A stretch of DNA of 64,000 bases, taken from Polyangiaceae bacterium. Its GTDB lineage: Bacteria > Myxococcota_A > Polyangia > Polyangiales > Polyangiaceae. Both the position numbers and the translations under genes were made by a program. Shown piece by piece: positions 1 through 64,000 of the stretch (the first letter of the stretch is position 1; each line of letters opens with the position of its first letter). The notes below the pieces were generated by a model. The model ran no database searches. It was not told the origin of the DNA and worked only from the letters and a program-made list of their open reading frames with translations. The stretch spans positions 136,466 to 200,465 of the forward strand of contig JADJRH010000002.1 of NCBI GenBank assembly GCA_016712345.1. Direction: 5' to 3'.

Positions 1-366
1 TCGATCGCCAGTTCACCCGCGTTACCGGGTAGACTTTTTGCAACCACGTTTGTGCGGGATTTTGAAGGGTATCACGACACCAAACAGCGCCTCTCGGTGT
101 TTGATATTTCCAATCCCGACGCGCTTGTTCTCACCTACTGGAGTGAAGACTTGGGCGGCGCGCGTGATGTGACAGCCCGAGACGACAAGCTCTTTGTGGC
201 CGCAACAGAACAGGGGATCTTGGTGTTTGATGCTTCGGTTCCCGATGTACCGGTGTTGGAAGGTGCCATTGCAACGCGCGGGTCGGCGCGTGGTCTGACA
301 TTGGTGGGCGAGGCCCTGTATGTGACCAAATACGGCGGCGGGTTGGGTGTGGTAAATCTAAAGTGA
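1..366 (+). CDS. C-terminal fragment of a beta-propeller repeat protein (LVIVD-like repeats). The 5' end lies outside the window because frame 1 is open from position 1.
   Basis: Open frame from the window edge to the stop at 364-366. The segments GILVFDASVPDVPVLEG and GEALYVTKYGGGLGVVNL resemble LVIVD beta-propeller units. Confidence 0.4.
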   Translation, partial: SIASSPALPGRLFATTFVRDFEGYHDTKQRLSVFDISNPDALVLTYWSEDLGGARDVTARDDKLFVAATEQGILVFDASVPDVPVLEGAIATRGSARGLTLVGEALYVTKYGGGLGVVNLK

Positions 367-420
367 CCGGCCGAAAAAACTTCTGAGCCGGAACCGTTCA
401 ATCAATGCAACCCTGTCGGC

Positions 421-699
421 ATGGATTGGAAGCTGTTCGGGTCAACGTTTTTGGCCATTTTTCTAGCTGAAATGGGCGATAAAACGCAGCTCGCAACTCT
501 GTCATTTGCGTCGAGCGGATCGTCACGGTGGACAGTGTTCGGCGCGAGCGCAACGGCCCTTGTTGCCACTTCGGCCATTGCGGTGATTGCGGGCGAAGCG
601 GTGGCTCGTCACATTCCACCGGTGTGGATTCGTCGCGCGGCCGGGGCGCTGTTTATCGCTCTTGGGGTGTGGACGCTTGTAAAGGCCAATTCCACCTGA
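421..699 (+). CDS. Single-domain UPF0016 / GDT1 (TMEM165) family cation transporter subunit, 92 aa
   Basis: Contains the E-x-G-D-(KR)-(TS) signature (EMGDKTQ) plus hydrophobic helices. It is half the size of two-repeat family members, and no partner half is adjacent. Confidence 0.7.
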   Translation: MDWKLFGSTFLAIFLAEMGDKTQLATLSFASSGSSRWTVFGASATALVATSAIAVIAGEAVARHIPPVWIRRAAGALFIALGVWTLVKANST

Positions 700-767
700 C
701 TAACCATGTCGCGCCACCGCGCTTTTGACTATTTCGCGCAGCGACGGTGCCAATTGGTTGTTGACGG

Positions 768-3700
768 CTAATGGGCCTGAATACGGTCCATTGACAACAG
801 GCGTTTGTTGTCGGGCACGTTGTTTAAGAAACGGTCGCGCAGCGGGCCTTGCGGAAAGCGTGTAGCCCTTTCAGATAGCCAATTTCGCGCTTCAGCGAGG
901 GCTGTGCGCGCCCGCTCTGTCAGGTTTGCCGCACTCAACGCTTCAACAAGTGTGGCGCGTACACACGCTTCACCTTGGACCATTTGACCTTGCCGATCGA
1001 GAAGCGTCGCCGCGTTTTCTGCGGCTTCCAAAGCCGAATCTACCCGACCCGCACGCAAGAGTACACGCGCGGAAGTTGCCAGAGAATACGCTTTGATAGG
1101 GGCCATGTTTGCCGCCAGTGCAGCGCTCTTTTGGGCTTCGATTTCAGCGCGCCCAAGTTGATTGGCTTCATAGAGTACCTCGGCCAAAGCGCGCCTCGCA
1201 ATGGCCTCCATGCGCTGATTTTTGCCACTCACGAAGCCCCCAATGGCCTCTTGGACATGGGACTCCGCTTCCACAAATTGGCCTTTTCTACCCAGCAAAA
1301 GGCCCAGATGAATGCGCGCGTTTAATACAACGTGTGCGAGGCCGAGCTGCTGAGCACGTTCAATTCCCGAGGTGAGTGCCAGTTCTGCACCCGCGACATC
1401 ACCGATTTCAAGGCTTGTCCAGCCGATATTAGCAGACTGAGCACAAGCGCCGCGCACGTCGCCGGCTTCTTCAAACATCGTTTGAGAAAGGGTCATGTGT
1501 TCAACGGCGGGCAGACAATCACCCATTTCGGCCGCATGTGTACCCCGAGCAAGGTGTACCCATGCTGCCGCCGCGGGCTCGGCGAGCACCGCGCTGTCGG
1601 CGTGCGTTTCGAGGTGCAAAAGGAGCGCTTCGGCCGGTAAACGAAGGCCCGCGAGTACAAGTGGAATGGAGGCGCGCGCAGCTGCGACGGTCATTACCGA
1701 GGTGACAGCCCCATTGGCCCGCACAATCTCGGCAATGAGTTCAGACGCGGCCGACTCAAGCCGATCGCGATCGCCCAGTTTTCCGCTCGCAATGGCTGCT
1801 TGGCTCGCTGCCATGTACCACTTGGAGCCGCCGCGCGGCAGAAGCGCCATGGCTTCAAGCGCGGCCTGCTGTTCAAGCGCGGGCTCACCCCGGTAGCGAA
1901 ACACTTCGGCCGCAATCAACTTGAGTCCACCTCGCTCGTCGCCGAACGCACCGCAAACGATTCCACGTTCGGCACAAGAAAGAGCCGCATCAAGGTCATT
2001 TCCTTCAAGCGCCTGTTCCGCCGCACCGAGGTAAAACGAGGCCGCCCTCGCCAAGTCGCCGCCCAACTCAAAGTGACGTGCGAGGGCGGCCGCATCGCGT
2101 TCACCCACGTTTACAAGCCATTGCGCCGCGAGCAGATGACCGAGTGTTCGATCGGCGTCGGTGAGCATTGCGTACGCAGCCTCGCGCACGATGGCATGTC
2201 GAAATGTGTACTCTTCACTTTCTGCGAAACGCCCGTCGTCGTGCAAAACAATCAACTCGCGTTCCAACAGTTCTGCGAGCCAGCCGCTCACGTCTGGGCT
2301 TTTTGATTCTACCCCGATGAGCGCTTCAACCCCGGCGCGCCAAAACGACGATCCAAAAACGCTGGCCGCGCGAAGGAGGCGGCGCGCGTCGTTCTCCATG
2401 TTTTCGAGACGTGTACGCACCATTGCGAGCACGGTGCCGGGCACTTTTTCTCCGCGACCTTCCACTTCAGCTCGAATGAGTTCTTCTAGAAAAAAGGCGT
2501 TTCCACCCGCGTGTTCAACAATGTGGGCAACTCTTTCTGGAGCGGCGTTTTTGCCGAGCACTTCGCGTACGAGTCGCTCCCCCGCGCGTTTCGACAGTTC
2601 TGGAAGAGCCACCTCCATGACATGACTCGACCGGAACAAACCCGCGAACGAAGCGAGCACGTTGGGCCTGCCGAGGGCGAGAACAAACAGCGGCAGATCG
2701 CGCCTTCGGAGCAGCCCGTCGATTAGTTTGGCGGTGGGTAGATCACCCCAGTGCAAGTCTTCAAGCACGAGCAAAATGGGCTGTTTTTCACACTCCGCGT
2801 GCACAAAATCTTCCCATGCGCGGCGCATTTGATCCCCCATCAACATGGTGTCGTTGCGAGCCGCGCGCAGTTTTGGACTCACGTCTTCTGGAAACGCAAC
2901 GCCCACGATTTCGCCTAGAAACTCGGCAATGCGTACCTCGTCCGATGGGTCGACTTCGGCGCGACGAACGCGCGAAAGGAGTTTTTCAACTTGTACACTC
3001 GCAGGTTCGTCGTCGCGCAGATCGGCCAGTTTTCGAAGGATTTGCGAAAGCATTCCAAACGGCGATTTGTGGCGCATTGGATCGCCGCGCGCGATCCACA
3101 CTGAGAAATCGGGCGGAACTCGACTCAACAGTTCACGCAAAAGCCTTGATTTTCCGCCTCCGGGCGGTGCTGTAACAACCACGGCGCGCGTGACAGGCTC
3201 TTCTGCGCACTCGGTGAGAGTGGATTGAAGCAACGTCAGTTCGCGCTCGCGGCCCACAAACGGCGTGGGTTTTCCAAGCAATGTGCGACCTATCGGTTCA
3301 TCGGATCGCAGGCCAACAAGACGCGATCCGTGGACGTCTTTTTCAATCACAGCGCGTCCGCCGAGCAACGCCGCCGTGACATCGTCGATTCGAATGCTGA
3401 AAGGTACACTTTCTTTTTCAGCGCGCCGCTCTTCAACGCGAACCAGTTGAGCCGCCACTTCAAGCGCTTCACCTACCCATTGGCCGGCTGAAACTTCACC
3501 GCTTCCGGTGACGAGACTCATGGCTCCGAGTGAGACTTCTGAACGAAGCGCGAGCGCACATTGCGCGGCCATGAGCGCTTGATCTTGTGCGGCTGTTTTG
3601 CCCGTCACAATCGCGAATACGGTTCCGTCAACGAGCCGATCGACACGAGCCGCGTCGGGGCCGAAGAGTCGCGCCAGGCGTGAAACCTCGGACATCATCG

Positions 3701-4673
3701 CTGTTTTTGATGTGGTGATATCTTCCGGGCCGGCGAGACGCAGCGCAGGGCGCACAAGGACAACGCTTGCAACGCGCCTTTCTCCACCGGTGAGCGCCGC
3801 TGTTTTGCCGGTTTGGGAAAGCGCGTTGGATGTGGTGTCGCCACCCGAAACGGTGCGTTCTGTGAGACCGTCGAGCGAGCGTGCAACTTCGGCGGCGCTT
3901 GGCCTTTCACTCGGGTCTTTGGCCAACATCCGGGCGAGCAGGCGGTCGAGTTCACGCGGCACATTGGGGTTGACCTGACGTGCGCGCGGCAGCTCCGTGA
4001 CAAGCACTTTGGCGAGGACTGCCATGGCGTCATCACCTGAAAATGCGCGTTTTCCAGTGGCGCACTCAAAGAGTACACATCCGAGGGAAAACACATCGGC
4101 GAGCGACGAAACTTCACGAGAGCCGCGGGCCTGTTCAGGCGCCATGTACGCAATTGTTCCGAGAACGGCCCCGTAACTTGTGGCTTCACGCGCGGGTTCG
4201 GGAACGCGGGCCACACCAAAGTCGATAATTTTGACTTGGCTCACTTGGCCGCCGCACAGAAACAAGTTTGACGGTTTGATATCGCGGTGAACGATCCCCG
4301 CTGCGTGCGCGTGCGATAGGGCTTCCGCAATTCGAAACCCGAGCGCGACGGTTTCACTCATGCGCAGCTCGCGCCGTTTGAGACAGTGGCGAAGGTCTTC
4401 ACCGTCGAGCCATTCCATGGCGAGGTAAGGCCGCTCATCGTCGAGTTCGCCGTGGTGTACATACCGGACAATCCCGGGGTGGCGGAGCTTCATAAGCGCG
4501 TGCGCCTCGCGGACCATGCGCGGCGCTTCGATCATGGCGTAGGGGTGGAGCACCTTGAGCGCGACGGGCTGATTTGTCTCAAGGTCGCGCGCCTGGTAAA
4601 CGGCGCCCATTCCGCCTTTTTCCGCGAGGCGTTCGAGTTCGAATCTGCCTTTGAGCACGTCGCCCGTGCGCAT
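768..4673 (-). CDS. Multidomain Ser/Thr protein kinase with an AAA/STAND-type P-loop NTPase and C-terminal TPR repeats (1301 aa)
   Basis: The N-terminus has a kinase G-loop (GGMGAVY), ALKVL, catalytic HRDIKPSNLF, DFG and APE. The middle has Walker A (TAPPGGGKSRLL) and hhhhD LVLEDLHW. The C-terminus has repeated TPR-like helices. Confidence 0.9.
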   Translation of the reverse strand: MRTGDVLKGRFELERLAEKGGMGAVYQARDLETNQPVALKVLHPYAMIEAPRMVREAHALMKLRHPGIVRYVHHGELDDERPYLAMEWLDGEDLRHCLKRRELRMSETVALGFRIAEALSHAHAAGIVHRDIKPSNLFLCGGQVSQVKIIDFGVARVPEPAREATSYGAVLGTIAYMAPEQARGSREVSSLADVFSLGCVLFECATGKRAFSGDDAMAVLAKVLVTELPRARQVNPNVPRELDRLLARMLAKDPSERPSAAEVARSLDGLTERTVSGGDTTSNALSQTGKTAALTGGERRVASVVLVRPALRLAGPEDITTSKTAMMSEVSRLARLFGPDAARVDRLVDGTVFAIVTGKTAAQDQALMAAQCALALRSEVSLGAMSLVTGSGEVSAGQWVGEALEVAAQLVRVEERRAEKESVPFSIRIDDVTAALLGGRAVIEKDVHGSRLVGLRSDEPIGRTLLGKPTPFVGRERELTLLQSTLTECAEEPVTRAVVVTAPPGGGKSRLLRELLSRVPPDFSVWIARGDPMRHKSPFGMLSQILRKLADLRDDEPASVQVEKLLSRVRRAEVDPSDEVRIAEFLGEIVGVAFPEDVSPKLRAARNDTMLMGDQMRRAWEDFVHAECEKQPILLVLEDLHWGDLPTAKLIDGLLRRRDLPLFVLALGRPNVLASFAGLFRSSHVMEVALPELSKRAGERLVREVLGKNAAPERVAHIVEHAGGNAFFLEELIRAEVEGRGEKVPGTVLAMVRTRLENMENDARRLLRAASVFGSSFWRAGVEALIGVESKSPDVSGWLAELLERELIVLHDDGRFAESEEYTFRHAIVREAAYAMLTDADRTLGHLLAAQWLVNVGERDAAALARHFELGGDLARAASFYLGAAEQALEGNDLDAALSCAERGIVCGAFGDERGGLKLIAAEVFRYRGEPALEQQAALEAMALLPRGGSKWYMAASQAAIASGKLGDRDRLESAASELIAEIVRANGAVTSVMTVAAARASIPLVLAGLRLPAEALLLHLETHADSAVLAEPAAAAWVHLARGTHAAEMGDCLPAVEHMTLSQTMFEEAGDVRGACAQSANIGWTSLEIGDVAGAELALTSGIERAQQLGLAHVVLNARIHLGLLLGRKGQFVEAESHVQEAIGGFVSGKNQRMEAIARRALAEVLYEANQLGRAEIEAQKSAALAANMAPIKAYSLATSARVLLRAGRVDSALEAAENAATLLDRQGQMVQGEACVRATLVEALSAANLTERARTALAEARNWLSERATRFPQGPLRDRFLNNVPDNKRLLSMDRIQAH

Positions 4674-4793
4674 TGCGAACCGCCTCCGAACAGAAAAACC
4701 AAGGGCAGGCTACTCGCATTCGAGCGTCAAAAGCGAGCAGATACCACGGAGTTATTCAGGAGCGTGCTTTGCGACCCCGTTCGACTGGGTCTG

Positions 4794-6557
4794 TTATTGG
4801 GCGCCAAGTTCGGCGAGCACGCGATCGCGAATGAGGGGGATAGCGGGTGAGCCGTGCGATAGGAGCGCGTCGTGGAATCGCTTGAGGGAGAACTTGTCTC
4901 CGAGCTTCTTTTTGGCTTCTTCGCGCAATTCCAAGATTTGGATTTTGCCCAGTGTGTACGCAAAATACCCGGGGTCAAATGTGCCGCGCACAGCCTGTTC
5001 TCTCGCGGTGGCCTTGTCTTGGAAACAGTCTTTCTGAAAGCGTTTGGCGACCTGATCCAAACTCAACCCTTCGGTGTGAATGCCCAGTGATGCGGCAAAC
5101 CGACAGTTGCGAAGAAGAGCATCGGAGAGCTGACCAAGCTTGTTTTGTGGGTCGTCCGCGCCAAACCCTTCTTCAAGCATCATTTGTTCTGTGTAGTGTG
5201 CCCACCCTTCAATGAATGAATAGGCACCGAACGTCATTTGAACACGGGTGGGGGCCTTTCGCTCCCATTGACCTTGAAGGAAGTGTCCAGGATACACTTC
5301 GTGTACAGTGGTAGAAAGAAGGGTGCCCCACGGCATAATGTACTCTTCCTGCTCTTTTTTGGGCCAAGAAGGATCGGGAAGAGTGATGTAATAAAAAGCC
5401 GTGGTGGCCACTTTTTCGTAAGGGCCGGGTGGGTTGAGAAAAGCGCTGTTCCAGCGCATGAAGGGTGGAGTTTCTTTTAAGACGGCTTTGTCTTCCGTCG
5501 GGATTGTCACCAGGTCTTTTTTAACCAAAAACTCACGCGAAGCGTCCATGAGTTTGGTGGCCCCGGCGAGCAGTTCAGACGCCTGCGGCCTGGAGATTTT
5601 CGCCTTCTTTTGAAGGGCCTGATAGGCCTTCTTGTTCTCAAGGAGGTTTTTTTCTCCCATTGCTTTGAAGTCGGCGAGGGAGGTGGATAGGCCTTCTTGG
5701 ACGAAGAGGAGTTTTTTATACTTGTCCGGCCCCAAAACATGGGAGTTGTCGGCGCGCGGCAACTCCACCTTTGTCAGATGGTCGACGATCTTCTGCGCCT
5801 CAGCGGCAAGCGAGGAGTTCGTCTGTTTGAACTCAGATTGAAATGCCGCGTCCCCCACATCTTTCAACTGTTTGACAACATCGTTTTGCAGGTAGTCAAC
5901 ATACCCCTTGTAGACCTTAATTGCCGTTTCTGTCACCGCTTTGGAAAGGGGACCACTCAAGTTGGCCGTGATGTGTTTCACCTGCAAAAGAGCGGCTTTT
6001 TCGTGCGTAACAAGCTGTTTGGCGCGGTCCGCAATGGGGGCGTAATCTCGGTCCAAATAGGCATTTACCCCAAACAGATCTTCATAGAAGCGGGGGTTCT
6101 TTTGCCATTCGGCCATGTCGACGGCGCGAAATAGGTACAGATCAATCTGTTGAAGCAACACGGCCTGGTCGAGCGCTTCGTTCGGCGAGAGTGCCGCTTT
6201 GTCGATTGCAGCAAGTTCAGCGCGAGCTTTTGTGAGCGCGTCAATGCGCTTCAAAATGGCGGTTTTATCGTAGTCCGCGACGCGACCGTCATATTCGTGC
6301 AACCCCAACTCACGGCCTTTTGACGGGTCGGCGTTGAGCCAATCGGTGATAAAGCGCGATGAAAAAGCCGCGAGCTTGAGGCCCGGGGTATTAAACCCCT
6401 TTGGCTTAATTGACACTTTCTTTTCGCGCGGCGGTGCGGCGAGCGGCATTCCCGGTGGAGGGGCCGGCGCCTTCCACTCGGCACAGGCCGAGCCGAGCGC
6501 TGCGGTGACAAGAAGCAGAGCAGTGGCAAAACCGGGTCGCGATGTTTGAGTGCGCAT
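4794..6557 (-). CDS. DUF885 family lipoprotein (putative Zn-metallopeptidase-like). The likely start is the internal Met at 6557 rather than the ORF-track start at 6764.
   Basis: HEVYPGHFLQ matches the DUF885 HExxPGHH motif. From Met70 the sequence has signal-peptide/lipobox features (LLLVTAALGSAC). The longer ORF would overlap the divergent kinase gene. Confidence 0.75.
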   Translation of the reverse strand: MRTQTSRPGFATALLLVTAALGSACAEWKAPAPPPGMPLAAPPREKKVSIKPKGFNTPGLKLAAFSSRFITDWLNADPSKGRELGLHEYDGRVADYDKTAILKRIDALTKARAELAAIDKAALSPNEALDQAVLLQQIDLYLFRAVDMAEWQKNPRFYEDLFGVNAYLDRDYAPIADRAKQLVTHEKAALLQVKHITANLSGPLSKAVTETAIKVYKGYVDYLQNDVVKQLKDVGDAAFQSEFKQTNSSLAAEAQKIVDHLTKVELPRADNSHVLGPDKYKKLLFVQEGLSTSLADFKAMGEKNLLENKKAYQALQKKAKISRPQASELLAGATKLMDASREFLVKKDLVTIPTEDKAVLKETPPFMRWNSAFLNPPGPYEKVATTAFYYITLPDPSWPKKEQEEYIMPWGTLLSTTVHEVYPGHFLQGQWERKAPTRVQMTFGAYSFIEGWAHYTEQMMLEEGFGADDPQNKLGQLSDALLRNCRFAASLGIHTEGLSLDQVAKRFQKDCFQDKATAREQAVRGTFDPGYFAYTLGKIQILELREEAKKKLGDKFSLKRFHDALLSHGSPAIPLIRDRVLAELGAQ

Positions 6558-6734
6558 GCGGGGCCGAAGCGTCGCCTTGCGCCGCGTTTTGGTCAAGGCA
6601 CGCGATTCGACAGACACCACGCGGAGCGGCGACCGCCTCGCCGATCGATTTGGTTTCACCCGGGGAACCAATCGTTCCATAAACGCCACTTCATTCGTCG
6701 GCGCGTGTTTCGGTCCGGCGGCGTCTCGCTTGTC

Positions 6735-8147
6735 ATGCCCACAGATCCCGAGGTTTTTGGCCAATTTTTGTTGGTGCAGCCGCTCGCCCAGAGCGCCATG
6801 GCCCAGGTGTTTCTTGCCGTTCGATTGGGAGACACATCGGGCAGGCTCCTCGTTCTCAAACGTCCACCGCTCGGTGAACGACCCTCAGGCCGGGCGGCGC
6901 AGGCTCTATTTCGCGAGGCGGAAGTGCTTTCTCAGGTGCGAGGCGCCGGCATCGTCACGCTCGAAGCCGCGGGAGAAATTGCGGGGCTGCCGTACGTTGC
7001 CGTGGAGCGCCTGCGGGGCCAAACGCTTGCCGGCCTGCTTGAACGCAACGCCCCGTTGCCCAGTGAAAGTGTGCGCATCATTGGTAAAGACATCGCGCGC
7101 GCGCTGGCAAAACTTCACGCCGCCGGCTGGGTACACCGCGACGTAACCGCATCGAACATTTTTGTCGACGATGCCGGCGAGTGTACACTTATCGATTTCG
7201 GCTTGTGCGCCCGAGTCGGCGACGAACGCGGCGGCGACATTGTGGGCACGCGGGGTTACGCCGCGCCCGAGGCGGCAACGGCGGGCGCCGCACACCCGCC
7301 CCGCGATGTGTACGGGCTCGCTGTGTGTTTGGCTGAAGCGGCTCTCGGAAGGCGGCTGTTTCAAGAAGCCGGTTTGGTCGAGGCGGCCGGGCGCGAAATT
7401 CCACCACGTGTACACAACTTGGGCCGCGAGATCGACGGCCTCGTCCGCGCCCTCGATCGCGACCCGAACGCGCGGCCAACGGCGGCTCAATGGGCGGAGA
7501 TGTTTGCGACCGGCGCCTCCCGTGAAGTGCTCGCAGAGCGTGTGACGCTGTTCACCTCCGGCGCCGACCCTTCGAGTGTACCCACGCACTCGGCGCCTCG
7601 AAATACCTTGGAAGCGGAGCCGGTGATGACGGCGCTCGCTCCAATGGCCGCTCCCGCCCAGGCACCCGTTCTCACTCCCACGGCCGCGATGCCAAGTGTT
7701 TCAGGCGACGGCGCTGAGAAGATCCCAACGCTTCGCGAGGCGCCGATTGTACACATTCCGCGCCAGACGCCTTTGAACGTTGATACATCGCGACCGCCGC
7801 CCACATTGCGTACACGTTCGTCGGCGCCTGCGATCGTCATTGCGCTGGTGTTCGTTGTGGCGGCTCTCGGAGTGGGGTTTTTTGTCGGTCGTTTTTCGCA
7901 GCGCGGGCGCGGTCCGTCGTTTTCTATCGACGGCAACGTTTCAAAGCGAACCGATGTGTACCTCGACGGGAGAAAGCTGACGTTTGCCGACGGCGTGGCG
8001 ATGCCTGTGTCGCCGGGCAGTCATGCGTTGACGCTCGTGACGCAAAAAGGCGCGCGCCGTGAAATTCCCTTTGCGGTGAAACCCGGGGAACACTTGGTGC
8101 TTGTGCTCCCCGAACGCGCGCCCAATGCACCGGCCGACGACCCGTAA
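6735..8147 (+). CDS. Membrane-anchored Ser/Thr protein kinase (start taken at MPTDPEV)
   Basis: HRDVTASNIFVDD, DFGLCARVGD and GTRGYAAPE motifs. A Pro/Ala-rich linker is followed by one TM helix (APAIVIALVFVVAALGVGFFVG) and about 90 aa of extracytoplasmic tail. Confidence 0.85.
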   Translation: MPTDPEVFGQFLLVQPLAQSAMAQVFLAVRLGDTSGRLLVLKRPPLGERPSGRAAQALFREAEVLSQVRGAGIVTLEAAGEIAGLPYVAVERLRGQTLAGLLERNAPLPSESVRIIGKDIARALAKLHAAGWVHRDVTASNIFVDDAGECTLIDFGLCARVGDERGGDIVGTRGYAAPEAATAGAAHPPRDVYGLAVCLAEAALGRRLFQEAGLVEAAGREIPPRVHNLGREIDGLVRALDRDPNARPTAAQWAEMFATGASREVLAERVTLFTSGADPSSVPTHSAPRNTLEAEPVMTALAPMAAPAQAPVLTPTAAMPSVSGDGAEKIPTLREAPIVHIPRQTPLNVDTSRPPPTLRTRSSAPAIVIALVFVVAALGVGFFVGRFSQRGRGPSFSIDGNVSKRTDVYLDGRKLTFADGVAMPVSPGSHALTLVTQKGARREIPFAVKPGEHLVLVLPERAPNAPADDP

Positions 8148-8216
8148 CGCGCGATGTTTCGGCGTGAAAAAAGTGCCAACACGCGCATCTGCCCAATGTG
8201 CTAAGCGGGGGGCGTT

Positions 8217-8236
8217 GCGGGGGGTCGGCCCCCCGC
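8217..8236 (+). other. GC-rich perfect hairpin (GCGGGGGG-tcgg-CCCCCCGC) between the kinase and the EamA gene. It has no U-tail, so its function is uncertain.
   Basis: 8-bp inverted repeat with a 4-nt loop, read directly from the sequence. Confidence 0.4.
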
Positions 8237-8240
8237 CCCA

Positions 8241-9197
8241 ATGACAAAGGACACGCGTTCAAGCGGGTTTGTGACAGTGATTCTCACCCTGACAGGGTGG
8301 GCGAGTGTGCCTCTGTTTCTGCGGCATTTTGCAGAATCGATTGATGCGTACACATCCAACGGCATTCGGTACGGGTTTGCCGCATTGCTTTGGCTGCCGG
8401 TGCTTCTTTGGAATGGCAAAAAAGGCACCTTGCCAAAGGGCTTGTTGCAAAAAGCTGTTATGCCCAGTGTTTTCAACTGCCTCGGTCAAGTGGCATTTGC
8501 GCTCGCCCACTACCGCACGCCGCCCGGCCTTTTAACGTTTGGCATGCGCACCCAAATTGTCTTTGTGGGACTCGGTGCCGCGGCCCTTTTTCCAGCCGAA
8601 AGAAGGCTCCTGCGCTCACCGCAATTTGTTGCTGGAATGGCCCTTGTTTTCGGCGGCAACGTTTTGATGGCGCTGCTCGGCAATGTCTTTCAAGGGGCCA
8701 GCGGAGAAGGCTTCTTGCTGGCAGTGCTCGCGGGTGTACTTTTTGCCGCCTACGGCCTGAGTGTGAGGCGCAATATGCACGGTCAGCCACCGATATTGGC
8801 CTTTTCTGTAATCAGTCAGTATACGGCTCTCGGGATGGTGACACTTATGCTCCTGTTGGCCAAAAATAGGGGCATGGTTGTGTTGAGTTTGCCCCGGGGC
8901 GAAATAGCCTTGTTGCTTCTTTCGTCGGTGATCGGGATCGCGCTCGGCCACGTGTTTTATTACGTGAGCATTGCGCGACTCGGCATCACCGTGACTGCCG
9001 GCGTGATTCAGCTTCAACCGTTCTGCGTTTCAGCGGCTTCGTATTTTCTTTTTGCCGAGCGTCTCACAGCGGGTCAGTGGCTCGGCGGTCTTGTGGCGCT
9101 GAGCGGTGCGGTACTCATGCTCATCACCCAACACCGCTTGCTTCGAGTGACCACCACTTCAGATGTGTCCACTGCGCCGACATCTTCGCGCGCGTGA
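8241..9197 (+). CDS. EamA/DMT superfamily transporter (10 TM)
   Basis: Two repeats of five hydrophobic helices typical of EamA-domain permeases. The hydropathy pattern is read from the translation. Confidence 0.7.
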
Positions 9198-9229
9198 TTC
9201 AGCGCGATCGGCGTGGCGATCGTGCTATC

Positions 9230-10684
9230 GTGCGACCTCTCCGCGTGACGACGACGCCCAAACCCACAGGCAGTGCCCCCGCGGGATCCAAGCGCATTCC
9301 CGTAACCGAGGTGATTGAAGCCACCACGGGCCCGACCGTTCGGCGCATTCGAAAGCTGCGCGTTGAGATCGTCGACGCGCGCGAAGACCGCGACAAAAAC
9401 GCGGTTTTTACGTTTGCTCAAGATGAAGTTCGCATCGGCTCCAGTGAAGAAGCCGACGTGCCGCTCGCCGATGCATCGGTGTCGCGTGAACACTTGGCAG
9501 TGAGGCTTTCAGCCGCGGGGTATGCGCTGCTTGACCTCGGATCCACCAATGGCACGTTCGTTGGCGATCTGCGCATCGAGCGCGTCACGATCGCGGAGCC
9601 AACCCTCATTCGGCTCGGTCAAACAGTCCTGCGTCTCGTTCCGCTTGCCGAGTCGGTGGAGCAGGAGATCTCGCCGCGCGCGCGCTTCGGTCGCATGCTC
9701 GGACAAAGCGCCGCAATGCGTGAAACGTTTGCGTTGCTTGAGCGTGTGGCGGCAACCGATCTCACCGTTCTTCTCGAAGGTGAAACGGGCACCGGCAAAG
9801 AACTCGCAGCCGAAGGACTTCACGAGAGCAGTGGGCGCAGCGGTGACTTCATCGCCGTAAACTGCGGAGCCATTCCACGCGAACTTTTGGAAAGTGAGCT
9901 TTTGGGCCACGAAAAAGGCGCATTCACGGGCGCCGACAGACCTCGGCCCGGCGCGTTTGTGGCAGCTGATCGCGGCACCATTTTTCTCGACGAAGTGGGT
10001 GAATTGCCGCTCGACATGCAGGCCAAGCTCCTTCGCGTTCTTGAACGCCGCGAGGTAAAGGCTGTTGGATCCGATCGCGCGCGGAGCGTGGATGTGCGGG
10101 TGATTGCCGCCACAAATCGATCGCTCGCGCGTGAAGTTGCCGCCGGGCGTTTTCGCCAAGATTTGTACTTTCGTCTCGCGGTTGTTGTGGTTCGCATTCC
10201 GCCGCTTCGAACACGCGCCGGTGATGTACGCATGTTGGCCGAGCACATTCAGGACGAGCTTGCTCGCAAGCGTTCGGCCGCAGGTTTGCCACCGCTCGCA
10301 CGTCTCGACGAGCGCGCCATGCTCATGCTCCTTCGCTACGATTTCCCAGGAAACGTGCGTGAATTGCGAAACGTTGTGGAGCGCTGGGCGGTGCTTGGCG
10401 CGGTGGGTGCACCCGGAGATCCCGCGGCGTGGGCGGGCGGCGCGGGCGGCGGTGCCGAAGCAGGTGTACACATGGGTTCGGGCGGCGATGTGGATCGTGC
10501 GCTCTTGTCGCTGCCCTATCACGAAGCAAAAGATGAGTGGGTGGAGCGCTTTGAGCGCGCGTACCTCACCACATTGCTCGAACGCTGCGATGGAAACGTT
10601 TCACGTGCGGCGCGGGAAGCGGGCGTTGATCGGCGCCACGTGCAGCGCATGATGACGCGCTTTGGAATGAAGGGCGGCGATTAA
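9230..10684 (+). CDS. Sigma-54-dependent transcriptional activator with an N-terminal FHA domain (GTG start near 9230-9245; the ORF-track start at 9077 overlaps the upstream gene)
   Basis: FHA core ([23 protein letters not shown]). AAA+ sigma-54 interaction domain ([29 protein letters not shown]). C-terminal Fis-type HTH ([23 protein letters not shown]). Confidence 0.9.
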
Positions 10685-11045
10685 AGCCCCTGGCACGTCA
10701 ACCGTGACGCGCACTCGGCGGGCGGGGCGGTGTTAAGCCGCCGTGTGTACACTCAATGGTGAGCGTCGCCGCGCGAGAAAAACCAGCCGAGAAACGCCGC
10801 GAGCGAGATCGCACCAAACAGACCGCCGAGGAAAACCGGAAAGGACATGGTGCGGACAATACCCAATCTTTTATTGGAAGGGGAAGCCTCGACGGAAAAC
10901 TGCGGAGCCGTCCGCAGGTGCGGATGTGCTACCGCACCCTAAATCAAAGGGATTTCTCGAACAAACGAGCGATCGAGAGTCGGCACGCAGCGTGCAATTA
11001 CGCAATCCCGTAAGCCGCACAACCTGCCGCGGCAAGGAGACTCAA

Positions 11046-11567
11046 ATGATGTTCCGCTCGATCGTTCGCCCCCTGTTCGTTGCTCTCTCGCTCGCGTTCG
11101 CTTCTTCCGTTGCTGCGCCCGCGATGGCCGACGACGCCGGAGACAAAACGGCTGAGCACGGCAAGGGGAAGGGACACGGCAAGGGCAAAGGCGAAAAAGG
11201 CAAAAGTGATGATGCGAAGGGTGAAAAAGGAAAAGGAAAAGGAAAGGGACACCGCCGCATCGAGCTGCCGATCAGCGCCGACAAGTTCACCAAGGCGGTT
11301 GATAACCGACTCGATCGCGCCAAGACAAAGCTGACGAATGCGCTTGCGAAGAGCAGCCTTTCTGAAGCCGAACGCAAGCAGATCTTGAAGGACTTTGACA
11401 CCGGTGCCGACGCGGTGCGCGCTGCGACCAAGGCGGCTGTGAAGGACGGCAACGTTTCAAAAGACGAGGTTAAGGCGGTTCGCACAGCGGTCCGCAACTT
11501 GAAGACCTCGCTTGAAAGCAAAATGCCCAAGAAGGCTGAAAAGGCTGAAAAGGGCAAAGACGTCTGA
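11046..11567 (+). CDS. Secreted Lys/Gly-rich low-complexity protein (173 aa) with a signal peptide
   Basis: ATG at 11046 is preceded by AAGGAGA. The sequence MMFRSIVRPLFVALSLAFASSVAAPAMA is a Sec signal. GKGKGHGKGKGEKGK repeats are followed by a coiled-coil-like region. Confidence 0.6.
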   Translation: MMFRSIVRPLFVALSLAFASSVAAPAMADDAGDKTAEHGKGKGHGKGKGEKGKSDDAKGEKGKGKGKGHRRIELPISADKFTKAVDNRLDRAKTKLTNALAKSSLSEAERKQILKDFDTGADAVRAATKAAVKDGNVSKDEVKAVRTAVRNLKTSLESKMPKKAEKAEKGKDV

Positions 11568-11715
11568 GTACACACCAATCCAAACGGCGCGTCCTCCACC
11601 CATGCAAACGCGGCTCGTGCAATGCGGGCCGCATCCTTCAGCCGAAACCCTTATGTGTACACATCCGCGTCTCTATACCGAGTGTACACCATGAACTTGT
11701 CCCCCTTCGCTCCGT

Positions 11716-12468
11716 TCAGCTCCTCTCCAAATGTTCGCGACGCCTTTCATTGGCTCTTCGCAACACTGTGCGCGCCAAAAGAAACATTACCGTTCCCACA
11801 TGCCATGGGCGCACGCCGCTCGCTTCACCGCGGTAAACGGGGCGCACGGGCACCTCTCCAATAGACAATCCGCGCCTTGCGATCTCACCCAACAAATCGT
11901 TGGGATAACCGTACCGAGGCCACAGCCGGTCGAGATCCAAAGCGTCGATGGCCCGCGCCGAGATCGCTGTGTACCCACACTGACTGTCGCTGAGCTGCGG
12001 CTTCCCAATCGCGAGCCCGGTGAGTCTTCCGAGCACGTGCCCGGCGGCAAGCCGAGCAAGCGGCATTGAACGGTACACATCGGGATGTGTGAGCCGATTG
12101 CCTTTCACGTAGTCGTGGGTTTGCTGAACGATAGGTTCAACAACGCGATACAGATCGGCCGGGTGCATTTGTCCGTCGCCGGCCATCACCGCAACGGCCT
12201 CGGCTCCACGAGCGCGCGCCGTTCGATACCCGGTGGCGATCGCCGCGCCCACGCCGCGATTTGTCTCGTGTCGAACAATTTCCAGTCGACCGTCGGGCAG
12301 CGAATGCGCAACGCGCGACGTGGCGTCGGTCGACGCGTCGTCCACCAAAATGATGTGGTCCACAAACTCTGGAATCGTGGACACGGTTTCGGCGATCCAC
12401 GCTTCTTCGTTATACGAAGGGATCACCACCGCCACTTTGGACCCGTTCAGCACGGCCTTTCCTACCAC
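11716..12468 (-). CDS. Family 2 glycosyltransferase (polyprenyl-phosphate/dolichyl-phosphate hexosyltransferase-like)
   Basis: VAVVIPSYNEE...LVDDASTDAT GT-A signature and the DXD region. Confidence 0.85.
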   Translation of the reverse strand: MVGKAVLNGSKVAVVIPSYNEEAWIAETVSTIPEFVDHIILVDDASTDATSRVAHSLPDGRLEIVRHETNRGVGAAIATGYRTARARGAEAVAVMAGDGQMHPADLYRVVEPIVQQTHDYVKGNRLTHPDVYRSMPLARLAAGHVLGRLTGLAIGKPQLSDSQCGYTAISARAIDALDLDRLWPRYGYPNDLLGEIARRGLSIGEVPVRPVYRGEASGVRPWHVGTVMFLLARTVLRRANERRREHLERS

Positions 12469-12603
12469 GAGTCAAACGCCGCCGGCACGAGGGCCTTGGT
12501 GCTTCGAAATGTGTACACATGTTGAAGCGCATTGTGTACTCTCAAAAATAGCTCTTTGCCCGCCATTTTTAAGTGCGGTACGAGCGCGTCGGAACCCCGC
12601 CGC

Positions 12604-13221
12604 ATGAGTGAGCCGCAAACAAAGCCGCCGCCTGTCAAACGCCGCACGTTGGTGATTGGCGGCGCTGTGCTCGGCGCGGTCGCCGCCGTTGGCCTCGTGT
12701 GGCGCAACGTGGTGGCGTTTCCACCCGACACAACTCCCGAGGGCGCCTACCTGCGAATTACCGCCATGTTGGGTGACGGCGACGCGCGCGGATGTTTTGC
12801 GTACCTCGAAGACGCGGCCCAACACGCTGCGTACACAATTCGCGATTATCGAAAAAAAGCCGCCGATCGAGTCCAATCAACGTACCCCGAGCCCGAGCGC
12901 ACACGTCTCTTGGATCAGTACCGCGCGTTTGCCGAAGCACCCGACGGTGCCGATGTTTGGGTGCTGATTGCCGAGCAAAAAGGGTATGTCGGCCGGCTGA
13001 GACGCGACCTCTCCGGCATCGCCAAAGTTGAAGTCAACGCCGATCGCGCCAGCATTGAAACAACTCTCGGCACGCGCTACGCGTTTCGGCGGCGGCAAAA
13101 CGGAATTTGGGGCTTGTCGATGTTTACGGCCGACCTGGTTGCCGAAGCCGAGCGAGCGGCGCGCGACTACGAGGTAGTAGACAAAGCGGCTTCAGACTAC
13201 GAACGCGTCCGCACACGATAA
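12604..13221 (+). CDS. Hypothetical membrane-anchored protein
   Basis: Single N-terminal TM (RRTLVIGGAVLGAVAAVGLVW) followed by a soluble domain with no recognisable motifs. The start is chosen at MSEPQ. Confidence 0.5.
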   Translation: MSEPQTKPPPVKRRTLVIGGAVLGAVAAVGLVWRNVVAFPPDTTPEGAYLRITAMLGDGDARGCFAYLEDAAQHAAYTIRDYRKKAADRVQSTYPEPERTRLLDQYRAFAEAPDGADVWVLIAEQKGYVGRLRRDLSGIAKVEVNADRASIETTLGTRYAFRRRQNGIWGLSMFTADLVAEAERAARDYEVVDKAASDYERVRTR

Positions 13222-13278
13222 AACCGATCCAATCAACCGATGTGATGTGATATTCACGTCTCGGAGGAGGACGTTTTT

Positions 13279-13677
13279 GTGGCCGAGCCAATGACCCCTC
13301 AAGAGCGCGCGCGCCAAGCTGCGATCACCGCCGCACTTGCCGAGCTTCAAGCTGAATACGCAGAGAGTCTTCCAAACCTGGTCTCCGATCTCAACGCCGC
13401 CGGTGCAGCGGCGTGCGCCGCGGGTGATTCCACCGCGCTCAGGCACCTTCAAACCCTTGCTCACAGAATGCACGGTGCCGGCGGTTCGTACGGTTTCCGA
13501 GGCGTGAGTTTGGCCGCCGCCGAACTTGAAGTGTTGCTGGCCAATCAAGAGCAGGCCAAACGCCCGTTCGATGCGGTGTTTGCCGCAAAAATCCGCGCCG
13601 CGCTTGAAGAGGTTGAAGCGGTGACATCGCACGAGCTGGCGGGTTTTGCCGCGGCCCGCGCCGGCAGCGCGATCTAA
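13279..13677 (+). CDS. Histidine phosphotransfer (HPt) domain protein
   Basis: HRMHGAGGSYGF matches the HPt phospho-His motif HxxKGxxxxxG. Size is about 130 aa. Confidence 0.7.
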   Translation: MAEPMTPQERARQAAITAALAELQAEYAESLPNLVSDLNAAGAAACAAGDSTALRHLQTLAHRMHGAGGSYGFRGVSLAAAELEVLLANQEQAKRPFDAVFAAKIRAALEEVEAVTSHELAGFAAARAGSAI

Positions 13678-13733
13678 CGTTTTGCCAATTGATTGCGAAA
13701 ACGGCCGATGCGCCGTACACCGTGGGGCGTCGC

Positions 13734-14741
13734 ATGAAGTATGTCGCGGCAGTTTCCTCGATCGTTGCGTTCGCGGCGTCTCTCAGCGCGTGTGATGCGG
13801 GCACTCCCGCGGGCGCAACCCCGGCGGCATCCGCGAGCGCTTCAGCGCCTTTAAGCGCGTCTTCAGCAAGTGAAGCACCTGCCGCCGTGGATGCGGGGCC
13901 CGATGTTGACGCCGGTGATGCGGGCATTGACTCCGATGCGGGAGACGCGGGAGACGCCGGCGCCGACGCATCGGTTGAACCGACGTGTCCCGATGACATG
14001 GTTCGCCCCGGTCGTTTCTACTGTCTTGACCGATTTGAAGGGCATCTGGTGACGCTCGGCCCCGACGGCACAGTGACTCCCCACCCGTATTACGAAGTTC
14101 CAGAGACGGGAGTTACCTATTGGGCCCGCAACGCAAAAGACGTTTTCCCCCAGGCGTACATCAGCCGAACAACGGCACAGGCGGCATGTAAAGCGTCTGG
14201 TAAACGCCTGTGTAAACGCGAAGAGTGGATGCGCGGTTGCAAAGGCAACAAGGGGTGGACCTTCCCTTACGGCAATCGCAAAAAAGCCAACAAGTGCAAT
14301 TCTGGCAAACCCCATTTGCTCCAAGAAATGTTTGGGCGTGACCCGCGCAAATGGGGATATGACGAAGCGTTTAACAGTCCCAAACTAGCCAAAGAGCCAG
14401 GATATCTCGCTGAATCTGGCTTTTTCCCAGAGTGCCAAAGTACCGAAGGTGCTTTTGACATGGTGGGCAATCTCCATGAATGGGTAAGTGACCCCGTTGG
14501 AGAAGACATCCAAGAGATATTGGCCAAAGACAAGGTGGAGCGAAACACTCAACCTTGGCGTGAAGGCAATGGAATCTTTATGGGAGGCTTTTTCAGCACC
14601 ACGGACCAACACGGTCCCGGGTGCCTGTTTACGACCATTGCGCACGAACCCAAATACCACGACTACTCTACCGGGTTTCGATGCTGCAAAGACCTTCCTC
14701 GGCCGCCCAAAGAGAAAAAAGACAAAAAGAAAAAGCCCTGA
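13734..14741 (+). CDS. Lipoprotein with an FGE-sulfatase (formylglycine-generating enzyme / SUMF1-like) domain
   Basis: Signal/lipobox (AFAASLSAC), a D/A/G-rich linker, then FDMVGNLHEWVSD and a C-terminal GFRCC, both characteristic of the FGE-sulfatase fold. Confidence 0.75.
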   Translation: MKYVAAVSSIVAFAASLSACDAGTPAGATPAASASASAPLSASSASEAPAAVDAGPDVDAGDAGIDSDAGDAGDAGADASVEPTCPDDMVRPGRFYCLDRFEGHLVTLGPDGTVTPHPYYEVPETGVTYWARNAKDVFPQAYISRTTAQAACKASGKRLCKREEWMRGCKGNKGWTFPYGNRKKANKCNSGKPHLLQEMFGRDPRKWGYDEAFNSPKLAKEPGYLAESGFFPECQSTEGAFDMVGNLHEWVSDPVGEDIQEILAKDKVERNTQPWREGNGIFMGGFFSTTDQHGPGCLFTTIAHEPKYHDYSTGFRCCKDLPRPPKEKKDKKKKP

Positions 14742-14825
14742 ACTGAACCTCCCCAGGAGTTAACTTCAGCCGCCTCGCAACGACCTGAAATGTCTCGATG
14801 CCTGACACGTCGTAATCAACATGGA

Positions 14826-14900
14826 GGCACGGAGATCACGGAGATCCACGGAGTTTTTTTGTATTTCAGGCTGAGCTGCAAAGCGTTTGCAGTTTTTGGG
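14826..14900 (+). mobile_element. Partial copy (A) of a MITE-like element: three tandem CACGGAG heptamers plus a T7 run, followed by a short hairpin
   Basis: The string cacggagatcacggagatccacggagttttttt is the reverse complement of the right end of the element at 22612-22784. No opposing terminal repeat is seen here. Confidence 0.55.
14874..14898 (+). terminator. Rho-independent terminator-like hairpin (CTGCAAA-gcg-TTTGCAG plus TTTTT) downstream of the FGE-domain gene
   Basis: Perfect 7-bp stem followed by a T5 run, read from the sequence. Confidence 0.55.
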
Positions 14901-14922
14901 CCGCGCACGGTACACTTCTCCC

Positions 14923-16242
14923 ATGCCGCGCCGTGCAGCCACGTTGAGTGAGTCACTCGACTACCTTGAACTTGTTCCACTGGAGTTTGGCGCCGCTCCG
15001 TCATCCGTGGCCACCGACTCGGCCTTGTACGTTGAACTTCCGGTAGAGGAGCCTGCCCAGGGTGAACTTCCGCCCCCTCCACTTGTAGAAACGCTTGTTG
15101 ACCGATTATTGAGTACACAACAGCGTGCGGTATTGTTTTTGTCAGGTCACGTGGGCAGCGGCAAGAGCACACAAGTGAATAAACTCGCCGCCGATCCCAG
15201 AATTACAAGCGCCTTTTCAGTGATTCCACTGCGTATTGAGGCTGAACACGTTCCCATTCTCGATACACCGCTGCTCTTGGTTTTGTTGTGTTCGGCGGTT
15301 CACCACTTTGGTCATGAACATGGCCTACTGTCTAAAGAGGCCACGTGGCACCGCGTATTTAATGACTTTGTGGCCCGTGTATTAAATGACGGCACCCAAA
15401 ATCTACCCACGGCCGGCACTCAAATTGAGGTGAATGTTTTCTTCGTCAAACTCCGTCAAGAACTCAAGTTTAACGAACACCGGCGCCGTTTGCTGCGTGA
15501 AATAGGGGAAACCCAACAAACCTTACTCACCGACCTGATTGAGCAGCTCACAGACGATGTGCAAAAGGGCCTTACCAAACAGCACAATGGCCGCTCGCTT
15601 CTCCTCTTGGTAGACGATCTCGACAAGGTGCGTACGCGCGACCAACAAAACGAAATATTCGATCGCAACCTGGTATTTCTAACCAACCTCCCATTCCATG
15701 TTTTGTACACCGTTCCCACCGGTGTGGTGTTTGGACCAAGTCGGCTCGACGTGCGCCGTTCGCTCGAACACCTCTATCCAGTTCGCGCGCTCGACAAAGC
15801 CCCCCGCACGTTTGACCCAGAAAAGGCCTTTATCCCGCATGCCGACGCGTTTTTTCGCCGCGCGCTCGATATGAGGGTAGAGCCCGCTTTGTTTGACAAC
15901 GACGCCGTGCGCCTCGCCACCATTTATTCAGGTGGGGTGCTCCGCGATTTTTTTCGCTTGCTGCGAACGGCGGTTCGGTTGGCCCGCCACCACGGCCGAA
16001 CCACGGTGGATGGGGGCGTTCTAAAAAGTATTGTGCGCGACGAGCGCCGACGTGAATCCATGGGGCTCCTCGCGCAAGACTACGAGGCTCTGCGCGCCAT
16101 TCATGAGTCCCATGCACTCACCAGTGAAGAGGGCCGGCGCTACCTGGATGAAGGCCGCGTATTGGAGTGTTACAACGACAAAACCTGGTATGAAGTCACC
16201 CCCATTTTGTGGAAACTGTTGGAGCCTTCCGGCGCCGCATGA
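14923..16242 (+). CDS. P-loop NTPase (AAA/STAND-like) with a C-terminal winged-helix-like region
   Basis: Walker A (LSGHVGSGKSTQVNKLA) and Walker B (LLLVDDLDKV). The real ATG is at 14923, because the ORF-track TTG at 14887 lies inside the terminator hairpin. The stop overlaps the next gene as ATGA. Confidence 0.7.
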   Translation: MPRRAATLSESLDYLELVPLEFGAAPSSVATDSALYVELPVEEPAQGELPPPPLVETLVDRLLSTQQRAVLFLSGHVGSGKSTQVNKLAADPRITSAFSVIPLRIEAEHVPILDTPLLLVLLCSAVHHFGHEHGLLSKEATWHRVFNDFVARVLNDGTQNLPTAGTQIEVNVFFVKLRQELKFNEHRRRLLREIGETQQTLLTDLIEQLTDDVQKGLTKQHNGRSLLLLVDDLDKVRTRDQQNEIFDRNLVFLTNLPFHVLYTVPTGVVFGPSRLDVRRSLEHLYPVRALDKAPRTFDPEKAFIPHADAFFRRALDMRVEPALFDNDAVRLATIYSGGVLRDFFRLLRTAVRLARHHGRTTVDGGVLKSIVRDERRRESMGLLAQDYEALRAIHESHALTSEEGRRYLDEGRVLECYNDKTWYEVTPILWKLLEPSGAA

Positions 16243-18518
16243 CTTTACCCGCTGAGAGTCTACCCATTGCGGGAAATATTCTGGTTCGCGACGAGCTGGA
16301 ATTGGAGGTGATTGTTCAAAGCTTGGCTGAACGCCGGCGGATGGTTGCATTTCTTTTGTGTCCGCCCCCTTTTCTACCCGCCGTTGTGGCTCATCTCCAG
16401 TCCGAATCGGGTGTACACATTCCTCAACCTATCCTCGGGTCAACCCCTGGGGCAGTGGTAACCCCGGTCGAACTGTTGGCGTTTCTGACCGAAGCATCTC
16501 TCGCACCAACCGGTCAGGTCCGCTGCATTCAACTCCAGGTGGCTGCCCCGACAAGTATTAAAGCGCTCAATTTCAACCGTGAAAAATTGCGTCGAGGCGC
16601 GTCGGTTCTGTTGTTTCTACCCGATGAAGAAACCCTTCGATTGGTGCGGCGCCTGGCGCCGGATGCGTTTTCATTCAGGGATGAGCTGCGGGTAGTGGAA
16701 GGCGATTTGAGCCCTCCCGCGCACGAAGGGAACTTGAACGCAGAGGAGATTCAAGAACTCCAAGATGAGTGGGAAATGGCGGACGGCCCTATCGCGCGAG
16801 GAAACGCTGCGATCGCCTTGGCGGATGTGTTGTCTATCCACGGCGACGATGAGGGCGCCGCCGAGATTTTGGAAGATGCGTTGTCAGAAATTCTACCCAT
16901 GGGAAGCAGCGCGCGCGTCACCGCCGTTCGAAGCAAAATCTACCGGCGTCTGGCCGCCATTCATTGTCGGGAAGGTCAATATCTTGGCGCGGCAGAAAAT
17001 CTTGTGGATGCCGCTCGGGTCGACGACGCGAGTGTCACGATCTACCGCCATGTCGATCTGGGAGAGTTGGGTGCCTGGTCTACCACGCCCCTCGGCGCCG
17101 ACCATACCAAGGTGGCCGAAGCCCTTCAGAGCGCGGAGGTTGCTGACACCTCAAATCTGAAACATGCCCTGTTTTTTTCTACCCAAAGCTCCATTCAACG
17201 GGGCGATCTGTCCAAAGCGCAAACTTACCTTCAGCAGCTTTTTCAACTCCCCACTCTGAGCACGGTGGACAGACTTGCTCTGCGTTTGGAGCAAGTTCGG
17301 CTCGCTATGCGGCAGGGGCGTTTTGCCGAAGCTGAGCGCCTTCTCGATAAACACATCGGCGCGCTTGAAATGGAAGGTCTGCCCAATTCAACGTGGTTAT
17401 TGGAATGGGCGCATTGCGCTGCTTTGCGAGGTGAGTTGAGTCAGGCGCAGCGTTTGTACAAGCGTATCTCGGATGCCGTGTCGAATCCGTCGTATTTGTC
17501 GCGCATCGGGGCCGTCGACGGCCACGCCAGACTATATCTCCTCGCGGACGAACCAGCCAAAGCCGTTCTGTTGCTGAGTGACCCACTTCCGCCTGGGATT
17601 CGTCCCATCACCACGGAGGACGGAGCCGCGTACGTGATCGCTCAAAGTTGGGTAGATCTGGTGGCCCAATTTCCACGTTACTCGGCACCAAAGCTTGAAC
17701 GAGCCGTGGAACAAGCGATCGAGCGCCTGGCAATGCTTCACACGCTCGACAAACACTCCGCCGAACGCCGGGAAGCCTATACAGACGCCCCTACCGATCC
17801 ACCCGGAGGTGAATGGGCCCAGACATATTGGTACCACCTCTTGCCGTCGCTCCTTCGTGGAAAACTGGCGCTCGCCACAGGCAATTCCACCGACGCTGCC
17901 ATCCAAAACCTCCAGCAAGCGCTCATCGACGCCGCGCGTGTTTGGCCCGATGTGGTCCCCAAACTTGCCCTCGTGTTAGGTGAACTTTTGCTTAAATCCC
18001 GCAGGGCAGGAGAGCTGACTAAGGCACTCCAACCGGGTAGAGCCTACGCGCACGAGCACTCTTTCGTTGAAGAAGAAGCCGGCCTTCAATCCCTTCAATT
18101 GCGCGCTATCGCCCTTGGGTTTTTTCCAAAAGACACGTGGGGAAAAGAGTACACATCGTTTCGTGAAACGCTCAAGCGGACAAACGGTCAGCGCATTACC
18201 GCTGAAAAACTCCTCGACTTGGCCCTTCACCTCCCCAACAATGTTCCGATGTGTACACCCGAGCCGCTCTTGAAAGAAGCTCTGGAGCTGTTCACTGAAA
18301 TGGGTATGCCCCACGAACGCGCTCGTTGCTTTGAAGGGTTGGGTGATTTTTACGACGCCGCAGCGGCATCATCCCACGCGCTTTCCAACCTATCCGCGGC
18401 CGTGCACCACTACAAAGAAGCGCTTCAAATCCGCAAAACCTACGGTATGTTTCTTCACGTTCGCGAGCTTGAAAAAAAGCTTGAAAAGCTCACGCGAGTC
18501 CCCCGATCCAACCATTGA
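16239..18518 (+). CDS. Large TPR-like repeat protein (759 aa) translationally coupled to the upstream NTPase
   Basis: ATGA start/stop overlap at 16239-16242. The protein is alpha-helical with multiple TPR-like repeats (for example AIALADVLSIHGDDEGAAEILEDAL). There is no catalytic motif. Confidence 0.65.
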   Translation: MTLPAESLPIAGNILVRDELELEVIVQSLAERRRMVAFLLCPPPFLPAVVAHLQSESGVHIPQPILGSTPGAVVTPVELLAFLTEASLAPTGQVRCIQLQVAAPTSIKALNFNREKLRRGASVLLFLPDEETLRLVRRLAPDAFSFRDELRVVEGDLSPPAHEGNLNAEEIQELQDEWEMADGPIARGNAAIALADVLSIHGDDEGAAEILEDALSEILPMGSSARVTAVRSKIYRRLAAIHCREGQYLGAAENLVDAARVDDASVTIYRHVDLGELGAWSTTPLGADHTKVAEALQSAEVADTSNLKHALFFSTQSSIQRGDLSKAQTYLQQLFQLPTLSTVDRLALRLEQVRLAMRQGRFAEAERLLDKHIGALEMEGLPNSTWLLEWAHCAALRGELSQAQRLYKRISDAVSNPSYLSRIGAVDGHARLYLLADEPAKAVLLLSDPLPPGIRPITTEDGAAYVIAQSWVDLVAQFPRYSAPKLERAVEQAIERLAMLHTLDKHSAERREAYTDAPTDPPGGEWAQTYWYHLLPSLLRGKLALATGNSTDAAIQNLQQALIDAARVWPDVVPKLALVLGELLLKSRRAGELTKALQPGRAYAHEHSFVEEEAGLQSLQLRAIALGFFPKDTWGKEYTSFRETLKRTNGQRITAEKLLDLALHLPNNVPMCTPEPLLKEALELFTEMGMPHERARCFEGLGDFYDAAAASSHALSNLSAAVHHYKEALQIRKTYGMFLHVRELEKKLEKLTRVPRSNH

Positions 18519-18533
18519 CCCATGTCAAGCCCG

Positions 18534-18935
18534 TCAAGGCTCTTTGGTGTCTTCCGGCGGCTTTGGCCCAAACAAAGAAGCGATCACCGCGCCCACGGGT
18601 AGACTCATATACCCAGCCACAAGCGCCACACCTGACACCGCTTCACTCTTCATCAAGAGCCACACGCCACCCAGCAAAAAAAACAACTTGAGCACCGCGA
18701 TAATTGCCCACGGCGCCGTGTTGCCCTTTTTGGTAAGAAACGCTTCGACAATGCGCGCCAAGACAATCAGGTTGACGAGCGCAATCACCGCCCCCGCAAA
18801 TACCCCCAACCCAAATCGAATGCCCTCCACCACCGCGGCAATGACCGAAAAGGCAAGACCCGTTGCGGCCACATATTTGAGTGCGGCTTTTAGAGTGGAG
18901 TCATTCGCGGCGGCGTCGTCTTCTTTTTTAGACAT
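18534..18935 (-). CDS. Small 4-TM membrane protein, AtpI-like
   Basis: 133 aa with four hydrophobic helices. It sits directly after the AtpZ-like gene. Confidence 0.4.
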   Translation of the reverse strand: MSKKEDDAAANDSTLKAALKYVAATGLAFSVIAAVVEGIRFGLGVFAGAVIALVNLIVLARIVEAFLTKKGNTAPWAIIAVLKLFFLLGGVWLLMKSEAVSGVALVAGYMSLPVGAVIASLFGPKPPEDTKEP

Positions 18936-18936
18936 G

Positions 18937-19317
18937 TCACTTCTCTTCTTCAGAAGGGGATACTTCGCTCGTTTCGCCTGAACCTACCGACTCTTTTTCC
19001 AACTCGGCTTTTCGCTTTTCGGCTTCTTCTTGGCGTTTCCACTTGAGCGACTTGTCATCTGGAAAAGCCTGTTCAGGATTGCCTTCTTCGGCTTCTTCAC
19101 GTTTGGCGGCGGCGGCCATTTGTTTCCAACTCCGGTAAACCGATCTACCCGCCGCCGCGCACCCAAAACAAAACCATACCACCGTGAGCCACGGCTTCGT
19201 ATGAAACCACTCGTCAAACTTACTACCCAACCAAAGCCCGAGCAGAATGGATAGAACGATCTCTATACCGACCGTTCCGAAACTGCCCACGTGTTTTAGG
19301 TCTTTGGCGCTTTTCAT
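18937..19317 (-). CDS. AtpZ-like (ATPase_gene1 family) small membrane protein with a charged C-terminal tail
   Basis: VGIEIVLSILLGLWLGSKFDEWFHTKPWLTVVWFCFGCAAAGRSVYRS matches the AtpZ two-helix consensus. It overlaps rdgB by 4 nt. Confidence 0.5.
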   Translation of the reverse strand: MKSAKDLKHVGSFGTVGIEIVLSILLGLWLGSKFDEWFHTKPWLTVVWFCFGCAAAGRSVYRSWKQMAAAAKREEAEEGNPEQAFPDDKSLKWKRQEEAEKRKAELEKESVGSGETSEVSPSEEEK

Positions 19318-19991
19318 ACAGGTGTTGGGTCACGCCCGGTGGAAGATGACACAAGATCGGCCGCCGCGCGCGTTCGTTCTTGAGCGAGCGCTTTTATAAA
19401 CGGTACCACCAATGCCGCCGCGCGCGCCCGATGACTGATTTCGTTTTTTCGGTCTTCGGCGATTTCCGCCATGGTTTTGTTTTCACCCGACACGACAAAT
19501 AAAGGGTCATACCCAAAGCCGCCCGACCCCTGCGGTTCACGCGCGATCACCCCTTCACATCGCCCTTCGGCCACAAAAGGCTCGGTGTTGCTCCACGGGT
19601 CGACAAGCACCATCACACACTTAAAACGGGCAGTGCGCTGCTCATCGTCCACATCGGCCAACATGGATAAAAGAAGGGCGTTGTTTTCAGCGTCGGTCGC
19701 ACCCTCTTTTGCAAATCGAGCTGAACGAACACCCGGCCTACCCCCGAGAACATCCACTTCAAGCCCCGAGTCTTCAGCCAGAGTGACCATCCCCGTGGCG
19801 CGTGCCGCCGCATGCGCTTTGAGAAGCGCATTGTCTAGAAACGTGGCTCCATCTTCCACAACCGGGGGCAGCTTTGTGGGCAATGCCGACATGGGCACAA
19901 GGGTTAACCCCACATCCCCAAACAGGGCTGTCAGCTCGGCCACCTTACCTCGGTTGGTTGTGGCGAGTAACAAACCGAAAGGCGCTGTCAT
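19314..19991 (-). CDS. rdgB: Non-canonical purine NTP pyrophosphatase (dITP/XTP pyrophosphatase, Ham1/RdgB family)
   Basis: LLATTNRGKVAEL and FGYDPLF motifs. It overlaps rph by 4 nt in the classic rph-rdgB arrangement. Confidence 0.9.
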   Translation of the reverse strand: MTAPFGLLLATTNRGKVAELTALFGDVGLTLVPMSALPTKLPPVVEDGATFLDNALLKAHAAARATGMVTLAEDSGLEVDVLGGRPGVRSARFAKEGATDAENNALLLSMLADVDDEQRTARFKCVMVLVDPWSNTEPFVAEGRCEGVIAREPQGSGGFGYDPLFVVSGENKTMAEIAEDRKNEISHRARAAALVVPFIKALAQERTRAAADLVSSSTGRDPTPV

Positions 19992-20752
19992 ACAGACTCC
20001 TGCTGCGCTTTCAGCTGATTCAGATCTACCCCCTCACCCGCGAGAAGCGACCGTTGCATTCGTGTCAGAGTGGCAATTCCACTCAATGCCAGGTTCACCA
20101 TCCCATCCAGCTCCGCGCGCGACATCGGCGCTCCTTCAGCCGTGCCCTGCACTTCAATCACCTGGTCACCTTCCATGGCCACCACATTCATGTCCACGTC
20201 GGCGTCGCGATCTTCTACGTAAACCAAGTCGAGCAAGAGATCGTTTTTGATCTTACCCACCGAAATAGCCGCCACCGGTGAGTGCAAAAAAGGCCTTGCA
20301 TCGCCGCGTCTCACGAGCCTGTGAGCCGCCAGCGCCAGCGCCAAAAATCCACCCGTCACCGACGCTGTTCGCGTTCCACCGTCGGCTTCAAGAACATCGC
20401 AGTCAATTGTGATGGTGCGTTCGCCCAGCGCTTTTAAGTCTACAGCCGCGCGCAACGCCCTTCCTATGAGCCGTTGAATTTCTTGTGTACGCCCACTCAG
20501 CGCTTTGCTTCTTCCGTCGCGCGCCTCGCGCTTTTCAGGGCTTGATCGCGGGTGCATTTGATACTCCGCGGTGAGCCACCCGCTCCCTTTACCGATCATC
20601 CACGCTGGAACCCCCATGTCTACCGACGCCGTGCACAGGACGACCGTGTTTCCAGCCCGGTACAGCACCGAACCTTCAGCGTTGCGATGAAACCCCGGAA
20701 CCGCTTCAATTGCGCGCGGGTCGGTTTGTGCTCTGCCGTCTTTGCGTGCCAT
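19988..20752 (-). CDS. rph: Ribonuclease PH
   Basis: Full-length RNase PH-like sequence (254 aa) with the phosphorolytic exoribonuclease fold signature, including GNTVVLCTASV near the N-terminus, and conserved synteny with rdgB. Confidence 0.9.
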   Translation of the reverse strand: MARKDGRAQTDPRAIEAVPGFHRNAEGSVLYRAGNTVVLCTASVDMGVPAWMIGKGSGWLTAEYQMHPRSSPEKREARDGRSKALSGRTQEIQRLIGRALRAAVDLKALGERTITIDCDVLEADGGTRTASVTGGFLALALAAHRLVRRGDARPFLHSPVAAISVGKIKNDLLLDLVYVEDRDADVDMNVVAMEGDQVIEVQGTAEGAPMSRAELDGMVNLALSGIATLTRMQRSLLAGEGVDLNQLKAQQESV

Positions 20753-20866
20753 GGGCGCCGCTTAGCCGTTTCGCGCCCGTGCCGTAACAAAAATTGCAAC
20801 GGCGCTCACAACGCGACTTGACCTTGGCGAAACTCCCCGCTCTTATTGCCAGGCAAGGAGGCGATC

Positions 20867-20974
20867 ATGGCCAAGGGTCAGGAAAAACCTGCAAAGAGCA
20901 ACAAGCCCAAACTCAGCACCAAAGAGAAACAGGCTAAGAAAAAAGAAAAACAAGCCAAAAAAGACGGCAAGTAG
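20867..20974 (+). CDS. Small lysine-rich ORF (35 aa, MAKGQEKPAKSNKPKLSTKEKQAKKKEKQAKKDGK) that is absent from the ORF track because it falls below the size cutoff
   Basis: Strong Shine-Dalgarno AAGGAGG 6 nt upstream of the ATG. It sits in a 300-bp gap between rph and the subtilase gene. Composition is highly basic. Confidence 0.4.
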   Translation: MAKGQEKPAKSNKPKLSTKEKQAKKKEKQAKKDGK

Positions 20975-21069
20975 CCTTTGCCAACAATGTGGGCCGGCCG
21001 CCGCCAAGTGTACACAATGTTTGGCGAGCGGCCCCCCGAGGCAACTTGGCCTTGAAACGTGTGGGGGGA

Positions 21070-22200
21070 TTATTTAGCGGCTTTGGCCGCTGTTTTTGTT
21101 TTTTGAATGCGCTTCTGCGCCCATTCAACCGCGTCGCGCGGGCGCACAACACCGGCACCTTGAAGGCTCTTGTCCACCTTGGGCAATGTTCGAGCGGTGC
21201 TGCACAAGCCTTCTCGAACTTCAGCCGGCGTGAGCGTTGGGTCAACTTCCAACATTTGCGCTGCGACCGATGCCGTGATCGGCGCCGCAAACGACGTTCC
21301 GTCAACGTGTTGATAATCGGGAGAGATGTATTTGCACCGCGCAATGCGCGCCGAAACAGCCTCCATTAACGCGTTGACACTGGCCCGCTCCTCGGGAGTG
21401 GCAATTTGCCGAGTTTCTGAAAACCCGTAGTCTGTAGAAAGCTCCTCCAGCACACTCAGCAGTTGAAACAGCGGAGCCGCTTCACGCGCCGTCAGCGTTC
21501 CAGGCAACATCGGCGCGGGAACCCAGATCGCCGGAGCAATTAGGTCGGGCTTCATCACTCCGGGTTTGGGCGACCCATGACTTGAAGGCCAAAGAGTATC
21601 GTCTTCTGTCCCAGGAGAGTTGTTGTCATTGCCGCCGCCCACCGTAATAGCGCTCTTGGCGGCCCCGGGGCCTGAAGGTGGTCTACCCGGTATATTCCCC
21701 GCCGCCGCCACAACGGTAATGCCCGCCGCCACCACTTCTTCAACAGCGGCGTCCACGTCGGCAATATCAGGATCTCCCGGTGAGACCCCAAGTGATACAT
21801 TGAGTATTCTGATATTCAGGTGTGGATATCGCAGCGGAAACCGAATGGCGTGTGCCACGTTTTTTCCGAGGATCTGCCCATCTTCAACACCCGCTTTGAT
21901 GAGTACAACCTCGGCTTCACTCGCCAGGCCGCGGTACCTTCCACCCGAAAGCCAGCCGTTTCCAGCCGCGCAACAAGCGGTCATGGTGCCATGCCAACTC
22001 CACATTTGAGGGCTGAAAAAATCGGCCGCCGCCGGCTGATCGCGTGTCGCATCGGCGTAGGCTTTAATTCGCCTGCGGGGACGCACCAAGTCCGCATGCG
22101 GAAAAAAGCCGCTATCGACAAACCCCATGCAAACGCCTCGTCCCGTGTGTTTGAACGAAGCTTCGAGTCGCTCAAAGAGCGAATAAACAAGCGGTCTCAC
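21070..22200 (-). CDS. Subtilisin-like serine peptidase (S8 family) without a signal peptide or propeptide
   Basis: Catalytic triad contexts VDSGF (Asp), HGTMTA (His) and GTSFAAP (Ser). The protein starts directly before the catalytic Asp region. Confidence 0.85.
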   Translation of the reverse strand: MRPLVYSLFERLEASFKHTGRGVCMGFVDSGFFPHADLVRPRRRIKAYADATRDQPAAADFFSPQMWSWHGTMTACCAAGNGWLSGGRYRGLASEAEVVLIKAGVEDGQILGKNVAHAIRFPLRYPHLNIRILNVSLGVSPGDPDIADVDAAVEEVVAAGITVVAAAGNIPGRPPSGPGAAKSAITVGGGNDNNSPGTEDDTLWPSSHGSPKPGVMKPDLIAPAIWVPAPMLPGTLTAREAAPLFQLLSVLEELSTDYGFSETRQIATPEERASVNALMEAVSARIARCKYISPDYQHVDGTSFAAPITASVAAQMLEVDPTLTPAEVREGLCSTARTLPKVDKSLQGAGVVRPRDAVEWAQKRIQKTKTAAKAAK

Positions 22201-22508
22201 TCAGCACTGTCCTCTGAGTCGCGCCACTCCACATCCATCCCGTCACCCTCTTGTTCGCTCACCGTGGGTTCAGGCGTGGCAGGGTCACGGTAGGCTGAAC
22301 GAAGATCTGTCAACCCGTGCCGCAGCGCTTTGACAAGCTGCAAATCGGCGCCGTTTTCTTCCATGTGGGCGACCATTGTTTCATCAATGTAATAGTCGCG
22401 ATCTTGAGTGCTCTCTTCTTCTAGAAACTTGCGCAGATCTTCAAACTGCTTGTCGCTCATGCGCAAGATCAACTTGCCGGAGCCCTTGTGATGAAGCGTT
22501 TTCGCCAT
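22197..22508 (-). CDS. Small acidic protein translationally coupled to the subtilase (possible trans-acting propeptide/inhibitor)
   Basis: 103 aa with a 4-nt overlap with the subtilase start. The C-terminus is acidic (EQEGDGMDVEWRDSEDSAE). No known motif was found. Confidence 0.45.
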   Translation of the reverse strand: MAKTLHHKGSGKLILRMSDKQFEDLRKFLEEESTQDRDYYIDETMVAHMEENGADLQLVKALRHGLTDLRSAYRDPATPEPTVSEQEGDGMDVEWRDSEDSAE

Positions 22509-22611
22509 GGGTTGGGCACCCTACCATGAACCGAGTGGCATGTGAATTCGCAATTTTAACGCTGAAGCATCCGACGGGTGGCAACGACCTGACACGTCTT
22601 GATGATTGGGA

Positions 22612-22784
22612 CGTGTCTATTTTACCACGGAGCTTGGGGAGAGCACGGTAGATTCACAGAGGATTTGGTTTATTGGGCTGCCATGGGTACACATCATCCA
22701 AGATTCCAAACCTGACAGGTGAAACACGACGCCGTGCGAGCCTATTGCAGCCAAAATACAAAAAAACTCCGTGGATCTCCGTGT
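22612..22784 (+). mobile_element. MITE-like element copy B with CACGGAG-repeat terminal inverted repeats
   Basis: Left end tttaccacggag, right end aaaaaaactccgtggatctccgtg. The internal sequence is about 75% identical to copy C at 41735-41895 (shared gggcYgcMatgggtacaca...cctgac...acgccgtgcRagcc). Confidence 0.6.
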
Positions 22785-22834
22785 TCTCCTAGGTAACTTC
22801 CCTTTAGCGGAACGTTCTGCAAGGCACGGATCCA

Positions 22835-22872
22835 GTCTTGTCGAGACGTTTGGGACACCCTTGCCCGTCGCC
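22835..22872 (+). repeat. Conserved ~38-nt motif (GTCTTGTCG..AGACG..GGACACCCTTGCCCGTC.CC), copy 1
   Basis: Near-identical core to 26609-26648. It contains a small hairpin (gtct...agac). Confidence 0.45.
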
Positions 22873-23127
22873 AAGCGGAAAAGCGAACAGCGTGGCGCGT
22901 CGGGTTCTCCAGATGGAGTTCTGTGGCGAGCGCAGCCACGACGAAAACGAGAGACCGGCGAGACCGGTGGATGGCGACGTGATGGACATCTCAAGTCGCC
23001 GGACGTCCCAGAACGGGCTCTTTTCTGCTGCATCGACAACTCAACCGCAACGAGTTACTCGCCGTTCGAATGAGGCGCATGCGCCGCTGGGGAACTCCGT
23101 GTTGAATACGATGTGTTAGGTGGCAGG

Positions 23128-23187
23128 GCGTGTCAGGTCGTTGCGAGGCGCGTCAGGTCGTTGCCGGGCGATCAGGGCGTCGTGAGG
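23128..23187 (+). repeat. About 2.5 tandem copies of a 20-bp repeat (GCGYGTCAGGTCGTTGCSRG) at the 3' end of the 760-aa protein gene
   Basis: Direct repeats read from the sequence. The last copy is degenerate and overlaps the stop codon. Confidence 0.5.
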
Positions 23188-25454
23188 TGAACCATTTCAA
23201 TCAATCGTTGTGTGCCGCGCTCCAACCCTTCTGCCGGCCAGGTTCCACGGATGACAACCACCCCATTCGCCGATTCTACCTTGGCGGACGAAAGCGCCGC
23301 TTTTTCTCCGATTTGATCGGGCAATGCCAACAGGGTGAGTTTTACAAGTGAGAACATTTGCTCGATGTCTTTGGCCAGAGCGTCGGCGTTTTCACCCGAT
23401 TTGGGATCGATCTCCATTGTCAAAGCCGGGTCACCCGTCAGGTCTAAACTTCCATGCAAATGGCCAATTCTTCGCAACGTTCCACCCGGGTCGAGCGCAG
23501 CGGTGTTTCGCGACAACTCTTCCCATGCTTCTTTGCTCACAAAAAAGGCGATCGCTCCTGTTTTTGGCAATTCTACCCGTTTGTTTTCTTCAGAAGCGGG
23601 CAGCGCCGAGTTTACAATCTCCACCTCGGTACCCACCAAAATGGTACCGTCGTCTGCCTGACCCACGGTCACCCCGCCCGGACCGACAAGCAGCTCACCC
23701 GACTTTTTCCAATCGGTATACCCTTCTTCGCGCATCACTTTTTCAAGCCCGTCCACCACCTTCCCAGGCTTAAAATTCCCACCGATAATCGCTACCCAAC
23801 TGCGCGAGTCAACCGATGCAACAATCACTTCTCGCACGTCGACTGTTGGGGAGATTCCTGTCACGTCGGCAATTCGATCTGCCAATGTTTGACCGGTTGA
23901 TTTTTTGCTCTTCCGTTCAAACAGAGCCGGCCAAACGTGTTTTTTGATGGGTGGAAAAGAAGCGATCGCCCTCAAATCCCCGCGAACCGCCACGTTGGAA
24001 GCGCCCGGAATGTGCCTGTCGGCCACCGGAGTATACCTGAAAAACAGAAAATACGCCGCTGTCACTCCCACAATGGCAATGACGCCCACCACGGCAAACA
24101 GCACCGCAATCACTGTTTTTGCGCGTGATTTTGTGCCATAATGGGTAGATTCACTGGGTAGATTTCCAGTTGTTTGACCGCCTGTCATCTCCCCATTTCC
24201 CAGACCTGGGGCTTTGTCACCCGAAGGGTTGTTTCCCACCGTCAAGGCACCCTGTCCAAGCGCCTCGGGCGCCTTGAGCGCTTGGGTAGACGGCATGGTG
24301 GAGTCGAGCGGATTGGGTACACTTGTCTGACCCGGCGGTCGGTACGTTCCCGAACCTTCCCTCGCGGGCGCCTCGTGGATCGCCACGTTTGGAGCATGGG
24401 TAGGCGCAACGCCGACAAGCGTTTTTGCGCCTGCCATCGGTCGGATGGGTGCCGGAGAAGGCGCATGTTCCACAAGCACCGGGGCGGCAACCGGAGCCAC
24501 ATTTTCAGGTTGGGGAGGTGCGCCTTGCAGCAGGGAAGAATCGGTCACCGGCGCGGGAGCCACAATCGCTTCACGCGCCGGAACCGGATGAGGCCCCGAC
24601 TCTACAGGTACCATGGAAGGATCGGTACCCGGTGCGGGCGCCGCATTGGATGGTACGATCGGTCGAGGTCGCACGTCGGGCATTTTTGGAAGTTGAGCCA
24701 AAAACCCGCCTCCCGCGGGGCGAGCAGGGTAGGCCATGGGAGGTGGCGCCCCTGCGTTTGCAGGTGCGGGCGCACCACCCGCCGATGGAAGGTTTGCCCC
24801 CGTGAAGGGAAGGTTGGCGCCCGGAGGTGGCATGTTCGCGCCGGTAAAGGGAAGGGCGGCACCGGTCGATGGAAGGTTGGCGCCCGCTGTCACCTGCTTC
24901 GCCGATTCAAGCGTGGAAACCATTTCTTTGGAAACTTCAACTCGCTGGCCCACAGGCCCCGTTACCGGAGCGGTTGACTGCGGCGGAGGCGTTGGTGCCG
25001 CAGCGCCCGCAAGGAGCGGTGTTCGCTGTGGAGTGACCGCCTCCGAAGAAATGGGAAAGGCGGGAGTTGGAGTGGCCGGCGTGAGCGCTTGTGACGGTGA
25101 GGGCGGTTGGAGCGCGATAGGGCTCGGCGCGATTGGCGGAGTGAGCACCTCTGAATTTGGACCGGGCGGTGCGAATGCCGTTGCAGCGCCGGGGCGCGCA
25201 GCCTGTCCGGCGTAGAGCGGACCCAGGGCCGGCGTTGGAATGCGCGCGGGAGGCGCATCGGCCATTGTCGGCGAGGGGCGGGCCGGCGCGGCAGGCGCAT
25301 CCACCAACGTGGGCGACGCTCCGCGCCGCCCCCCCGGAACGTCATCCACCGTGAGGCGCCCGACGAGAAGCGGATCGTCAAGCGTGGGCCGATCGCCCAC
25401 GGGAGGTTCACTGAGCGTCGGCGGGACAGGCTCGTCGGCGAGGGTATTGCCCAT
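23172..25454 (-). CDS. Pro-rich membrane protein: about 500-aa N-terminal low-complexity region with (G)ANLP(F/S)TG repeats, one TM helix, and a ~230-aa C-terminal extracytoplasmic domain
   Basis: TM segment TVIAVLFAVVGVIAIVGVTAAYFLFF. Repeats GANLPSTGAALPFTGANMPPPGANLPFTGANLPSAGG. No catalytic motifs. Confidence 0.6.
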   Translation of the reverse strand: MGNTLADEPVPPTLSEPPVGDRPTLDDPLLVGRLTVDDVPGGRRGASPTLVDAPAAPARPSPTMADAPPARIPTPALGPLYAGQAARPGAATAFAPPGPNSEVLTPPIAPSPIALQPPSPSQALTPATPTPAFPISSEAVTPQRTPLLAGAAAPTPPPQSTAPVTGPVGQRVEVSKEMVSTLESAKQVTAGANLPSTGAALPFTGANMPPPGANLPFTGANLPSAGGAPAPANAGAPPPMAYPARPAGGGFLAQLPKMPDVRPRPIVPSNAAPAPGTDPSMVPVESGPHPVPAREAIVAPAPVTDSSLLQGAPPQPENVAPVAAPVLVEHAPSPAPIRPMAGAKTLVGVAPTHAPNVAIHEAPAREGSGTYRPPGQTSVPNPLDSTMPSTQALKAPEALGQGALTVGNNPSGDKAPGLGNGEMTGGQTTGNLPSESTHYGTKSRAKTVIAVLFAVVGVIAIVGVTAAYFLFFRYTPVADRHIPGASNVAVRGDLRAIASFPPIKKHVWPALFERKSKKSTGQTLADRIADVTGISPTVDVREVIVASVDSRSWVAIIGGNFKPGKVVDGLEKVMREEGYTDWKKSGELLVGPGGVTVGQADDGTILVGTEVEIVNSALPASEENKRVELPKTGAIAFFVSKEAWEELSRNTAALDPGGTLRRIGHLHGSLDLTGDPALTMEIDPKSGENADALAKDIEQMFSLVKLTLLALPDQIGEKAALSSAKVESANGVVVIRGTWPAEGLERGTQRLIEMVHLTTP

Positions 25455-25540
25455 TCGCTACCGCTACCACAGCCCGGAGGCTGTGTCCCCGCGATGCTTG
25501 TGCTTTGCTCCGAGATCGTCTTTTCTCCACGTCCAAGCGA

Positions 25541-26584
25541 ATGCGTTACGGAATAAAACCCACAGCCCTTGTTGAACACCTGGCGCTTTTCACCGACCAG
25601 GTGCCGGTGCCGATGGTCGATACGCTGTTTGCCATGTTGCAAGCCCGCAGCATCATGGCTGCGGTTAAACTGCGTGTATTCGAAGCGATGCAAGGCCCGG
25701 GTGTACACACCGTTCAGAGTGTCGCAGCCCAGTTGAGTCTCGACGCCCCTTCGCTTGAACTATTGATGCGCGTGTTGGCCGCCGCCGGGTATGTCGCGTC
25801 AAAAGGGGAAGGTTATGTACTTACCCACCTATCTCGAAAATGGCTGTTATCAGGGTCAAAAACGGATGTGAGTGCCACCGTCAAGCTCTGTTACGAAGAA
25901 ATCAACATGCTGGGCAACCTGGAAACGTTGATCCAAACAGGTAAAGGGATCGACTTTCATGGAAGCATTGTCGACTCCGAGGTATGGAAAACCTACCAAC
26001 AGAGCATGTTTGAAATCGCCCGCGGAGCGGCGCCGTTTTTAACTCGCCTATTACCTGTTCCGCCGGGCGCCCGCACTCTGCTCGACATCGCCGGCAGTCA
26101 TGGGTATTTGGGGGCTGCGATTTGTCGAAAACATCCATCGCTGCGTTCAACGGTCATTGATCTACCCAGCGCGTTGCCCCACGCGCGGGCGCTCGCGGTT
26201 CAAGCGGGTATTACAGATCTGGTGGACCACCGTGAAGGCAATCTGCTCGAAGGGATTTTTCCCGGTCCAAACGATGTGGTGCTTCTCGCCAACATTGTTC
26301 ACCACTTTGGGGAAAGTCAGATTATCGAAATTCTGACAAGGGCGCTCCGAGCGGTTCGAAAAGGCGGTGTATTGGCAATTTGGGACGCAAAGCGCCAATT
26401 ATCGTCGTCACCCGATTTGGGCGCCGACGGATTGGCCCTTTGGTTTCGCCTGACAAGTGAGAGTCGCATTTACGAAGAAGCCGATTATGTGCGTTTTATG
26501 CGCGCGGCGGGAGCACGTGATGTCCAGATGAAAAAGCACCTTCTCGCGCCGCTCATGGTGCTTGTTCATGGGACTCAGGGGTGA
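25541..26584 (+). CDS. Class I SAM-dependent O-methyltransferase (Methyltransf_2 type with an N-terminal dimerisation domain)
   Basis: LLDIAGSHGYLGAAI (SAM motif I) and VIDLP, with the overall layout of plant/bacterial small-molecule OMTs. Start chosen at MRYGIKP. Confidence 0.8.
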   Translation: MRYGIKPTALVEHLALFTDQVPVPMVDTLFAMLQARSIMAAVKLRVFEAMQGPGVHTVQSVAAQLSLDAPSLELLMRVLAAAGYVASKGEGYVLTHLSRKWLLSGSKTDVSATVKLCYEEINMLGNLETLIQTGKGIDFHGSIVDSEVWKTYQQSMFEIARGAAPFLTRLLPVPPGARTLLDIAGSHGYLGAAICRKHPSLRSTVIDLPSALPHARALAVQAGITDLVDHREGNLLEGIFPGPNDVVLLANIVHHFGESQIIEILTRALRAVRKGGVLAIWDAKRQLSSSPDLGADGLALWFRLTSESRIYEEADYVRFMRAAGARDVQMKKHLLAPLMVLVHGTQG

Positions 26585-26608
26585 GCGTTTTGTGAACGGC
26601 GTGTTCGG

Positions 26609-26648
26609 GTCTTGTCGTTAGACGCAGGACACCCTTGCCCGTCCCCGG
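26609..26648 (+). repeat. Conserved ~40-nt motif, copy 2 (see 22835-22872), in the leader of the 26695 gene
   Basis: gtcttgtcgttagacgcaggacacccttgcccgtcccc versus gtcttgtcgagacgtttgggacacccttgcccgtcgcc. Confidence 0.45.
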
Positions 26649-26694
26649 ACGGTCCGGCGCGACCGTCTGACGAAAACCTGTTAGCGTCGCCTCG

Positions 26695-27405
26695 GTGAAC
26701 CACCCGCTCCGACGTTGGAATGCGGCACTTCTGCCGATCGCACTTGTTCTCTTGGGCGCTCAATCCGCTCTTGCGGACGAGCCTCCGCCCGCCGCCGCGT
26801 CCAGTCTACCCGTCGCCGCATCCACACCACCCGCTGTTGAAAACAAAACCGCTGACGGGAAGGTATTGGACAACGGTCAAAAAACGCCCGACCCAGCCGA
26901 AGTGGAGCGCCAAAAACTCCGCTTTGTGGTGGGAGTTGGGATTTTGGGTACACTCGGCGTTTCACCCAATGTGGGGTTTGGCCTTCTTGCCCACGCTGAA
27001 GTCCGGCGTTCAATATGGTCTGTAGGCCTTGAAGGGCGTTTGGATGTACCCATTCCCGCGCCGCTTGACGGTGGAGGCAACCTCGTTACAACCCTTGTGA
27101 CGGGCCGAGTGACTCCATGTCTCCACATGAGTGTGCTTTTTGGCTGCGCCGTTGTTTCAGTCGGGGCGCTTTTTGGTTCCACAGACGGTGTTGCCAATCC
27201 GGCCAAACAAACAACCCCATTTGTATCGGCCGGCCTGAGGTTTGGTGCCAATTGGGCGGTGTTGCCAAAGCTCCACCTTCGCGGTCAATTCGACGCGGAG
27301 GCCACCCTCACGCCAACAACGTTTATGGTGGACAACCTGCCTGTGTGGACAACGTTGCCTTTTAACGGCTCTCTCACTTTTTTGGCGTTGGTTCCTTTTC
27401 CGTGA
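26695..27405 (+). CDS. Secreted hypothetical protein, possibly a small outer-membrane beta-barrel
   Basis: Signal peptide (LLPIALVLLGAQSALA) and alternating hydrophobic beta-strand-like segments. Weak. Confidence 0.45.
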   Translation: MNHPLRRWNAALLPIALVLLGAQSALADEPPPAAASSLPVAASTPPAVENKTADGKVLDNGQKTPDPAEVERQKLRFVVGVGILGTLGVSPNVGFGLLAHAEVRRSIWSVGLEGRLDVPIPAPLDGGGNLVTTLVTGRVTPCLHMSVLFGCAVVSVGALFGSTDGVANPAKQTTPFVSAGLRFGANWAVLPKLHLRGQFDAEATLTPTTFMVDNLPVWTTLPFNGSLTFLALVPFP

Positions 27406-27460
27406 CGCTTTGGCGGGTTGAGTGAGTTGAGTTGAGTGCGGGAGCGATTGGAATCAGGCG

Positions 27461-29539
27461 TTATCCGCACTGCCCATTGGGTAGGCAACGTTCACCCACG
27501 GAGCACGCGGTTCCGTTGCAAGAGCACGTGCCGTTTGCCACTGTGCATGTGAACGTACCCGCGGTGCCGGCGTTGCAATCGGCATCGCCGTCACACCGGC
27601 AGCCGCCTGTATTGCAGACAAATCCGGCGGGACAAGCGTGTCCGCAGGCGCCGCAGTTTTGAGCGTCGGTCTGTAGGCTGAAACAGCCTGTAGGTGTGGC
27701 GCAGCAGGTTTGACCGGCCGCACACGCGGCGCCGCCGGCGCACGAACACAGATTGCCGGCGATGCAGGATTCACCCTGTGCGCACTGCGTGCCGCCGCCG
27801 CAGAAGCAAAGTCCGTTGTTGCAAAACCCCGTTCCGCCGTTGGAGCACTCTTGGGTGCTTGAACACCCGCAGAACTTTTGCGTACCACCTTGGTCACACT
27901 CAAAACCGTTGATTGTGCCGCCGAGCATGTCACAGTTGTTTCCACAACCGCCGCAGTTGGCTTCTGCCGAGGCGTTTTGGTTGGCGTCGAGAGTGGCTGT
28001 TTCACAGCCGTTGTCGTTTTGCGGGGCGGCGGGTTGTGTACAGTTGCCAAACCCCAAGTCACATGTGGAGTCACACAGTCCGGCGGTGCAGTTTCGCGAT
28101 GCAACGTTGTTGCCGGAACACGCGCGCCCGCAGCCGCCGCAGTTGTTGATGTTGGTGGCGGTGTTGGTCTCACACCCGTCGGCGAGATTGCCGTTGCAGT
28201 TGCCAAAGCCGTTGTTGCAAGTCACAGAACACATGCTGTTTGAGCACGTGCCGGTGCCGTTGGCCGCGCCTGCGCAGACGGTTCCGCACATGCCGCAGTT
28301 GTTGGCATTCGTTGTGGTGTTGACTTCACACCCGTCACCCGCCTGGTTGTTGCAGTTGGCAAATCCCATGTTGCAGTTGCCCATGGCGCACATACCCATG
28401 TTGCAACTCGCCGCAGCGTTGGCAAACGAACAGGCTTGTCCGCACATACCGCAGTTGGAAGTGCTTGTTTGAGTGTTGGACTCACAACCGTTTGCAACCA
28501 TGTTGTCGCAATCGTCAAACGGCGCTGTGCAACTCTGAATTAGACACATTCCGGCCATGCAGGCCGCTGTGGCGTTGGCCGGATTGCATGTCTGACCACA
28601 CCCGCCGCAATTTTGAAGGTCTGTACCGGTGTTGGCTTCACACCCGTTATTGAGGTTGTTGTCGCAGTTGCCAAACCCCGCATTGCAGTTGATTGCGCAC
28701 TGGCCGTTATTGCAAACCGTTGTGCCATTGGCCCCGTTGGGACATGCGTTGTCGCAGGCTCCGCACGTTGTTGCGGAGTTGTCGAGGTCGGCTTCACACC
28801 CGTCGGCGGCGTTGTTGTTGCAGTCTTCAAAACCGTTGTCGCAATTGGTGATCACGCACATGCCCATGTTGCACTGGGCGTCGCCGTTGGGAGCGTTGTT
28901 GCAGCTTGTGCCGCACATTCCACAGTTTTGATTGGTGGTGAGGGGCGATTCACAGCCGTTTTGGGGGTTACCGTCGCAATCTCCCATGCCGTCCGGGCAT
29001 TGGGTTGTGCATTGGCCGTTTACGCAACTCTGGTCTGCAAAACACTGGACTCCACAGCCGCCGCAGTTGTTTACGTCGCTCGCGGAATTCACTTCACAGC
29101 CGTTTTCATCGGAGTTGTCGCAGTTTGAAAAACCGCTGTTGCAGGCGCCGATGATACACATTCCTTGTGTACACTCTGGTGTTGCGTCGGCCAAATTGCA
29201 GGCGTTTCCGCAGGCTCCGCATTGAGCAACGGTGTTTGAAATATCCACTTCACACCCGTCGTCGGGTGAGCCGTTGCAGTCGCGGAAGGTGCCATTGCAA
29301 CTGCCCACGGCACACGCCCCTTCTGAACAACCGGGCTGTGCATTGGCCGTGAAACACGGTGCACAAGTGGCATCGCCGCAGCCGAAGGTGGGATCTTCAA
29401 TGGATACACACGCGCCGTCGCAGAACGTTTGCCCTATGGAGCAGGTGTCGAAAACGTCAAAGTCTTGTGTACACCCGGCTCCGAGCAGGTAGGCCACCGC
29501 AAAAGCGAGCAAAAGTACGGAATAATGGCGCGTCTTCAT
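27461..29539 (-). CDS. Secreted/lipoprotein Cys-rich repeat protein (Myxococcus-type cysteine-rich repeat, about 15 tandem units)
   Basis: Repeated C-x3-G-x-C-x(3-6)-C-x2-GF-x-(D/N)-C-(D/N)-x4-(D/N)-GCE units (for example CIIGACNSGFSNCDNSDENGCEVN). N-terminal signal MKTRHYSVLLLAFAVAYLLGAGC. Confidence 0.85.
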   Translation of the reverse strand: MKTRHYSVLLLAFAVAYLLGAGCTQDFDVFDTCSIGQTFCDGACVSIEDPTFGCGDATCAPCFTANAQPGCSEGACAVGSCNGTFRDCNGSPDDGCEVDISNTVAQCGACGNACNLADATPECTQGMCIIGACNSGFSNCDNSDENGCEVNSASDVNNCGGCGVQCFADQSCVNGQCTTQCPDGMGDCDGNPQNGCESPLTTNQNCGMCGTSCNNAPNGDAQCNMGMCVITNCDNGFEDCNNNAADGCEADLDNSATTCGACDNACPNGANGTTVCNNGQCAINCNAGFGNCDNNLNNGCEANTGTDLQNCGGCGQTCNPANATAACMAGMCLIQSCTAPFDDCDNMVANGCESNTQTSTSNCGMCGQACSFANAAASCNMGMCAMGNCNMGFANCNNQAGDGCEVNTTTNANNCGMCGTVCAGAANGTGTCSNSMCSVTCNNGFGNCNGNLADGCETNTATNINNCGGCGRACSGNNVASRNCTAGLCDSTCDLGFGNCTQPAAPQNDNGCETATLDANQNASAEANCGGCGNNCDMLGGTINGFECDQGGTQKFCGCSSTQECSNGGTGFCNNGLCFCGGGTQCAQGESCIAGNLCSCAGGAACAAGQTCCATPTGCFSLQTDAQNCGACGHACPAGFVCNTGGCRCDGDADCNAGTAGTFTCTVANGTCSCNGTACSVGERCLPNGQCG

Positions 29540-29629
29540 GAGTAAGCCTCAAAGGAGTCGGCACAACGTTGAAAGAAGAAAACGGCCCGGCGCTCAGCTC
29601 GGTGTACACGTGGTTGAGATGCTACCGCC

Positions 29630-30322
29630 CTACGGAGCGAGCTTGTAGCCGTACCCGTAAACCGTAAGAATATGTTCGGGTTTATCGGGGGATTTTTCGA
29701 CTTTTTTGCGAAGTTTTACAATGAAGTTGTCAACGGTGCGATTGGAGGGATTGCCATCAATCCCCCAGATTTTTTGCAAAATCTCTTCGCGACTGACCGG
29801 TTGACCAATGCGCTCGTTGAGCAGGCGAAAAAGTTCAACTTCGTAAAACGAAAGTTGGCTTGTTTTGCCACCTCGAGTGAGGGTGTGCGTGGTCAGATTG
29901 ACGGTTGTTTGACCAATGGAGAACGTTTCGGGAGTTGTTTCATTTGGGCGCGCCGCGCGGCGGAAAATGGCTCGAATGCGCGCAATGAGTTCACCCACGC
30001 TGAAGGGTTTGGTCACGTAGTCGTCTGCGCCCGCATCAAGCCCGCGGATTTTATCAACCTCTTGGCTCCGCGCGGTGAGCATTAAGATCGGGACAAACGC
30101 ATCCCACCGGCGCAACTCTTCACACACTTTGAAGCCGTTGGTGTCGGGCAACATTAAGTCGAGAAGAATGGCGTCGGGCTTGTGCAGCTTTGCGAGCACC
30201 ACGCCGTCTTTGCCCTTATTGGCTGAAACAACCGAAAACCCCTCAAATTCAAGAGCATCGGTGAGGCCGAGCACGATGTGCGGCTCGTCCTCGATAATGA
30301 GGATCTGTTTCTTGGCCGTCAC
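29630..30322 (-). CDS. OmpR/PhoB-family two-component response regulator (orphan, GTG start)
   Basis: Receiver motifs ([24 protein letters not shown]...K) plus a C-terminal winged-helix ([15 protein letters not shown]). No adjacent histidine kinase. Confidence 0.85.
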
Positions 30323-30426
30323 GCGCCCTTCGTTACACGCATCGCGCCGCGGAGCGAAGAGGCAAACGCGCGTTTCGGTTTTGTGGCAATGCACCACTGT
30401 TGGGGCACCCGAGGTAGGCTCGGCAT

Positions 30427-31476
30427 GTGACTTTGGTTGAAATCGCCGCGTGCCAAGTACACGTCACCGCGGCCGACTACGTTTCGGAAGACAGTTTTGC
30501 CGCGATGCTTGAAAGGCTTGGCAAACGCCTTGTTCGAGCGCGCGCCCGCGATGAAAAAGGAAAACCGCTTCACCCGTGTTTGGTGGTTTTCCCCGAAATG
30601 ATCGGAACGTTTTTGCCAATGGCCGGGCGCTCGCGCGTGATCGGCAGCGCAAAAACCACCGATCAGGCGCTCACCCGCGTGGCGTTGCGATCGCTTCCGA
30701 GCGTCGTCGCGGCCATGCGCAAAGGGCACACGCTTTCAACAAAAGTGGGGTTTTTGTTGGCCGCGGCGCCCGAGGTTCGGCGCATTTATCGGTCGGCGTT
30801 TTCGGCATTTGCCAAAGAGCACGGCGTTTGGACGGTGGCGGGAAGTGTACTCTTACCTCGAAATGTACACGGCGAAACCGCCGATGTTTTTGAGCCTCAG
30901 GATGGGCGTGTGTACAACACGTCGTACGCGTTTGCGCCGGATGGGCGGCACATCGGGGCGACGCGCAAGGTGAACTTGGTGCCCACGCTCGAGGACACGC
31001 TTGGACTGTCGCCGGGTGAGGCTCGGGATATTGAGCCGTTTGAGACGCCGTTTGGCGGCGTGGCAACGTTGATTTGTTACGACGGCTTTTTGGTGCCGCA
31101 CACGCGCGGCGAGCCCCACTTTACGCGGCTTGTGCCCGCGTGTGATGCGCGCGGTGCGAGCGTTGTGGCGCATCCGGCGGCCAATCCGTGGGCATGGGAA
31201 GAGCGTTGGGTGTTTGCCGAAGAAGGTGAACGGCAGCTTCGAAAAGAGCAGTGGCAATGCGAGGGGATCTTTGCGTCGCTCGGCGGCGGGCGCTTTTCAA
31301 ACGTGAAATACGCAGTGACAGCGCATCTTGTGGGCGACGTTCTCGACAACCACTTTGAGGGGCGTTCGCAGATTTTGGAGCGCACAGAACACGGAGTGAA
31401 CGTGATCGCCGAAGCTGCGCGCGCGGGATCGACGCGCGCGGACGAAGAAGTGGTGCTGCGCGCGGTGGAGCTTTGA
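30427..31476 (+). CDS. Carbon-nitrogen hydrolase (nitrilase superfamily) protein
   Basis: VVFPEM (catalytic Glu) and LICYDGF (catalytic Cys), with nitrilase-like spacing. The real start may be the internal Met near 30505. Confidence 0.7.
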
Positions 31477-31547
31477 GACAGAACGATGCTGACTGTTGGG
31501 AGCCTTGACGTGGAAGCGTACGCCTCGTGACGAAGCACCCCAAATAA

Positions 31548-31633
31548 ACGTGTACACAACAAATGTACGCAAACAAATGTGTACGCAGTTGATATGTACA
31601 CAATGGATGTGTACGCAATAGATGTGTACGCAA
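31548..31633 (+). repeat. Six tandem 14-15-bp repeats (RATGTGTACRCAAYN) between convergent gene ends
   Basis: cgtgtacacaac aaatgtacgcaaac aaatgtgtacgcagtt gatatgtacacaat ggatgtgtacgcaat agatgtgtacgcaatt, read directly. Each unit contains the TGTACRC core of the genome-wide enriched octamer. Confidence 0.75.
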
Positions 31634-33370
31634 TTATTTTCGAAGCGCGTCGCGCCCGAGATGAATCACAAGCACGAGCGCGCCGAGCACAAATAGAACC
31701 ACCGCAAGCGTGTGGTTTGTTGTGTACACAATTGCGCCCGACGGGACGGTTGCAAGCACGAGCAGGCCGGCGAACACGCGCGCGCTCGCTTTGTCGGCGG
31801 CGGGTTTTACCTGCGGATCGTTCACCACAAGCGAGAGGCGTCCGAGCCTTAAATCGTCGAGGATTTCACGCGTGAGGGGCGGCAACTCGTACGCGGCGCC
31901 GCTGAGCCTTTCAACCCCGCGGTAGAGGTCCATTGTGAGGCGTTCGGGCGAATAACGCTTTTTGAGGAGATCCAAAAAGTAGGGGCGGGCTTCACCGTAC
32001 ACATCGAGATCGGGGTCGATCTCTTTGCCCACACCTTCAACGGTCATGAGCGCTTTGCCAACGAGCAAAAAGTCGGGCGGAATTTCTAAGCCGTATTTGG
32101 TGGCGCCGTACACAAGGTCGCCGATCATCGCGGAGAGGTTGATCTCTTTGAGCGGCTTTCCAAGGTACTTTTCGCTGAGCATGGCGACTTCGGCTCGGTA
32201 GGCCCGCATGTCGACTTTTTTGGTGGGTGTGGCGATCGCGTAGAGCGCGTCGGCAATGCCCACGTAATCTTGGCGAACCGCTGCAACCATGAGATCCACC
32301 GTTTTTTCGCGCATCTCAGGCGAAAGGCGGCCAACCATTCCGAGGTCGATAAACCCGATGTTCGGCTCTTCGGGTGTACCCATGATGAAAAGGTTGCCGG
32401 GGTGGGGATCGGCGTGAAAAAAGCCGTCTTCGAAGATCATCTTGATGATGATCCCCACGGAGATTTTGGCGATTTTGGGGCCTTCAAATCCGCGGGTTTT
32501 GACGGCGTCGTAGATCTTGTAGCCGTCAAAAAATTCGAGCGTCAAAACGCGGTTGGTGGTGGCTTGTTTGTACACCGTGGGAAAGCGCGCCACGCTTTTG
32601 CCGCTGAAGTTTTTGCTGAAGCGCTCGGAGTGTTCGGCTTCAAGCTTGAAGTCGAGTTCGCTCGTGATCGCTCGGTCAAACTGATCAACGAGCGCAACGG
32701 GGGAGTAAATTTTCGACTCGAGGATCGTGCGCTCGATGAGCCCGGCGAGCATGTGCAAAAGCTCCAGATCGCGAACGACGGTTTCTCGCACGCTCGGGCG
32801 TTGCACTTTGACGACCACTTGTTTGGGGCCGCTTTCGTGTTTGAGAACCGCGCGGTGTACCTGGCCGATGGATGCGGCGGCGAGCGGCTTCTCATCAAAG
32901 CGATCAAAAATGTCGGCGATGGGCGCGCCGAGCGATGACTCAACGGCGCTTTTGATCTCGTCGAATGGGAGCGGCGTGACTTCGTCCTGAAGTTTTTTAA
33001 GTTCACGAATCCAGTCGGCGGGGAGAATGTCGGGGCGCGTGGATGCGATTTGGCCGAGCTTCACGAACGACGGGCCGAGATCCATGAGCACGAGGCGGCC
33101 GCGTGCGGGCAGCGAGATCGTGCGCGCTTCTTTTTCACCGCGTTCGGCTTCGGACTCGGGAACGGTGAGCGCGGCGGCTTCTTCACCGAGCAGTTCTGCG
33201 CCCGACGTTTTTGAGGGCAACGCGGCGGGCCCCTCGACGTGTGTACCTTTCTTCTTGGCGCCGCCGAAACCGAGGCGCTGCGCGATCTCGCCGAAACCGT
33301 GCCGCACGAGCACGAGGTAGATTTGGCGCAGTCGATTGAGGTCGCGAACGGCTCCGAGGATCGACGGCAT
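31634..33370 (-). CDS. ubiB: UbiB/ABC1 family atypical protein kinase (ubiquinone biosynthesis regulator) with a C-terminal TM segment
   Basis: ASIGQVHRAVL...VVVKVQRP and ADPHPGNLFI motifs. The start is set at MPSILGAV, because the ORF-track N-terminal extension is arginine-rich reading of the opposite-strand GC-rich frame and overlaps the upstream gene. Confidence 0.85.
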   Translation of the reverse strand: MPSILGAVRDLNRLRQIYLVLVRHGFGEIAQRLGFGGAKKKGTHVEGPAALPSKTSGAELLGEEAAALTVPESEAERGEKEARTISLPARGRLVLMDLGPSFVKLGQIASTRPDILPADWIRELKKLQDEVTPLPFDEIKSAVESSLGAPIADIFDRFDEKPLAAASIGQVHRAVLKHESGPKQVVVKVQRPSVRETVVRDLELLHMLAGLIERTILESKIYSPVALVDQFDRAITSELDFKLEAEHSERFSKNFSGKSVARFPTVYKQATTNRVLTLEFFDGYKIYDAVKTRGFEGPKIAKISVGIIIKMIFEDGFFHADPHPGNLFIMGTPEEPNIGFIDLGMVGRLSPEMREKTVDLMVAAVRQDYVGIADALYAIATPTKKVDMRAYRAEVAMLSEKYLGKPLKEINLSAMIGDLVYGATKYGLEIPPDFLLVGKALMTVEGVGKEIDPDLDVYGEARPYFLDLLKKRYSPERLTMDLYRGVERLSGAAYELPPLTREILDDLRLGRLSLVVNDPQVKPAADKASARVFAGLLVLATVPSGAIVYTTNHTLAVVLFVLGALVLVIHLGRDALRK

Positions 33371-33381
33371 GGCGGGCCAAT

Positions 33382-34931
33382 CTAGCGCACGCGGATGACG
33401 GTGCCGAGTTCTGTGGGCGTGGGCATCACCGCGGTCCATCCGGCGGGCAATCGAGGCCCGGTCCACCAAAAGAGGCGCTGCGCGTCGAGCGGGGCGAGGT
33501 TGACGCACCCGTGGCTGCGAACGTTGCCGAACGAGCGGTGCCAATACGCCGCGTGAAGGCCGACTCCTTTGGAGAAAAACTGCGGATACGGAACGCTCTC
33601 CATGCGGTAGTAGCGCGACGCGTTTTCGTCTTCGAGGTTGTCCATGTCGGTGGCAAGCAGCTTGATCCAAATGCGATGTGTACCCACAGGCGTGGCGTTG
33701 GCGGTTTTTTGTTTGCCTTTGCCGGTGGACACGAGCGTTGCAAAAATGGGCTTTTTGCCTTCGTAAGCGACGAGCGTTTGGCTGGGGAGATCGATGTCGA
33801 TCCACTTTTCGCCGATGTCGGCTTTCACCTCGGGAGGAGGATCGACGACGGAAGGGCGGCGCACATCTTTGGCCGCGATCCACTGTGAATCGCCGATGCG
33901 CAAAAAGCGTTTGTCGGGCGACTCGGCAAGCACGCGCACGAGATCGAAACGCGACTTGGATTGGCCTGTGTACACACCACCGGGCGATTTGAAAGTGCGC
34001 GCGTGTTCGGGCAAGACCCACGCAAACGGCAGCGCGCCCGATGTTGGAAGCGTGTGTACACCTGGTAATGTCTCGCCGGTGAAGAGCGATGGGCGCGACG
34101 GGCCGAGGTCGCGCATGGGTACCCAGAGGTTGTGGGAGGTGCGACCGTAAAGCCCGCCGTCGAAGTTTTTTTCTTCAATGATGGCCACGGCAAAGCCCGG
34201 ATCGAGCTGCATTGCCGGCTCGCCGATGTCGACCGATTCAAGCTTTTTGTAAGCCTGCGAGCCGTCGGGCCCAACGAAGTAGTAGCGGTAGGGCAAACCG
34301 TTTTTGGGATCACCGAGGGTGTGGAGGCCCGCTGCGATGGGGTCGTTGCCCGACAATTCAAGCGCGCCGTCGCAGATCCACGCGAACGGGCCCACGTTGA
34401 TGTAGCGGCCGTCACACCCGGGGCCCTGGCGCGCTGCGTACACAGGAAGGCGTGCCTCGCGGCCGGCGGATCCGCGCTTTTTGGCGTTTTTTGAAGGGCC
34501 GGCGAACACCGGCTCGTCGGCGCGGAGAACGCGTACACTTTTGGCCCACGAGGGAAGCGGCACGTCGCCGGAAACCACCCACGGACCGAGCGCGTTGAAT
34601 GGCGTGGCGGCCGATGCGCTCGGTGCGGACGACGACGCCGACGATGCGCTGGATGCGCTCGCAACGGCGGGGGATTGAGTGAGCGGCGAAGGTGTGACGG
34701 AGCCTTCGGCGTGCGCGTGAGCGGTGATGCTCAGCGCTGCGAGGGCCGCGAGGACAACGCTCGGTGGCTGGTGTTTTTCTACTGCGCGCCCCGCTGACGC
34801 GTCATTGCGTAGCTTCCGGTGCTCAAATACACAGAGTATGTTCCGCTCCGGGTCTCGCTCGGACGCGTGATCGGGGCTGCTCGTTAGGAAAAACAGCAGC
34901 CACCTACGGGCGGTAGGAGAAGCGGACTTCA
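33382..34931 (-). CDS. L,D-transpeptidase (YkuD/ErfK family) with an N-terminal signal anchor
   Basis: C-terminal SHGCVNLAPLDAQRLF catalytic motif and an N-terminal hydrophobic segment SVVLAALAALSITAHAHA. The only in-frame start is the ATG at 34931. The long ORF-track extension to 35940 is an artefact. Confidence 0.75.
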
Positions 34932-36367
34932 TGATCGCAGATGCGGAACATGTCGCCCTCGGCAATGGCTTTTCGAGCGATGCGCTGGCCGTTGTACTCG
35001 ACGCCGTTCGTTGAGCCCATGTCGACCATGTAGAACTGGCCGTTGAGGAACTCGACCATCGCGTGTTGGCGCGACACGTTGGGGTCTTTGATGGTGAGGT
35101 CGCTCGACTGTTTGCCACGGCCGATGATGAAACGGTCTTTGTTGACCGGGAATTTCTGACCGCCGTAAAAAGCGTGCAGCGACGGCATTCCGCCGGCCAT
35201 GGATTGGGGCGGGGGCGGTTGCTGCGCGCCGAAAGGCGGCGGCGTTTGCATGTTCGGCGGTTGAAGCGGAGGCGGCTGCATGGGCGGCGGCCCGGCCTGC
35301 ATAGGCGGCGGTGCCGGGGGCATGGGCGGCGCCGGAGGCATGGGCGGACCTTGGCTCGGCATACCGGGTGGAGGCGGCACCATCGGCGGCCCTCCCATAC
35401 CCATAGGAGGCGGCCCACCCATAGGAGGCGGCCCGCCCATTGGCGGATGTCCGCCCATCGGCGGGGGACCACCCATCGGCGGGGGACCACCCATCGGCGG
35501 AGGTTGCATTGGCGGAGGGCCACCCATAGGCGGCGGCGTGGGCATGCCGACGCCGCCGATTGGCGGCGGGGGGGCCGGAGCGTACGCACCGGTGGGTGCC
35601 CCGGGCGGAGGAGGAGGTGGCGCGGAGCCGGGACCGCGACCCGGTGCGCCCACGGGCGGACGCATGGTTCCACCGGGAGGCGGCGGCGGGGGCGGGGCCA
35701 TTCGGCCGCTCGGCGGCGGGGGCGGCGGACGAACACCCATGCCGGGGCCCGGTCCGGGGCCGGGAGCGGGAGGCGGCGCAGGCACGCTCGGGCGTTTGGC
35801 GCCCATTGGTGGAGGCGGCGGAGGCGGCGGAGCACCACCCGGCCGCGGGCCGGGAAGGGGAGCCATGCCCGGAATCGGCGGCGGTGGTGTGTACGCACCG
35901 GGCACACCGGGAGGCGGCGGGGGCGGCGGCACAGCTCCAAAGCCCTGCGGCGCGGGAGGCGGCGGCGGCACCGGCGGCTGACCGGTGGGAATCATCGGCG
36001 GGGGCGGCGGTGCGCCTGGATAAGCGCCCGACATTCCACCCGGGGGAGGCGGGGGTGGCGGCACCGCTGCGTTTGGCGGCGGCGGTTGTTGAAATCCGTG
36101 CGGCGACGGCGGCGGGGGCGGCATTCCACCGCCGGGCGGCTGCGGAATGGCGTGCGGTCCAGATCCGGGCGCCTGTCCGTCGCGCGTATTTCCGGGGAAC
36201 GGCGTTCGCGGGCTGTAACTCCGCTGACGCGCGTATTGCTTCATCGACTCGTTGATCAAGTAGTCGATCGAGCATTCAAGCTCACGCGCCATCTGCTCGA
36301 ACGTCTCCCACAGGACGTCCCGGCACTGAAAAGTCCGTGCGCTCTTCTTGTTGGGATCCGCACTCAT
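34904..36367 (-). CDS. Three-part protein: N-terminal ribbon-helix-helix-like domain, about 300 aa of poly-Pro low complexity, C-terminal FHA domain
   Basis: N-terminal RTFQCRDVLWETFEQMARELECSIDYLINESMKQYA fits the RHH beta-alpha-alpha pattern. C-terminal FIIGRGKQSSDLTIKDPNVSRQHAMVEF...GSTNGVEYNG is an FHA core. Confidence 0.7.
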   Translation of the reverse strand: MSADPNKKSARTFQCRDVLWETFEQMARELECSIDYLINESMKQYARQRSYSPRTPFPGNTRDGQAPGSGPHAIPQPPGGGMPPPPPSPHGFQQPPPPNAAVPPPPPPPGGMSGAYPGAPPPPPMIPTGQPPVPPPPPAPQGFGAVPPPPPPPGVPGAYTPPPPIPGMAPLPGPRPGGAPPPPPPPPMGAKRPSVPAPPPAPGPGPGPGMGVRPPPPPPSGRMAPPPPPPPGGTMRPPVGAPGRGPGSAPPPPPPGAPTGAYAPAPPPPIGGVGMPTPPPMGGPPPMQPPPMGGPPPMGGPPPMGGHPPMGGPPPMGGPPPMGMGGPPMVPPPPGMPSQGPPMPPAPPMPPAPPPMQAGPPPMQPPPLQPPNMQTPPPFGAQQPPPPQSMAGGMPSLHAFYGGQKFPVNKDRFIIGRGKQSSDLTIKDPNVSRQHAMVEFLNGQFYMVDMGSTNGVEYNGQRIARKAIAEGDMFRICDHEVRFSYRP

Positions 36368-38226
36368 TTCTTCTCGTCCTTTTTCGGCTCGTCCTTTTTC
36401 GGCTCGTCGGGCTTGGGCGCGTCTTTCTTAGGCTCGTCTTTTTTCGCCTCCGGCGCCCGGTCAAGCATCGCCGGCTCAACGCAGTACTTCACAAAGTCAC
36501 CAACCGTTTTGATGTCTTTTTGCTCGCGCTCTTTCGGATCTTTGGCGCCCTCTTTTGCCACTTCACACACCCACTTGCAGTCGGGATCGGCGTCACATGA
36601 GGGCGCCTGCGTGGAGTCGGATTCGAGGCCTTTTACCTGGTCGATCTGCGTTTTGTTGCCAAGCGTCAGATAATAAGAAAGTGCGGTTGTTCGAACGACA
36701 CCCGGCCCCGACGTGAGGTGCTTCTTGAGCGCCTCGACAACGTTGCCCTCTTTCAGTTCGCCGATGAGCGCACCGTACGTGATCGCTTCAGCCATGGCGA
36801 AGTTCTTGCCGTCGGGAGGCAGTTTCCCCATGAACTCGTCGATGTGTTTCACCGTGCTCATCTTCAGCACGGTGCCGGCGGCCACGCGCCGCACCTTCCA
36901 TTTGTCCTGCTTGAAGATCTCGTAGAGCTTGTCGACAACTTGGTCGCGCGGCATTTCGCTCGCGCGCCTGAACGCGAGATCGAGCACGTTGTCGGGCGCA
37001 TCCGATTTGGCGATGTCGAGCACGCGCTTGATGTCTTCGGGATTGCCGCGTTCCAACCGGCCTTCGAGCGCCGCCAGAGCCGCCGTGCGCCGCTTTTCAA
37101 CCTGCTCTTTTCGCAGATCCCAAAGAGCCTGCGCCGTTGCAGCCTTTTCTTTGGTTTCTTTGTCTGCCTTTGCATCGGCGTTGTCGGGACGTTTGCCCAA
37201 ATCAGGCCCCTTGTTTCCCGCGAAATCGAGGCAGAAATCGATTGCCGGCCGCCCGCCCACTTTTTTGAGCGAACCGAACGCACGCATCAACTCTTCACCT
37301 TGGTAGGTGAGAAGCTGCATTTGAAATTGGTCCGGCGTGGGCTGCAACTTGGAGGCCGCGTTTGCCGCTTCAAGCTCCGGCTTTTTCACCTTCGTCCACT
37401 CGTCGGACGACACATATTTTGCAATCCCCACGAGCGCTGCCGACGCCGCGTCTTTGGTTTTTGCGTCGCCGAGTTCAGCCACCAACGTGGCCATTTGATC
37501 AAGCCTTCGCGTTTCACGCGTCATCAACTTGGGCAGGCCCGCCACCGCCGACGGACCGATAAAACGGAGCAGCTGCTCCATGCCGTAAAGCTGCGAGCGG
37601 TTGTCGAGCCGATGCTCAAAATCGGCCATTGCCCAATCCACAAGCGCGGTCTTCAAATTCTGCTTCAGCGCTTCATCGGTGATGATGTTTCGCTCTGAAA
37701 TCAGCATCGCATGCGCCGCGTCTTTGTACGGAAACGACGGGTCGGGCGGCGATGGCTGACCGGCCTGCGCAACCGGCGGCGCTTTCTTCAGCTCGTCGAT
37801 GATCAGCGGCACGAGCGACGCCACCACTTGCTGGCGAGTGTCGGTGCTCACCGCGCCCAGCGCTTCGACGAATGTGCGCTTGCACGCTTCGAGATCACCG
37901 TCTTGGTCGATCTGCGAAAACGCGGGCCGCCGGCCCGATCGCGGCTTCATTCGAATCAACGCCAGTGTGGCCTCGACGCGCAGCGCCACATCGTATTTGT
38001 CGTGCACCAAAACAGCGCACAACTTCCGCGGGCCTTGGCTTGTGGTCTCCCAACGATGAAGGTCATTTTGGTCAACACGGCACCCCGCCAAAAGCGGGGC
38101 GGCGCTAACCGCAAGCACCGTTAAGAGCCGCGGTGCGAAGCGAGATCGCGGTCGTGAAGTGTTCGGCGTGCGAGCCGCCGCTTCCTCGGATGCGCGACCT
38201 CCCCTGATTCGTTCGACAGTTGCCAT
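36364..38226 (-). CDS. Hypothetical alpha-helical lipoprotein (620 aa) with a Lys-rich KKDEPKK C-terminal tail
   Basis: Start at MATVE. Lipobox LLAGC. The ORF-track extension to 40305 is GC-rich antisense reading of ftsK. The stop overlaps the FHA gene by 4 nt. Confidence 0.65.
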   Translation of the reverse strand: MATVERIRGGRASEEAAARTPNTSRPRSRFAPRLLTVLAVSAAPLLAGCRVDQNDLHRWETTSQGPRKLCAVLVHDKYDVALRVEATLALIRMKPRSGRRPAFSQIDQDGDLEACKRTFVEALGAVSTDTRQQVVASLVPLIIDELKKAPPVAQAGQPSPPDPSFPYKDAAHAMLISERNIITDEALKQNLKTALVDWAMADFEHRLDNRSQLYGMEQLLRFIGPSAVAGLPKLMTRETRRLDQMATLVAELGDAKTKDAASAALVGIAKYVSSDEWTKVKKPELEAANAASKLQPTPDQFQMQLLTYQGEELMRAFGSLKKVGGRPAIDFCLDFAGNKGPDLGKRPDNADAKADKETKEKAATAQALWDLRKEQVEKRRTAALAALEGRLERGNPEDIKRVLDIAKSDAPDNVLDLAFRRASEMPRDQVVDKLYEIFKQDKWKVRRVAAGTVLKMSTVKHIDEFMGKLPPDGKNFAMAEAITYGALIGELKEGNVVEALKKHLTSGPGVVRTTALSYYLTLGNKTQIDQVKGLESDSTQAPSCDADPDCKWVCEVAKEGAKDPKEREQKDIKTVGDFVKYCVEPAMLDRAPEAKKDEPKKDAPKPDEPKKDEPKKDEKK

Positions 38227-38379
38227 TCGAGTCCTGGACCTGGGCGGCGATGGTACCTTCTGTGCATGGACCATCCAAGAAGTTTCCCTTTGCGATCGGA
38301 GCGATCGCGAAATCTCAGGGAGCTTTGAGCCCACCGGCTGTGCTCCACAAAACACCCGGCCCGCTAATTTGGCCCTGCA

Positions 38380-41300
38380 ATGGACGAGGACGTATCTACC
38401 GGCCTCCCACTCGAAATGGCCGTTTCGCTCCTTGCCCCTCGAACCCCGATCGCCCCCGAAAGTGACGGCGAAGCCGCGCCTTTGGCCGAGCCGGAACCCA
38501 AGCCCACGCGAAAAAGGCCTTCCCCCAAACCTAAAAGTACGGCGAACGACCTTCCACAGGGCAAACGCACGGGCGCAAAGTCTCCCCGCTCCACCAAGAG
38601 CGCTGCCGACGAAACCGCGGCAAAGTCGGTCGGCGATTCTGCCGCCGACAAGCCCGCCCCGACGCCCGCTCCCAAAGGTGTACACGCGTACGCCCGCGAA
38701 GCCGCCGCGCTCCTTCTCATCGCGTCGGCGCTCTACATCAGCCTCGCGCTTGCATCGTTTAAAGCCGATCCGCTGCGGATCGAGGTGACCGGCGCCGATT
38801 GGGTCGGCCCCGTCGGTGCCGCATTCGCCGGCCTTCTTGTTGAAACCGTCGGCGCGTGCGCGTGGCTCGTGCCCTTGGATCTCGCTCTTTTTGCAACGCC
38901 GCTTCTCCAAGGCCGCCCTGCCAAAGTGACGTTTCCGCGCATCGCGGGCGATCTCGTTGTGCTCGTTGTTGTCTCCGCGCTCCTTCACGTGGCGTTTCCA
39001 AAAACAACCGCGTTCGGTGCCATGCCGCTCGGCGGTACCTCGGGCGAACTCTTCGGCGAAGTGATGCGCGCGCTCTTTTCGACGCTCGGCTCGTACATCG
39101 TCGGCCTCACCGTTGTGTCGCTCATTCTCATCGGCCGCGCGGCGTTTTCGATCATCGACTGGGCGCAGCGCGCCGAACGCCGCGCGCGCGCGCTCGGCGA
39201 AAAAGGTCACGGTGGTTTGCGAGCGCTTGTCGGCGCGTGGGATCAAGCGCGCGCGCTCGATGAACAACGCCGCGAAGAAGAGCGCAAAGCCTCGGAGCCG
39301 GTGATCACCGAAGCGTGCGACGAAGCGATCTTCGCCGCGCTCGGCGATGAATCGCCGATGCCATTTCCGCGCGTCAAACCGGTGTTGCCGGCGAAGGCGA
39401 AAGCCGCGCCGCTCGTTGTGAACAACGAGCGCGCGGCGTTCGCCGCGCCCGCCGCGATCGCTCCAACCATCGCGATCGCATCGCCGTCGCTCGCATCGCC
39501 GTCGCTCGTCGCCGCGCCGAAAGTCGCCGCGCCGATCGCGATCGCAACGCCGCCGGTGAACGTACCGTCGATTGCCGCCGCGTTTCCGGAACCGCCGCTT
39601 GCCGACGCCGATGCCGAGCGGCGCGCGCGCGCCGAAGCGCCCACACCTTCGCCGGTGGTTGCGGCGGCGGCCCCTGAAAAGAAGCGCGGCCGCAAAAAGA
39701 ACGATGCTGCAAACAACGCCGCCGCACCGATCGTCGAAGCCGCCGCCGCGCCGATCATCAACGCGATGGTGGATCTCGCTGCTCCGGCGGTCGGCGCGCG
39801 CGCGCCCGACCTCGATCTCAAGAGCGACGAAGCGATCGCCTTCGCCGCCGATTCGGGCGACGCCGCCGATTTGGACGATGCAAACGCCGAAGCGTCGTTT
39901 GTCGACGAAGCGGCGGCCGGCGCTTTCGAATTGGATCTGACGGGTGATCGCAACAACGTTTCGCGGAGCGGCGAGGCGGCGCCGAAAGCGGCTCCGCCGC
40001 TTTCGGCGCCGCCCGCCGCGGTTCGCGCGCCAATTGCCGCAGCGCCGGCCGCCCCCGTTGCGCCCGCCGAGGCCGAAGTGAAAATTGTGGACACTTCCGC
40101 CGCGCTCGAAGCCCAAAAGCCTTCGATCTTGGTGAAAATTGTTCCAGCGATCGGCGAAGGCTTCCGCCTGCCGTCGCCCAGCCTCCTCGATGAAGCTCCC
40201 GGTGGACGTGTACACATCGACGAAGACCAACTCAAACAGACAGCCGTTCAGCTCGAAAAGGTGCTCGCCGACTACGGTGTGAACGGCAAGGTTGAAGAGA
40301 TTCACCCCGGGCCCACCGTCACAACGTTTGAAGTGTCGCCCGCCGCCGGCACCAAAGTTTCAAAAGTGGCCAGCCTTGCCGACGATCTCGCGCTCGGCCT
40401 TTCACGCAAAGTGCGCATTGTGGCGCCGATTCCAGGCAAAAACCGCATCGGCTTTGAGATCCCCAACGAGCGCCGCATGCCGGTTGTCATGCGCGAACTC
40501 GTTGAAGACAAACGCTTCTTGGACATGAAAGCGCCGCTGCCGTGTGTACTCGGCCGCGACATCATCGGCGCGCCCTATTTTGCCGACCTCGCGAGCATGC
40601 CCCACGTGATCGTTGCGGGCGCCACCGGCGCGGGCAAAAGCGTCGGCCTCAACGTCATGCTGGTGAGCCTTCTTTATCGGCGCACGCCCGCCGAACTCAG
40701 GCTCCTCATGATCGACCCCAAGGTTGTTGAGCTTGCTCCTTTCGACGGCATTCCGCACATGCTTTTGCCTGTTGTCACCGACATGAAACAGGCATCCAAC
40801 GCGCTCAAATGGGCCGTTGATGAAATGGAGCGCCGCTATCAACTCTTCGCCAACGCGGGCACGCGCAACATCACCACGTACAACGGCTGGGCCGAGCGTG
40901 TACGCAAAGGCGAAATCAAAGCACCCAAAAAAGCGCTGCCGAAAACGGTTACGGCAGTGGCTCCCGATGGCACCGACGTGGACATTCCCGCCTCGGCCGA
41001 CGACCCCGAGTTGCCCGAAACGCTTCCGTGGATCTTGATCGTTGTCGACGAATTCGCCGACTTGATGATGCAGCAGGGCAAAGACGTTGAAGCGAGTGTT
41101 GCGCGCCTCGCCCAGAAAGCGCGTGCCGCCGGCATGCACGTGATCTTGGCCACGCAGCGGCCGAGCGTCGACGTGATCACCGGCATGATCAAAGCCAACT
41201 TCCCCACGCGCATCGCGTTCCGTGTCGCTCAAAAAGTCGACAGTCGCACCATCCTCGACGAGCAGGGCGCCGAACACCTCCTCGGTCGAGGCGACATGCT

Positions 41301-41667
41301 CGTGAAGATGAACGGCTCCAACGACACGCGCCGCGTGCAATGCCCGTTCTGCTCCGAAGAAGAAGTGCAGCGCGTCACCGACTTTTTGCGCCTGCAGGGC
41401 TCGCCCGTTTACGACGAAAACATTCTCAAGCCGCGTGACGAAGACGGTGAAGGCGGCGATGTGGCCGACGACGAACTCGACGCAATGTACGACGCCGCGG
41501 TGCGCGTTGTTGCCGACACGCGGCGCTGTTCCACATCGTGGCTTCAGCGCAAGCTTGGCATTGGCTACAATCGCGCCGCCAAAATTGTCGAAGCCATGGA
41601 AAAACGAGGCGTCGTCGGCCCGGCAAACGGCGCCAAAGATCGCGAAGTCCTCATCGGCTCCATCTGA
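38380..41667 (+). CDS. ftsK: DNA translocase FtsK
   Basis: N-terminal TM helices and an Ala/Pro-rich linker. Motor domain with Walker A GATGAGKSVGLN, Walker B ILIVVDEFADLM and ATQRPSVDVITG. C-terminal gamma winged-helix domain (STSWLQRKLGIGYNRAAKIVEAME). Confidence 0.95.
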   Translation: MDEDVSTGLPLEMAVSLLAPRTPIAPESDGEAAPLAEPEPKPTRKRPSPKPKSTANDLPQGKRTGAKSPRSTKSAADETAAKSVGDSAADKPAPTPAPKGVHAYAREAAALLLIASALYISLALASFKADPLRIEVTGADWVGPVGAAFAGLLVETVGACAWLVPLDLALFATPLLQGRPAKVTFPRIAGDLVVLVVVSALLHVAFPKTTAFGAMPLGGTSGELFGEVMRALFSTLGSYIVGLTVVSLILIGRAAFSIIDWAQRAERRARALGEKGHGGLRALVGAWDQARALDEQRREEERKASEPVITEACDEAIFAALGDESPMPFPRVKPVLPAKAKAAPLVVNNERAAFAAPAAIAPTIAIASPSLASPSLVAAPKVAAPIAIATPPVNVPSIAAAFPEPPLADADAERRARAEAPTPSPVVAAAAPEKKRGRKKNDAANNAAAPIVEAAAAPIINAMVDLAAPAVGARAPDLDLKSDEAIAFAADSGDAADLDDANAEASFVDEAAAGAFELDLTGDRNNVSRSGEAAPKAAPPLSAPPAAVRAPIAAAPAAPVAPAEAEVKIVDTSAALEAQKPSILVKIVPAIGEGFRLPSPSLLDEAPGGRVHIDEDQLKQTAVQLEKVLADYGVNGKVEEIHPGPTVTTFEVSPAAGTKVSKVASLADDLALGLSRKVRIVAPIPGKNRIGFEIPNERRMPVVMRELVEDKRFLDMKAPLPCVLGRDIIGAPYFADLASMPHVIVAGATGAGKSVGLNVMLVSLLYRRTPAELRLLMIDPKVVELAPFDGIPHMLLPVVTDMKQASNALKWAVDEMERRYQLFANAGTRNITTYNGWAERVRKGEIKAPKKALPKTVTAVAPDGTDVDIPASADDPELPETLPWILIVVDEFADLMMQQGKDVEASVARLAQKARAAGMHVILATQRPSVDVITGMIKANFPTRIAFRVAQKVDSRTILDEQGAEHLLGRGDMLVKMNGSNDTRRVQCPFCSEEEVQRVTDFLRLQGSPVYDENILKPRDEDGEGGDVADDELDAMYDAAVRVVADTRRCSTSWLQRKLGIGYNRAAKIVEAMEKRGVVGPANGAKDREVLIGSI

Positions 41668-41734
41668 GGCCGCCCCGCGGACTCACGCTTCGCAACGCGC
41701 CTGGCGCGCTTTTCCAACCGAACCGTCCATTTCA

Positions 41735-41895
41735 ACACGGAGTCACGGAGTACACAGAGGACACGGAGTTTCTTTGATTGTCGGGCCGCAATGGGTACAC
41801 AATAACCAACGTTCTCGACCTGACGCCGTGCAAGCCGATAGCAGCCTAAAGTACACAAAACTCCGTGAACCTCCGTGTCCTCCGTGCCTCCGTGT
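41735..41895 (+). mobile_element. MITE-like element copy C, flanked by CACGGAG-repeat terminal inverted repeats, between ftsK and the next gene
   Basis: Left end cacggagtcacggagtacacagaggacacggag. Right end ctccgtgaacctccgtgtcctccgtgcctccgtg, which is its reverse complement. The core is homologous to copy B. Confidence 0.65.
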
Positions 41896-41979
41896 TTCAT
41901 GCGACGTGTCAGATGCCCCGACGGTACAGGTCGTCGCGAGACGCTTCAGCCACCGAACTATTGAACGCGGCAGCGAAGC

Positions 41980-43494
41980 TTGAGAGCTTTTTTTAAAGCG
42001 TTTTACAGCGACAAGCCACTTTTTTTGGCGGCCCTTTTTCTCGCCTTCGTCGGCGTTTTCCCGATCGTTGCAACCGACATTCTCCCGTTCATCGACTTGC
42101 CTCATCACGCCGCGCTTTCACGCCTTTGGTGGGATGTTCTGTGGGGCAAGCCGGAAGCGACCAAACACTACGTCATCGACTGGATGCCGATGCCTTATTG
42201 GTCGATCTACGTTCTTTTTGCGCCGCTCATTCGCATCTTCGGTGCACTTCACGCCGCACGCATTTTAACGGCGTTTTGCGCGCTGTGTGTACCTTTGGCG
42301 GTGCTTCGTTTTCGGCACGCGCTCGGGCGATCGATGGCGCCGGGCCTGCTCGCGTTTGTGATCGTCGTCGACTTCAATTTGTCGTTCGGCTGGCTCAACC
42401 ACGTGCTCGGTGTGGCGCTTGCGCTGTTTGCGCTCGCCGCTCTTGTCAAAGCCGACTCACCGCGTCGGGCGCTCTCCGTGTGGCCATGGGCCGTGTTGCT
42501 CGCCTTCACGCACGTGTTGCCGTTCGGCTTTTTCGGGCTCGCCGCCGCGCTTCTCACCCTTGTTCGTCCGGGCCCAAAAAAGAAGGCGTTTGCAACGCTC
42601 TTGGTTGCCTTGAGCCTTCCGTCGCTCGCGCTTGTTCCGTGGCTTGTGCGTACACTTTCTCAAGCCGCAGTCGGCAAACCGTCGGGGGCTGTGTACTCAT
42701 CGTTCGCCACGCGCGTGACCCACTTGTTTGAGTACACATTGGGCGGCGCGCAGGCGTCGGATCGGGGCATGTTGGCCGCCGGACTGCTCTTCACATTCCT
42801 GATCGTGCTGCCGCTCGCCGCGCTTCTTTTGCCGCGTGAAAAAGCCACTCCGCTCGATCGCGTTTCGCGCGCCCCGTTTGCCGCGGCAACTCTTCTCTAC
42901 TTCACATTGCCGCTCAGCGTGGCTCGCCCCGTGGAGCACTGGGGCACGTACCCGCGTTTCGCGTCGCTCATGCTGCTGGGTGTACTCATCGCGGTCAAGC
43001 CGGCAATCTCGGCTCGGCGGATCTTTGTGTACACAATTCCCGCCGCCTTGCTCGGCTTGTGGCTTTCGGTTGAAATAACGATTTCGTTTCGCCGTTTTTC
43101 GCGCGACGCCGCAGCATTTCACGAGATCGCGGCTCACGTTCCAGAGGGGGCGTCGCTCCTTCCGCTTGCGTACCACACCGCTTTTGAAGGCACGCGCCAC
43201 CGCATGGGCGAGTCAATCCATGCGTACATCACGGCCGACACGGGCGGGTACAACCCGTACCTCTTTGGCCAACCCACAAACCCGGTCCACTACATCAAAC
43301 ATGCCAAACTGCCGGCGCCAGAAGGCTGGGGCCGCCGCCCCGAAACCTTCAGCATGCTGATTCACGGCCAGCGTTACGCGTACCTGCTCGTGATCGGGCG
43401 AGCCGACGACCCCGTGCCGGAGTGGATCGGCCTTGCGCTTGAGATCGAAGCTGATCGCTACCGCCTCTACAAAATTTTGGAGCCGCGCCGTTAG
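41980..43494 (+). CDS. Polytopic integral membrane protein (about 12 TM), possibly a GT-C-like glycosyltransferase
   Basis: Hydropathy only, with an early conserved-looking DxxPFIDLPHH loop. No confident family assignment. Confidence 0.5.
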   Translation: MRAFFKAFYSDKPLFLAALFLAFVGVFPIVATDILPFIDLPHHAALSRLWWDVLWGKPEATKHYVIDWMPMPYWSIYVLFAPLIRIFGALHAARILTAFCALCVPLAVLRFRHALGRSMAPGLLAFVIVVDFNLSFGWLNHVLGVALALFALAALVKADSPRRALSVWPWAVLLAFTHVLPFGFFGLAAALLTLVRPGPKKKAFATLLVALSLPSLALVPWLVRTLSQAAVGKPSGAVYSSFATRVTHLFEYTLGGAQASDRGMLAAGLLFTFLIVLPLAALLLPREKATPLDRVSRAPFAAATLLYFTLPLSVARPVEHWGTYPRFASLMLLGVLIAVKPAISARRIFVYTIPAALLGLWLSVEITISFRRFSRDAAAFHEIAAHVPEGASLLPLAYHTAFEGTRHRMGESIHAYITADTGGYNPYLFGQPTNPVHYIKHAKLPAPEGWGRRPETFSMLIHGQRYAYLLVIGRADDPVPEWIGLALEIEADRYRLYKILEPRR

Positions 43495-43555
43495 CCAAAA
43501 GCGTGCCGAGCTTGTAAAGGAAAATCGTCACAAGGCCTTTGACTTTCGGAACGCA

Positions 43556-43801
43556 ATGCTTCAAACACGACCCGTGATGCTTGCGGAAGAGCACCGCACG
43601 CGGCTTATTGGCGAAATTGCCAAAGTCCTTCAAGACGAGTGCATGCCTGACGACGCGCGCGCCGCGGGGCTCGTGCTCATCGGGTGGCTCGCGCGCCGCA
43701 TGCCCGGTGAAACGGCGCACGCCCTCGGCGTTGAAGAAATGCGCGCCGCCTGTGCCCACCGCCAAAACGGATCGCGCAGCGCCTCCAAAGCGTCTCGGTA
43801 A
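43556..43801 (+). CDS. Small hypothetical protein (81 aa), tentative
   Basis: An ATG-initiated ORF in the 500-bp gap before the Pro-rich protein gene. It looks protein-like, unlike the overlapping antisense ORFs. Confidence 0.3.
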   Translation: MLQTRPVMLAEEHRTRLIGEIAKVLQDECMPDDARAAGLVLIGWLARRMPGETAHALGVEEMRAACAHRQNGSRSASKASR

Positions 43802-44004
43802 GCCGGCTTCAACGGCGGTTCGCCTCGCCGTTTCTCCGAGCGACCCACCGTTCGTGTGTACACAAGAACCGCGCACTCCGCGCCGTTCAGTGCGCATCCC
43901 GGCCGAAACACCGCGTCCCGCCGGATCCAGCCGCAGCCCCCTCGCCCGAATACATTCGCAAAAAAGTCGGGTTGCCCGCGGGCCTGTGATACCAAGAAGC
44001 ACCG

Positions 44005-47000
44005 ATGGCAGAGCGGGCGGTTGACCTCCCGAAGCCGCAGCCCGACGACGCCGAAGACGTCGTGGATTGGCTGTCGACCGCCCGGGCCTTGTGGGCTCGC
44101 GGCGAACGCGGAGATGCGCTCGTGTGGCTGCGTCGCGCCGCCGAGGCCGCAGCCCAAGCCGGCCAACCCTTCAGGGCTTCTGAAATTGGGATGTACGTCA
44201 CGGCGATCGAAGAAATGTTCGCCGAGCCAACCCCCAAGCCGGCCGACACCGTGCGCCCGGCCGCCGCAGATCGCCCGCCGCACGACACACTCGTCGATCC
44301 ATCCGAAGCGTTCGGTGCGCTCGCCGGTGAAGTGTTGCGCAAGCAGCTCAACACCATTGAGGTCGATCTCGATGACACCTTGGCCGAAGACAGCTCGCCC
44401 GATCTCTTTCAAGAAACAGCGGCGCTCGGTCCGGCCATGGTCGCGCGCGTCGCGCCTCCTTCTGAAGCCAAAGGCAAACCCAAAGCGCCACCGCCGGCTC
44501 CGCGTGATGTGACGTCGCCTCTCGCCGCTCAAGCGCCGGCGCCGCGTGAAGTGCAGCCGCCCAAAGTGATCGTGCAGGTTGCCAATACGGCCGCGGCACC
44601 CGCGTCCTCCCCACCCAAAAAATCTGCCTCTGTGCGGGCTCCCGCGGCAAAACCGTCGTCGCCGCCGCCTGGATTTTTGCCGGAGCTTGCGCCGCCGCGC
44701 GGCGAAGACGGTGAAGAAACAACGCTCGTGACGGGTACACTTCGCGGCGCACTTCAAAAAGCAAACGCGGCACCCGCATCGGTTGGAACGTCGCCGCTCG
44801 CTTCCACCCCGGCTCCTCCGCAGGTGCGCGTTTCGTCCTCGGCAATGCCGCCGCCTCCTCCTTCAATGGGGTCACCGTCGCTCAATGTGCCGCGGCCTCC
44901 GCCAACACCTCGGGAGGACACTTTTTCGGCAATGCGCAGCGCATCGACGGCACCCGCTGTGAAGCCGCCGAAGCCATCGAGCGCACCGCCGCCGCCGCCG
45001 TCCAACACGCCGCCGCCCGCGCGCCAGCCGCTGCCTTCTTGGTCCGGTGTTGGGCTCACCGGCAATGTGCGTACACCCACGCGCCGGCCACCCAAGCCGC
45101 CCCGAACGCCGATCTTAGATCCGTGGGCCGAAGAAGAGATCGCCGCCGCCCGGCCTCTTCCGCCCATTCCTCCCGCGCCCAAAACCGGCACCGAAGAAGT
45201 GGTTGTGGTGCGCGCGCGATTTCCCTCCATTCACGAAGACGACGATGTGTACACATCGGCCGCGCCCCTTCCCGCCGCGCTTCGTCGACAGGCGCCGGCC
45301 GCTCCACCTGCGCCCCCGGCTGCTCCACCTGCGCCCCCAGCCGCCGCGCCCTCATCCCCGCAAGCCGCCGTGCCGCCCGCGCCGCCCGCGCCGCCCGCGC
45401 CGCCCGCACCTCCGCCTCCGCCTTCCGTCGCGACTCCGCAGGCCGCCGCACCTTCCCAAGCGGTTGCGCCGCCACCACCGGCTCCGTTCGCTCCGGCCCC
45501 GTCGGCTGTGCCTCCCGCTCCGACTGTATACAGCTCCACACCAATTCCGCCTGCCCCGCCGGCTCCCAAGCCCCGCACACCCGTTCCCGGCCGACTGCCC
45601 AACACCGCCGACATTGTTCCCAAGGCCGATATCGCGCTTGCAGACGCTGCTCCCGCCTCGGTGCCACCGCCCAAAACCGATGTTGCGCCGAAGTCGGTGC
45701 CACCGCCCAAAGGGGCCAATCGCAAGTCGGCGCCACCGTCCAAATCGGATGTTGCGCCCAAATCGGTGCCGCCGCCCAAAGAGGCCAATCGCAAGTCGGT
45801 GCCACCGCCCCGGCCGGCCGCCGTGGTCGTCAGTTCTGAAACTCCTGTGCTCGCGCCCGGCAATGTTTCCAAACCCGAGAGTGCCGGTACAGAAGTAAAA
45901 CTCCCTCCCGATTCTCCAACGCTGCCCACCGGCAAGTCGTTTATCGAAAAACTGCGCCCGTCATCCACAGGCAGTATTCAAAGAGCGCCGGCCGCGAAGC
46001 CCTCGGCCCCGGCTTCCGCGCCGCCGTCCAAAGCTTCCACTGCCGCTGCCCCCGCCCCGGCGCCGCCACCTCCACCTTCCCAAGCTCAGCCCGTATCCAC
46101 GCCACCCGCAAAAGCATCTGTACCGGCGGCCCCCGGCTCTTCGCCGCCCCCGAAAATGCCTTTTGCCCCCGCGGCATCTCCCAAGTCGGTCGCGCCCGCT
46201 TCCATTTCCGCCGTCCCCGCATCCAAACAAGCGCCCACCTCCGCGGCAACACCCGCCAAGTCGGCGGCGCCCAAACCTGCACCCATGAGCCGGCCCTCTC
46301 CGTCGGCCTCGTCGGTTGTGGCCGCGGGCCCGCCGTCACCTGCCGCAGCGCCCTCAGCCCCCAAACCTGACTCCACCCCCACTTCCGTCGCCGCACCTAC
46401 CCCTGCGGCTCCAAAAGTGCCGCGCCCGCTCACTGTGCGCCCACCGCCTCCAGCCGCACCTGACACTGGCAAGTTGACACCCGACGCTGGCAAACTGACG
46501 CCTGACACTGGCAAGTTGACACCTGACGTAACCAAGTCCACACCTGATATTGCCAGGTCGGCATCCGACATTGCCAAGTCGACACCTGACATACCCAAGT
46601 CGGGATCTGACATACCCAAGTTTGACCCGGCCCGCGCCACTCTACCCATGATGCTAGAAGTGGAGCCCATGCCGGTGGACGTACCCTCCATGCGCGCAAC
46701 CCTACCCATGCCGCTGGAGCTGCCCAAGCAAATTGAAGCCTATTTTGAGGCCCAGGCGCAAAACCCCGTTCTTGTGGAAGGCGTTCGACTTGACCAGGTA
46801 GACCTCTTTGAAGGATTGCCCCGCCCCGCGCTCGAAACGCTCGCCTCCGCCGCGCGGGTAGAACAGCTCGGGCTCGACGAAGAAACGCGCGGCTTCGGCG
46901 CGGCGCTCTTGGTATCCGGTTCCGCTGCCTTGTGCGCCACATTTGTGGATGTCCCCGCTCATTGGGCCAAACCCGCCGAACTCCTTGTTGCCCGAGGCTC

Positions 47001-47517
47001 CCTCTCCGAGGCCATCGCCGTGCGCGTTGTGGGCCTTTCCGACGGAACAACGGTGCTCACCTGGTCGGGCACCGTTGTAGAAGATATCCTCGGCGCCCAC
47101 GTCGGCGGGGATGCTCGTCGCCGCGCCCGGGGTGACCGCCTCCAGGCCGAGGTCGGCGCCACCATGGGCCCCATGGGTGAACTCCCCGACGAGGCCCGCA
47201 AAGCCCTCTTCGAAGAGTTGAACCTCAAAAAACTCTCCCCGGGAGAAATCTGGTTGGAAGACGGTGCCCCCGCCCCCGCGGTTTGCGTTGTCGGCGCCGG
47301 TGAAATTGAAACCTACGGCCCCATTTCTGAAGAAACCACCGAAGCGTTTGAACCCGGCGGCATTGTCTACCCTGACCTCCTCGTTGTGGGGGGTGAAGCC
47401 TCCAGCTCCGCACGAGCCGGAAGCGGCGGCGCGCTGGTGCTTTTTACAGATCGCAACGGCGCTGCCAAAATGTGTACACACGTGCCCGACTTGGCCGCTC
47501 GCCTCCGGGGCGAGTAG
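44005..47517 (+). CDS. Large Pro/Ala-rich protein (1170 aa) with internal tandem peptide repeats and a C-terminal region resembling two cNMP-binding-like domains
   Basis: N-terminal ~70-aa helical domain. Long PAPPAPP, VPPPK(T/G)xxxxKS and (D)TGKLTPD repeats. C-terminal DLFEGLPRPALETLASAARVEQLGLDEE and LFEELNLKKLSPGEIWLEDG segments look like degenerate Crp-type cNMP-binding folds. Confidence 0.65.
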   Translation: MAERAVDLPKPQPDDAEDVVDWLSTARALWARGERGDALVWLRRAAEAAAQAGQPFRASEIGMYVTAIEEMFAEPTPKPADTVRPAAADRPPHDTLVDPSEAFGALAGEVLRKQLNTIEVDLDDTLAEDSSPDLFQETAALGPAMVARVAPPSEAKGKPKAPPPAPRDVTSPLAAQAPAPREVQPPKVIVQVANTAAAPASSPPKKSASVRAPAAKPSSPPPGFLPELAPPRGEDGEETTLVTGTLRGALQKANAAPASVGTSPLASTPAPPQVRVSSSAMPPPPPSMGSPSLNVPRPPPTPREDTFSAMRSASTAPAVKPPKPSSAPPPPPSNTPPPARQPLPSWSGVGLTGNVRTPTRRPPKPPRTPILDPWAEEEIAAARPLPPIPPAPKTGTEEVVVVRARFPSIHEDDDVYTSAAPLPAALRRQAPAAPPAPPAAPPAPPAAAPSSPQAAVPPAPPAPPAPPAPPPPPSVATPQAAAPSQAVAPPPPAPFAPAPSAVPPAPTVYSSTPIPPAPPAPKPRTPVPGRLPNTADIVPKADIALADAAPASVPPPKTDVAPKSVPPPKGANRKSAPPSKSDVAPKSVPPPKEANRKSVPPPRPAAVVVSSETPVLAPGNVSKPESAGTEVKLPPDSPTLPTGKSFIEKLRPSSTGSIQRAPAAKPSAPASAPPSKASTAAAPAPAPPPPPSQAQPVSTPPAKASVPAAPGSSPPPKMPFAPAASPKSVAPASISAVPASKQAPTSAATPAKSAAPKPAPMSRPSPSASSVVAAGPPSPAAAPSAPKPDSTPTSVAAPTPAAPKVPRPLTVRPPPPAAPDTGKLTPDAGKLTPDTGKLTPDVTKSTPDIARSASDIAKSTPDIPKSGSDIPKFDPARATLPMMLEVEPMPVDVPSMRATLPMPLELPKQIEAYFEAQAQNPVLVEGVRLDQVDLFEGLPRPALETLASAARVEQLGLDEETRGFGAALLVSGSAALCATFVDVPAHWAKPAELLVARGSLSEAIAVRVVGLSDGTTVLTWSGTVVEDILGAHVGGDARRRARGDRLQAEVGATMGPMGELPDEARKALFEELNLKKLSPGEIWLEDGAPAPAVCVVGAGEIETYGPISEETTEAFEPGGIVYPDLLVVGGEASSSARAGSGGALVLFTDRNGAAKMCTHVPDLAARLRGE

Positions 47518-47584
47518 GGCTACCGGGTAGATTCTCGCAAGGCACTTTTCTGCTACACTGAGGAAGATCGAGGTAAGAAGCAGA

Positions 47585-47803
47585 ATGTTAGCAAACCTGG
47601 CCGAGGCCGCCTTGAAATGGCCCGACTTCGTGACTGCGGTTCTCCGCGGTGAAGCCGTTGAACTTGTGGGGGATGACGGTACAACCGTACGCCTCGTGCC
47701 CGAAGTGAAGCACGCGCCAAAATTCGGGAGTGCACGGGGGTTGATTGAAATGGCCGATGATTTCGACGCGCCGCTCGAAGACATGGCAGAGTACATGAAA
47801 TGA
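47585..47803 (+). CDS. vapB: Type II antitoxin VapB (DUF2281/YefM-like, DDFDAPLED tail)
   Basis: 72 aa with the C-terminal GSARGLIEMADDFDAPLED motif typical of antitoxins paired with PIN toxins. It overlaps vapC by 4 nt. Confidence 0.75.
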   Translation: MLANLAEAALKWPDFVTAVLRGEAVELVGDDGTTVRLVPEVKHAPKFGSARGLIEMADDFDAPLEDMAEYMK

Positions 47804-48186
47804 GGCTGCTGCTCGATACCCACGCTTTTCTTTGGTTCGTGGCAGGAAGCTCTCGCCTGTCAACGACGGCGCGCGCCGCCATTGAGGCCCGCGAAAATGA
47901 GCGATTTCTCAGTGCTGCGAGCATCTTCGAAATGGCCGTCAAGATGAGCTTGGGCAAGCTTACAGTTGGATTGCCCATCGAAGAGCTACTCGGTCGGGAG
48001 CTAGCATCGGGAGGCTTTGCGCTTTTGCCCATCGAGATCCGCCACGTCGGCCAACTCGCCTCGCTACCGTTTTACCACCGCGATCCATTTGACCGGTTGC
48101 TTGCAGCACAAGCCCTGGTCGACGCACTCATGTTCGTCAGCGCGGATGAGGCATTCGATTCCTACGGCGTTCAGCGACACTGGTGA
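47800..48186 (+). CDS. vapC: Type II toxin VapC (PIN-domain RNase)
   Basis: LLLDTHAFLWF (first acidic residue), a further conserved acidic position, and C-terminal DPFDRLLAAQA...SAD motifs of the PIN fold. 128 aa. Confidence 0.85.
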   Translation: MRLLLDTHAFLWFVAGSSRLSTTARAAIEARENERFLSAASIFEMAVKMSLGKLTVGLPIEELLGRELASGGFALLPIEIRHVGQLASLPFYHRDPFDRLLAAQALVDALMFVSADEAFDSYGVQRHW

Positions 48187-48201
48187 GTGTGTGAAGCGTA
48201 C

Positions 48202-50319
48202 TCAAGCCTGGGGAGATTGCACCTCTGACTCCAGCGACGCGCGTGCCCCAGTCAGGTCAAACAGCCTTGATACCTGAAGCTCGTTCAACTGCTCCGCCGG
48301 TAGACATGGCTCGAACTTAGAAAGCGCCGTTTTGGCGGCAGCCTGCGCCGATTCGCGCAGGTCATTGCTGTTGGGTCTACCCTGCTCCTGAAAGCCCCGC
48401 AGCGTTTGCCTAACAGCCACAAGGCTCTTCCCCGCCTCGTCCACCAATGTCAGGTGCGTATTGCGAGCAATCGCGCGCCCACCCAATGCGCGCTCCAACA
48501 TACGCCCCAGAAGTGTGTTGGCCGCGCCCCCGGCAAACGTCCACCAAGTGATTGAGTCTTTGTCACTCAGCAAGGTTCGCCCTTCGCGCAAAAAACCATG
48601 TTCCGCGCGGCTTGTGGCAAGCACTTTGCGAGCGCGTTGTGAGCACCACGGCGCCGTCTCATCACTGAGCAGCACCCGTTTTATCGCTTGGCACAGCTCG
48701 TATCCAAGAAACCTCGGCCCGCCCGACCAACGCGGCGCCCGCCCGTCTTTGGTGGGGCGCACAATACAAATCCCCCTCTCCCACTCAATGTGCACCACCT
48801 CCCAAGCTTGCCCTGCCAAAACGAACGTGCTGTCTTTCCCGGTGGCAGTGATGGTACGCAAAAATGTTGCGTCCACCACACCAATTTCGCGCGCGTCGGC
48901 TTTGACGGTGATCATTCGCGGCGCGTCGAATACCGCATAAAGTGCCTCGAAGTTGGCTCGGCCATACCGCTTTTCGCCTTCGGTCCCGAGCCAAATCTTA
49001 CCATCTTGGTTCGCCAGGATCGTTCGGTCCAACATGGTGTCAATCAGAGCTTCGCGCTCCGTCGCCGCAATGTCAGAAAAGGCCGAACTGCCCTCAAACC
49101 AACCGGCAATATCCCCTCGAACTACGCCTCGACGCTCTACCGCCAACCCCAAAATCTGATGCGCCAGAATGTGATGCGCCCTCCGCCAAGGCTGAACCGG
49201 TTCTACCCATCCCTCCTTGAAGAGCTGCAACAGCGCCGCCGATTGAAGTAAGGTCGCATCGGTGGTCGCCAAAAACGTGCAGTTCGGGGTGGTGCCTTCC
49301 CGCCGACCTGTTCTACCCATCCGCTGCAAAAACGCGGCAACCGTGGGTGGACTGTCAACCTGAAGCACGTGGTCGAGGTCACCCACATCAATCCCCAGCT
49401 CCAGCGCGCTGGTAGCTACAATGACGCAGTCTTTCCCGTCTTGAAAGGCCCGCTCGGCGTCGCGCCGTTCAGTTGCGCCGAGCGAACCATGGGAGACAAA
49501 CGTGGTAACCCCACCTTGCCTCAAAAGGTTGCCCAATTCTTCAGCCTTGCGCCGCGAGTCAACAAACGCGAGCCGCTTTTTTCCAGGGTGAAGTGCCCGC
49601 ACCAACGTGGCGGCGTTTTCAAGCGAGCCCACGTAGTCCAATGTCAAGTCAGGTTTTTTTCGAGCGCCGCCCGGGTCTACCATTTCACCCGGCCGCGTGG
49701 AGCTGCCTCGCATCCATTGCAAGATCTCCTCTGGATTACCCACCGTGGCTGACAGACCAATTCGCTGCACATCGCGGCCACAAAACCGCGTAAAACGCTC
49801 CAACAATGCCGACAAATGAGCGCCTCGATCATCCCCTGCAAACGCGTGAATCTCGTCGATCACCACGGCGCGCAAACCTGAAAAGAGCGCGCGCGCCGGA
49901 ACGTTGGGGCTGATGAGCATTGCCTCCAACGATTCAGGTGTGGTGAGGAGAATATCAGCCGGGCTGGCCACAAACCGCTTTTTTGCGCTCGCCGTCACAT
50001 CTCCATGCCACTTAAAAACCCGCCGCCCCAACACCGATGCGTACCTTTCAAGCCGTTGTTCTTGGTTGTTGAGCAGCGCGCGAATAGGGCAAAGGTAGAT
50101 CACCGAAACCGGCCGCCAGTCGCCCTCGTCCATGGCTGACAGCAACGGAAAAAATGCCGCTTCGGTTTTTCCGCCCGCTGTGGGCGCCAACACAACACAG
50201 TTTTTCCCATCTAAAATGGTTTCAATCGCCCGCTCTTGAACCGGCCGCAGCGAGTTAAACCCAAGGGTGTGCACCACCTGATATTGAAACGCCGGGGTGA
50301 GCCGATCAAACGCGGTCAT
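48202..50319 (-). CDS. brxHI: BREX helicase BrxHI (Lhr-like DExH helicase)
   Basis: LAPTAGGKTEAAFFPLL (motif I), VIDEIHAF (DExH), TSALELGIDVGD and QRMGRTGRR (motif VI). ATGA overlap with brxD. Confidence 0.85.
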   Translation of the reverse strand: MTAFDRLTPAFQYQVVHTLGFNSLRPVQERAIETILDGKNCVVLAPTAGGKTEAAFFPLLSAMDEGDWRPVSVIYLCPIRALLNNQEQRLERYASVLGRRVFKWHGDVTASAKKRFVASPADILLTTPESLEAMLISPNVPARALFSGLRAVVIDEIHAFAGDDRGAHLSALLERFTRFCGRDVQRIGLSATVGNPEEILQWMRGSSTRPGEMVDPGGARKKPDLTLDYVGSLENAATLVRALHPGKKRLAFVDSRRKAEELGNLLRQGGVTTFVSHGSLGATERRDAERAFQDGKDCVIVATSALELGIDVGDLDHVLQVDSPPTVAAFLQRMGRTGRREGTTPNCTFLATTDATLLQSAALLQLFKEGWVEPVQPWRRAHHILAHQILGLAVERRGVVRGDIAGWFEGSSAFSDIAATEREALIDTMLDRTILANQDGKIWLGTEGEKRYGRANFEALYAVFDAPRMITVKADAREIGVVDATFLRTITATGKDSTFVLAGQAWEVVHIEWERGICIVRPTKDGRAPRWSGGPRFLGYELCQAIKRVLLSDETAPWCSQRARKVLATSRAEHGFLREGRTLLSDKDSITWWTFAGGAANTLLGRMLERALGGRAIARNTHLTLVDEAGKSLVAVRQTLRGFQEQGRPNSNDLRESAQAAAKTALSKFEPCLPAEQLNELQVSRLFDLTGARASLESEVQSPQA

Positions 50320-51659
50320 TCGGAGGTAGACTTGGTGTCTTGGCCAAGGTCGATCTGAATTTCATCGGCCGACCGAGCGATCCCGGCGGCGGCGCGTTCT
50401 TGGTCGTTCATTTCGCTGGGATCCACCCCCAGTGCCCCGTGCACCTCCGGCTCAAACTCAGGGTGCTCATCGACTTGGTCGAGCAGCGCCACAAGCCGCC
50501 GTAGGTAGATTCGCGGGGCTACCCCCACCTTACCACCCAAAACGCCCGCCACCTTGGTTGCAAGCGCGCGAAGCACCGGATCGCCCACTTTGGACAAAAT
50601 TCTGTCTTTGGCATCTGACGGGTAGATTTCGCGAACACGCGCTCCCACCGTGACGAGCTTTTCTAAGTCAAACGGCAGGAGTCGAATTTGTGGGGCACGC
50701 GCACTGTCGAACTTGGGGTCGGCGGCAAATGGAGTTTGCAACCGTTCTGCGAGCGCGGGTGCGCGCTTGATCCCCTGCGGTCCGTCAAAAAAAAGCGGCG
50801 TACCTGTGATGAGCACATAAAGCCCCGGGTAACGTTCAGCCGCGAGATCATCAATGAGTTGGCGGAGCGCATTCAGGCTTTTTTCTCGGTTGTCGGCCCG
50901 CACACGCTGAATGGTTTCCACTTCGTCGAGCACCAGTAAAAGCCCCTTGCGCCCTGTCTGTTTCAGCACTTCCAACTGGCCTCGAAAAAAGCCGGCGGCG
51001 CTGTCATTGTCAAGGTCGCCTTTCAGGTTGGCAACCCGCAGCACTCCCGCGCCCACGTTGGGTTGCCCCATGAGCCACGCAATCAACCCCTCGGCCACGG
51101 CATTGTCGCCGCGAACACGTGCCCCATGACAAGCGCGCAACGCCGCTGAAAATTGCGGTTGCGTGGCGCTCACATGCCGCAGCCGCTTTTCTAAAACATC
51201 CCCCACCTCTTTCTCAACGGCCTCCACGTTGTTCGGGTCGAGCTGACCCTGACCGAGCACTTCTTCTTCGAGTTGAAAAAACCACCGGTCTACCAGCGAC
51301 CGAAATGCACCGTCGGCCCACTCTTTGGTTTGGAGTGCCTCCATGGCCCGCCGGTAGACGGTTTCCATTCTGTAGAGGGGCGTGTCCAATTCAGAGATCT
51401 GAACCACAGCCGTGGCAAAACCTCTCTCCAACGCCCGGTGTTCAAGCCAACGAGCAAAAAAGGTCTTCCCTGTTCCGTATTCGCCTCGAACAGCTTTGAA
51501 TTTACCTTTACCGGTGGCCACCGTTTCAAGTTCTTCATCAACGGCTTTTTCAAACCGTTCAAGCCCCACGGCAAACAATTCAAGCCCGCGCCGCGGCACC
51601 GTACCAATGCGCAGGGCGTCGATAATTTCTCTTCGTTTAAGCAGGCTCGGCCCTGTCAT
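50316..51659 (-). CDS. brxD: BREX ATPase BrxD
   Basis: 447 aa with Walker A GEYGTGKTFFA and Walker B LLVLDEVE. Size and position after pglZ match BrxD of type 2/6 BREX. ATGA overlaps with both neighbours. Confidence 0.75.
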   Translation of the reverse strand: MTGPSLLKRREIIDALRIGTVPRRGLELFAVGLERFEKAVDEELETVATGKGKFKAVRGEYGTGKTFFARWLEHRALERGFATAVVQISELDTPLYRMETVYRRAMEALQTKEWADGAFRSLVDRWFFQLEEEVLGQGQLDPNNVEAVEKEVGDVLEKRLRHVSATQPQFSAALRACHGARVRGDNAVAEGLIAWLMGQPNVGAGVLRVANLKGDLDNDSAAGFFRGQLEVLKQTGRKGLLLVLDEVETIQRVRADNREKSLNALRQLIDDLAAERYPGLYVLITGTPLFFDGPQGIKRAPALAERLQTPFAADPKFDSARAPQIRLLPFDLEKLVTVGARVREIYPSDAKDRILSKVGDPVLRALATKVAGVLGGKVGVAPRIYLRRLVALLDQVDEHPEFEPEVHGALGVDPSEMNDQERAAAGIARSADEIQIDLGQDTKSTSE

Positions 51660-54455
51660 TCAGCCACCTCGAATAGCAGCTTCAACTTGGCGCTGTCCAA
51701 TGTGACCTGCTGGGATACACTGTCAAACCGCACCACTTCATATCCATCGACATTCAGGGTTTCTTGCAGTTTGGCCACAAAGCCCGGTACCCGACGCGGC
51801 AGCAACTCCATTCGCGCGCCAAACGCCGCGCCGCTCGCTGAGCCGGCTTTTTCAAGCAAAAAGTCCACAGCCGACACCACCTCTTTGCGCCGCGCCGCGT
51901 CCGGGGCCCGCGCTTCGAGCACTTTGGATTTGGAAAATGCGGTGGCCGCCGCCGACGGCACGGGAGCCTTGGGTGGGGGAAGGGTAGGTCGCTTGGACGG
52001 CGTTTTGGTAGGTTCGGCCAAAGGCAGCAGCGTCAGTTGATTGGGGTTGGTCTTGGGAGGTTTTTGCGGGGTCGCCGGCGGAGTGGCAACAGCCTCGGTG
52101 GACTTGACGGATAGGTGCCAAAACGTGGGCACATACAGCGGTCGAATGGCAAGTGCTTCGTCTCCGCCCGGACCCTGTAAATCCTCGGCCCCGGCGAGCA
52201 CGCAGGGGGCCACAATTTCAGCGAGCGACGCACCTCCGTGTTCCCCGGCGTGCCCTGAACCTCCCCATCGAACGGTGTCGTCTACCATCAGCGCCACACC
52301 CCATGCCCCTTTGGGAGCCCAGGCCCGCCCGGCCGGAAACTTTACCTCAAAGTCTTCGATCGCCGTCTTTTCAGATGGCAATGGTCGCCACCGCGCCCCA
52401 CCGGAGATGCCCCCTTTGGACTCCAACAAGTCGGCAGGTACGTGCCCATGGTCCGCAGCAAAAAGCACAGCTCGTCCGCAGGCGCGCGCTTTTTCAAGCA
52501 GATCTGCGAGCGAAGCAATGTTGTCTACTCCCCACGGGTGCCTTGTTGCCGGGTTGCCTTTTAGAGAGTCATCAATGGAGTTGAGTACCACCGCCACCAC
52601 CCGCTGATCGGTGTCTTCGACAAGTCGAAGAGCCTCTTCGGTGGCCGCGCCGCCTTTGGTTTGACTCTCCGCGCGGAGCAGCAACGTGGGTGCGCTCGTG
52701 CCGGGAAAAAACTTGTGCATGACCTTGTTGTCACGAAAGCGCTCGCGGTCTTTTTGTGTATCTTCCACCTTGCCCGGTGTCGCTTGTCGACTTGCAAAAA
52801 AGGCCGTTCGGCTCACCTCGGTGATCGATGGTACAGCCGCCAATACCACCGGCACCAGACCCGATCCAATTCTACCCTTTTTTGTACCATGCCACGCGAG
52901 TTGACCCCACCCGCGTTGCGACAGGGAGTCAAATAGCTCCACCGCCTGCGCCCACGCCATTCCATCGAGTAACAGGATCAATAACCGTCTGTCAGGCGCC
53001 TCTTCCAAAAACCTACCTGCCACTCGCTCAAGTGCGCGGTCAATGGGTAAAACCGCATGGGCAGGTTGGCCTGTCGCTACCCATTCTGTCAGGGCCCGCG
53101 CAAATGTCCGGTCCATTGAACGGCGCAGCTCGTCGGCCGCCCGCACCACCGCTTGCACTCCCTGTCCAAACACAGTGTCGGTTGTTCCGCGCGCCGCTCG
53201 CCGCGCCCAGTCCACATACCCACCCTCTTGGGTATACCAGGTGCCCAGGGTTTCAACCGCATCGTGGGGAGATGTTCCCATGGGAAGGTGGGTTGGATGG
53301 GTAGACAGCCATGCCAGCAGCCGCACCGCCATCCAAGCCCGTTCCAAGTGACGTTCACTCCCGGCTTCGGCAGCGAGCGAGTGCCCATCCACCGATTGAA
53401 GCCGCCGCTCCGCGAGGCGAACAGCTTCCACCGAAGGCTGTTTGGCGCCTTCCAAAAGAGCTTGTCCCAACGCGGTTAACCTTGCTGTGAGCGACGAAGG
53501 CAGCCGCGTGCTTGGCTCAAGTGCGGCTCGAATTTCACTGTCATCCACCAAGTCTTCGGCACCGCGCACCGCAGCCCGAACCTCGGCCGCGCCCGCCTTT
53601 CGTTCAATGTAGCGCAGCGCGGCGCCCGCAGCGGTTCCAAGTGCGTTGGGTACCGCCGCAAGGGCAACTTCGTCCTTTAGACCGAGGTCCATTTTGAGCC
53701 GCTGCTTGATCCACATGCGCACCGCATCGCTCGGTGACGTGGTGAGCGCCTCAAACAAGATCGCATATTGCAAAAGGCGCGCGCCTTTACCCTGTTCCCA
53801 TGCGAGCCATGCCAAAGGTCCTGCCGGCCCCAGCGACCGACCGAGCCATGTCAGACACTCTTCGCGAACACCGGGTAGAGCGCCTGCCCCATCAAGAAAT
53901 GCCTTGCTTCGAAGGTCGAGCGCGGCCCAGGCGAGCAACGCATCAAGAGCCATCCCCCCTTCGGTATCCAGACCCAACTCCGTGCGCAACCATACAGTCC
54001 ACAGAAGGTCATGGGTAAGTCGCCCCTCGCGCACAGAGAGCCGCTTGTTCGCTGAAGGACGCAAAAGCCACGGCGCAAGCGCGCTCTTTTTGGCTTCAAT
54101 ATCCACCTCACCTACCCCAAACAAAACTTTGAGCCGCGCTTCAGTATCCACACGAATCACGCGGCCACGTCGAGCAAACCGGCCCGCCAAGTCGAGCGGC
54201 AGAGGTTCTGTCCACGGGACAAGGTAAACTGCCCACGGATCTTCTTTTTTCTAAAGGGGGAAGAAGCGACCGAAGCTCCAACTCACTCCGAACTGGAATC
54301 ACCTCCAGATCGGGCGCCTGACTCACCTTCAGCATCTGACAGTCGCCCGTTCCAAACACCGCAAACAGGTGGTGGGCTCGGTCGACCTCCAGACAGCGTC
54401 GAACGATCTCTTCTAAATCCCGCGCTTCAAGCCGAGGGAGATCGCTTTCGGTCAT
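51656..54455 (-). pseudogene. pglZ: BREX alkaline-phosphatase-family protein PglZ, split by a +1 frameshift in an A6 tract (T6 on the + strand at 54245-54250). The two reading frames are 54141-54455 and 51656-54250.
   Basis: The 844-aa ORF has PglZ motifs (LLLDGMAWAQ, FAADHGHV) but begins at a TTG. The 104-aa upstream ORF starts with an ATGA overlap onto pglY. Deleting one A makes ...LLPPLEKEDPWAVYLVPWTEP... a continuous ~932-aa PglZ. Confidence 0.8.
54245..54250 (-). repeat. Poly(A)6 homopolymer (coding strand) at the pglZ frameshift site
   Basis: cttcttttttctaaaggggg on the + strand. The frames switch exactly here. Confidence 0.8.
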
Positions 54456-57400
54456 GATTTACGCCTCCAAACGAGCCGAACCGAACCTACCATTTCTACA
54501 TCGTCTCCGGCCGCGGTCAGGGCTGACTTTACTTGATCTACCCATTGGGCCAAAGCCTCCTGCGAAGCTGCTTTCCCCTTGGCCTGTATGGGAAGATTTT
54601 TTTCTTCTGCTCCGATGGGTAGAGGTGCCACCGCCACCGAAACGCCGAGGCCGGCGCCCTTTGTCAAGTCGGGTTTCGGCTTGAGCAAAAGCAGTGCTTC
54701 TTTGGCGAGTTCGCGCACGCGCGGGCCTATCTTTTGGTGCAATTCATCTTGCCGAAGGGCCTGACCCAACCCGTCAAGCAATTCTTCCCCGCCCGCACCA
54801 TCAGGGCGACAGCGCACCTGGTCCAACGTCCCCCACCCAAGGTCGTCTTTGACCTCGCGCACCGCGTCGTCCGCACCGGCAAACGAGTCTGCCAACGCTC
54901 GACCGCTTGTTTTCGGCTCAAATGCGGCCAGTGTTTCGACCAGCGCTTTGCCCTTTTTTCCGGCCAGTTGAGCCGACAGATCGTCGCCGCTCCGCGCGGT
55001 GACAAGGCGATCGGGTTCACCCGCAATGCCCAGTTGAGCGAGGCGCTGCGCCAAGAGCCCTGGCAATTGCATGGCGGCGGTTTGTTTTGGCTTAAAATAA
55101 CCGACCACCAGCGCTTCAAGCTTTTTCAGGTTGTCCCCGTGAAGCGCCCGACCCGAAAGGGTGATCCCAAAATCGCCGGCGCGGTTTAACGCCGCCATCC
55201 ACATGGCATGGGTAGGTAGGTCAGGTTGTTCTAGCACCACATGGTCGGGAATCTCCTGCCCCGGTTTCACCTCGTAGGGTAGGTCACCCGTGAGCAGTGT
55301 GCGCGCCGACCACCGCGCGTAACACCGCACCACCAAGTCCAATGCGTCGTCCTGCAAACCGCGAGCGCCTGTGTCATCAATCCAAGAACGCACTTCACCC
55401 ACTTCGGGCCTTGCCAGCGCCTTTTTTTGGCGCAGATTTTCTAACCGTTGCAGAGTGTCGTCTTCGCGCAAAAAGGCTTTGTCTTCGGTCACGCGCACAA
55501 GCCCCAGCTCGCCCAAAAAGCCGCGCATCAGGTCAGCCGTTTCGCGGTCCACCGCAATGCTCTTGTCTTCTGAATCTACAATTTCACCAAACCGGGCAAC
55601 TAGCAATTCAACAATTGTTTTGGTGAGTTTTCTGGGGAACTTGGGGTGTAGCCTATACCGCGATGCGAGCAGCTCATCGGCATACCTATACACCGCGTCG
55701 CCCAACGTGGCCGCGAGTTGAAATCGCACCTGAACACCGGGTTTGAGCACATGCACGTGCGTTTCAACCGCGTTGGACAGGTCTAAATCGCCTTCACGCG
55801 GTTTTACCAATCCGTACGCTTGTTCTAACACCTGACGAATGCGGTTTTGTTTTTGCGCCTGAAGGTTGATAAGATTTGTCACCGCGCCTTCTTGTTGTTT
55901 GGGCGCCAAATGCGAAACGTATTGTCGCGTGGTCGCGCGGTCGCTCAAAATGTGCTCGAGCACCACAAGATCGCCAAGTACCCGCACCATTTCTTTTGAG
56001 AAAAAAGTGGGTAGCCAAACAATTGTCCACGTGCCCGCCGCGTGCCCTTGCAAAAAGGTGTCGAGCGTTTTTTCGTCGTCCCCCGGACCATACCCATCGT
56101 CGTCAAATGGGTAGTCCACAATCAGTCGAAAGTCGTGACCGGGCGGACACAAGAGCAGATCTGCCGACATTTTGCGCACATTTCCAAACCGCAGGTGACC
56201 GCACCGCGTGGTTCCGCGAAAGTCGTCGTGTTTGAGATCTTTGCCCCAGTCGGGTACACCCTCAATGCCCAACGCCTTAAAAAGAAGGTCTTTGAGCACG
56301 CGTTGCCGAGCGCTTGGAGTATCAAACTGCCGCGCCTGTTCTAGAATCGGCCCGGTTTCTACCCCGTCAATGTCCACCCGCACCGTCGGATCGGTTTGGA
56401 CGCCCACGTGCAGTTGAGCGATGTTACCGGTGCTCGCCCAGTTGCGAAGTTTTTGAGCAACAAGCGTCACTTCCGTCCCAGGGATGGGGGCGCGCAGCGA
56501 CCCGTGGTTGAGTTGAACCAACTTGCTCGCTGTCAGTTCTTTCAGGGCCGGCCGCTCAGAAATAAGCGCCGCGACAAGTAAGGTTTTGGCCAGTCGATTG
56601 TCGGCTCGACAAGCCCTTTCTGGGCAATTGGAGCACCCAATCCGAGCGGGGTGGTCGGGCCGCAACCGCTGGCACCTGTCGGGGCTTGTGGTGCCGTTCG
56701 CGTGTTGAATCACGGGTAGAAATTGATATGTGTAGAGCTGTTTGGCGGCATCAAACCGGGCGCGCATAATGCCATCGGTTGAGTCGTCGCCCCCGGCGAT
56801 CACATCAAACAGATCGCCCACCCCCACCACATCTCCCATTTGGAGATCTTCCACATGCTCCACAAGCAGCTCGGTCAACAGTCGAATGGCCGTGCGTTCG
56901 CGTTGGAGCGAACTTGAAAGCGCCACCAGCGCATCCATCAGCACCGGGCTAAATGGGTAGAGTCGCCGAAACTCTTTTTCATCCAACTCGCCCAGGAGAA
57001 GCTGCCACGCGTTGTCACCCAACTTGGCGCGCATGGTTTTAAACGCGTCGTCGAGGGCTTTTTTGGCCGCGTCCCCCTTGGGTTTTAGAATGCGCTTTTC
57101 AGCAATCGCGGGTAGGTTGCGATCTTCCAGCAGCAACGTGTCAAACCGGCCTTCTGACCATTTGAGCGAGTCGCGAACAAGGGCGTTTTGCATCCCTTCA
57201 TGATCGCGGCCCACCAGTTCTGCCAAGTCACGCTGCCGCGCAATAAAGCTGATAAACGGCACCTGACGGTGCGAGTCCTGCGCTTCAACAAGTTTGACAA
57301 CCTTTTGCACTTCAGTATGAAAAAAGGTGAGGTTCCCCACGTGGGTGGCGAGCCACAAAATCAACTCGTCCAAAAACAAAACCACCCCTTCATACCCAAG

Positions 57401-58168
57401 TGACTTGGCATGCCTCGCCAGGGTAGAAAGCCCTTCATCCAAATCAACGAACTGCCGGCTTTCGTCGGCAAAAGCACCAAAACGCGTGCGCACAAGAGCA
57501 TTAAACAACGCCTCGCGCTCGCGCGGATCTGTAGAGGCCGCCACCGCGTCAAACCGCGCGCGCGACCACAGATCTCCCTCCGCAATATCACCCCACCCGG
57601 CCGACTCTTTGCCCGCGTTCATGGGTTGAAAAAACCGTTCATCCCCCAGTTCGCCAAGCATGCGGCGCGCATCGTCAAACAACTTTTCATCCGCAAACAC
57701 ACCGGGTAGAGGCGCGTTGGGATGAAGCCGCTTCACCGTGTCGATGTATCTACCAAAAATGGCACTTTCGAGATTGCCGCCGTGACCAATCAGGTGAAAC
57801 CGCAGTTGAAGGAGCTTTGTGGTGCCGCAAAAACCATGTTTTTCACGCAAGACATGCAATTCTGGAATGCGCCATGCGTGCTCGTCGCCTTCGAGGAGGA
57901 GAGAAAGCAGCGCCATAAAGTGCGACTTGCCGCTGCCAAAACTACCCTGTAAAAACCCGGCCCGGCTTCGCCCGTCGCGCAGCGCGCCGCCCACCAAATC
58001 GAGCGATTTATGAAAGGCGCCCAGCAATGCGGGCGTGACAACGTACGTTTCAGCCGTGACCTTGGGTTGAGTGACAGCGCGTGACAACTCTTCCACAAAG
58101 CCGATTTTGTGAACCGACTGGGGAAGGTCAAACAGGTCTTTCACTCGGTTTTTAACGGGGGTAGCCAT
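54452..58168 (-). CDS. pglY: BREX P-loop ATPase PglY/BrxC (1238 aa)
   Basis: N-terminal GSFGSGKSHFMALL Walker A, as in BrxC/PglY. Size is typical at ~1200 aa. It sits 22 nt downstream of pglX with a GGAG Shine-Dalgarno. Confidence 0.85.
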   Translation of the reverse strand: MATPVKNRVKDLFDLPQSVHKIGFVEELSRAVTQPKVTAETYVVTPALLGAFHKSLDLVGGALRDGRSRAGFLQGSFGSGKSHFMALLSLLLEGDEHAWRIPELHVLREKHGFCGTTKLLQLRFHLIGHGGNLESAIFGRYIDTVKRLHPNAPLPGVFADEKLFDDARRMLGELGDERFFQPMNAGKESAGWGDIAEGDLWSRARFDAVAASTDPREREALFNALVRTRFGAFADESRQFVDLDEGLSTLARHAKSLGYEGVVLFLDELILWLATHVGNLTFFHTEVQKVVKLVEAQDSHRQVPFISFIARQRDLAELVGRDHEGMQNALVRDSLKWSEGRFDTLLLEDRNLPAIAEKRILKPKGDAAKKALDDAFKTMRAKLGDNAWQLLLGELDEKEFRRLYPFSPVLMDALVALSSSLQRERTAIRLLTELLVEHVEDLQMGDVVGVGDLFDVIAGGDDSTDGIMRARFDAAKQLYTYQFLPVIQHANGTTSPDRCQRLRPDHPARIGCSNCPERACRADNRLAKTLLVAALISERPALKELTASKLVQLNHGSLRAPIPGTEVTLVAQKLRNWASTGNIAQLHVGVQTDPTVRVDIDGVETGPILEQARQFDTPSARQRVLKDLLFKALGIEGVPDWGKDLKHDDFRGTTRCGHLRFGNVRKMSADLLLCPPGHDFRLIVDYPFDDDGYGPGDDEKTLDTFLQGHAAGTWTIVWLPTFFSKEMVRVLGDLVVLEHILSDRATTRQYVSHLAPKQQEGAVTNLINLQAQKQNRIRQVLEQAYGLVKPREGDLDLSNAVETHVHVLKPGVQVRFQLAATLGDAVYRYADELLASRYRLHPKFPRKLTKTIVELLVARFGEIVDSEDKSIAVDRETADLMRGFLGELGLVRVTEDKAFLREDDTLQRLENLRQKKALARPEVGEVRSWIDDTGARGLQDDALDLVVRCYARWSARTLLTGDLPYEVKPGQEIPDHVVLEQPDLPTHAMWMAALNRAGDFGITLSGRALHGDNLKKLEALVVGYFKPKQTAAMQLPGLLAQRLAQLGIAGEPDRLVTARSGDDLSAQLAGKKGKALVETLAAFEPKTSGRALADSFAGADDAVREVKDDLGWGTLDQVRCRPDGAGGEELLDGLGQALRQDELHQKIGPRVRELAKEALLLLKPKPDLTKGAGLGVSVAVAPLPIGAEEKNLPIQAKGKAASQEALAQWVDQVKSALTAAGDDVEMVGSVRLVWRRKS

Positions 58169-58189
58169 GGTACACTTGCTCCAACAACC

Positions 58190-61100
58190 TCAGGGGCTTT
58201 GTTCACCCTCAGGTTTGGTTTTTTTCTTGGCGGTTGGGCGCTTGGCTTTGCTTTTTTCAGCCGGTCGAAACGCTCGCAAGTCGTCGCGTGAAAGGCCGAG
58301 CGCGTGGCATTCACCGTCGAGAAACGTTTCGTAATAGTCGCCAAGGCGCAGCCCGCCAAACTCGGGGTTGGGGTCATTGTGCCATTGTTTTACCCACGGA
58401 ATCAGTTCAAGAAGGCCGGCAAGCATGGGTAGAAGCCGCTCTTTGGACCAGGCTTCACCGGTGCGGCGGTGTTGGTAGAGGGTGGCAAGGGCTTGCGCTT
58501 GTTGTTGGTGATTCCACCCCGCCCAGCCAAACACAGGTTCGCGGTCTTCGTCTGATTCGCAACCGGGGTAGCTGATAAAGCGCTCTTTTGGAACATCCAG
58601 TTTGCCTCGCAGGCGCCAAGTAGACGCGTCGCGATAATCGCCCTGGTCATATTTGGGCGGCGGGTCAAACGGGTTGACTTTTTCGCCGCGATCTTCGGCC
58701 CGCTGGAGATCCCATACCTTTTCCCAAACGGCGCGTTTTTCAAGGCCAGAAAGGGTGTGGCGGTAGGCGGCCAAAAAGGGCACCGATTCTCTTTCGATCA
58801 GACCGAACGCAAGTTCGCGGCCTTCAACATTGAGGTACTCGGAAACTGTATTCAGCGTTTGAGACTCTTCCCGAATGGCTTGGAGGATCTCCCTAAAAGG
58901 GACAGGTTCTGCGCGCTTTTGAGTTACCCTTTCGAGGTCGCTTGCGAGGTATTCCTCGCACCAATGTCGCACAACCTCACCACGAAACTCTGCCTGATCC
59001 ACGTTCTGCTCAGTGTCTCGCCATGCACGCTTATTGGTTCGCGATTCAAGCAATGCCAGTGAGGAGTGTAATGCAAGAGCGTCACGACCTTTCCACCAAT
59101 CGGGCACGCGTCCGACGACCGAACGCGTTTGTTCTGAACTTGTTCGCACTCGTTCAGACACCCCGCTCGCGTAGCCTGTACTCGCCTCGAAGGGCCGATC
59201 ACCCAGCGGGCATACCCAATTCCCGTCCGCCACGCTCGCGGAAACCGGCGCGTCAGTCAGTCCATACGCAACATAGATCATCCAGTCGATTTCTTCTTGG
59301 ATGCATGCACAACGCGCCGTCAACTCATCGAACCTGCGCCATTCGCGATTAACCGTCTCACGCAGTGTGTCGGCAGACTTCCAAGCGTCAGGTGCGTCAA
59401 TCAAAACACCTCCTGAAAGCCATTTGGAACGGGCAGTCGCTGCTTCCGTGAGCGACCTTGCAAGCATTGCCATTGCGCTGGCATTCTGGGGCGGTATTGG
59501 CATTGATTCCAACGCGGTGCCCGCAAACTCATACGCCGCCCGAGCGGGATCTGTGGTGTGCTTTTGCGAGGCGTTGGTCTTGTTGTGGCAGACTTGTTTC
59601 ATCCAGAAACAAGCGGTGGAGCTGTTGAGGTAGGCGAGCAATGCCAGGTGATCGTCTTCGGTGGCGTCTTCTTTGAGCTTGATAATCGGCGCCGAACGGT
59701 TGAACACCTTCCCACCCCGATCGAGCACAAAATGATTGTGTGTGGCGACAAACGCGAACGTGATCGTGAGCGGCGTCCGCAGCTTGGCAGCTGTCAATCG
59801 ACCAAATTCATACCACGCCAAACCGCCTTCAACCTTGGTTTTGCCGCCAAAAAGCTTGTTATTTGATAGGTTCGTGCGGTGCGGCCACAGTACCTTGAGA
59901 GCGTCGTCCTTGGGGCTAATGAGCCGAAAATCTGGAAAATAAGGGAACAAAGCCGTTTCCACCTCGCCAACAGTCCAATCCCGAATGGCTTCACCGATCA
60001 CCATCGGCCGCGTGAATGGTCGCGAGGCCCCGGTACGGTCCCAAACCTGACGGGGTCGGATATAGACATCGTCCTCCAAGGTGAAGGATGCGATTCCGAT
60101 GCTGTCCACGAGGTCACCCAATCTGCATTGGGCCCGCTCTTCCAACAACTCTTTCAACTCCGCCGCCCCTCCTCCACCCAAACTCCACGGATGTTTTGAC
60201 AACGTGGTTTTGGGCACCCGCGCCACGCTGATGAAGTCGTTTTCAAACTCAACTTCCTCCCCGTGGTCCGCTATACTCCTCCACACCAAACCCTGTTCAG
60301 GATCCTGCGGGGTTGATGGTTCACCGCGTTTGGCCAACACCGCAAGCACATCGCTCGCCTGCTGCGGCTCGTGGGTTCCCAACAAAATGACGGTGGGTGT
60401 ACCATGCCCTGGAATGTACGCGCCCGATGTATTGACAACCCCATCTAAGTTGACAGTGGGGAGAAACTGTTCAATCAGCTTTTTACCAAACTCTCGCTTC
60501 ATAAAGGAGTTCGCCGTGATCATCCCCACAAACCCACCCTGTTTGGCGAGTTGAAAAAAGCGCTCGGTAAACGGCGCCCCAAGCGAATATTTCCCAGCGG
60601 CGGAGCGAGGGTACATCTCTCTGTACCGCTCCCGCAAATAGGCATCTTTCACCGTGATATACGGTGGGTTGCCCACCACCACCGTGAACTTCCTGTGCAG
60701 CACATCGCGGGCCGCCTGCTCATCTTCCAGGGCAAATGCCTCACCTTCCCACGTGGCAAGTTGTTGACCTGACAACTCACCCAGTTTGATTTGGGAGTGT
60801 TGCGGGTTGTGGAGGAGTGAATCGGCAACCACCAGGTGTAAGGGGAGAGCGGGAGCCAGCGAAAGCCTTGTGTACCCCCCTTTTTCGAGAAATGCGAGTG
60901 TCAGACGAAAACGCGCAATCGCCACCGCGTACGGGTTAATGTCACACCCAAACACCGCATCGAGCGCTTTCTGCGCGGCATGGCGAACGTCCAACCCCGG
61001 CTCGGTGCGCTGGCGATGGTCGAGCAGGCGCTCAAACGCGCCGAGCAAAAAGTGGCCGCTGCCGCAGGTAGGGTCAATCAAAGTGGTTTGGTCCAACCCA

Positions 61101-61810
61101 AACCGCCGGATGGAAGGCTCCAACGTGCGGTCGAGAATGTACCGTTCCACAAACGAAGGGGTTTGGAGCAGCGCAAACCGCTCGCGCACATCGGAAGAAA
61201 GGTCTTGGTAGAGGTCGCCCAAAAACCGGGTGTCGGCCTGACCAAACCTGAATGCCGGTGTTTCAGCATGCGGCGAGCGAAACAGGGCCACGAGCTTTTT
61301 GGCCATTGCGGCAGAAGGGCCGAGCATCCACACCGGGTTGTGGCGCGCATCAAACAAGTCTTCAGCGGCGGGTAGGCGCGACAATTCTCGAAACACGGTG
61401 AGCAGGTATTCACGCTCGGTGAGGGAGGGCGCGATCTGAAAAAAGAGGCGCTGGCTGTCTTCTGCCCCCGGTCCCGCAATGCGGTTGTGTCCGAGTAGAC
61501 CCCGATCTTCCAACGTGCGAACAAACACACACGACAAGAGCCAGCTCGCAGCCACTTGGGTCACAAAGTGGCGCTCCCACACTTCAAGCGGGTCGGCGGT
61601 GCGGCGCGCCGCACGTTCGGTCTCGTGCCGTTCACGCAGAGAGGTGCGTACACCGGCGGAAGATCGGGCGCGCGAAAGAAGGTCGGCCTCCAATTCAGTG
61701 AGCACGGCCTGCGCTTTGGTAAGAAACAAGGCCGAGTCGAGCGCCGCAGTGGGGTTGGACTGGGGGGCCAGGTCTACCGTGGAAGGTTTTTTTCTAGGGG
61801 CCATGGTCAA
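58190..61810 (-). CDS. pglX: BREX N6-adenine DNA methyltransferase PglX (1206 aa)
   Basis: VVGNPPYITVKDAY (NPPY motif IV) and GSGHFLLGAFERL (SAM motif I). Size is typical at ~1200 aa. Start is TTG at 61810 or ATG at 61804, directly after the pglW stop. An A7 tract occupies codons 4-6. Confidence 0.9.
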   Translation of the reverse strand: MTMAPRKKPSTVDLAPQSNPTAALDSALFLTKAQAVLTELEADLLSRARSSAGVRTSLRERHETERAARRTADPLEVWERHFVTQVAASWLLSCVFVRTLEDRGLLGHNRIAGPGAEDSQRLFFQIAPSLTEREYLLTVFRELSRLPAAEDLFDARHNPVWMLGPSAAMAKKLVALFRSPHAETPAFRFGQADTRFLGDLYQDLSSDVRERFALLQTPSFVERYILDRTLEPSIRRFGLDQTTLIDPTCGSGHFLLGAFERLLDHRQRTEPGLDVRHAAQKALDAVFGCDINPYAVAIARFRLTLAFLEKGGYTRLSLAPALPLHLVVADSLLHNPQHSQIKLGELSGQQLATWEGEAFALEDEQAARDVLHRKFTVVVGNPPYITVKDAYLRERYREMYPRSAAGKYSLGAPFTERFFQLAKQGGFVGMITANSFMKREFGKKLIEQFLPTVNLDGVVNTSGAYIPGHGTPTVILLGTHEPQQASDVLAVLAKRGEPSTPQDPEQGLVWRSIADHGEEVEFENDFISVARVPKTTLSKHPWSLGGGGAAELKELLEERAQCRLGDLVDSIGIASFTLEDDVYIRPRQVWDRTGASRPFTRPMVIGEAIRDWTVGEVETALFPYFPDFRLISPKDDALKVLWPHRTNLSNNKLFGGKTKVEGGLAWYEFGRLTAAKLRTPLTITFAFVATHNHFVLDRGGKVFNRSAPIIKLKEDATEDDHLALLAYLNSSTACFWMKQVCHNKTNASQKHTTDPARAAYEFAGTALESMPIPPQNASAMAMLARSLTEAATARSKWLSGGVLIDAPDAWKSADTLRETVNREWRRFDELTARCACIQEEIDWMIYVAYGLTDAPVSASVADGNWVCPLGDRPFEASTGYASGVSERVRTSSEQTRSVVGRVPDWWKGRDALALHSSLALLESRTNKRAWRDTEQNVDQAEFRGEVVRHWCEEYLASDLERVTQKRAEPVPFREILQAIREESQTLNTVSEYLNVEGRELAFGLIERESVPFLAAYRHTLSGLEKRAVWEKVWDLQRAEDRGEKVNPFDPPPKYDQGDYRDASTWRLRGKLDVPKERFISYPGCESDEDREPVFGWAGWNHQQQAQALATLYQHRRTGEAWSKERLLPMLAGLLELIPWVKQWHNDPNPEFGGLRLGDYYETFLDGECHALGLSRDDLRAFRPAEKSKAKRPTAKKKTKPEGEQSP
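61787..61793 (-). repeat. Poly(A)7 tract (coding strand) 10 nt into pglX (MAPRKKPS)
   Basis: ggaaggtttttttctagggg on the + strand. Confidence 0.8.
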
Positions 61811-64000
61811 GCGGCTGCGTTGTGGCGGTTACTCATCCACGCGGCCGAGACCCAAAGAGTCTGACCGGGTAAGATGCCGGGTATAGTAAAGGTGCCTTCA
61901 ATGCGAGGCACGGCCAAGGTGTCGTGCACAGGCACAAGCAAAAACAGGGGCTGCGTTTCACGTTTGGAAGCGGTGGAGACGAGTCGAGTGACAAAATCCA
62001 CCAGATTGTACCGCGCAATGGGGCCGGGCTGTACCAATAAGAGCGGGCGCGGATGTGTACACAATCGAGGGAGCAGCGCGTCGGCGGCGAGCGACACCAA
62101 CTTTTTCAACTTGCTCCAGTGAGGGCCTGTTGGGCCTTCACGGTCGGCAGAAAACACCACATCGTCGGAGGGGATGTTGGCTTTTTTGCGCTGGGTTTCT
62201 ACTTCACGCGCCAATTCTAAATCAAGGGCCAAAAGGTCGGCCCCAAGGCGTTCTTGCAAGTCTAACGCGGCTTGACGCGCGCGATCGGCCCGAACACCCA
62301 ACACTCGAAACGCGTTCATCTCCAGGGCGTGTTTCAGGCGTTCGTCAAACTGGCGAGCGTCAATAGCATCGGCATCCATGGCGCGCGGTTGGGTAGGAAG
62401 GGCGGTGCGCGCTCGAATCAGCGAAGAGATGGTGGAGGTCTGAAGGGAGGTGGCGTTTTGTTCTTCAGGCCGTTCAAACTGGTTTGTTGAAGCCACCCAC
62501 GTAAACCCAATGGGCGCAAGCAGCGCGTCTAAGTCTGGTCGGGTAGGCAGGGGCGCGGCGTGGGGATAACGCAGCGCCACGCGGCTTTTCACGTCAACTT
62601 CGGTAACGCCGCCTTTGAACGTGGCGGCACACAACTCAACTGCGCGGCGAGCTTCCAACCCGCGTGGGTAGATCTCCATACGGGCCGAACATGCGGCGTT
62701 TGCACTCGCAGCGGTGGCCAAAGCAAAAAGGCGCTCGTCTTTGGCCGTTGCAAGCGGAGTATTCGCCACTATTTCGTCAAACACCCGGCGGGCTTCGCCC
62801 GGCGACGCCAGGGTAGGTCGCTTTGCGAGCGCATCGGCCGCGGCGCCGAGCGCGCGCACCCAACGTGCGTACTCTTCCGAAAGAAACATCCACGGGTCGC
62901 GGTCATTCAACCTCAGCCATCGCAGCCCTGTGGGCGTGTCTTTGTCGGTTTCAGCAACAATGCGAAATAGGGCCGCTGCTTTGGCCAACACCAGGGCAGG
63001 GGAAACGTCGGTTCCATGGGGAAGAGTGCGGGCCAACTCTTCAGAAAGCGTCACGAGATGGGCGGCTCCACCCGCCGATTCTACAAGAGTGGTAAGGCGC
63101 TCGCGTAGCTCACTCAGGGCTTTGTGAGAGGCCCAATCTTCCCTCGCTTTGCTCTGCGCGATGTACACAGCCGGAAGGGTTTTGTTTTCTGCCGTGGCCA
63201 CTTCACGCACGGTCACATCAAGCCGGCCCTGAAACGGCGCGTCGAGCCCCAAAAGCGCGCGAACAAGGTGGCGATCTTTTTTCCCCTTTTTTTGAGGCAA
63301 AAGCGCTTCTACCCATCCTTCAAGTGTGGTGGGGTGAGCGCGTTGATTGGCTCGCTCGTTTTCATCGGCAAGTGCGGTGCGCAGCTGCAATGGGTCAAAC
63401 CGGTGGCGCTCCGCCAGGTTTTTTACCTGCGTTTCGGGGGTGAAAGCGAGAGCGCGCAGAGTGGGTAGACCGCTGTCAACAAGGGCATCAGACAAAGCGG
63501 GGTTGAGTCCCAACGTCCCAACAGGCCGATCTTCACCTCCATAGCCGGGGAAAAACGGCGCGAGAGGCGTCTCGGTCAGAGTTCGAACGTGCATCCACGT
63601 GTCGCGCAGGTGAAAGATCTCCTTGGCAACATGCCTTCCAACCCCGCGGATGGCGCTCAAACGGTTGGGGCTCAGGCCGGGGAGATCGCGCATGCGCGTG
63701 AGGCCGGCTCGGTCGAGCGCATTGCGCGCGCGGTTGGAAAGTGGAAGGGTGGCAACGGGCGTATCCGGGTCGATCTGAGCGATCTGTTCTTCAGTAAGAA
63801 CCGATTCACCCGGTGAATCATCGGCCTGGACAATGGGTAGATCGGCCGCAGGGGCGGGTAGAACGGGGGGTGAAACCTCGGCAGGGGTTTGTAACGGCGG
63901 TGGAGGGGTTGCCGCGATTTTGGGGCGCAACGAGCGCGCGGGGGCACCCACAACCGACAGCCAGGCGAGGCGCATGTCGTGGGCAGAGGCAAAGCGGTCC
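61807..64000 (-). CDS. pglW: 5'-partial gene at the window edge, best explained as the C-terminal ~730 aa of the BREX type 2 kinase PglW (Pro-rich linker, RpoA-CTD-like helix-hairpin-helix, C-terminal domain). No kinase domain lies within the window.
   Basis: The frame is open to position 64000. PPPPLQTPAEVSPPVLPAPA linker, then LPLSNRARNALDRAGLTRMRDLPGLSPNRLSAIRGVGRHVAKEI (HhH). Position is immediately upstream of pglX with a 4-nt overlap. The PglW identity is inferred from gene order alone. Confidence 0.5.
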   Translation of the reverse strand, partial: DRFASAHDMRLAWLSVVGAPARSLRPKIAATPPPPLQTPAEVSPPVLPAPAADLPIVQADDSPGESVLTEEQIAQIDPDTPVATLPLSNRARNALDRAGLTRMRDLPGLSPNRLSAIRGVGRHVAKEIFHLRDTWMHVRTLTETPLAPFFPGYGGEDRPVGTLGLNPALSDALVDSGLPTLRALAFTPETQVKNLAERHRFDPLQLRTALADENERANQRAHPTTLEGWVEALLPQKKGKKDRHLVRALLGLDAPFQGRLDVTVREVATAENKTLPAVYIAQSKAREDWASHKALSELRERLTTLVESAGGAAHLVTLSEELARTLPHGTDVSPALVLAKAAALFRIVAETDKDTPTGLRWLRLNDRDPWMFLSEEYARWVRALGAAADALAKRPTLASPGEARRVFDEIVANTPLATAKDERLFALATAASANAACSARMEIYPRGLEARRAVELCAATFKGGVTEVDVKSRVALRYPHAAPLPTRPDLDALLAPIGFTWVASTNQFERPEEQNATSLQTSTISSLIRARTALPTQPRAMDADAIDARQFDERLKHALEMNAFRVLGVRADRARQAALDLQERLGADLLALDLELAREVETQRKKANIPSDDVVFSADREGPTGPHWSKLKKLVSLAADALLPRLCTHPRPLLLVQPGPIARYNLVDFVTRLVSTASKRETQPLFLLVPVHDTLAVPRIEGTFTIPGILPGQTLWVSAAWMSNRHNAAA

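Follow-up and report, generated by a model that had tools for sequence, protein, structure and literature searches.

Origin of the overabundance of GTGTACAC

What could fill 64 kb of a Polyangiaceae genome with a single palindromic octamer? In this stretch of DNA (the window), we counted exactly 25 copies of GTGTACAC; base composition predicts 0.84. An earlier note on the same DNA had put these figures at about 25 and fewer than one, respectively, and both estimates hold. Its GC content of ~62% was too high: the measured value is 59.5%. Most of its coordinates are correct, but the sites it placed at 31549, 31723, 43855, 45246 and 62056 start at 31550, 31722, 43856, 45247 and 62055. The sites, each a copy of GTGTACAC unless described otherwise, are:

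7181-7188: in a Ser/Thr kinase gene
7408-7415: in the same Ser/Thr kinase gene
10464-10471: in an FHA/sigma-54 activator gene
10745-10752: at the predicted GTG start of ORF 10743-11567
11655-11689: pair of octamers at 11655 (as the 12-mer ATGTGTACACAT) and 11682, 27 bp start to start; non-coding, between convergent genes
12509-12539: ATGTGTACACAT with octamer at 12511, then half-site TGTGTAC at 12534; divergent intergenic region
16411-16418: in a TPR protein gene, within a motif-poor segment
18251-18258: in the TPR protein gene; context CGATGTGTACAC
21008-21015: non-coding, between the S8 peptidase and rph genes; the same in independently assembled contig L081
25701-25708: in an O-methyltransferase gene
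29167-29174: in a Cys-rich gene (weak MXAN_6577-like match)
29467-29474: in the same Cys-rich gene
29602-29609: non-coding
31541-31634, plus strand: intergenic array of the octamer at 31550 and five more TGTAC[AG]C words in one orientation, with convergent genes on either side; includes a 15-bp tandem repeat, GATGTGTACGCAATA (31564-31634, 4.7 copies)
31722-31729: 3' end of a UbiB/ABC1 kinase gene; context TTGTGTACACAA
33968-33975: in the YkuD (L,D-transpeptidase) gene
34054-34061: in the YkuD gene; relatives have GTGCGCGC or GTACGCGC
38678-38685: in ftsK
40208-40215: in ftsK; relatives have GCGTCCAC or GCGTGCAG
43027-43034: in hypothetical gene 41980-43494; context TTGTGTACACAA
43856-43863: non-coding, upstream of gene 44005-47517
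45243-45258: perfect 16-bp palindrome CGATGTGTACACATCG containing the octamer at 45247; in gene 44005-47517
47472-47479: 3' end of gene 44005-47517; relative L001 has GTGCGCCC
62055-62062: in pglW; sole octamer in the BREX-2 island

The excess was evaluated against several null models. In 100 dinucleotide-preserving shuffles, GTGTACAC occurred 0.28 ± 0.60 times, with a maximum of 3. Markov models of orders 1-3, applied here to the window, predicted 0.3, 1.0 and 1.3 sites, respectively (both-strand counts halved). Orders 4-6 are uninformative because the motif dominates its own sub-words and is absorbed into the model. When synonymous codons were shuffled within genes, coding DNA contained 2.2 ± 1.2 octamers (largest value 6 in 300 shuffles) as compared to 18 observed, and 26 copies of GTGTAC as compared to 96 observed. 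Overall, these data confirm that the enrichment is real. Depending on the null, it amounts to ~20-90-fold and, within the 64-kb window, exceeds the excess of at least ~15-fold over composition and Markov expectation that characterizes HIP-type palindromic octamers. The 7-mers TGTACAC and TGTACGC, described earlier as far more numerous, occur 61 (both strands) and 23 times, respectively, but 50 of the former lie inside the 25 octamers. The word is not HIP1 itself, which is GCGATCGC in a cyanobacterial host: GCGATCGC was only ~2-fold enriched in the window (13 versus ~5.6), and the host belongs to the Polyangiaceae. A literature search found no report of hyper-abundance of GTGTACAC or TGTACA in any bacterium.

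The placement of the sites supports an enrichment acting at the DNA level. Genes contain 72% of them, and the sites occur in all reading frames and both orientations. Non-coding DNA, which makes up 12.3% of the bases, holds 7 of the 25 octamers (P = 0.03), a ~2.7-fold higher density, as well as 25 of the 121 GTGTAC half-sites (P = 0.006). Part of this non-coding complement is clustered, in the pairs 11655/11682 and 12511/12534, which flank a glycosyltransferase gene, and in the six-site array at 31541-31634. These data bear out the proposal of an effect at the level of the DNA, beyond codon usage and protein sequence. As in HIP-type words, the sites are scattered singly over non-coding DNA and every frame of the coding DNA, outside any longer repeat.

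We consider it highly improbable that the abundance reflects a dispersed repeat (MITE or REP), local amplification, or an assembly or base-calling artefact. The short array of 15-bp tandem repeats (4.7 copies) does add several half-sites, but of the 25 octamers it contains just one. Sequences flanking the octamers are unrelated, with nothing in common beyond ±2 bases, so GTGTACAC is not a repeat family; a local repeat family is the origin that the earlier note had named as fatal to its reading. Copies of REP or MITE elements have an extended stretch of 20-30 nt or more in common and lie mainly between genes, whereas most copies here are genic. MAGs with IPK82_-style locus tags, like the Polyangiaceae MAG that contains the window, presumably come from a long-read activated-sludge MAG study. 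Two independently assembled contigs (run SRR11674035) matched the window at 100% identity across 5.9 kb including several sites, which are therefore not consensus errors; one of them, L187, contains the array at 31541-31634 unchanged. These contigs, obtained by exact-protein look-ups, are short and span no segment junction. A sequencing artefact is further ruled out by the differences between the window and its relatives, which sit at synonymous positions, and by the lack of in-frame stops: none of 29 coding-sense copies of the companion word GGTAGA, described below, lies in the TAG frame. Moreover, none of the one-substitution neighbours of GTGTACAC has the abundance required of a miscalled precursor.

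The enriched unit and its ancestry

It is the half-site (A)TGTGTAC that forms the enriched unit. TGTGTAC occurred 69 times (6.9 expected) and TGTGTACACA nine times (~0.06 expected). Among 201 GTAC cores, the left half was present in 57, the right half in 64 and both in 25, as compared to 18.1 expected under independence. The abundance of the octamer therefore follows largely from that of the half-site, being only 1.4-fold higher than the product of its half-sites. An excess of this size also fits a purely mutational process. The full profile of this hyper-abundant, lineage-specific word is a 10-12-bp palindrome, aTGTGTACACAt, and GTGTACAC is its fully symmetric form. The information content is profile-like: it is strongest in the core G.GTAC.C, with ~50-57% at each of the position pairs 2/7 and 0/9. 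Base preferences are also seen at 0/9 and -1/10, beyond the alternating core. Single-mismatch variants of the octamer were enriched only at position 2/7.

A comparison across related genomes, as the earlier note had advised, indicates that the enrichment is lineage-specific because 80 Polyangiaceae relatives (1.41 Mb in total) contained only five copies of GTGTACAC, or 0.04 per 10 kb as compared to 3.9 in the window. In the closest relatives (88-92% protein identity), it occurs only as a conserved pair, GTGTACAC-N15-GTGTACAC, inside ykuD; these relatives lack the expansion. Among the sites alignable to relatives, that at 33968 alone is shared at the orthologous position, in a comparison set without a word-carrying sister genome. 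At orthologous positions, relatives L001, L035 and L183 carry GCGTGC, GCGCGC, GTGCAC or GTGCGC. The amino acid was kept at 0.71 of the codons overlapping the motif and at 0.75 of the other codons, and 30 of 49 conserved motif-overlapping codons had changed synonymously. The alignments thus show an origin by point substitution from GC-rich words, mostly through synonymous transitions.

More DNA of the same genome was sought by scanning metagenomes with the 16-mer CGATGTGTACACATCG. The scan returned 101 stretches, none matching the window and nearly all with one site; L094 was the only one that looked motif-rich. A scan of viral contigs with a 14-mer yielded chance matches only. One viral contig, L202, is rich in GTGTAC, with a word orientation that switches between blocks and looks codon-driven (gene strands unchecked).

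Regional distribution and the BREX-2 island

The word is unevenly distributed along the window, which comprises the following segments:

5301-14600: motif-rich; 22 GTGTAC, 7 octamers, one GGTAGA or GTCAGGT word
14601-27000: motif-poor; 28 copies of GGTAGA, 8 of GTCAGGT
27001-46300: motif-rich; 39 GTGTAC, 12 octamers, 4 GGTAGA or GTCAGGT words (two ancestral)
46301-64000: motif-poor; 38 copies of GGTAGA, 11 of GTCAGGT; 3' end of gene 44005-47517 and the BREX-2 island
48202-64000, minus strand: BREX type 2 island (brxHI, brxD, pglZ, pglY/brxC, pglX, pglW; pglW runs off the window)

In the rich segments, half-sites occur once per 300-500 bp. The region 47518-64000, 25.8% of the window, contains 1 of the 25 octamers (binomial P = 0.0057) and 8 of the 121 GTGTAC half-sites (P = 5e-8). 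The octamer is accordingly scarce in the BREX island, as had been noted. The further step of taking low density as the mark of the island's acquisition is only partly sustained: the island is depleted, but so is the segment at 14.6-27 kb, which holds the core genes S8 peptidase, rph and Ham1 and is syntenic with relative L186. Since these core genes are vertically inherited, residence time alone is insufficient to explain the distribution. The motif-rich segment 27001-46300 is syntenic with L001, L035 and L183. A search for a donor of the island found a best PglX homologue only 65-66% identical.

Both depleted segments carry an excess of GGGTAGA and ACCTGAC, words that are scarce in the GTGTAC-rich segments (runs test z = -5.4). 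Composition along the window is therefore mosaic, and a host genome with a single naive island does not describe it. Relatives at ~90% protein identity lack all three words (GTGTAC-type, GGGTAGA and ACCTGAC). It is conceivable, though we think it improbable, that the chromosome of this lineage is a mosaic in which blocks of 10-20 kb are saturated with different words, ATGTGTAC/GTGTACAC in one type and GGGTAGA and ACCTGAC in the other. Such blocks would be either protein-marked chromosome domains or sister-lineage 'dialects' exchanged by homologous recombination. In the dialect version, a possible one, each word would serve self-recognition in uptake, repair or defence, and core as well as island DNA would be exchanged between sister lineages.

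Candidate mechanisms and comparison with known systems

The reading we favour, tentatively and at slightly under even chances, is the biased fixation of a protein-recognized word, in the manner of HIP1 or uptake sequences. Ancestral GC-rich words of alternating purines and pyrimidines (GCGTGC, GCGCGC, GTGCAC) were converted to the GTGTACAC-type word by point substitution, with transitions at synonymous or non-coding positions predominating and no mobile repeat involved. A sequence-specific protein of the lineage would recognize the word, probably as a dimer, and recognition would bias which substitutions reach fixation. One route for this bias could be a ratchet linked to methylation or repair, of the kind proposed for HIP1 in cyanobacteria; in another, DNA carrying the word would be preferentially taken up and recombined, as is the case with uptake sequences. 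By either route, long-resident DNA would become saturated, and newly arrived DNA such as the BREX-2 island would lack the word. Within the 64-kb window, part of a 738-kb contig, we found no methyltransferase, repair or uptake gene able to recognize the word, and NCBIfam and Pfam scans of its unannotated ORFs revealed no DNA-binding or methyltransferase candidate; the only DNA methyltransferase is PglX, of the depleted island.

The word could instead be a neutral by-product of context-dependent mutation as the GC content of the lineage fell from ~70% to ~60%, with neither a reading protein nor selection. Transitions keep the purine-pyrimidine alternation, such that ancestral GCGCGC-type words would decay to GTGTAC-type words. 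Consistent with this, relatives have 68-74% GC as compared to 59.5% in the window, where GC3 is ~0.6 and GC1 still ~0.68; the changes that separate orthologous precursors from the motif are mostly C>T or G>A; G(YR)3C octamers as a class reach ~29.5 per 10 kb in the window versus ~24 in relatives; and half-sites combine nearly independently. Nevertheless, we regard this account as unlikely. Transition-equivalent variants are very uneven (GTGTACAC, 25; GTGCACAC/GTGTGCAC, 1; GTATACAC and GCACACAC, 0), transversion variants at position 2 are enriched as much as the transition variant, and the preferences at positions 0/9 and -1/10 reach beyond the alternating core. The non-coding arrays, moreover, run in one orientation, and adjacent segments of one contig differ greatly in density, contrary to what a genome-wide mutation spectrum predicts.

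Alternatively, GTGTACAC may be the selected binding site of an abundant DNA-binding protein, a nucleoid-associated or chromosome-organizing factor or a very broad regulator, and be kept for the role of that protein in domain structure or transcription rather than by a repair or uptake drive. The palindromic profile with graded information content fits a binding site, as do the non-coding enrichment and clusters, including the pairs flanking the glycosyltransferase gene and the six-site array, and the persistence of the ykuD pair in relatives without the expansion. Density also varies over 10-20 kb, which recalls the unevenness of HIP1 at 10-90 kb, a periodicity interpreted as nucleoid structure (PMC5861425). 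However, most sites are genic and fall in all frames, half-sites in the rich segments are far denser than the sites of any ordinary regulon, the ykuD pair may exist for protein reasons as it encodes the conserved motif RVH...GVYT, and no candidate protein was found in the 64-kb window. We therefore hold this explanation to be doubtful.

Among known systems, polar architecture words such as Chi and KOPS are non-palindromic and strand-skewed, and were rejected as a match: the word is palindromic, and GGTAGA has no consistent orientation. In the Dcm/Vsr system of E. coli (VSP repair), sequence-specific repair can, through substitutions, change how often a short word and its neighbours occur. Its known effects are below 2-fold, as compared to tens-fold here, and no vsr or C5-methyltransferase gene lies within the window. 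The uptake sequences of Neisseriaceae (DUS) and Pasteurellaceae (USS) are short words of point-mutation origin that occur in either orientation and every frame, about once per 0.5-2 kb, show non-coding excess and pairing, and are fewer in recently acquired DNA; related lineages use different dialects (see also PMC1939737). The word studied here is likewise short, arises by point mutation, occurs about once per kb in equal orientations and all frames, forms non-coding pairs and is scarce in the recent DNA of the BREX-2 island. Different words in the depleted segments would fit import from a lineage of another dialect. By contrast, known uptake sequences are non-palindromic, 9-12 nt long and tied to identified competence receptors.

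To our knowledge, HIP1-type palindromes have been studied almost only in cyanobacteria. There, HIP1 is ancient and phylum-wide, which makes its origin hard to trace, and its function is debated between methylation-linked repair, nucleoid structure and DNA uptake. Here, a HIP1-like signature has arisen recently in one branch of the Polyangiaceae, with the ancestral state of single sites readable from relatives and the substitution path to the word directly visible. The differences in gene content between this MAG and its word-free relatives, among them GCA_964268215.1, JAWKRE01 (ABC1.6) and JAXLYM01 (STL-MYX13), provide a natural experiment that could point to the responsible protein. If the mosaic reading is true, genome comparison could find the word-creating gene or genes, a question open for HIP1. 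Scarcity of HIP1 in foreign DNA has been used for detecting horizontal transfer (PMC3497702). As a dating tool for acquired DNA, word density works for the BREX-2 island, but care is needed because a core-gene segment is also depleted.

The properties and proposed mechanisms of HIP1 provide the closest precedent (PMC4390886, PMC5861425, bioRxiv 10.64898/2026.06.24.733823). HIP1 is enriched 15-300-fold (PMC5861425), and its single-mismatch variants are enriched position-specifically (PMC4390886). HIP1 and the alternate HIPs resemble GTGTACAC in being palindromic octamers enriched tens-fold, spread by substitution through non-coding DNA and all frames of coding DNA, with lineage-specific variants, position-specific mismatch enrichment and uneven density. 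The analogy drawn in the earlier note thus stands as to the kind of phenomenon, but not as to the unit: here, the half-site dominates, and mismatches are tolerated at positions 2/7 rather than 1/8. Further differences are the AT-containing GTAC core, the GC-rich genome, the Myxococcota host, the very young age of the word (absent from relatives at 88-92% protein identity), the lack of a cognate methyltransferase gene in the 64-kb window, and the other, non-palindromic words that fill the segments without GTGTACAC. With these differences, a lineage of Polyangiaceae appears to have filled its resident DNA with GTGTACAC and TGTGTAC much as cyanobacteria have done with HIP1.

Enrichment, shape and placement of the palindrome

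An exact search for the palindromic octamer GTGTACAC returned 25 sites in the window, as the earlier note had claimed. Most of the coordinates listed in that note also held; four were displaced by 1 base and should read 31550, 31722, 43856 and 45247; the final octamer lies at 62055. The claimed enrichment was borne out, as every null applied fell far below 25. Composition (window GC 59.5%) predicts 0.84 octamers and Markov orders 1–3 predict 0.3–1.3 sites in the window, while shuffles preserving dinucleotides yielded 0.28 ± 0.60 (maximum 3). Markov orders above 3 are uninformative because the octamer's own sub-words dominate them. In a stricter null, synonymous codons were permuted with the proteins and per-gene codon usage fixed. 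According to this codon shuffle, coding DNA should contain 2.2 ± 1.2 octamers (maximum 6 in 300 shuffles) versus 18 observed.

Enrichment centres on a unit shorter than the octamer. The half-site GTGTAC occurred in 121 copies, counting both strands, versus about 29–33 expected; TGTGTAC in 69 versus 6.9; ATGTGTAC in 28 versus 1.4; and TGTGTACACA at 9 sites versus about 0.06. At the 201 GTAC cores, the left GT was present in 57, the right AC in 64 and both halves in 25, versus 18.1 under independence (odds ratio 2.1, P = 0.03). With halves this close to independent, the ∼20-fold excess of the octamer is about the square of the ∼4-fold half-site excess. One-mismatch variants were in excess at position 2/7 only (GTGTACNC; 13, 17 and 14 copies versus 1–3 expected); in the same count across the window, mismatches at 1/8, 3/6 or 4/5 showed no enrichment. 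Information content describes a palindrome, a-T-G-T-G-T-A-C-A-C-A-t, that is strongest at G.GTAC.C.

Consistent with the earlier note, sites occupied all frames as well as non-coding DNA. The genic octamers read V-Y-T, x-V-H or C-T in the three frames, and non-palindromic half-sites occurred in both orientations, filling 5 of 6 frame and orientation classes. Eighteen octamers were genic and 7 fell in the non-coding 12.3% of the window (P = 0.03), as did 25 of the 121 half-sites (P = 0.006). The non-coding sites form clusters:

11655 and 11682: octamer pair, 27 bp apart, between convergent genes
12509–12539: ATGTGTACACAT and a half-site in a divergent promoter region
31541–31634: 94-bp array of six TGTAC[AG]C words in one orientation, containing the 15-bp tandem repeat GATGTGTACGCAATA (4.7 copies)

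Origin of the sites

In 1.41 Mb from relatives (the best 80 FtsK matches), we found 5 octamers, or 0.04 per 10 kb versus 3.9 in the window. The near absence of the octamer from these relatives indicates that its expansion is specific to the window's lineage. FtsK matches placed the window in the Polyangiaceae, a myxobacterial family, and exact protein matches (MBK8255110–37, locus tag IPK82_) assigned it to a 738,087-bp contig of an NCBI MAG. The 80 best FtsK matches in GTDB representatives (top identity 92%) did not include this source MAG, which may have failed GTDB quality filters. The closest relatives among those compared, with FtsK and UbiB 88–92% identical to the window's and a GC content of 69–72%, carried as their sole octamers one conserved pair, GTGTACAC-N15-GTGTACAC, in ykuD:

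L001 (Polyangiaceae locus), 3974–4004
L183 (Polyangiaceae locus), 9328–9358
L184 (Polyangiaceae locus), 7483–7513

This pair encodes RVH...GVYT, part of a conserved peptide, with the rare Val codon GTA in its first copy. Of the two octamers, the window retains one (33968).

In the window's lineage, GC has fallen to about 60%, with GC3 about 0.6 and GC1 about 0.68. Set against loci L001, L035, L183 and L186 of the GC-richer relatives, this contrast points to a strong recent GC-to-AT shift within this Polyangiaceae branch. The 27–46 kb block is syntenic with L001, L183 and L035, and orthologous positions in relatives read GCGTGC, GCGCGC, GTGCAC, GTGCGC and the like. By this comparison, the word originated through C>T and G>A transitions inside alternating purine-pyrimidine words. 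Genic changes were largely synonymous (for example, CGC GTG CGC to CGT GTA CGC): the relative's amino acid was retained in 71% of word-overlapping codons versus 75% of all codons, and the codon itself was altered in 30 of 49 amino-acid-conserving cases among the former.

Companion words and the BREX-2 island

Besides GTGTAC, two words are over-represented at the DNA level. GGTAGA, as (ATG)GGTAGA, occurred in 75 copies in the window versus 11 under Markov order 2 (71 versus 19 in coding DNA under the codon shuffle), and GGGTAGA in 48 (coding DNA, 45 versus 4.2). GGTAGA sites were oriented either way, fell in five reading frames and used the rare codons GTA, AGA, CTA and TCT. GTCAGGT/ACCTGAC occurred in 25 copies versus about 4–5 expected (about 4 under Markov order 2; coding DNA, 18 versus 5.4), likewise in several frames, both orientations and rare codons (examples at 22587–23443 and 48251–60773); four copies (46365–46590) derive from a 21/42-bp tandem coding repeat. 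The relatives compared lacked words of both types, too.

GGTAGA was concentrated where GTGTAC was scarce (14600–27000 and 46300–64000) and also at 1–5300, and GTCAGGT was distributed along with it. The two groups segregate spatially (59 runs versus 95.9 expected; runs test, z = −5.4).

Table. Words per segment: GTGTAC sites; GGTAGA and GTCAGGT words
0–5.3 kb: 11; 8
5.3–14.6 kb: 22; 1
14.6–27 kb: 12; 36
27–46.3 kb: 39; 4
46.3–64 kb: 8; 49

The last segment includes the BREX type 2 island (48202–64000, minus strand; PglW, PglX, PglY/BrxC, PglZ, BrxD and BrxHI). Octamers were as scarce there as the earlier note had reported (1 of 25, P = 0.006), and so were half-sites (8 of 121, P = 5e-8). Downstream of the flanking gene (44005–47517), the DNA of L001 is unrelated to the window, and we found no close PglX homologue (best 65–66% identity); both results fit an island. 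Scarcity as a mark of acquisition holds for BREX but not in general: the 14.6–27 kb segment is also poor in the octamer, yet carries syntenic core genes. Its ATP-synthase protein I, Ham1, rph, S8 peptidase and large hypothetical genes are syntenic with GCA_964268215.1, with protein identities of 91%, 81%, 80% and 74%, a range like that of the GTGTAC-rich block. The segment is therefore not simply foreign, and its GGTAGA sites are likewise new in the window's lineage. The word switch at about 46.3 kb falls within a conserved gene, 1.9 kb ahead of the first BREX gene. Homologous recombination may have brought in islands together with flanking core DNA from a sister lineage in which other words accumulate; the chromosome may instead be organised domain-wise, or the assembly may be strain-collapsed. 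BREX PglX enzymes have asymmetric 6-bp targets, which GGTAGA resembles and to which it may be linked.

The top GGTAGA density in the window lay in an overlapping gene pair (14887–18518; AAA/NACHT-like ATPase and 769-aa TPR protein) that is missing from the syntenic locus of relative L186 and may be an accessory insertion. Within the segment of mixed word content, the gene at 768–4673 codes for a Ser/Thr kinase of 1301 aa that also carries AAA_16 and TPR domains; PADLOC PD-T4-6 and mad6 models match the kinase domain, so the gene may be defence-related.

Possible causes and known systems

Overall, the palindromic word GTGTACAC is profile-like, young and specific to one lineage; it arose by substitution, and some DNA is saturated with it while other DNA lacks it. 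A repeat family or an artefact is very improbable. Beyond the octamer, the 25 flanks agree only at −1 (T) and +9 (A) and, more weakly, at −2 (A) and +10 (T); being otherwise unrelated, they indicate that GTGTACAC is not a repeated element, the origin that the earlier note had named as incompatible with its reading. Independent assembly of run SRR11674035 gave two contigs that match window positions 19758–21800 and 30947–34792 at 100% identity, so the sites are not consensus errors. Mutation alone, with the word a by-product of the GC-to-AT shift, is unlikely. The outcome among transition-equivalent G(YR)3C octamers was highly selective: GTGTACAC (25 copies), GTGTACGC (17) and GTGTGTAC (14) were common, and GTGCACAC/GTGTGCAC (1), GTATACAC (0) and GCACACAC (0) were rare. 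Separately, GC-rich (about 69%) low-complexity coding repeats at 34900–36400 and 45300–45800 (for example, GGCGGCGG and tandem units of 18/54 bp and 36/69 bp) explain why GCGCGCGC- and CGGCGGCG-type octamers are so numerous. Selected binding sites of a nucleoid or regulatory protein are rather doubtful as an explanation. No gene within the 64-kb window could be tied to the word.

The leading explanation, which we hold tentatively, is that fixation was biased by a sequence-specific protein. Such a protein, acting on the word, would bias the fixation of substitutions, possibly through a HIP1-like ratchet of methylation and mismatch repair; alternatively, word-bearing DNA might be preferentially taken up and recombined. 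Uptake sequences are driven by preferential uptake and recombination. For HIP1, the highly iterated palindrome of cyanobacteria, the ratchet was proposed (PMC4390886), and preferential uptake and recombination have been argued recently (bioRxiv 10.64898/2026.06.24.733823).

Our literature search found no account of GTGTACAC hyper-abundance. GTGTAC also reached 26–34 per 10 kb in two contigs with no relation to the window, L202 (IMGVR_UViG_2974670810_000001; viral, 38% GC) and L094 (Ga0326734_1001935; metagenome, 64% GC); in L202 its orientation changes block by block, perhaps because of gene strand and a codon effect. The chief value of the word lies in its youth, because word-free relatives exist for comparison, and in its alternation with other words. 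Identity with HIP1 was rejected: HIP1 differs in sequence and phylum, and its sequence, GCGATCGC, was merely about 2-fold enriched in the window. What defines the known systems mechanistically is a cognate methyltransferase or a competence receptor. Judged by its sequence pattern, however, GTGTACAC behaves like the HIP-type palindromes and has several population-level features in common with uptake sequences.

Follow-up and report, generated by a model that had tools for sequence, protein, structure and literature searches.

Within a 64,000-nucleotide stretch of the Polyangiaceae contig JADJRH010000002.1 (the window), the spacer between a convergent C-N hydrolase gene and a ubiB gene carries six direct repeats that form the densest cluster of sites for an octameric palindrome, GTGTACAC (hereafter the word). 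The explanation that we consider best, and that we put forward tentatively, is that a hyper-abundant word seeded this array, which would be a non-coding minisatellite specific to the lineage, with a possible hairpin or 3'-end effect on the flanking transcripts. The evidence base is one genome, set against loci of its relatives. The features of the locus, in window coordinates, are the following.

29630-30397: gene for an OmpR-family response regulator with a winged-helix output domain, 1.1 kb from the array.
30427-31476, + strand: C-N hydrolase gene (PF00795, E 1.5e-10), start codon uncertain, stop codon at 31474-31476.
31542-31549, + strand: A-rich left flank of the array, AAATAAAC, which reads GUUUAUUU on the - strand after unit 1.
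31550-31633, + strand: whole array, six direct units with the core TGTACRCAR.
31551-31559, + strand: core of unit 1, TGTACACAA, which with G31550 makes up the sole complete GTGTACAC of the array.
31564-31572, + strand: core of unit 2, TGTACGCAA (ATGTACGC), 13 bp past unit 1, with diverged flanks.
31576-31635, + strand: homogeneous sub-array of units 3-6 in a 15-bp register, the last unit overlapping the ubiB stop codon.
31608-31642, + strand: terminator-like element found by a consensus scan, in which units 5 and 6 form a 10-bp stem with a 5-nt loop, followed by ATTATTTTCG.
31634-33385, - strand: UbiB/ABC1 kinase gene (PF03109, E 2.1e-72), start approximate, stop codon at 31634-31636.
31717-31732: orphan unit-like site within ubiB, TTGTTGTGTACACAAT, 88% identical to unit 4.

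A sequence-only reading of this DNA had reported a six-unit tandem array at 31548-31633 between the two convergent genes, and the array is indeed present there. On the + strand, positions 31540-31640 read ccaaataaacGTGTACACAAcaaaTGTACGCAAacaaatgTGTACGCAGttgataTGTACACAAtggatgTGTACGCAAtagatgTGTACGCAAttatttt, and a repeat search places the starts of the six TGTACRCAR cores at 31551, 31564, 31580, 31595, 31610 and 31625, i.e., with steps of 13, 16, 15, 15 and 15 bp. The array has been called precisely periodic, which is overstated, the strict 15-bp register being restricted to units 3-6; likewise, the repeat unit then proposed, RATGTGTACRCAAYN, is perfect in two of the six units. Tandem Repeats Finder returns a main row at 31564-31634 (period 15, 4.7 copies, 78% matches, score 84) and an overlapping row at 31541-31587 (period 16, 3.1 copies, score 48). 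The array occupies the right half of the spacer between the CN_hydrolase and UbiB stop codons, which is convergent as described and measures 157 bp, not 158 bp. The C-N hydrolase gene ends 74 bp ahead of the array, the ubiB stop codon adjoins unit 6, and the UbiB C-terminus (...DALRK*) agrees with that of relatives. The GC content of the array is about 40%, vs 59% for the 64-kb window. Its neighbors are the CN_hydrolase, UbiB, response regulator and YkuD genes; apart from the OmpR-type response regulator, no rep, par or DNA-binding gene lies beside it.

The six units are not equivalent. Units 3, 4, 5 and 6 read aatgTGTACGCAGtt, gataTGTACACAAtg, gatgTGTACGCAAta and gatgTGTACGCAAtt, respectively, and are mutually about 80-90% alike, units 5 and 6 having 14 identical nucleotides; the flanks of unit 1 are unlike those of this homogeneous group. 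The 9-mer TGTACRCAA occurs 20 times in the window, vs 0.5 expected from shuffles, and five of these 20 copies lie within the array, unit 3 falling outside this pattern because it ends in G (TGTACGCAG). When the units are aligned on their core, mismatches affect 3 of 54 cells at the nine core positions vs 13 of 36 at the six flanking positions (Fisher P = 4e-4, or P = 0.004 after correction for picking the best 9-column window). Units 1 and 2, which have the core alone in common with the others and are irregularly spaced, account for most of this contrast; among units 3-6 by themselves, the difference between core and spacer mismatches is not significant. Regarding the octamer, whose core had been thought to sit in every unit, its enrichment across the window is borne out, but the complete form is found in unit 1 only: units 3, 5 and 6 contain GTGTACGC, and units 2 and 4 ATGTAC(G/A)C. 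The enriched G-N-GTACAC class includes four of the six units. The link between array and octamer is real but looser than claimed, most units being one-off variants.

As a repeat, the array has the head-to-tail arrangement, the period of at least 10 bp and the homologous units of a minisatellite or VNTR, with the particularity that units 1 and 2 share the core alone. The earlier proposal of a slippage-generated minisatellite agrees with the points that could be tested, namely the homogeneity of units 3-6, the absence of the spacer from relatives (see below) and the lack of a second copy of this spacer within the 64-kb window. Searches of plasmid and phage collections with the spacer gave no match. 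REP/BIME and MITE elements are a poor description of the array, given the lack of a second spacer copy, the confinement of information to 2 nt on either side of the octamer and the coding location of most word sites. No tRNA or small RNA was found at the array locus, no promoter-like site was found in 31000-32200, and Rfam gave no match at E <= 1 in 30500-32500 and none at the gathering score across the window.

The word is the most over-represented 8-mer of the window. It occurs at 25 sites in 64 kb, whereas dinucleotide shuffles predict 0.28 and a third-order Markov model 1.3, which corresponds to an approximately 20- to 90-fold over-representation. Among its one-off variants, only those changed at octamer positions 2 or 7 are enriched (GCGTACAC, 17 vs 2.7 expected; GAGTACAC, 13 vs 1.2; GGGTACAC, 14 vs 3.4), variants at the other positions being at expectation; these 44 additional sites bring the total to 69 with the palindromes. 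About half of the GTAC tetramers in the window are found in a word context. Around the octamer, information is confined to an A at +1 and a T or C at +2, leading to a 10-12-bp palindromic consensus, a-TGTGTACACA-t, with GTGTACAC as its core and tolerance at octamer positions 2 and 7. A longer, 16-bp consensus, CGATGTGTACACATCG, was considered and discarded, the information past +2 being close to zero.

Word sites are present in reading frames 0, 1 and 2 of the coding DNA, and shuffling of synonymous codons, with protein and codon usage fixed, does not account for them: 17 coding palindromes were counted vs 2.8 +/- 1.2 in the shuffled sequences, and 34 coding one-off sites vs 7.8 +/- 2.5, so that word sites stand about 5-fold above the codon-shuffle expectation. 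Intergenic DNA, which makes up 8.9% of the sequence, holds 7 of the 25 copies of GTGTACAC (about 3-fold enrichment, P = 0.005). Sites cluster in each of the two large convergent spacers (11568-11715 and 31477-31633), and a third convergent spacer, 27406-27460, contains no copy. The asymmetric variants have no strand preference (24 vs 20), and outside its BREX/Pgl island the window has a site about every kb.

Some individual copies deserve to be recorded. In the convergent spacer at 11566-11689, between a 274-aa ORF and a glycosyltransferase gene, GAGTACAC overlaps a stop codon and two perfect copies of GTGTACAC, 27 bp apart, pair as an 8-bp stem. At 1538-1561, in coding DNA for a Ser/Thr kinase, GTGTACCC is present twice, 16 bp apart, within a perfect hairpin, and at 38678-38693, in coding DNA as well, GTGTACAC abuts GCGTACGC.

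The word is scarce in the right-hand part of the window, where a defense island is located.

47531-48186: small cassette of two genes bordering the BREX island, the last of them encoding a PIN-domain protein; probably a toxin-antitoxin pair.
48202-63975, - strand: type 2 BREX/Pgl island, with PglW (which runs off the window end), the PglX methyltransferase, PglY/BrxC, PglZ, BrxD and BrxHI.

In the 14.5-kb block between 47.5 and 62 kb, none of the 25 palindromes (P = 0.0016) and three of the 44 variants (P = 0.005) are found, and GTACAC is at background (5 vs 32-43 per 16 kb elsewhere). The GC content and the A/T-run density of the island equal those of the rest of the window. The BREX PglX is the sole DNA methyltransferase in the window, and characterized BREX sites have an A at position 5, as has GTACAC. 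A tie between PglX and the word was considered and kept as a lead only, since a self-methylation motif gives no reason for an enrichment and the island is itself devoid of the word.

Relatives provide the second line of evidence. Eight relative loci were compared (L001, L081, L082 and L203-L207), with UbiB proteins 83-87% identical to the one encoded here; they represent six close relatives with six distinct UbiB proteins, the two loci of each pair L203/L204 and L205/L206 carrying the same one. A UbiB scan with one genome per species returned only Polyangiaceae and other Myxococcota (best match 86%), and the best UbiB match in a large protein collection was 87% identical. The collections searched yielded no conspecific sequence, and two ORF products translated from the window had no record in them. 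The order of UbiB, convergent CN_hydrolase and response regulator is found in L081, L082, L205 and L206, and L001 has alignable CN_hydrolase and response-regulator genes as well, the neighborhood being kept in five loci; YkuD is found upstream of UbiB in both L081 and L207, and different genes lie downstream of UbiB in L203/L204 and L207. The space 3' of UbiB is variable, consisting of 1 bp, 19 bp, about 100 bp (up to 103) or a 3-kb insertion, and is GC-rich. The array is missing from all eight loci, and TGTACRCAA has just 13 scattered matches in 80 genome-contig loci.

The word, too, is rare in this company. Relatives contain eight sites of GTGTACAC in 975 kb, even though their genes align with those of the window at 64-82% nucleotide identity. 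Eight window sites could be aligned. The same octamer is found in a relative for two of them (33975, in L081 and L001; 35896, in L081), and for the six others the relatives have a different, GC-rich sequence (e.g., GCGCGCAC, GGGCACGC and GAGCGCGC) that differs by several substitutions, part of them synonymous and part not. Most window sites were created de novo from GC-rich ancestral sequence, with several substitutions per site, and the word enrichment is specific to the lineage. The orphan site in ubiB offers an example. This seventh copy of the 9-mer, 98 bp past the sixth, encodes AIVYTT--NHT where all three relatives have AWLLAAHVQET, and the word entered the coding sequence via a non-synonymous change and a 2-codon deletion. 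Positions 31716-31729 moreover match unit 1 and its flank (31550-31563) perfectly over 14 nt in inverted orientation. Templated copying of the word with its flanks was examined on this ground and abandoned: distant sites share matches of equal length, and that between unit 1 and ubiB is not significant.

The divergence from relatives has a clear direction. The relative loci have a GC content of 70-72%, vs 59% for the window, and over 27000-36500 (compared with L081, L001 and L082), 958 positions are G/C in L081 and A/T in the window, vs 218 in the reverse sense, which points to a recent change in mutation or repair in the lineage. As the relatives lack the array and the substitutions are directional, the spacer and its array are new in a lineage with a strong AT shift. 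Some word sites derive from GCGCGCGC-like ancestors through C>T/G>A transitions. CpG decay as the sole cause of the word was rejected, since sibling products such as GTGCACAC show no excess (1 vs 1.6 expected). Runs of A5/T5 are about 10-fold above the composition expectation throughout the window (e.g., 32221, 32533 and 36384-36444) and are explained in the aligned relatives by synonymous AT drift at Lys-Lys and Phe-Phe pairs (AAGAAG>AAAAAG, TTCTTC>TTTTTC); T-runs are thus common in the window as a by-product of this drift.

Beyond these relatives, a metagenome scan for arrays of at least three units returned at least 120 loci, and nearly all the matches listed are micro- or minisatellites that differ in composition and have no relation to the array. 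Metagenome loci with a GC content of 58-67% (L186, L194, L104 and L168) have no word enrichment and no tie to the lineage. One of them, a JGI metagenome contig with a GC content of 62% (L194, 2615-2652), carries three perfect copies of ATGTGTACACATTAC, i.e., the same 12-bp palindrome with a 15-bp period, apparently within a putative 222-aa ORF; the contig has no word enrichment elsewhere and we judged the resemblance coincidental. The window also contains tandem repeats of other kinds: Gly/Pro-rich 18/54-bp coding repeats in the N-terminal part of a YkuD-domain protein (35238-35537), a 15-bp unit repeated five times (CTCGTCCTTTTTCGG) at the 3' end of a 1313-aa ORF (36373-36450), and 21/42/69-bp coding repeats in a 1170-aa ORF (45295-46621).

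With a near-palindromic unit, direct copies are inverted copies too, so that transcripts from either gene can fold. The predicted RNA fold of the whole array consists of nested helices (unit 1 with 6, 2 with 5 and 3 with 4) with AAAUAAAC and AUUAUUUU on either side, the A-rich left flank pairing with the right flank; its predicted energy is -34.6 kcal/mol on the + strand (z -2.6) and -38.2 kcal/mol on the - strand (z -3.1). Any tandem array of near-palindromes would fold, and the z-scores are modest; the fold is therefore not independent evidence. The stem formed by units 5 and 6 contains four G-C and two G.U pairs (predicted -12.6 kcal/mol). On the + strand this hairpin, followed by AUUAUUUU, begins 132 nt past the CN_hydrolase stop codon, and its T-tract is partly the reverse complement of the final ubiB codons (CGA AAA TAA). 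On the - strand, the G.U pairs become C.A mismatches and the last hairpin ahead of GUUUAUUU reaches only -6.3 kcal/mol, which makes a bidirectional terminator a weak proposition. The number of terminator-like matches in the window, which does not exceed that of shuffles, and the abundance of T-runs through AT drift also count against a terminator. The array may nonetheless terminate transcription, and its likeliest local effect would be termination or 3'-end protection, in view of the + strand, where AUUAUUUU follows the 10-bp stem. The sequence-only reading had overlooked both this hairpin with its A-tract and T-tract flanks and the lineage specificity of the word enrichment.

From these observations, we infer the following course of events. 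After the lineage had split from 71%-GC relatives such as GCA_964268215.1, an AT-rich spacer would have appeared, and within it replication slippage or unequal exchange would have copied a word-carrying 15-bp unit head-to-tail. Whatever keeps the word at its density of about one site per kb, be it selection or biased repair or uptake, would also have retained or re-created the cores, while the bases between them drifted. Transcripts from either gene would then fold into a stem-loop at the array; the stem of units 5 and 6 with AUUAUUUU would most likely terminate the C-N hydrolase transcript or protect its 3' end, with a weaker effect on the ubiB transcript. Taken alone, the array is probably a small, near-neutral repeat.

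Other explanations have to be weighed against this scenario. One is that the array is wholly neutral, that is, a slippage product in a junk spacer whose cores resemble each other through recent duplication together with a mutational or repair bias toward the word. The uniform likeness of units 3-6 (about 80-90%), the novelty and variability of the spacer among relatives, the strong GC-to-AT drift (958 vs 218 relative to L081) and the terminator-like matches, which are not above shuffles in the window (37, 38 and 24 vs about 30), are all in line with it. However, simple recent slippage does not yield units such as 1 and 2, which share the core alone at irregular spacing, and the bracketing by an A-tract and a T-tract, with a location exactly at two stop codons, fits a 3'-end element. 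We consider complete neutrality rather doubtful as a full account of the locus, yet only slightly less likely than a terminator role. A dedicated protein-binding array, in which a dimeric protein reads the 10-12-bp palindrome and the array itself is selected, appears unlikely. In such a case the six sites would be a high-avidity nucleation, sequestration or organizing point for a nucleoid-associated, methylation-dependent or uptake/recombination factor. The dyad symmetry of the word, with its information falling outward from the center (A at +1, T/C at +2) in an operator-like manner, the better preservation of cores than of flanks, the unmatched site density of the cluster and the persistence of the word against codon usage, which implies that something acts on the word, all argue for a reader of this kind. 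Against it, SlmA/Noc/MatP/ParB-type systems have site densities far below the value of about one per kb seen here, a 15-bp center-to-center spacing is out of helical phase and leaves no room for 12-16-bp dimers on one face, and five of the six units are imperfect palindromes. Moreover, neither a rep/par gene nor a candidate binder is found nearby, the array sits at two 3' ends, and its absence from all relatives argues against a conserved function tied to the locus. The earlier idea of a nucleoid, partition or restriction-like factor finds no positive evidence here, the period being out of helical phase and no rep/par gene adjacent; as to the last of these factors, restriction sites are normally avoided in the host genome, not enriched as the word is.

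The neighboring response regulator calls for a separate consideration. Its gene lies 1.1 kb from the array, and OmpR-family proteins bind direct repeats, which could make the array a cis-regulatory target of this regulator (29630-30397) or part of an unannotated promoter or small RNA gene in the spacer. OmpR-type regulators bind repeats about 10-11 bp apart in promoters, however, whereas the repeats here are 15 bp apart at two 3' ends, and the region 31000-32200 contains no promoter-like site and no Rfam match. In addition, the response-regulator/CN_hydrolase pair is conserved in relatives without the array, which makes a target of this regulator unlikely; overall, we rate a cis-regulatory role as highly improbable. 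The minisatellite seeded on the word remains our preferred explanation, and the word is the broader subject to which it points. In a more ambitious proposal, which we regard as quite improbable at this stage, GTGTACAC (G-N-GTACAC class) would mark a self-recognition system of the HIP/DUS kind, of recent origin in one Polyangiaceae lineage. A machinery for uptake, methylation or short-patch repair would read the word and drive its spread, and the array would be the strongest site of this system in the window. If true, the six-unit array might be, e.g., a nucleation or sequestration point, and could be the bait for identifying the reader protein. With its six sites, the array would also make a convenient probe in assays of pull-down, methylation or transformation.

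Among known systems, the array resembles bacterial minisatellites and VNTR loci in its head-to-tail, non-coding 15-bp units, its identity of about 80-90% and its spacer variable between relatives; it differs from them in that its unit is built on a word enriched across the window, which units 1 and 2 keep alone. Plasmid iterons, ParR/ParG centromeres and MetJ metbox arrays likewise gather short, partly palindromic direct repeats within about 85 bp. Here, unlike in these arrays, no lineage-specific rep, par or regulator gene is adjacent and the repeats lie at two 3' ends; their steps of 13-16 bp depart from the helical phase (about 11 or 22 bp) of iterons and partition centromeres beside rep/par genes, and no plasmid or phage match was obtained.

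The closest parallels to the word are HIP1 (Highly Iterated Palindrome 1, GCGATCGC) of cyanobacteria and the DUS of Neisseriaceae or USS of Pasteurellaceae. Like HIP1, the word is an 8-bp palindrome whose over-representation is tens-fold, extends to every frame of coding DNA and goes beyond what codon usage explains, with enriched one-off variants, least tolerance at the central positions and short palindromic extensions, and in both cases a low frequency marks horizontally acquired DNA (PMC4390886, PMC5861425, PMC3497702). Within the 64 kb of the window, the word thus behaves as expected of a HIP-like octamer (more than about 15-fold over-representation, beyond codon usage and in all frames). 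It is, however, a different sequence in a different phylum (Myxococcota), and HIP1 is phylum-wide whereas relatives with 64-82% nucleotide-identical genes do not share the enrichment and have the same octamer at two of the eight window sites that could be aligned. Cognate GATC/CGATCG-type methyltransferases are a hallmark of HIP1, and the 64-kb window shows BREX PglX only. Two HIP1 papers that were searched do not contain the words 'tandem', 'terminator' or 'hairpin'.

With DUS/USS, the word shares a density of about one site per kb, evenly divided between the strands, coding and intergenic sites with an intergenic excess, and a lineage-specific 'dialect', as well as clustered self-complementary copies at gene 3' ends with predicted stem-loops and T-tracts. 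Intergenic DUS/USS are known as inverted repeats in terminators (bioRxiv 10.1101/2025.10.24.684340), a use that the hairpin proposed for the array would parallel. Density, lack of strand preference, intergenic excess, 3'-end copies and scarcity in an island are all found for the word, as for a DUS/USS-type sequence. DUS/USS are nevertheless non-palindromic 9-12-mers paired as inverted copies, whereas a palindromic core is repeated in tandem here; unlike DUS/USS, only about one quarter of the word sites are intergenic, and no competence genes were found in the window.

More than thirty years after HIP1 was described, the origin of such words is still debated. The array is in this respect a pointer, as the densest cluster of a palindromic word gained after divergence from relatives. 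Since this word is young and lineage-specific and has close word-free relatives, the substitutions that create its sites could be read directly, and gene content could be screened for the responsible machinery. In terms of its distribution in the window, the word behaves like HIP1 or DUS/USS, and by its sequence it belongs to neither.

Follow-up and report, generated by a model that had tools for sequence, protein, structure and literature searches.

Gene-less heptamer-array foldbacks in a Polyangiaceae genome and related elements that bracket GxxExxY genes

Heptamer arrays at three intergenic loci

We analyzed a 64-kb stretch of the genome of a Polyangiaceae bacterium (contig JADJRH010000002.1; hereafter, the window), in which the heptamer CACGGAG occurred 23 times, compared with 10.1 ± 3.6 occurrences in dinucleotide-preserving shuffles (0 of 100 shuffles reached 23). 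Thirteen of the 23 occurrences were located in three clusters (A, B, and C) and a solo unit at position 23095, and the three clusters accounted for most of the excess over the shuffles. Every copy lies between ORFs, as a preliminary description of this DNA had stated, and all of the sequences quoted in that description were present at the positions given there. Copy A follows a gene resembling FGE-sulfatases, locus B lies between two minus-strand genes, and copy C follows ftsK. The arrays comprise four plus four units in copy C (period 8–11), three units (one exact and two degenerate) plus 2.5 units in locus B, and a single arm of four units in copy A.

Locus C (41736–41945) begins 69 nt after the ftsK stop codon (41667), and its heptamer arrays form inverted arms. 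The left arm (41736–41768, plus strand) is preceded by TTTCAA and contains the units CACGGAG, CACGGAG, CACAGAG, and CACGGAG, separated by T, TA, and GA. It is followed by a 92-bp centre (41769–41860) with T-rich edges and a core of approximately 65 nt, GGGCCGCAATGGGTACACA ... GACGCCGTGCAAGCCGATAGCAGCC, which is shared with copy B. The right arm (41861–41894, minus strand) consists of four CTCCGTG units with periods of 10, 9, and 8, and pairs with the left arm.

Locus B (22583–23165) also contains heptamer arrays arranged as inverted arms. Its degenerate left arm (22626–22661, plus strand) contains ACCACGGAG, CACGGTA, and CACAGAG, with CACGGAG at 22626–22632. The centre (22662–22766) carries the copy-C core and, immediately adjacent to the right arm, an A7 run. 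This right arm (22767–22789, minus strand) consists of two CTCCGTG units separated by GAT (exact units at 22767–22783) and a partial unit; over 36 nt, it shows 97% complementarity to the copy A arm. A 305-bp stretch (22790–23094), with no match to any protein family, lies between this inner arm and a distal terminus (23095–23165, minus strand), which starts 7 nt beyond the stop codon that closes the upstream gene at 23172–25454 (minus strand).

Locus A (14771–14897) has a single arm (14820–14866, plus strand), in which CATGGAG and three CACGGAG units (14820–14853, period 9–10) are followed by T7 and GTATTT; downstream, the inverse arm is missing. Beside the arm, a hairpin with a 7-bp stem (CTGCAAA and TTTGCAG, loop GCG) followed by T5 can be read directly in the sequence (14876–14897, plus strand). 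The three CACGGAG units, the T7 run, and the hairpin of the preliminary description were thus recovered here together with the CATGGAG unit, but an intrinsic terminator scan made no call at the hairpin and T5, nor did it make one at copy C.

Four termini of these loci share a further module of approximately 50 nt, GCRACGACCTGA...CTGACACGTCG...AACACGGAG, designated X. Module X precedes the outermost heptamer, in register, at four junctions: in copy A (14771–14819, plus strand), where it starts 30 nt past the stop codon of the gene at 13689–14741 (plus strand); on the left of locus B (22583–22620, plus strand), where a short variant holds an 8-bp hairpin (GACACGTC/GACGTGTC); at 23102–23165, where a duplicated X module follows the single CACGGAG at 23095–23101; and on the right of copy C, where it occurs as its reverse complement (41895–41945, minus strand). 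The module is specific to the window, with no match in 191 other loci. The inverted heptamer arms proposed in the preliminary description were confirmed, whereas the unit proved larger than its boundaries, since module X lies outside them. Similarly, the heptamer reported as solo near 23093 is present at 23095 but forms the end of an X-plus-heptamer terminus, so that 22583–23165 probably represents a single composite element.

Copies B and C aligned with 74% identity overall and 81% identity over 62 nt; the preliminary description had given about 75% for the core. The core of approximately 65 nt that they have in common does not recur elsewhere in the window. Within the window, a 19-nt core motif, GGGCYGCMATGGGTACACA, occurred only in B and C (0.04 occurrences expected), and a repeat finder detected 77% complementarity between 14771–14857 (87 nt) and 41857–41943. 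In contrast, the GTGTACAC-like core that had been put forward as a feature of the element was not specific to it, the octamer being hyper-abundant throughout the window. In the two nearest relatives, the element was absent from the region that follows ftsK; because the gene order there is not conserved, these regions do not constitute clean empty sites.

Related foldbacks in other genomes

To search beyond the window, an 18-base pattern, CACGGAGNNNCACGGAGTTTT, which is matched by all three window copies, was scanned against one genome per species (596 Gb of DNA). The pattern was found at at least 103 genome loci, compared with approximately 17 expected by chance, in at least eight phyla. Among the matches listed, at least 78 loci contained four or more heptamers in a 120-bp span, and several genomes supplied three or four array loci each. 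According to their record labels, the array loci listed belonged to Bacteroidota (44), Spirochaetota (18), Elusimicrobiota (4), Chloroflexota (3), Actinomycetota (3), Ignavibacteriota (2), Acidobacteriota (1), and Planctomycetota (1). These labels are based on metagenome binning, and one near-identical foldback occurred in both a "Treponema" bin (L079) and a "Dysgonamonadaceae" bin (L019) of the same sample, which may stem from faulty binning or from a transfer. The preliminary description had weighed a mobile family against a local duplication, for which copies restricted to this locus would have spoken; with the same architecture at at least 78 loci in other genomes, local duplication is not supported. 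A literature search with the heptamer strings as repeats retrieved only primers and unrelated matches.

The usual form of the element is a short intergenic foldback, in which two to four CACGGAG units (variants CACAGAG and CACTGAG), a T-run, and a short centre are followed by two to four CTCCGTG units. The unit can be generalized as C-R-C-N-R-A-G, with spacers of 1–4 nt and two to four units per arm. In the loci listed, heptamer spacing peaked at 10 bp, and the inward-facing arrangement was far more frequent than the outward-facing one (67 versus 9). Both ends share the consensus TTnA(C/A) just before the outermost heptamer, and the spacers are poor in C. The array period was 8–9 bp in GC-rich contigs and 9–11 bp in AT-rich contigs (8–12 bp overall), indicating that the family does not keep to a strict helical phase. 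The elements listed are intergenic and typically lie 10–30 bp from ORF ends; when simple longest-ORF calls were used for the related loci, the elements faced 73 gene 3′ ends and 43 gene 5′ ends, and 21 lay in convergent and 10 in divergent intergenic settings. This element architecture and its spread across phyla are established.

The window copies fit this family in the sequence, number, and spacing of their units, the inward orientation of their arms, their ends, the inner T-run, and their position after stop codons. Their ends read tttcaaCACGGAG, attcaaCACGGAG, and attttaCCACGGAG, and TCAACACGGAG and TTTTACCACGGAG likewise fit the end consensus of the family; the inner sides of the innermost units read CACGGAGTTTTTTTG and CACGGAGTTTTGTG and correspond to the T-rich run. 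Two characters of the window copies are atypical of the family, namely the centre of approximately 90–100 bp conserved between B and C, and module X.

GxxExxY genes between heptamer arms

All-versus-all clustering of 640 ORFs from the loci chosen by the DNA pattern revealed one recurrent neighbor, a protein of approximately 125 aa that was identified as GxxExxY (TIGR04256, E-value 1e−46; PF13366, PDDEXK_3). In a tblastn search of the 103 listed loci, which had been chosen without reference to the gene, GxxExxY adjoined the arrays at six loci, each in a different assembly. The ORF clustering gave no other recurrent partner, and no transposase, including Y1 transposases, was found in or beside 183 loci; the IS630/Tc1 or IS200-type transposase for which the preliminary description had proposed a search was thus not encountered, and GxxExxY was the sole associated gene.

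The association was also examined from the protein side in 80 metagenome loci, which encode the closest relatives (52–69% identity) of three array-linked queries; 76 of these loci had adequate flanks. At least two generalized heptamers (C[AG]CN[AG]AG) were present within 150 bp on at least one side of 72 of the 76 GxxExxY genes, a proportion that may not hold for all PF13366 proteins because the sample consists of close relatives of three queries. By comparison, 2–3% of background 150-bp windows reach that heptamer density. The exact layout of array, gene, and inverted array (hereafter, cassette) was found for 46 of the 76 genes. Contigs with GxxExxY genes are typically 1–4 kb in length.

Conversely, array pairs separated by 375–520 bp enclose a GxxExxY ORF. 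Across all loci, the centre was shorter than 40 bp in 62 cases, 40–160 bp in 19, 160–360 bp in 2, and 360–560 bp in 50. The large centres (about 360–560 bp; at least 373 bp) matched the GxxExxY HMM in 49 of 50 cases, and GxxExxY was the only gene found between arms; centres of intermediate size contained no remnants of it. In other words, the elements occur in two discrete states, empty and gene-filled. Among the loci listed, which were chosen by the DNA pattern, gene-less arrays outnumbered cassettes by roughly 20 to 1. A typical cassette has three plus three units, with a gene of approximately 123 aa between the arms. It starts a median of about 11 nt past the stop codon of an upstream ORF on the same strand and ends 0–30 nt before the next start codon. 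Since the cassettes are co-oriented with the flanking genes and separated from them by only a few nucleotides, they are probably co-transcribed with their neighbors.

The heptamers of the cassettes occur in several flavors (CACAGAG, CGCAGAG, CGCAAAG, CGCCGAG, CACGGAG, CACAAAG, and, outside the generalized pattern, CATTGAG), and both arms of a cassette share one flavor. Within GC bins, the flavor tracked the clade of the GxxExxY protein (1/1000 permutations). Flavors of the CGC type go together with an NxL extension at the C-terminus of the protein. Furthermore, distant arrays on the same contig as a cassette had the flavor of that cassette in 18 of 24 cases, compared with 4.8 ± 2.3 after shuffling. 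The tight and specific association with GxxExxY, the sharing of flavors within contigs, and the two discrete states are therefore established observations. We found no description of a pairing between GxxExxY and heptamer arrays in the literature searched, and searches for GxxExxY, PDDEXK_3, PF13366, and TIGR04256 retrieved nothing on flanking repeats.

GxxExxY proteins form a large family, with 24,353 members among representatives of 50%-identity clusters (E-value ≤0.001), whose function is listed as "Unknown" in a survey of PD-(D/E)XK proteins (PMC3424549). In 62 diverse members, E28, Y31, D68, and E78 were invariant and K80 was nearly so, corresponding to an intact canonical E...D...ExK site. 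On the basis of this conservation, GxxExxY appears to be a catalytically competent, minimal nuclease of the RecB/Cas4-type PD-(D/E)XK group. Cas4 profiles matched the family weakly, and sequence searches retrieved no solved structure and no PHROG match. An AlphaFold2 model built from a shallow alignment had a pLDDT of 56.

Several cassettes and foldbacks recurred at one orthologous site in more than one species or sample (L001/L086; L111/L117/L125; L121/L122/L153; and L186–L191, from six samples), which shows that residence is long and mostly vertical. Turnover also occurs. Upstream of one conserved gene, related contigs showed four states: a cassette (L162), a gene-less foldback of a flavor similar to that of L162 (L109), a foldback of another flavor (L180), and no element (L133). 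The 13-nt centre of L109, ATTTTGAGTGTTT, is similar to the two extremities of the cassette interior (its first 9 nt and last 5 nt); this retention of nucleotides resembling the ORF start suggests that L109 arose by deletion rather than representing a never-occupied site. Across the family, the bimodal centre sizes, with almost no intermediates, fit discrete gene gain or loss better than slow deletional decay.

In the Polyangiaceae window, tblastn and HMM searches of the six-frame translations detected no GxxExxY gene or remnant in the 64 kb as a whole, in the cores of copies B and C, or in the 305-bp stretch of locus B. A protein search intended to find GxxExxY genes of Myxococcota returned no entries with such names.

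Origin of the arrays and relation to known repeat systems

Taken together, we consider the window loci to be gene-less members of a widespread class of heptamer-array foldbacks, the full-length form of which brackets GxxExxY in a pairing resembling that of REP sequences and RAYT, and we assign this reading a probability of roughly 0.6. The full-length element consists of two arms around a GxxExxY gene of approximately 123 aa and lies between two host genes at a distance of a few nucleotides from each. The heptamers would be the putative recognition sites of the nuclease encoded between them, and the gene-less foldbacks would be non-autonomous derivatives that are maintained and occasionally copied in trans. 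The relationship would thus be REP/RAYT-like, or REPIN-like, but would involve a different enzyme; the mode of spread proposed here is what we infer from the arrangement of the elements. In this Polyangiaceae genome, the family would have gained a lineage-specific centre of about 90 bp and the terminal X module of about 50 nt. Effects on the host, such as the formation of transcript 3′ ends, the supply of ribosome-binding sites, or changes in mRNA stability, are probably side effects.

Several points weigh against this reading. The window itself contains no GxxExxY gene or remnant, and the binding or cleavage of heptamers by GxxExxY is purely what we infer. To our knowledge, transposition by a lone PD-(D/E)XK nuclease has not been described. 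A shared flavor could also arise if each cassette descends as one unit, or through concerted evolution within a genome. No direct sign of recent mobility was found, and several elements remain at the same orthologous site across species and samples. In addition, the variation of the array period with GC content is not what would usually be expected of DNA-binding sites in a rigid array, and the bimodal centres favor discrete gain or loss of the gene over decay. A more specific version of this reading is that GxxExxY serves as the enzyme of a cross-phylum repeat class not described before, an independently evolved analogue of REPIN-RAYT that reads 7-bp words and maintains or spreads hundreds of foldbacks per genome; we regard this version as tentative, at somewhat less than even odds.

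The arms could instead act at the RNA level, pairing in a polycistronic transcript into a segmented stem that would terminate transcription, stabilize the mRNA upstream of it, or be cut, for example by RNase III. A cut stem would insulate or excise the cassette in the manner of 23S rRNA intervening sequences, and the gene-less foldbacks would serve as terminators or stabilizers. The preference for gene 3′ ends and convergent settings, the co-orientation of cassettes closely packed between the flanking genes, and the T-runs after the inner unit are in line with such a role. Copy C folded strongly on both strands (−90 and −100 kcal/mol; z = −5.1 on the plus strand and −4.7 on the minus strand), and spacer lengths matched between arms in 89–97 of 110 comparisons. 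The details of the arms, however, did not behave like those of a selected stem. In short foldbacks, the spacers of the two arms were complementary at 26% of positions, compared with 35.5 ± 4.4% for shuffled partners, and only 61 of 99 spacer pairs were of equal length; in the arms that bracket genes, complementarity was 42%, compared with 34 ± 5% after shuffling. CACGGAG and CACAGAG units were paired between arms at the frequencies expected under independence, so that the G/A variants were not compensatory, and mismatches on the mRNA strand showed no wobble bias (16 compatible and 15 incompatible with G.U pairs). Because the spacers are non-complementary and the variants uncompensated, it is the heptamer sequence that is conserved and not the hairpin. 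The strong folds of copy C follow from the inverted arrangement of the arms and do not show that the structure is under selection.

Other observations also stand against an RNA-level role. The T-runs lie inside the loop and not directly after a GC-rich hairpin, where a terminator would have them, and no terminator was called at copy C. Rfam had no match in the window at the gathering threshold, at 41600–42000 with E-value ≤10, or in 17 related loci. Moreover, pairing alone does not explain why one heptamer recurs across phyla of very different GC content. We therefore regard the RNA-level explanation as unlikely, and the role as terminator or RNA structure suggested in the preliminary description has been weakened, although the elements do favor gene 3′ ends.

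The conservation of a 7-nt word over pairing, which is established, points to recognition by a protein. This protein could be a conserved host factor, nucleoid-associated or regulatory, that is unrelated to GxxExxY, in which case the cassettes would insert at its sites or borrow them. The excess of gene-less arrays over cassettes among the loci listed and the stability of many sites at orthologous positions would both be compatible with a host factor. On the other hand, the lineage-specific flavors follow the clade of the enclosed gene, which is explained more simply by a factor encoded within the array; no other gene recurs near the arrays; and the spacing of the units is flexible (8–12 bp). 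This explanation is distinctly improbable in our assessment.

It is also conceivable, but very improbable, that GxxExxY is a selfish gene of the homing type, which cuts the centre of an empty foldback and is copied into it by repair, the foldbacks themselves being of independent origin. Small PD-(D/E)XK homing endonucleases, such as I-Ssp6803I, do exist. The two discrete states of centre size, with only 2 loci between 160 and 360 bp and no gene remnants in intermediates, are what such insertion would produce, as is the presence of filled and empty versions at one orthologous site. Nevertheless, the arms would provide only about 25–35 bp of homology per side for repair, the ORF-start-like nucleotides of L109 suggest deletion, and the spread of the foldbacks would be left unexplained.

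Finally, the inverted terminal arms, small size, intergenic location, and presence in several copies would suit a classical MITE moved by a DDE transposase (IS630/Tc1-like) or an IS200/IS605-type transposase encoded elsewhere, and a 5-nt direct repeat, TTTCA, is present on both sides of the copy C arms. However, module X lies outside TTTCA in copy C and is common to the other copies, so that TTTCA is not a flank. Target-site duplications, which the preliminary description had proposed to look for, were not enriched in 122 elements (k = 2–8, offsets 0–8), and the apparent matches are attributable to the palindromic TTAA of the end consensus. As no transposase was found at the 183 loci and the pattern was absent from 2.9 million viral contigs, a transposase-moved MITE is scarcely credible. 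Of the earlier proposal of a non-autonomous transposable element or REP-like family, a small, non-coding, intergenic inverted-repeat family has been retained, and its REP-like alternative is close to the reading preferred here; the transposase-moved MITE has not been retained. Other candidates (a CsrA sponge, TRAP-like sites, Shine-Dalgarno or anti-Shine-Dalgarno sequences, Chi, uptake sequences, iterons, and parS) were dropped because the flavor varies (CGCAAAG lacks GGA and GGAG), because the arrays are found in either orientation, or because their taxonomic range is at odds with the candidate.

The reading of the arrays as foldbacks paired with GxxExxY is therefore best compared with REP/REPIN-RAYT systems. 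In both cases, short intergenic repeats, often in inverted pairs, occur in tens to hundreds of copies, together with one or a few small enzyme genes that are themselves bracketed by inverted repeats. The repeats vary in step with the lineage of the enzyme, persist over long periods with mostly vertical inheritance, and lack target-site duplications; side effects on termination and mRNA stability have been proposed. The two systems differ in their enzymes, since GxxExxY is a PD-(D/E)XK protein (Cas4/RecB-like), whereas RAYT is an IS200/IS605-like Y1 HUH transposase. A REP is a single imperfect palindrome with an unpaired GTAG or CGTC tag (PMC3733652); the repeat described here consists of two to four conserved heptamers with non-complementary spacers and has no GTAG or CGTC tag at its ends. 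Furthermore, the same heptamer recurs here across phyla, and the hosts are mainly Bacteroidota, Spirochaetota, the PVC group, Chloroflexota, Acidobacteriota, Elusimicrobiota, and Myxococcota, unlike the Proteobacteria of REP/RAYT.

Comparison with other systems reveals more partial likenesses. As in MITEs, the elements are small and non-coding with inverted ends, and they plausibly arose by internal deletion from a parent that carries the gene, as the L162/L109 pair suggests; unlike MITEs, they have no DDE transposase parent, no target-site duplication, and no sign of a recent burst, and their arms are built of sub-repeats. The intervening sequences of 23S rRNA in Leptospira, Coxiella, and others contain small ORFs, are bounded by inverted repeats, and are removed by RNase III. 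They similarly place a small, selfish-looking ORF within complementary arms in a transcribed unit, where it need not harm the host, but the ORF reported in them encodes a four-helix-bundle protein, whereas the elements described here encode GxxExxY, have no rRNA context, and pair without detectable selection for pairing. The cyanobacterial STRR and HIP1 repeats are likewise heptamer-based, intergenic, and present in high copy number; STRR units, however, are contiguous with a period of 7, are lineage-specific, and do not flank a gene as inverted arms. Compared with Cas4 and RecB nucleases, GxxExxY is only about 123 aa in length and has neither an Fe-S module nor a helicase partner; it has heptamer arrays on both sides and no link to CRISPR.

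If the pairing between GxxExxY and the heptamer arrays is real, it would provide the first functional context for a very large orphan nuclease family (approximately 24,000 clusters at 50% identity) and would represent a second, independently evolved partnership between an enzyme and a repeat of the REPIN-RAYT kind. Such partnerships would then extend to Bacteroidota, Spirochaetota, Planctomycetota, Chloroflexota, Acidobacteriota, Elusimicrobiota, and Myxococcota. The short contigs that carry these genes would be explained as the result of assembly breaks induced by the repeats, and a small nuclease with a short and apparently programmable (flavor-specific) DNA word would be available as an experimental system. 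For the Polyangiaceae genome, the three loci of the window would be annotated as selfish or commensal repeats rather than as regulatory sites specific to ftsK or the neighboring genes.

An additional module at the foldback ends

The heptamer-array foldbacks of the window, which are intergenic inverted arms of CACGGAG-type heptamers, are accompanied by a further sequence, GCRACGACCTGA..CTGACACGTCG (the X module), at positions 14771–14819, 22583–22620, 23102–23165, and 41895–41945. This module is composed of ACCTGACACG-like direct repeats, and at all four sites it lies immediately outside the outermost heptamer. None of the 191 loci examined in other organisms contained a match to the X module, which may represent either a prolongation of the element ends particular to this lineage or another repeat family that shares their location.

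An over-represented octamer and other repeats in the window

The palindromic octamer GTGTACAC occurs in huge excess, with approximately 40 sites distributed over positions 950–47500 and 60800–63200 (for example, at 7408–7416, 11654–11663, 12510–12519, and 43026–43035) and none in the 47.5–60.8 kb interval of the window. When at most one mismatch was allowed, TGTGTACAC had 117 matches in the window, compared with 5.5 ± 2.8 in shuffled sequences. The sites lie both within genes and between them, and the signal resembles the hyper-abundant palindromes of the HIP1 type in cyanobacteria. The GTGTACAC-like core that the preliminary description assigned to the element is indeed present, but it is not specific to the element and belongs to this genome-wide octamer signal. 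The four tandem 15-nt units, ATGTGTACGCAAT(n)2, at positions 31577–31634, just upstream of the end of an ORF on the reverse strand (31634–34021), are likewise an array of the over-represented octamer.

Two other regions of the window are rich in repeats. The long reverse-strand ORF at positions 27454–29539 contains at least seven repeats of 156 nt (61–73% identical) and abundant TGC/GCA codons, and its product is probably a Cys-rich repeat protein. The low-complexity region at positions 34900–36400 is extremely GC-rich (69%) and full of GGCGGC repeats, with long ORFs overlapping on both strands, and probably codes for a Gly/Pro-rich protein.

Variants of the GxxExxY nuclease and of the arrays

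Among the relatives of GxxExxY, the nuclease whose gene the arrays bracket in the full-length form, some (protein hits P0241–P0256) are tandem two-domain fusions of approximately 270–295 aa, a hint at dimeric action of the single-domain form. In one clade (L104, L106, L128, L133, and related loci), the GxxExxY ORF runs on into the downstream array, and this read-through produces C-terminal tails such as ...NDFPDSLRSLRAQR. A C-terminal NxL extension accompanies the CGC-type heptamer variants.

The foldbacks of a Dysgonamonadaceae bin (L019, 7905–7969) and a Treponema bin (L079, 7750–7815), both from one termite-gut sample (Cc175), are nearly identical, loop included, owing either to incorrect binning or to transfer between the two phyla in recent times. 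At a Gelidibacter maritimus locus (L094, 1495–2593), a 118-bp unit is present in ten tandem copies, each containing a CACGGAG array of 3–4 units and CGCAGAT-type arrays, indicating that foldback arms can amplify into minisatellites. Furthermore, the same architecture occurs with heptamers outside the general form C-R-C-N-R-A-G, namely CATTGAG/CTCAATG, CACAGAT, and CGCAGAT (L180, 1525–1625; L091; L094), and the foldback family is therefore broader than was counted in our analysis.

Follow-up and report, generated by a model that had tools for sequence, protein, structure and literature searches.

A type 2 BREX operon with a single-base frameshift in pglZ in a Polyangiaceae bacterium MAG

The window, a 64,000-nucleotide stretch of DNA, comes from a MAG that the NCBI record labels ‘Polyangiaceae bacterium', in line with the myxobacterial host proposed in the first-pass annotation. 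Six co-directional minus-strand genes, read from the ORFs in the order W-X-Y-Z-D-HI, occupy positions 48202-64000, next to a toxin-antitoxin pair. The window proteins are deposited as MBK8255140-47, and the names PglX (BREX-2) and BrxD are already present in the record. The features are as follows.

47585..48186, plus strand: vapBC-type toxin-antitoxin pair, convergent with brxHI and outside the BREX operon (Pfam, ORFs, NCBI names)
48202..50319, minus strand: brxHI, Lhr-like DExH (DEIH) SF2 helicase, 705 aa (PADLOC, Pfam)
50316..51659, minus strand: brxD, ORC/Cdc6-type AAA+ ATPase, 447 aa (PADLOC, NCBIfam, Pfam)
51656..54455, minus strand: pglZ, BREX-2 PglZ phosphatase-family protein in two frames, ~931 aa when repaired (NCBIfam, PADLOC)
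54245..54250, minus strand: A6 run in pglZ (T6 on the plus strand), site of the reading-frame change (sequence reading and alignment)
54452..58168, minus strand: pglY (brxC-like), P-loop ATPase, 1238 aa (PADLOC BrxC-PglY, NCBIfam PglY, motifs)
58190..61804, minus strand: pglX, BREX-2 N6-adenine DNA methyltransferase, 1204 aa by NCBI's start (PADLOC, NCBIfam, Pfam)
61807..64000, minus strand: 3' part of pglW, 730 codons (PADLOC PglW, NCBIfam BREX_PglW, Pfam RNA_pol_A_CTD)

The tight junctions and the gene order described in the first-pass annotation agree with these coordinates: the brxD/brxHI, pglZ/brxD and pglY/pglZ junctions are ATGA overlaps, the TGA of pglW precedes the ATG of pglX by 2 nt, and 21 nt separate pglX from pglY. 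All six products match PADLOC models (BrxHI, BrxD, PglZ, BrxC/PglY, PglX and PglW); among the NCBIfam BREX-2 models, those for BrxD, PglZ and PglX score above the cut-off and those for PglY and the PglW fragment below it. Given these profile searches and the gene order conserved across related loci, the region is firmly typed, as it had been at first pass, as a type 2 BREX (Pgl-type) operon, pglW-pglX-pglY-pglZ-brxD-brxHI, which is chromosomal and predicted to act in phage exclusion.

Four of the proteins recognized at first pass are borne out by the profiles as follows. PglX contains motif I (DPTCGSGHF), motif IV (NPPY) and a C-terminal DUF7008, scores 1311 bits with PADLOC and 1205 bits with NCBIfam BREX_2_MTaseX (cut-off 400), compared with 26-68 bits for the type 1, 5 and 6 PglX models, and matches Eco57I, MmeI_Mtase, N6_Mtase and DUF7008 in Pfam; it is identical to MBK8255147.1, named BREX-2 PglX by NCBI. 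PglY, with Walker A GSGKS and Walker B LFLDE, covers the full PADLOC BrxC-PglY profile (1105 bits). Its NCBIfam PglY score is 725 bits against a cut-off of 1700, which accounts for the ‘hypothetical protein' label on MBK8255146.1. BrxD (motif GTGKT; MBK8255143.1, named BrxD by NCBI) matches PADLOC at E = 1.6e-178, NCBIfam BREX_BrxD at 581 bits (cut-off 350) and Pfam BrxC_BrxD at E = 1.4e-129. BrxHI, with the motifs AGGKT, DEIH, SAT and QRMGRTGR, matches the full PADLOC profile (E = 8.3e-280) and Pfam DEAD and Helicase_C; its best NCBIfam matches are Lhr-type DEXH helicases, all under the cut-off.

No stop interrupts the pglW frame up to base 63999, at the window end. The fragment matches PADLOC PglW (E = 1.6e-99, profile positions 783-1398 of 1403) and, below the cut-off, NCBIfam BREX_PglW (309 bits, positions 754-1391 of 1391). 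It consists of the last ~12 residues of a kinase domain, a Pro-rich linker, an RNA-pol-alpha-CTD-like HhH domain and a C-terminal region; the HhH domain, already noticed at first pass, is Pfam RNA_pol_A_CTD (E = 1.4e-7). Relatives align to the fragment from residue 2, within the Pkinase match of locus L018. The 5' half lies beyond the window; its counterpart in relatives, about 750 codons long, encodes a NERD domain and tandem kinase domains, and all three relatives' PglW proteins that were scanned have NERD and tandem kinase domains as well as RNA_pol_A_CTD. Of 63 related loci, 57 encode PglW as one ORF (1384-1834 aa) and the other six have it split. Five of these six seem to come from low-coverage (L001-L003) or long-read (L053, L081) assemblies, judged by record name for L001, L053 and L081 and only tentatively for L002 and L003; the sixth is L082. 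A collection of 5.8 billion proteins that includes seven neighbours from the same contig lacks a full-length PglW from this MAG, so that pglW is possibly annotated as a pseudogene by NCBI, which would be a second lesion.

The only lesion visible in the 15.8 kb is a single-base frameshift in pglZ, a gene that the first-pass annotation had listed as undivided; its description of the copy as ‘nearly intact' was apt, but the actual lesion was missed. A 104-aa ORF (54141-54455) encodes the N-terminus of PglZ and an 844-aa ORF (51656-54190) the remainder. After 69 codons, counted from the ATG at 54455, reading moves to the frame of the 844-aa ORF. With one A less in the A6 run, the sequence becomes ...PPLEKEDPWAVYLVPW..., and the repaired PglZ aligns without a gap to 11 relatives over the junction, where these have PPLEDADPH or PPLEATDPK. 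It retains 40 of the 42 columns that are ≥95% conserved, including DG, T544, DHGH and HGG. No homopolymer is found at the junction site in the eight relatives inspected at the nucleotide level. The match to NCBIfam BREX_PglZ_2 (447 bits, cut-off 200) spans only profile positions 86-890, and that to PADLOC PglZ (E = 5.7e-118) positions 98-908. The frameshift is carried by the deposited assembly, in which two CDSs are called, the 104-aa ORF being MBK8255145.1.

Beside the operon, the vapBC pair reported at first pass is confirmed as a DUF2281 antitoxin (47585-47803) and a PIN toxin (47800-48186; Pfam PIN, E = 2.1e-13), both on the plus strand with an ATGA overlap between them and named by NCBI as MBK8255140 and MBK8255141. 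No PADLOC model matched the pair, and no second defence system was detected by PADLOC among eight of the larger ORFs elsewhere in the window (771-43491), generic kinase-domain matches aside, a result that does not suggest a multi-system defence island.

The same architecture is found in public Polyangia BREX-2 loci, namely in Sorangium sp. So ce590 and So ce1153, S. cellulosum So ceGT47 and So ce26, and several Polyangiaceae, Sandaracinaceae and Kofleriaceae MAGs. The PglX proteins nearest to that of the window, at 45-67% identity, belong to Polyangiaceae, Sorangium, Sandaracinaceae and Kofleriaceae, and for Sorangium and several Polyangiaceae MAGs NCBI already lists a BREX-2 PglX. The conserved order in related loci is kinase/PglW-C, PglX, PglY, PglZ, BrxD, BrxHI; the complete set of parts lies within the fetched DNA in 24 of 83 loci, and the kinase, PglW-C and PglX parts in 60 of 83. 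The closest of these loci encode PglW as one protein of about 1450 aa. In many relatives, pglX and pglY are separated by 1-8 kb of cargo (for example SIR2-HerA or AAA_21 ATPases), compared with 21 nt in the window, whose copy also differs in the pglZ frameshift. A published type 2 PglW alignment takes in Myxococcales, Stigmatella and Sorangium sequences. The operon is assigned to a type 2 clade common in Polyangia.

With the Pgl system of S. coelicolor (type 2) the window shares all six components and their order, each product having a type-2-specific profile match, and the PglX NPPY and PglY Walker A motifs that matter there (PMC4365076) are both present in the window. In contrast, the window host belongs to the Myxococcota, actinobacterial PglX is only about 41% identical, the six genes form one co-directional array with overlaps, pglX is free of the phase-variation G tract, and the homopolymer lesion is in pglZ. 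BREX type 1 (brxA-brxB-brxC-pglX-pglZ-brxL) and the window have in common a BrxC/PglY ATPase, a PglX methyltransferase and PglZ as their core and, presumably, the methylation-based self/non-self logic, but the window has no separate brxA, brxB or brxL and has the X-then-Y order, PglW, BrxD and BrxHI.

The first-pass annotation also regarded the operon as compositionally foreign. The GC contrast (55-57% versus 62-68%) was overstated: the operon has 58.4% GC, the rest of the window 59.9% and bases 1-34000 58.1%, and only 34001-48201 reach 64.0%. CTA Leu codons are not distinctive either (4.5% of Leu codons versus 3.9% in nine other long ORFs). What holds is the near-absence of the host octamer GTGTACAC, which occurs 25 times in the window compared with 0.28 expected: 24 copies lie in 1-48201 (0.50 per kb) and one, at 62055, in the operon (0.06 per kb), where about 7.9 are expected (Poisson probability of ≤1, 0.0034). 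One-mismatch variants are likewise sparser in the operon (0.32 versus 1.18 per kb), and two-mismatch variants are equally frequent in operon and flanks. Bases 1-7180 also have no copy, and the operon gap is only moderately significant once other gaps are counted. This depletion, the sole survivor of the three compositional arguments, suggests that the operon arrived later than its flanks; it was probably acquired, or replaced by recombination, from another genome without the host's GTGTACAC bias, and the donor, given that the nearest homologues all belong to the Polyangia clade, was probably a myxobacterium rather than an actinobacterium.

The horizontally acquired defence island of the first-pass annotation is only partly supported, a late arrival being probable and an exotic donor or multiple systems not. 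A recent import from Actinobacteria within such an island would fit the predominance of actinomycetes among type 2 taxa, rightly stated at first pass (1039 of 1309; PMC12839542), the adjoining vapBC pair and the octamer depletion, but is very improbable: Actinomycetota PglX proteins are about 41-42% identical to that of the window, well below the Polyangia range, which contradicts an actinobacterial donor, and the GC content and Leu codon use of the operon match the host. Furthermore, tRNA genes are lacking throughout the window, 44000-64000 contains no flanking direct repeats, and Pfam showed no integrase or transposase domain in 30 of the 36 large ORFs outside the operon (all but six stop-to-stop ORFs, 104-278 aa long, that lie between 1 and 33320); the PADLOC search of eight larger ORFs is also at odds with an island.

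As for the frameshift, a single base in a homopolymer supports an artefact or a very recent lesion, as do the gap-free alignment and conserved positions of the repaired PglZ and the apparent low-coverage or long-read origin of five of the six related loci with a split pglW. The source contig, at 738 kb, is of a size usual for long-read MAG assemblies, in which homopolymer indels are the typical residual error; IPK-prefixed MAGs we take to be the output of a Nanopore-based activated-sludge study. A homopolymer indel error in the assembly is most likely. It is less likely, though quite possible, that the operon is a genuine type 2 system that is off or decaying, with a real 1-nt insertion in pglZ and possibly an off-window pglW lesion, so that PglZ would be truncated from an internal start, or absent. 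The two deposited CDSs and the missing full-length PglW, which fits a pseudogene call, argue for decay. BREX systems often have components lost or truncated, with PglW recognized in only about 80% of type 2 taxa (PMC12839542), and Pgl of S. coelicolor is turned off at high frequency by length changes of a homopolymer, the G tract in pglX (PMC4365076). However, A6 is short for a phase-variation tract and has no homopolymer counterpart in the eight relatives inspected, pglZ otherwise looks fully conserved, and the remaining window genes are intact with catalytic motifs retained. This includes pglX, and S. coelicolor with wild-type pglX does not tolerate a pglZ null, the survivors being pglX mutants (PMC4365076). 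A real frameshift might instead be decoded by a programmed +1 ribosomal slip at GAA-AAA-AGA-AGA, with tRNA-Lys re-pairing from AAA to the overlapping AAA during a pause at a rare AGA in the A site; full-length PglZ and the 104-aa N-terminal product would then be made in a fixed proportion. The slip would yield exactly ...PPLEKEDPW..., gap-free against relatives, the slippery AAA_A precedes two AGA codons, and AGA makes up only 2.5% of Arg codons (14 long window ORFs sampled). Nevertheless, such decoding is hardly credible: the site is not conserved, with no frameshift in 11 of 11 aligned relatives and no homopolymer in 8 of 8 inspected, the tandem AGA is a mere product of GAA-GAT read out of frame, and the zero frame continues for 33 codons past the site with no stop there.

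By analogy with other BREX systems (PMC4365076, PMC12839542), PglX would N6-methylate adenine in a short host-specific motif, marking self DNA, and PglX, the PglY/BrxC ATPase and PglZ would form a core that detects unmethylated incoming DNA and stops phage replication, with PglZ additionally curbing toxic PglX activity. PglW, with a NERD nuclease domain, a pseudokinase and an active Ser/Thr kinase, DNA-binding and inactive STAND domains, would act as a sensor and as a signalling or back-up effector, and BrxD, an ORC/Cdc6-like ATPase, would probably load or activate the BrxHI helicase.

As a whole, the locus is best explained, with somewhat better than even confidence, as a Polyangia-clade type 2 BREX that carries an assembly-error frameshift and arrived later from a probable myxobacterial donor. 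The system is an ordinary type 2 BREX, already known, with the pglZ frameshift as its only oddity; as this is most likely an assembly error, the BREX system is judged to be intact in the organism.

The minus-strand operon pglW-pglX-pglY-pglZ-brxD-brxHI (48202-64000) had been described in the first-pass annotation as a six-gene BREX system of type 2, and both the description and the typing are correct by the PADLOC and NCBIfam profiles, the sequence motifs and the gene order. In the ORF map of the 44-64 kb region, the genes follow the order W-X-Y-Z-D-HI, the same as in the related loci, with ATGA overlaps at three junctions (brxD/brxHI, pglZ/brxD and pglY/pglZ) and intergenic gaps of 2 nt between pglW and pglX and 21 nt between pglX and pglY.

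Genes of the operon, with the best profile matches of their products
48202-50319, minus strand: brxHI, 705 aa; PADLOC BrxHI, 8.3e-280; in NCBIfam, only Lhr-type DEXH helicases, below cut-off
50316-51659, minus strand: brxD, 447 aa; PADLOC BrxD, 1.6e-178; NCBIfam BREX_BrxD, 581 bits (cut-off 350)
51656-54190, minus strand: pglZ, main ORF, 844 aa; PADLOC PglZ, 5.7e-118; NCBIfam BREX_PglZ_2, 447 bits (cut-off 200)
54141-54455, minus strand: pglZ, N-terminal ORF, 104 aa
54452-58168, minus strand: pglY, 1238 aa; PADLOC BrxC-PglY, E = 0, 1105 bits; NCBIfam PglY, 725 bits (cut-off 1700)
58190-61810, minus strand: pglX, 1206 aa from a TTG start (NCBI start, ATG at 61804, 1204 aa); PADLOC PglX, E = 0, 1311 bits; NCBIfam BREX_2_MTaseX, 1205 bits (cut-off 400)
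61807-63975 onward, minus strand: 3' part of pglW, in a frame without a stop up to base 63999; PADLOC PglW, 1.6e-99, profile positions 783-1398 of 1403; NCBIfam BREX_PglW, 309 bits, profile positions 754-1391

The features that mark the system as type 2 are the type 2 PglZ, the PglY/BrxC ATPase, the type 2 PglX, the location of brxD and brxHI downstream of pglZ, and the gene order. PglX contains the Pfam domains Eco57I, MmeI_Mtase, N6_Mtase and DUF7008, with the motifs DPTCGSGHF and NPPY; PglY has the Walker A motif GSGKS and a Walker B motif; BrxD (Pfam BrxC_BrxD) has GTGKT, and BrxHI (DEAD and Helicase_C) has AGGKT, DEIH, SAT and QRMGRTGR. BREX types 1, 5 and 6 were rejected on the profile scores (at most 68 bits for their PglX models in NCBIfam) and on gene content. 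Within the window, there are no separate brxA, brxB or brxL genes and no extra ORF fits between the operon genes, the DNA upstream of pglW lying off-window. Neither the system nor its annotation is new: an exact-sequence look-up identified the operon and neighbour proteins as MBK8255140-MBK8255147 ('MAG: Polyangiaceae bacterium', locus tags IPK82_), encoded on a contig of 738,087 bp, with PglX named 'BREX-2 system adenine-specific DNA-methyltransferase PglX' and BrxD named as well. PglY is labelled a 'hypothetical protein' because its NCBIfam score is below the threshold, although the PADLOC BrxC-PglY alignment spans profile positions 5-1226 of 1240 and the place of the gene between pglX and pglZ is kept in the relatives. 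The 1700-bit cut-off appears to be tuned to actinobacterial sequences and leaves clear PglY proteins labelled as hypothetical.

The part of PglW encoded in the window consists of the C-terminal half and only the last ~12 residues of the kinase domain; the kinase and NERD domains themselves are off-window. The helix-hairpin-helix domain that the first-pass annotation saw in this protein was confirmed, as the Pfam domain RNA_pol_A_CTD. The fragment aligns with its relatives from residue 2, residues 2-13 matching the end of the Pkinase hit in L018, one of the related type 2 loci. In 57 of the 63 related loci that hold both halves, PglW is a single ORF of 1384-1834 aa, and the three Polyangia-clade examples scanned all combine NERD, two kinase-like domains and RNA_pol_A_CTD; one of the three passes the NCBIfam PglW cut-off (1014 vs 990 bits). 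Given that the halves are fused in the relatives and that the fragment aligns into the Pkinase domain of L018, the PglW kinase is very probably present in this MAG. A homology search of a collection of 5.8 billion proteins failed to find the full-length PglW of the MAG (best match 60% identical) while seven of its neighbours on the contig are included, so pglW may have been annotated by NCBI as a pseudogene. In 6 of the 63 loci, the NERD-kinase part and the C-terminal part of pglW form separate ORFs (L001, 7445-12232; L003, 1580-5913; L002, L053, L081 and L082). Because the record names of at least three of these (L001, L053 and L081) suggest low-coverage or long-read assemblies, the splits probably reflect frameshift errors and not a genuine two-gene form.

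In Streptomyces coelicolor, the system requires the kinase activity of PglW and the ATPase activity of PglY (PMC4365076). The type 2 definition has the C-terminal half of PglW, with its DNA-binding and inactive STAND regions, fused to a Ser/Thr kinase and NERD. This half is the proposed source of the BrxA-like and BrxB-like modules, and loading of BrxHI by BrxD has been proposed as well (PMC12839542). By analogy with the systems described in the literature, PglX of this operon would methylate a host motif and the PglX-PglY-PglZ core would exclude unmethylated phage DNA, with PglZ also restraining the toxicity of PglX.

The pglZ gene lies in two frames, which the first-pass annotation had not noticed. 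The N-terminus of the protein is encoded in the 104-aa ORF that starts at the ATGA overlap (54455), and the main ORF matches the PADLOC and NCBIfam profiles only from position 86-98 on. The frame changes at an A6 run (54245-54250; T6 on the plus strand), that is, the deposited gene is frameshifted. Removal of one A from the run gives ...RSELELRSLLPPLEKEDPWAVYLVPW..., which aligns without gaps to 11 relatives (for example, PPLEDADPHLVFLVPW), and the repaired PglZ, of 931 aa, retains 40 of the 42 columns that are conserved at ≥95% among 42 homologues. None of the 8 relatives inspected has a homopolymer at this site.

The favoured explanation of the frame change is that the assembly, which is of long-read style, has an indel error in the homopolymer, because S. 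coelicolor does not tolerate a pglZ null when pglX is wild type, the survivors carrying changes in the pglX G-tract (PMC4365076), and pglX of the present operon is intact. The 738-kb contig and the split pglW genes in several related, apparently low-coverage or long-read contigs hint in the same direction. To gauge assembly quality, the window was also searched for a second frameshift; none was found, and the sole candidate, 14887-16242/16239-18518, was ruled out as an ordinary ATGA-overlapping gene pair. A real, very recent mutation that inactivated pglZ is a serious rival, with a chance well short of even. Translation across the run by +1 recoding at GAA-AAA-AGA-AGA is formally possible, and AGA is indeed rare, at 2.5% of Arg codons across a sample of 14 long ORFs from the window, but the site draws no support from conservation. 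It is very improbable that the frameshift is both genuine and biologically used, be it as an on/off switch, which would be the counterpart of the phase variation of the Streptomyces pglX G-tract, or as a recoding site (AAA_A followed by the rare AGA-AGA) that sets the dose of PglZ. The split of pglZ by a homopolymer indel should be treated as suspect in censuses of defence systems that use this MAG record.

Related loci were collected by scanning a single genome of each GTDB species with a PglX profile, and the best 80 of at least 595 matching stretches were kept; the tblastn map of these loci shows the order NERD-kinase, PglW-C, PglX, PglY, PglZ, BrxD, BrxHI throughout. The closest PglX matches, 59-67% identical, come from metagenome contigs, Sorangium, and Polyangiaceae or 'Deltaproteobacteria' MAGs. 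Among these best 80 of at least 595 stretches, PglX is 45-67% identical in the Myxococcota-labelled loci and 41-42% identical in the Actinomycetota loci; three more distant Myxococcota copies (two Sorangium cellulosum strains and one Polyangiales MAG) are at 41-43%. By its sequence relationships, the operon belongs to a Polyangia-dominated clade. The earlier remark that type 2 is mainly actinobacterial agrees with the published count, in which 1039 of the 1309 taxa with type 2 systems are actinomycetes (PMC12839542); a published alignment of type 2 PglW already includes Myxococcales, Stigmatella and Sorangium.

A complete type 2 locus in Lacunisphaera sp. (Verrucomicrobiota; L016, 5580-23510) encodes a PglX that is 55% identical to that of the window, as near as many Polyangia copies are, which suggests that the system has passed between phyla, with the Polyangia clade as donor or recipient. 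The pglX-pglY junction in the relatives is a cargo hotspot: about 40 of 62 loci have a gap longer than 400 nt, and the longest measures 7.9 kb (examples are L004, 13555-17514; L012, 11110-16572; L073, 4180-7622; L072, 13540-16847; L054, 13651-16491; and L040, 13666-17066). The cargo consists of SIR2 and HerA, two GmrSD-type nucleases, AAA_21/AAA_15 (OLD/AbiEii-like) ATPases, or a ParA-like NTPase. In contrast to these cargo-bearing junctions, the one in the window is only 21 nt long.

The vapBC pair reported beside the operon is borne out by a PIN-domain toxin (Pfam PIN, E = 2.1e-13) preceded by a 72-aa ORF with an ATGA overlap; NCBI names the two a DUF2281 protein and a VapC family toxin. Among 8 larger ORFs elsewhere in the window, no further PADLOC system was detected, the only hits being to generic Ser/Thr-kinase domains; the strong matches to PD-T4-6 and mad6 are such hits and were rejected as defence systems. 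An AAA_16/NACHT-like NTPase and a 759-aa TPR protein (14887-16242 and 16239-18518, plus strand, ATGA overlap) resemble a split STAND NTPase, although no PADLOC model matched. The gene at 44005-47517 (plus strand) encodes a 1170-aa Pro/Ala-rich low-complexity protein without a Pfam domain, contains in-frame tandem repeats of 21, 33-36 and 69 nt (45655-45810 and 46459-46603), and explains much of the locally high GC beside the operon. Further away are typical myxobacterial signalling genes.

Signalling genes in the flank
768-4709, minus strand: Ser/Thr kinase, 1313 aa, with AAA_16 and TPR regions
6414-8147, plus strand: second Ser/Thr kinase
8870-10684, plus strand: FHA-domain sigma-54 activator

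The first-pass annotation suggested that the operon is a horizontally acquired defence island, in effect an exotic import, citing low GC, CTA codons for leucine and near-absence of the host octamer GTGTACAC. Neither GC content nor CTA use sets the operon apart: its GC is 58.4%, while the remainder of the window has 59.9%, bases 1-34000 have 58.1%, and only the adjoining 34-48 kb, rich in Pro/Ala low-complexity genes, are higher at 64.0%; CTA accounts for 4.5% of the Leu codons in the operon and 3.9% elsewhere. A search for island boundaries came up empty: no tRNA gene lies anywhere in the window, and bases 44000-64000 contain no direct or inverted repeats of any significance. The octamer behaves differently. 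The window contains 25 copies, where dinucleotide-preserving shuffles predict 0.28; 24 of the copies lie across 7181-47479 and one at 62055, that is, 24 in the 48.2 kb of flank versus one in the 15.8-kb operon (p about 0.003). The sites are mostly within ORFs and their flanking sequences are not shared; one-mismatch variants are ~4-fold rarer in the operon, and two-mismatch variants are equally frequent. Not one of the 83 related loci, which together span about 1.5 Mb, has a copy. In this Polyangiaceae genome, GTGTACAC appears to be a highly iterated palindrome of the HIP1 kind, specific to the lineage. Its depletion suggests that the operon, and perhaps vapBC too, has resided in this genome for less time than the flanks, and does not point to an actinobacterial donor. 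The case for an exotic import is therefore weak: the octamer depletion speaks for it, whereas GC, CTA use and the placement of the operon within a Polyangia-dominated clade speak against it.

The operon confirms that type 2 BREX extends beyond Actinobacteria, which is of little significance in itself: Polyangia commonly carry the type, and it is also present in loci from MAGs and genomes with the labels of at least 8 other phyla, a spread already reflected in public annotation and in a 2026 survey. The points worth noting are only the host octamer, the depletion of which provides a simple marker to date insertions in this genome, and the pglZ frameshift. Should the latter, against expectation, prove genuine and in use, a myxobacterial type 2 BREX would tolerate or regulate the loss of full-length PglZ with pglX intact, contrary to the toxin-antitoxin model derived from S. 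coelicolor.
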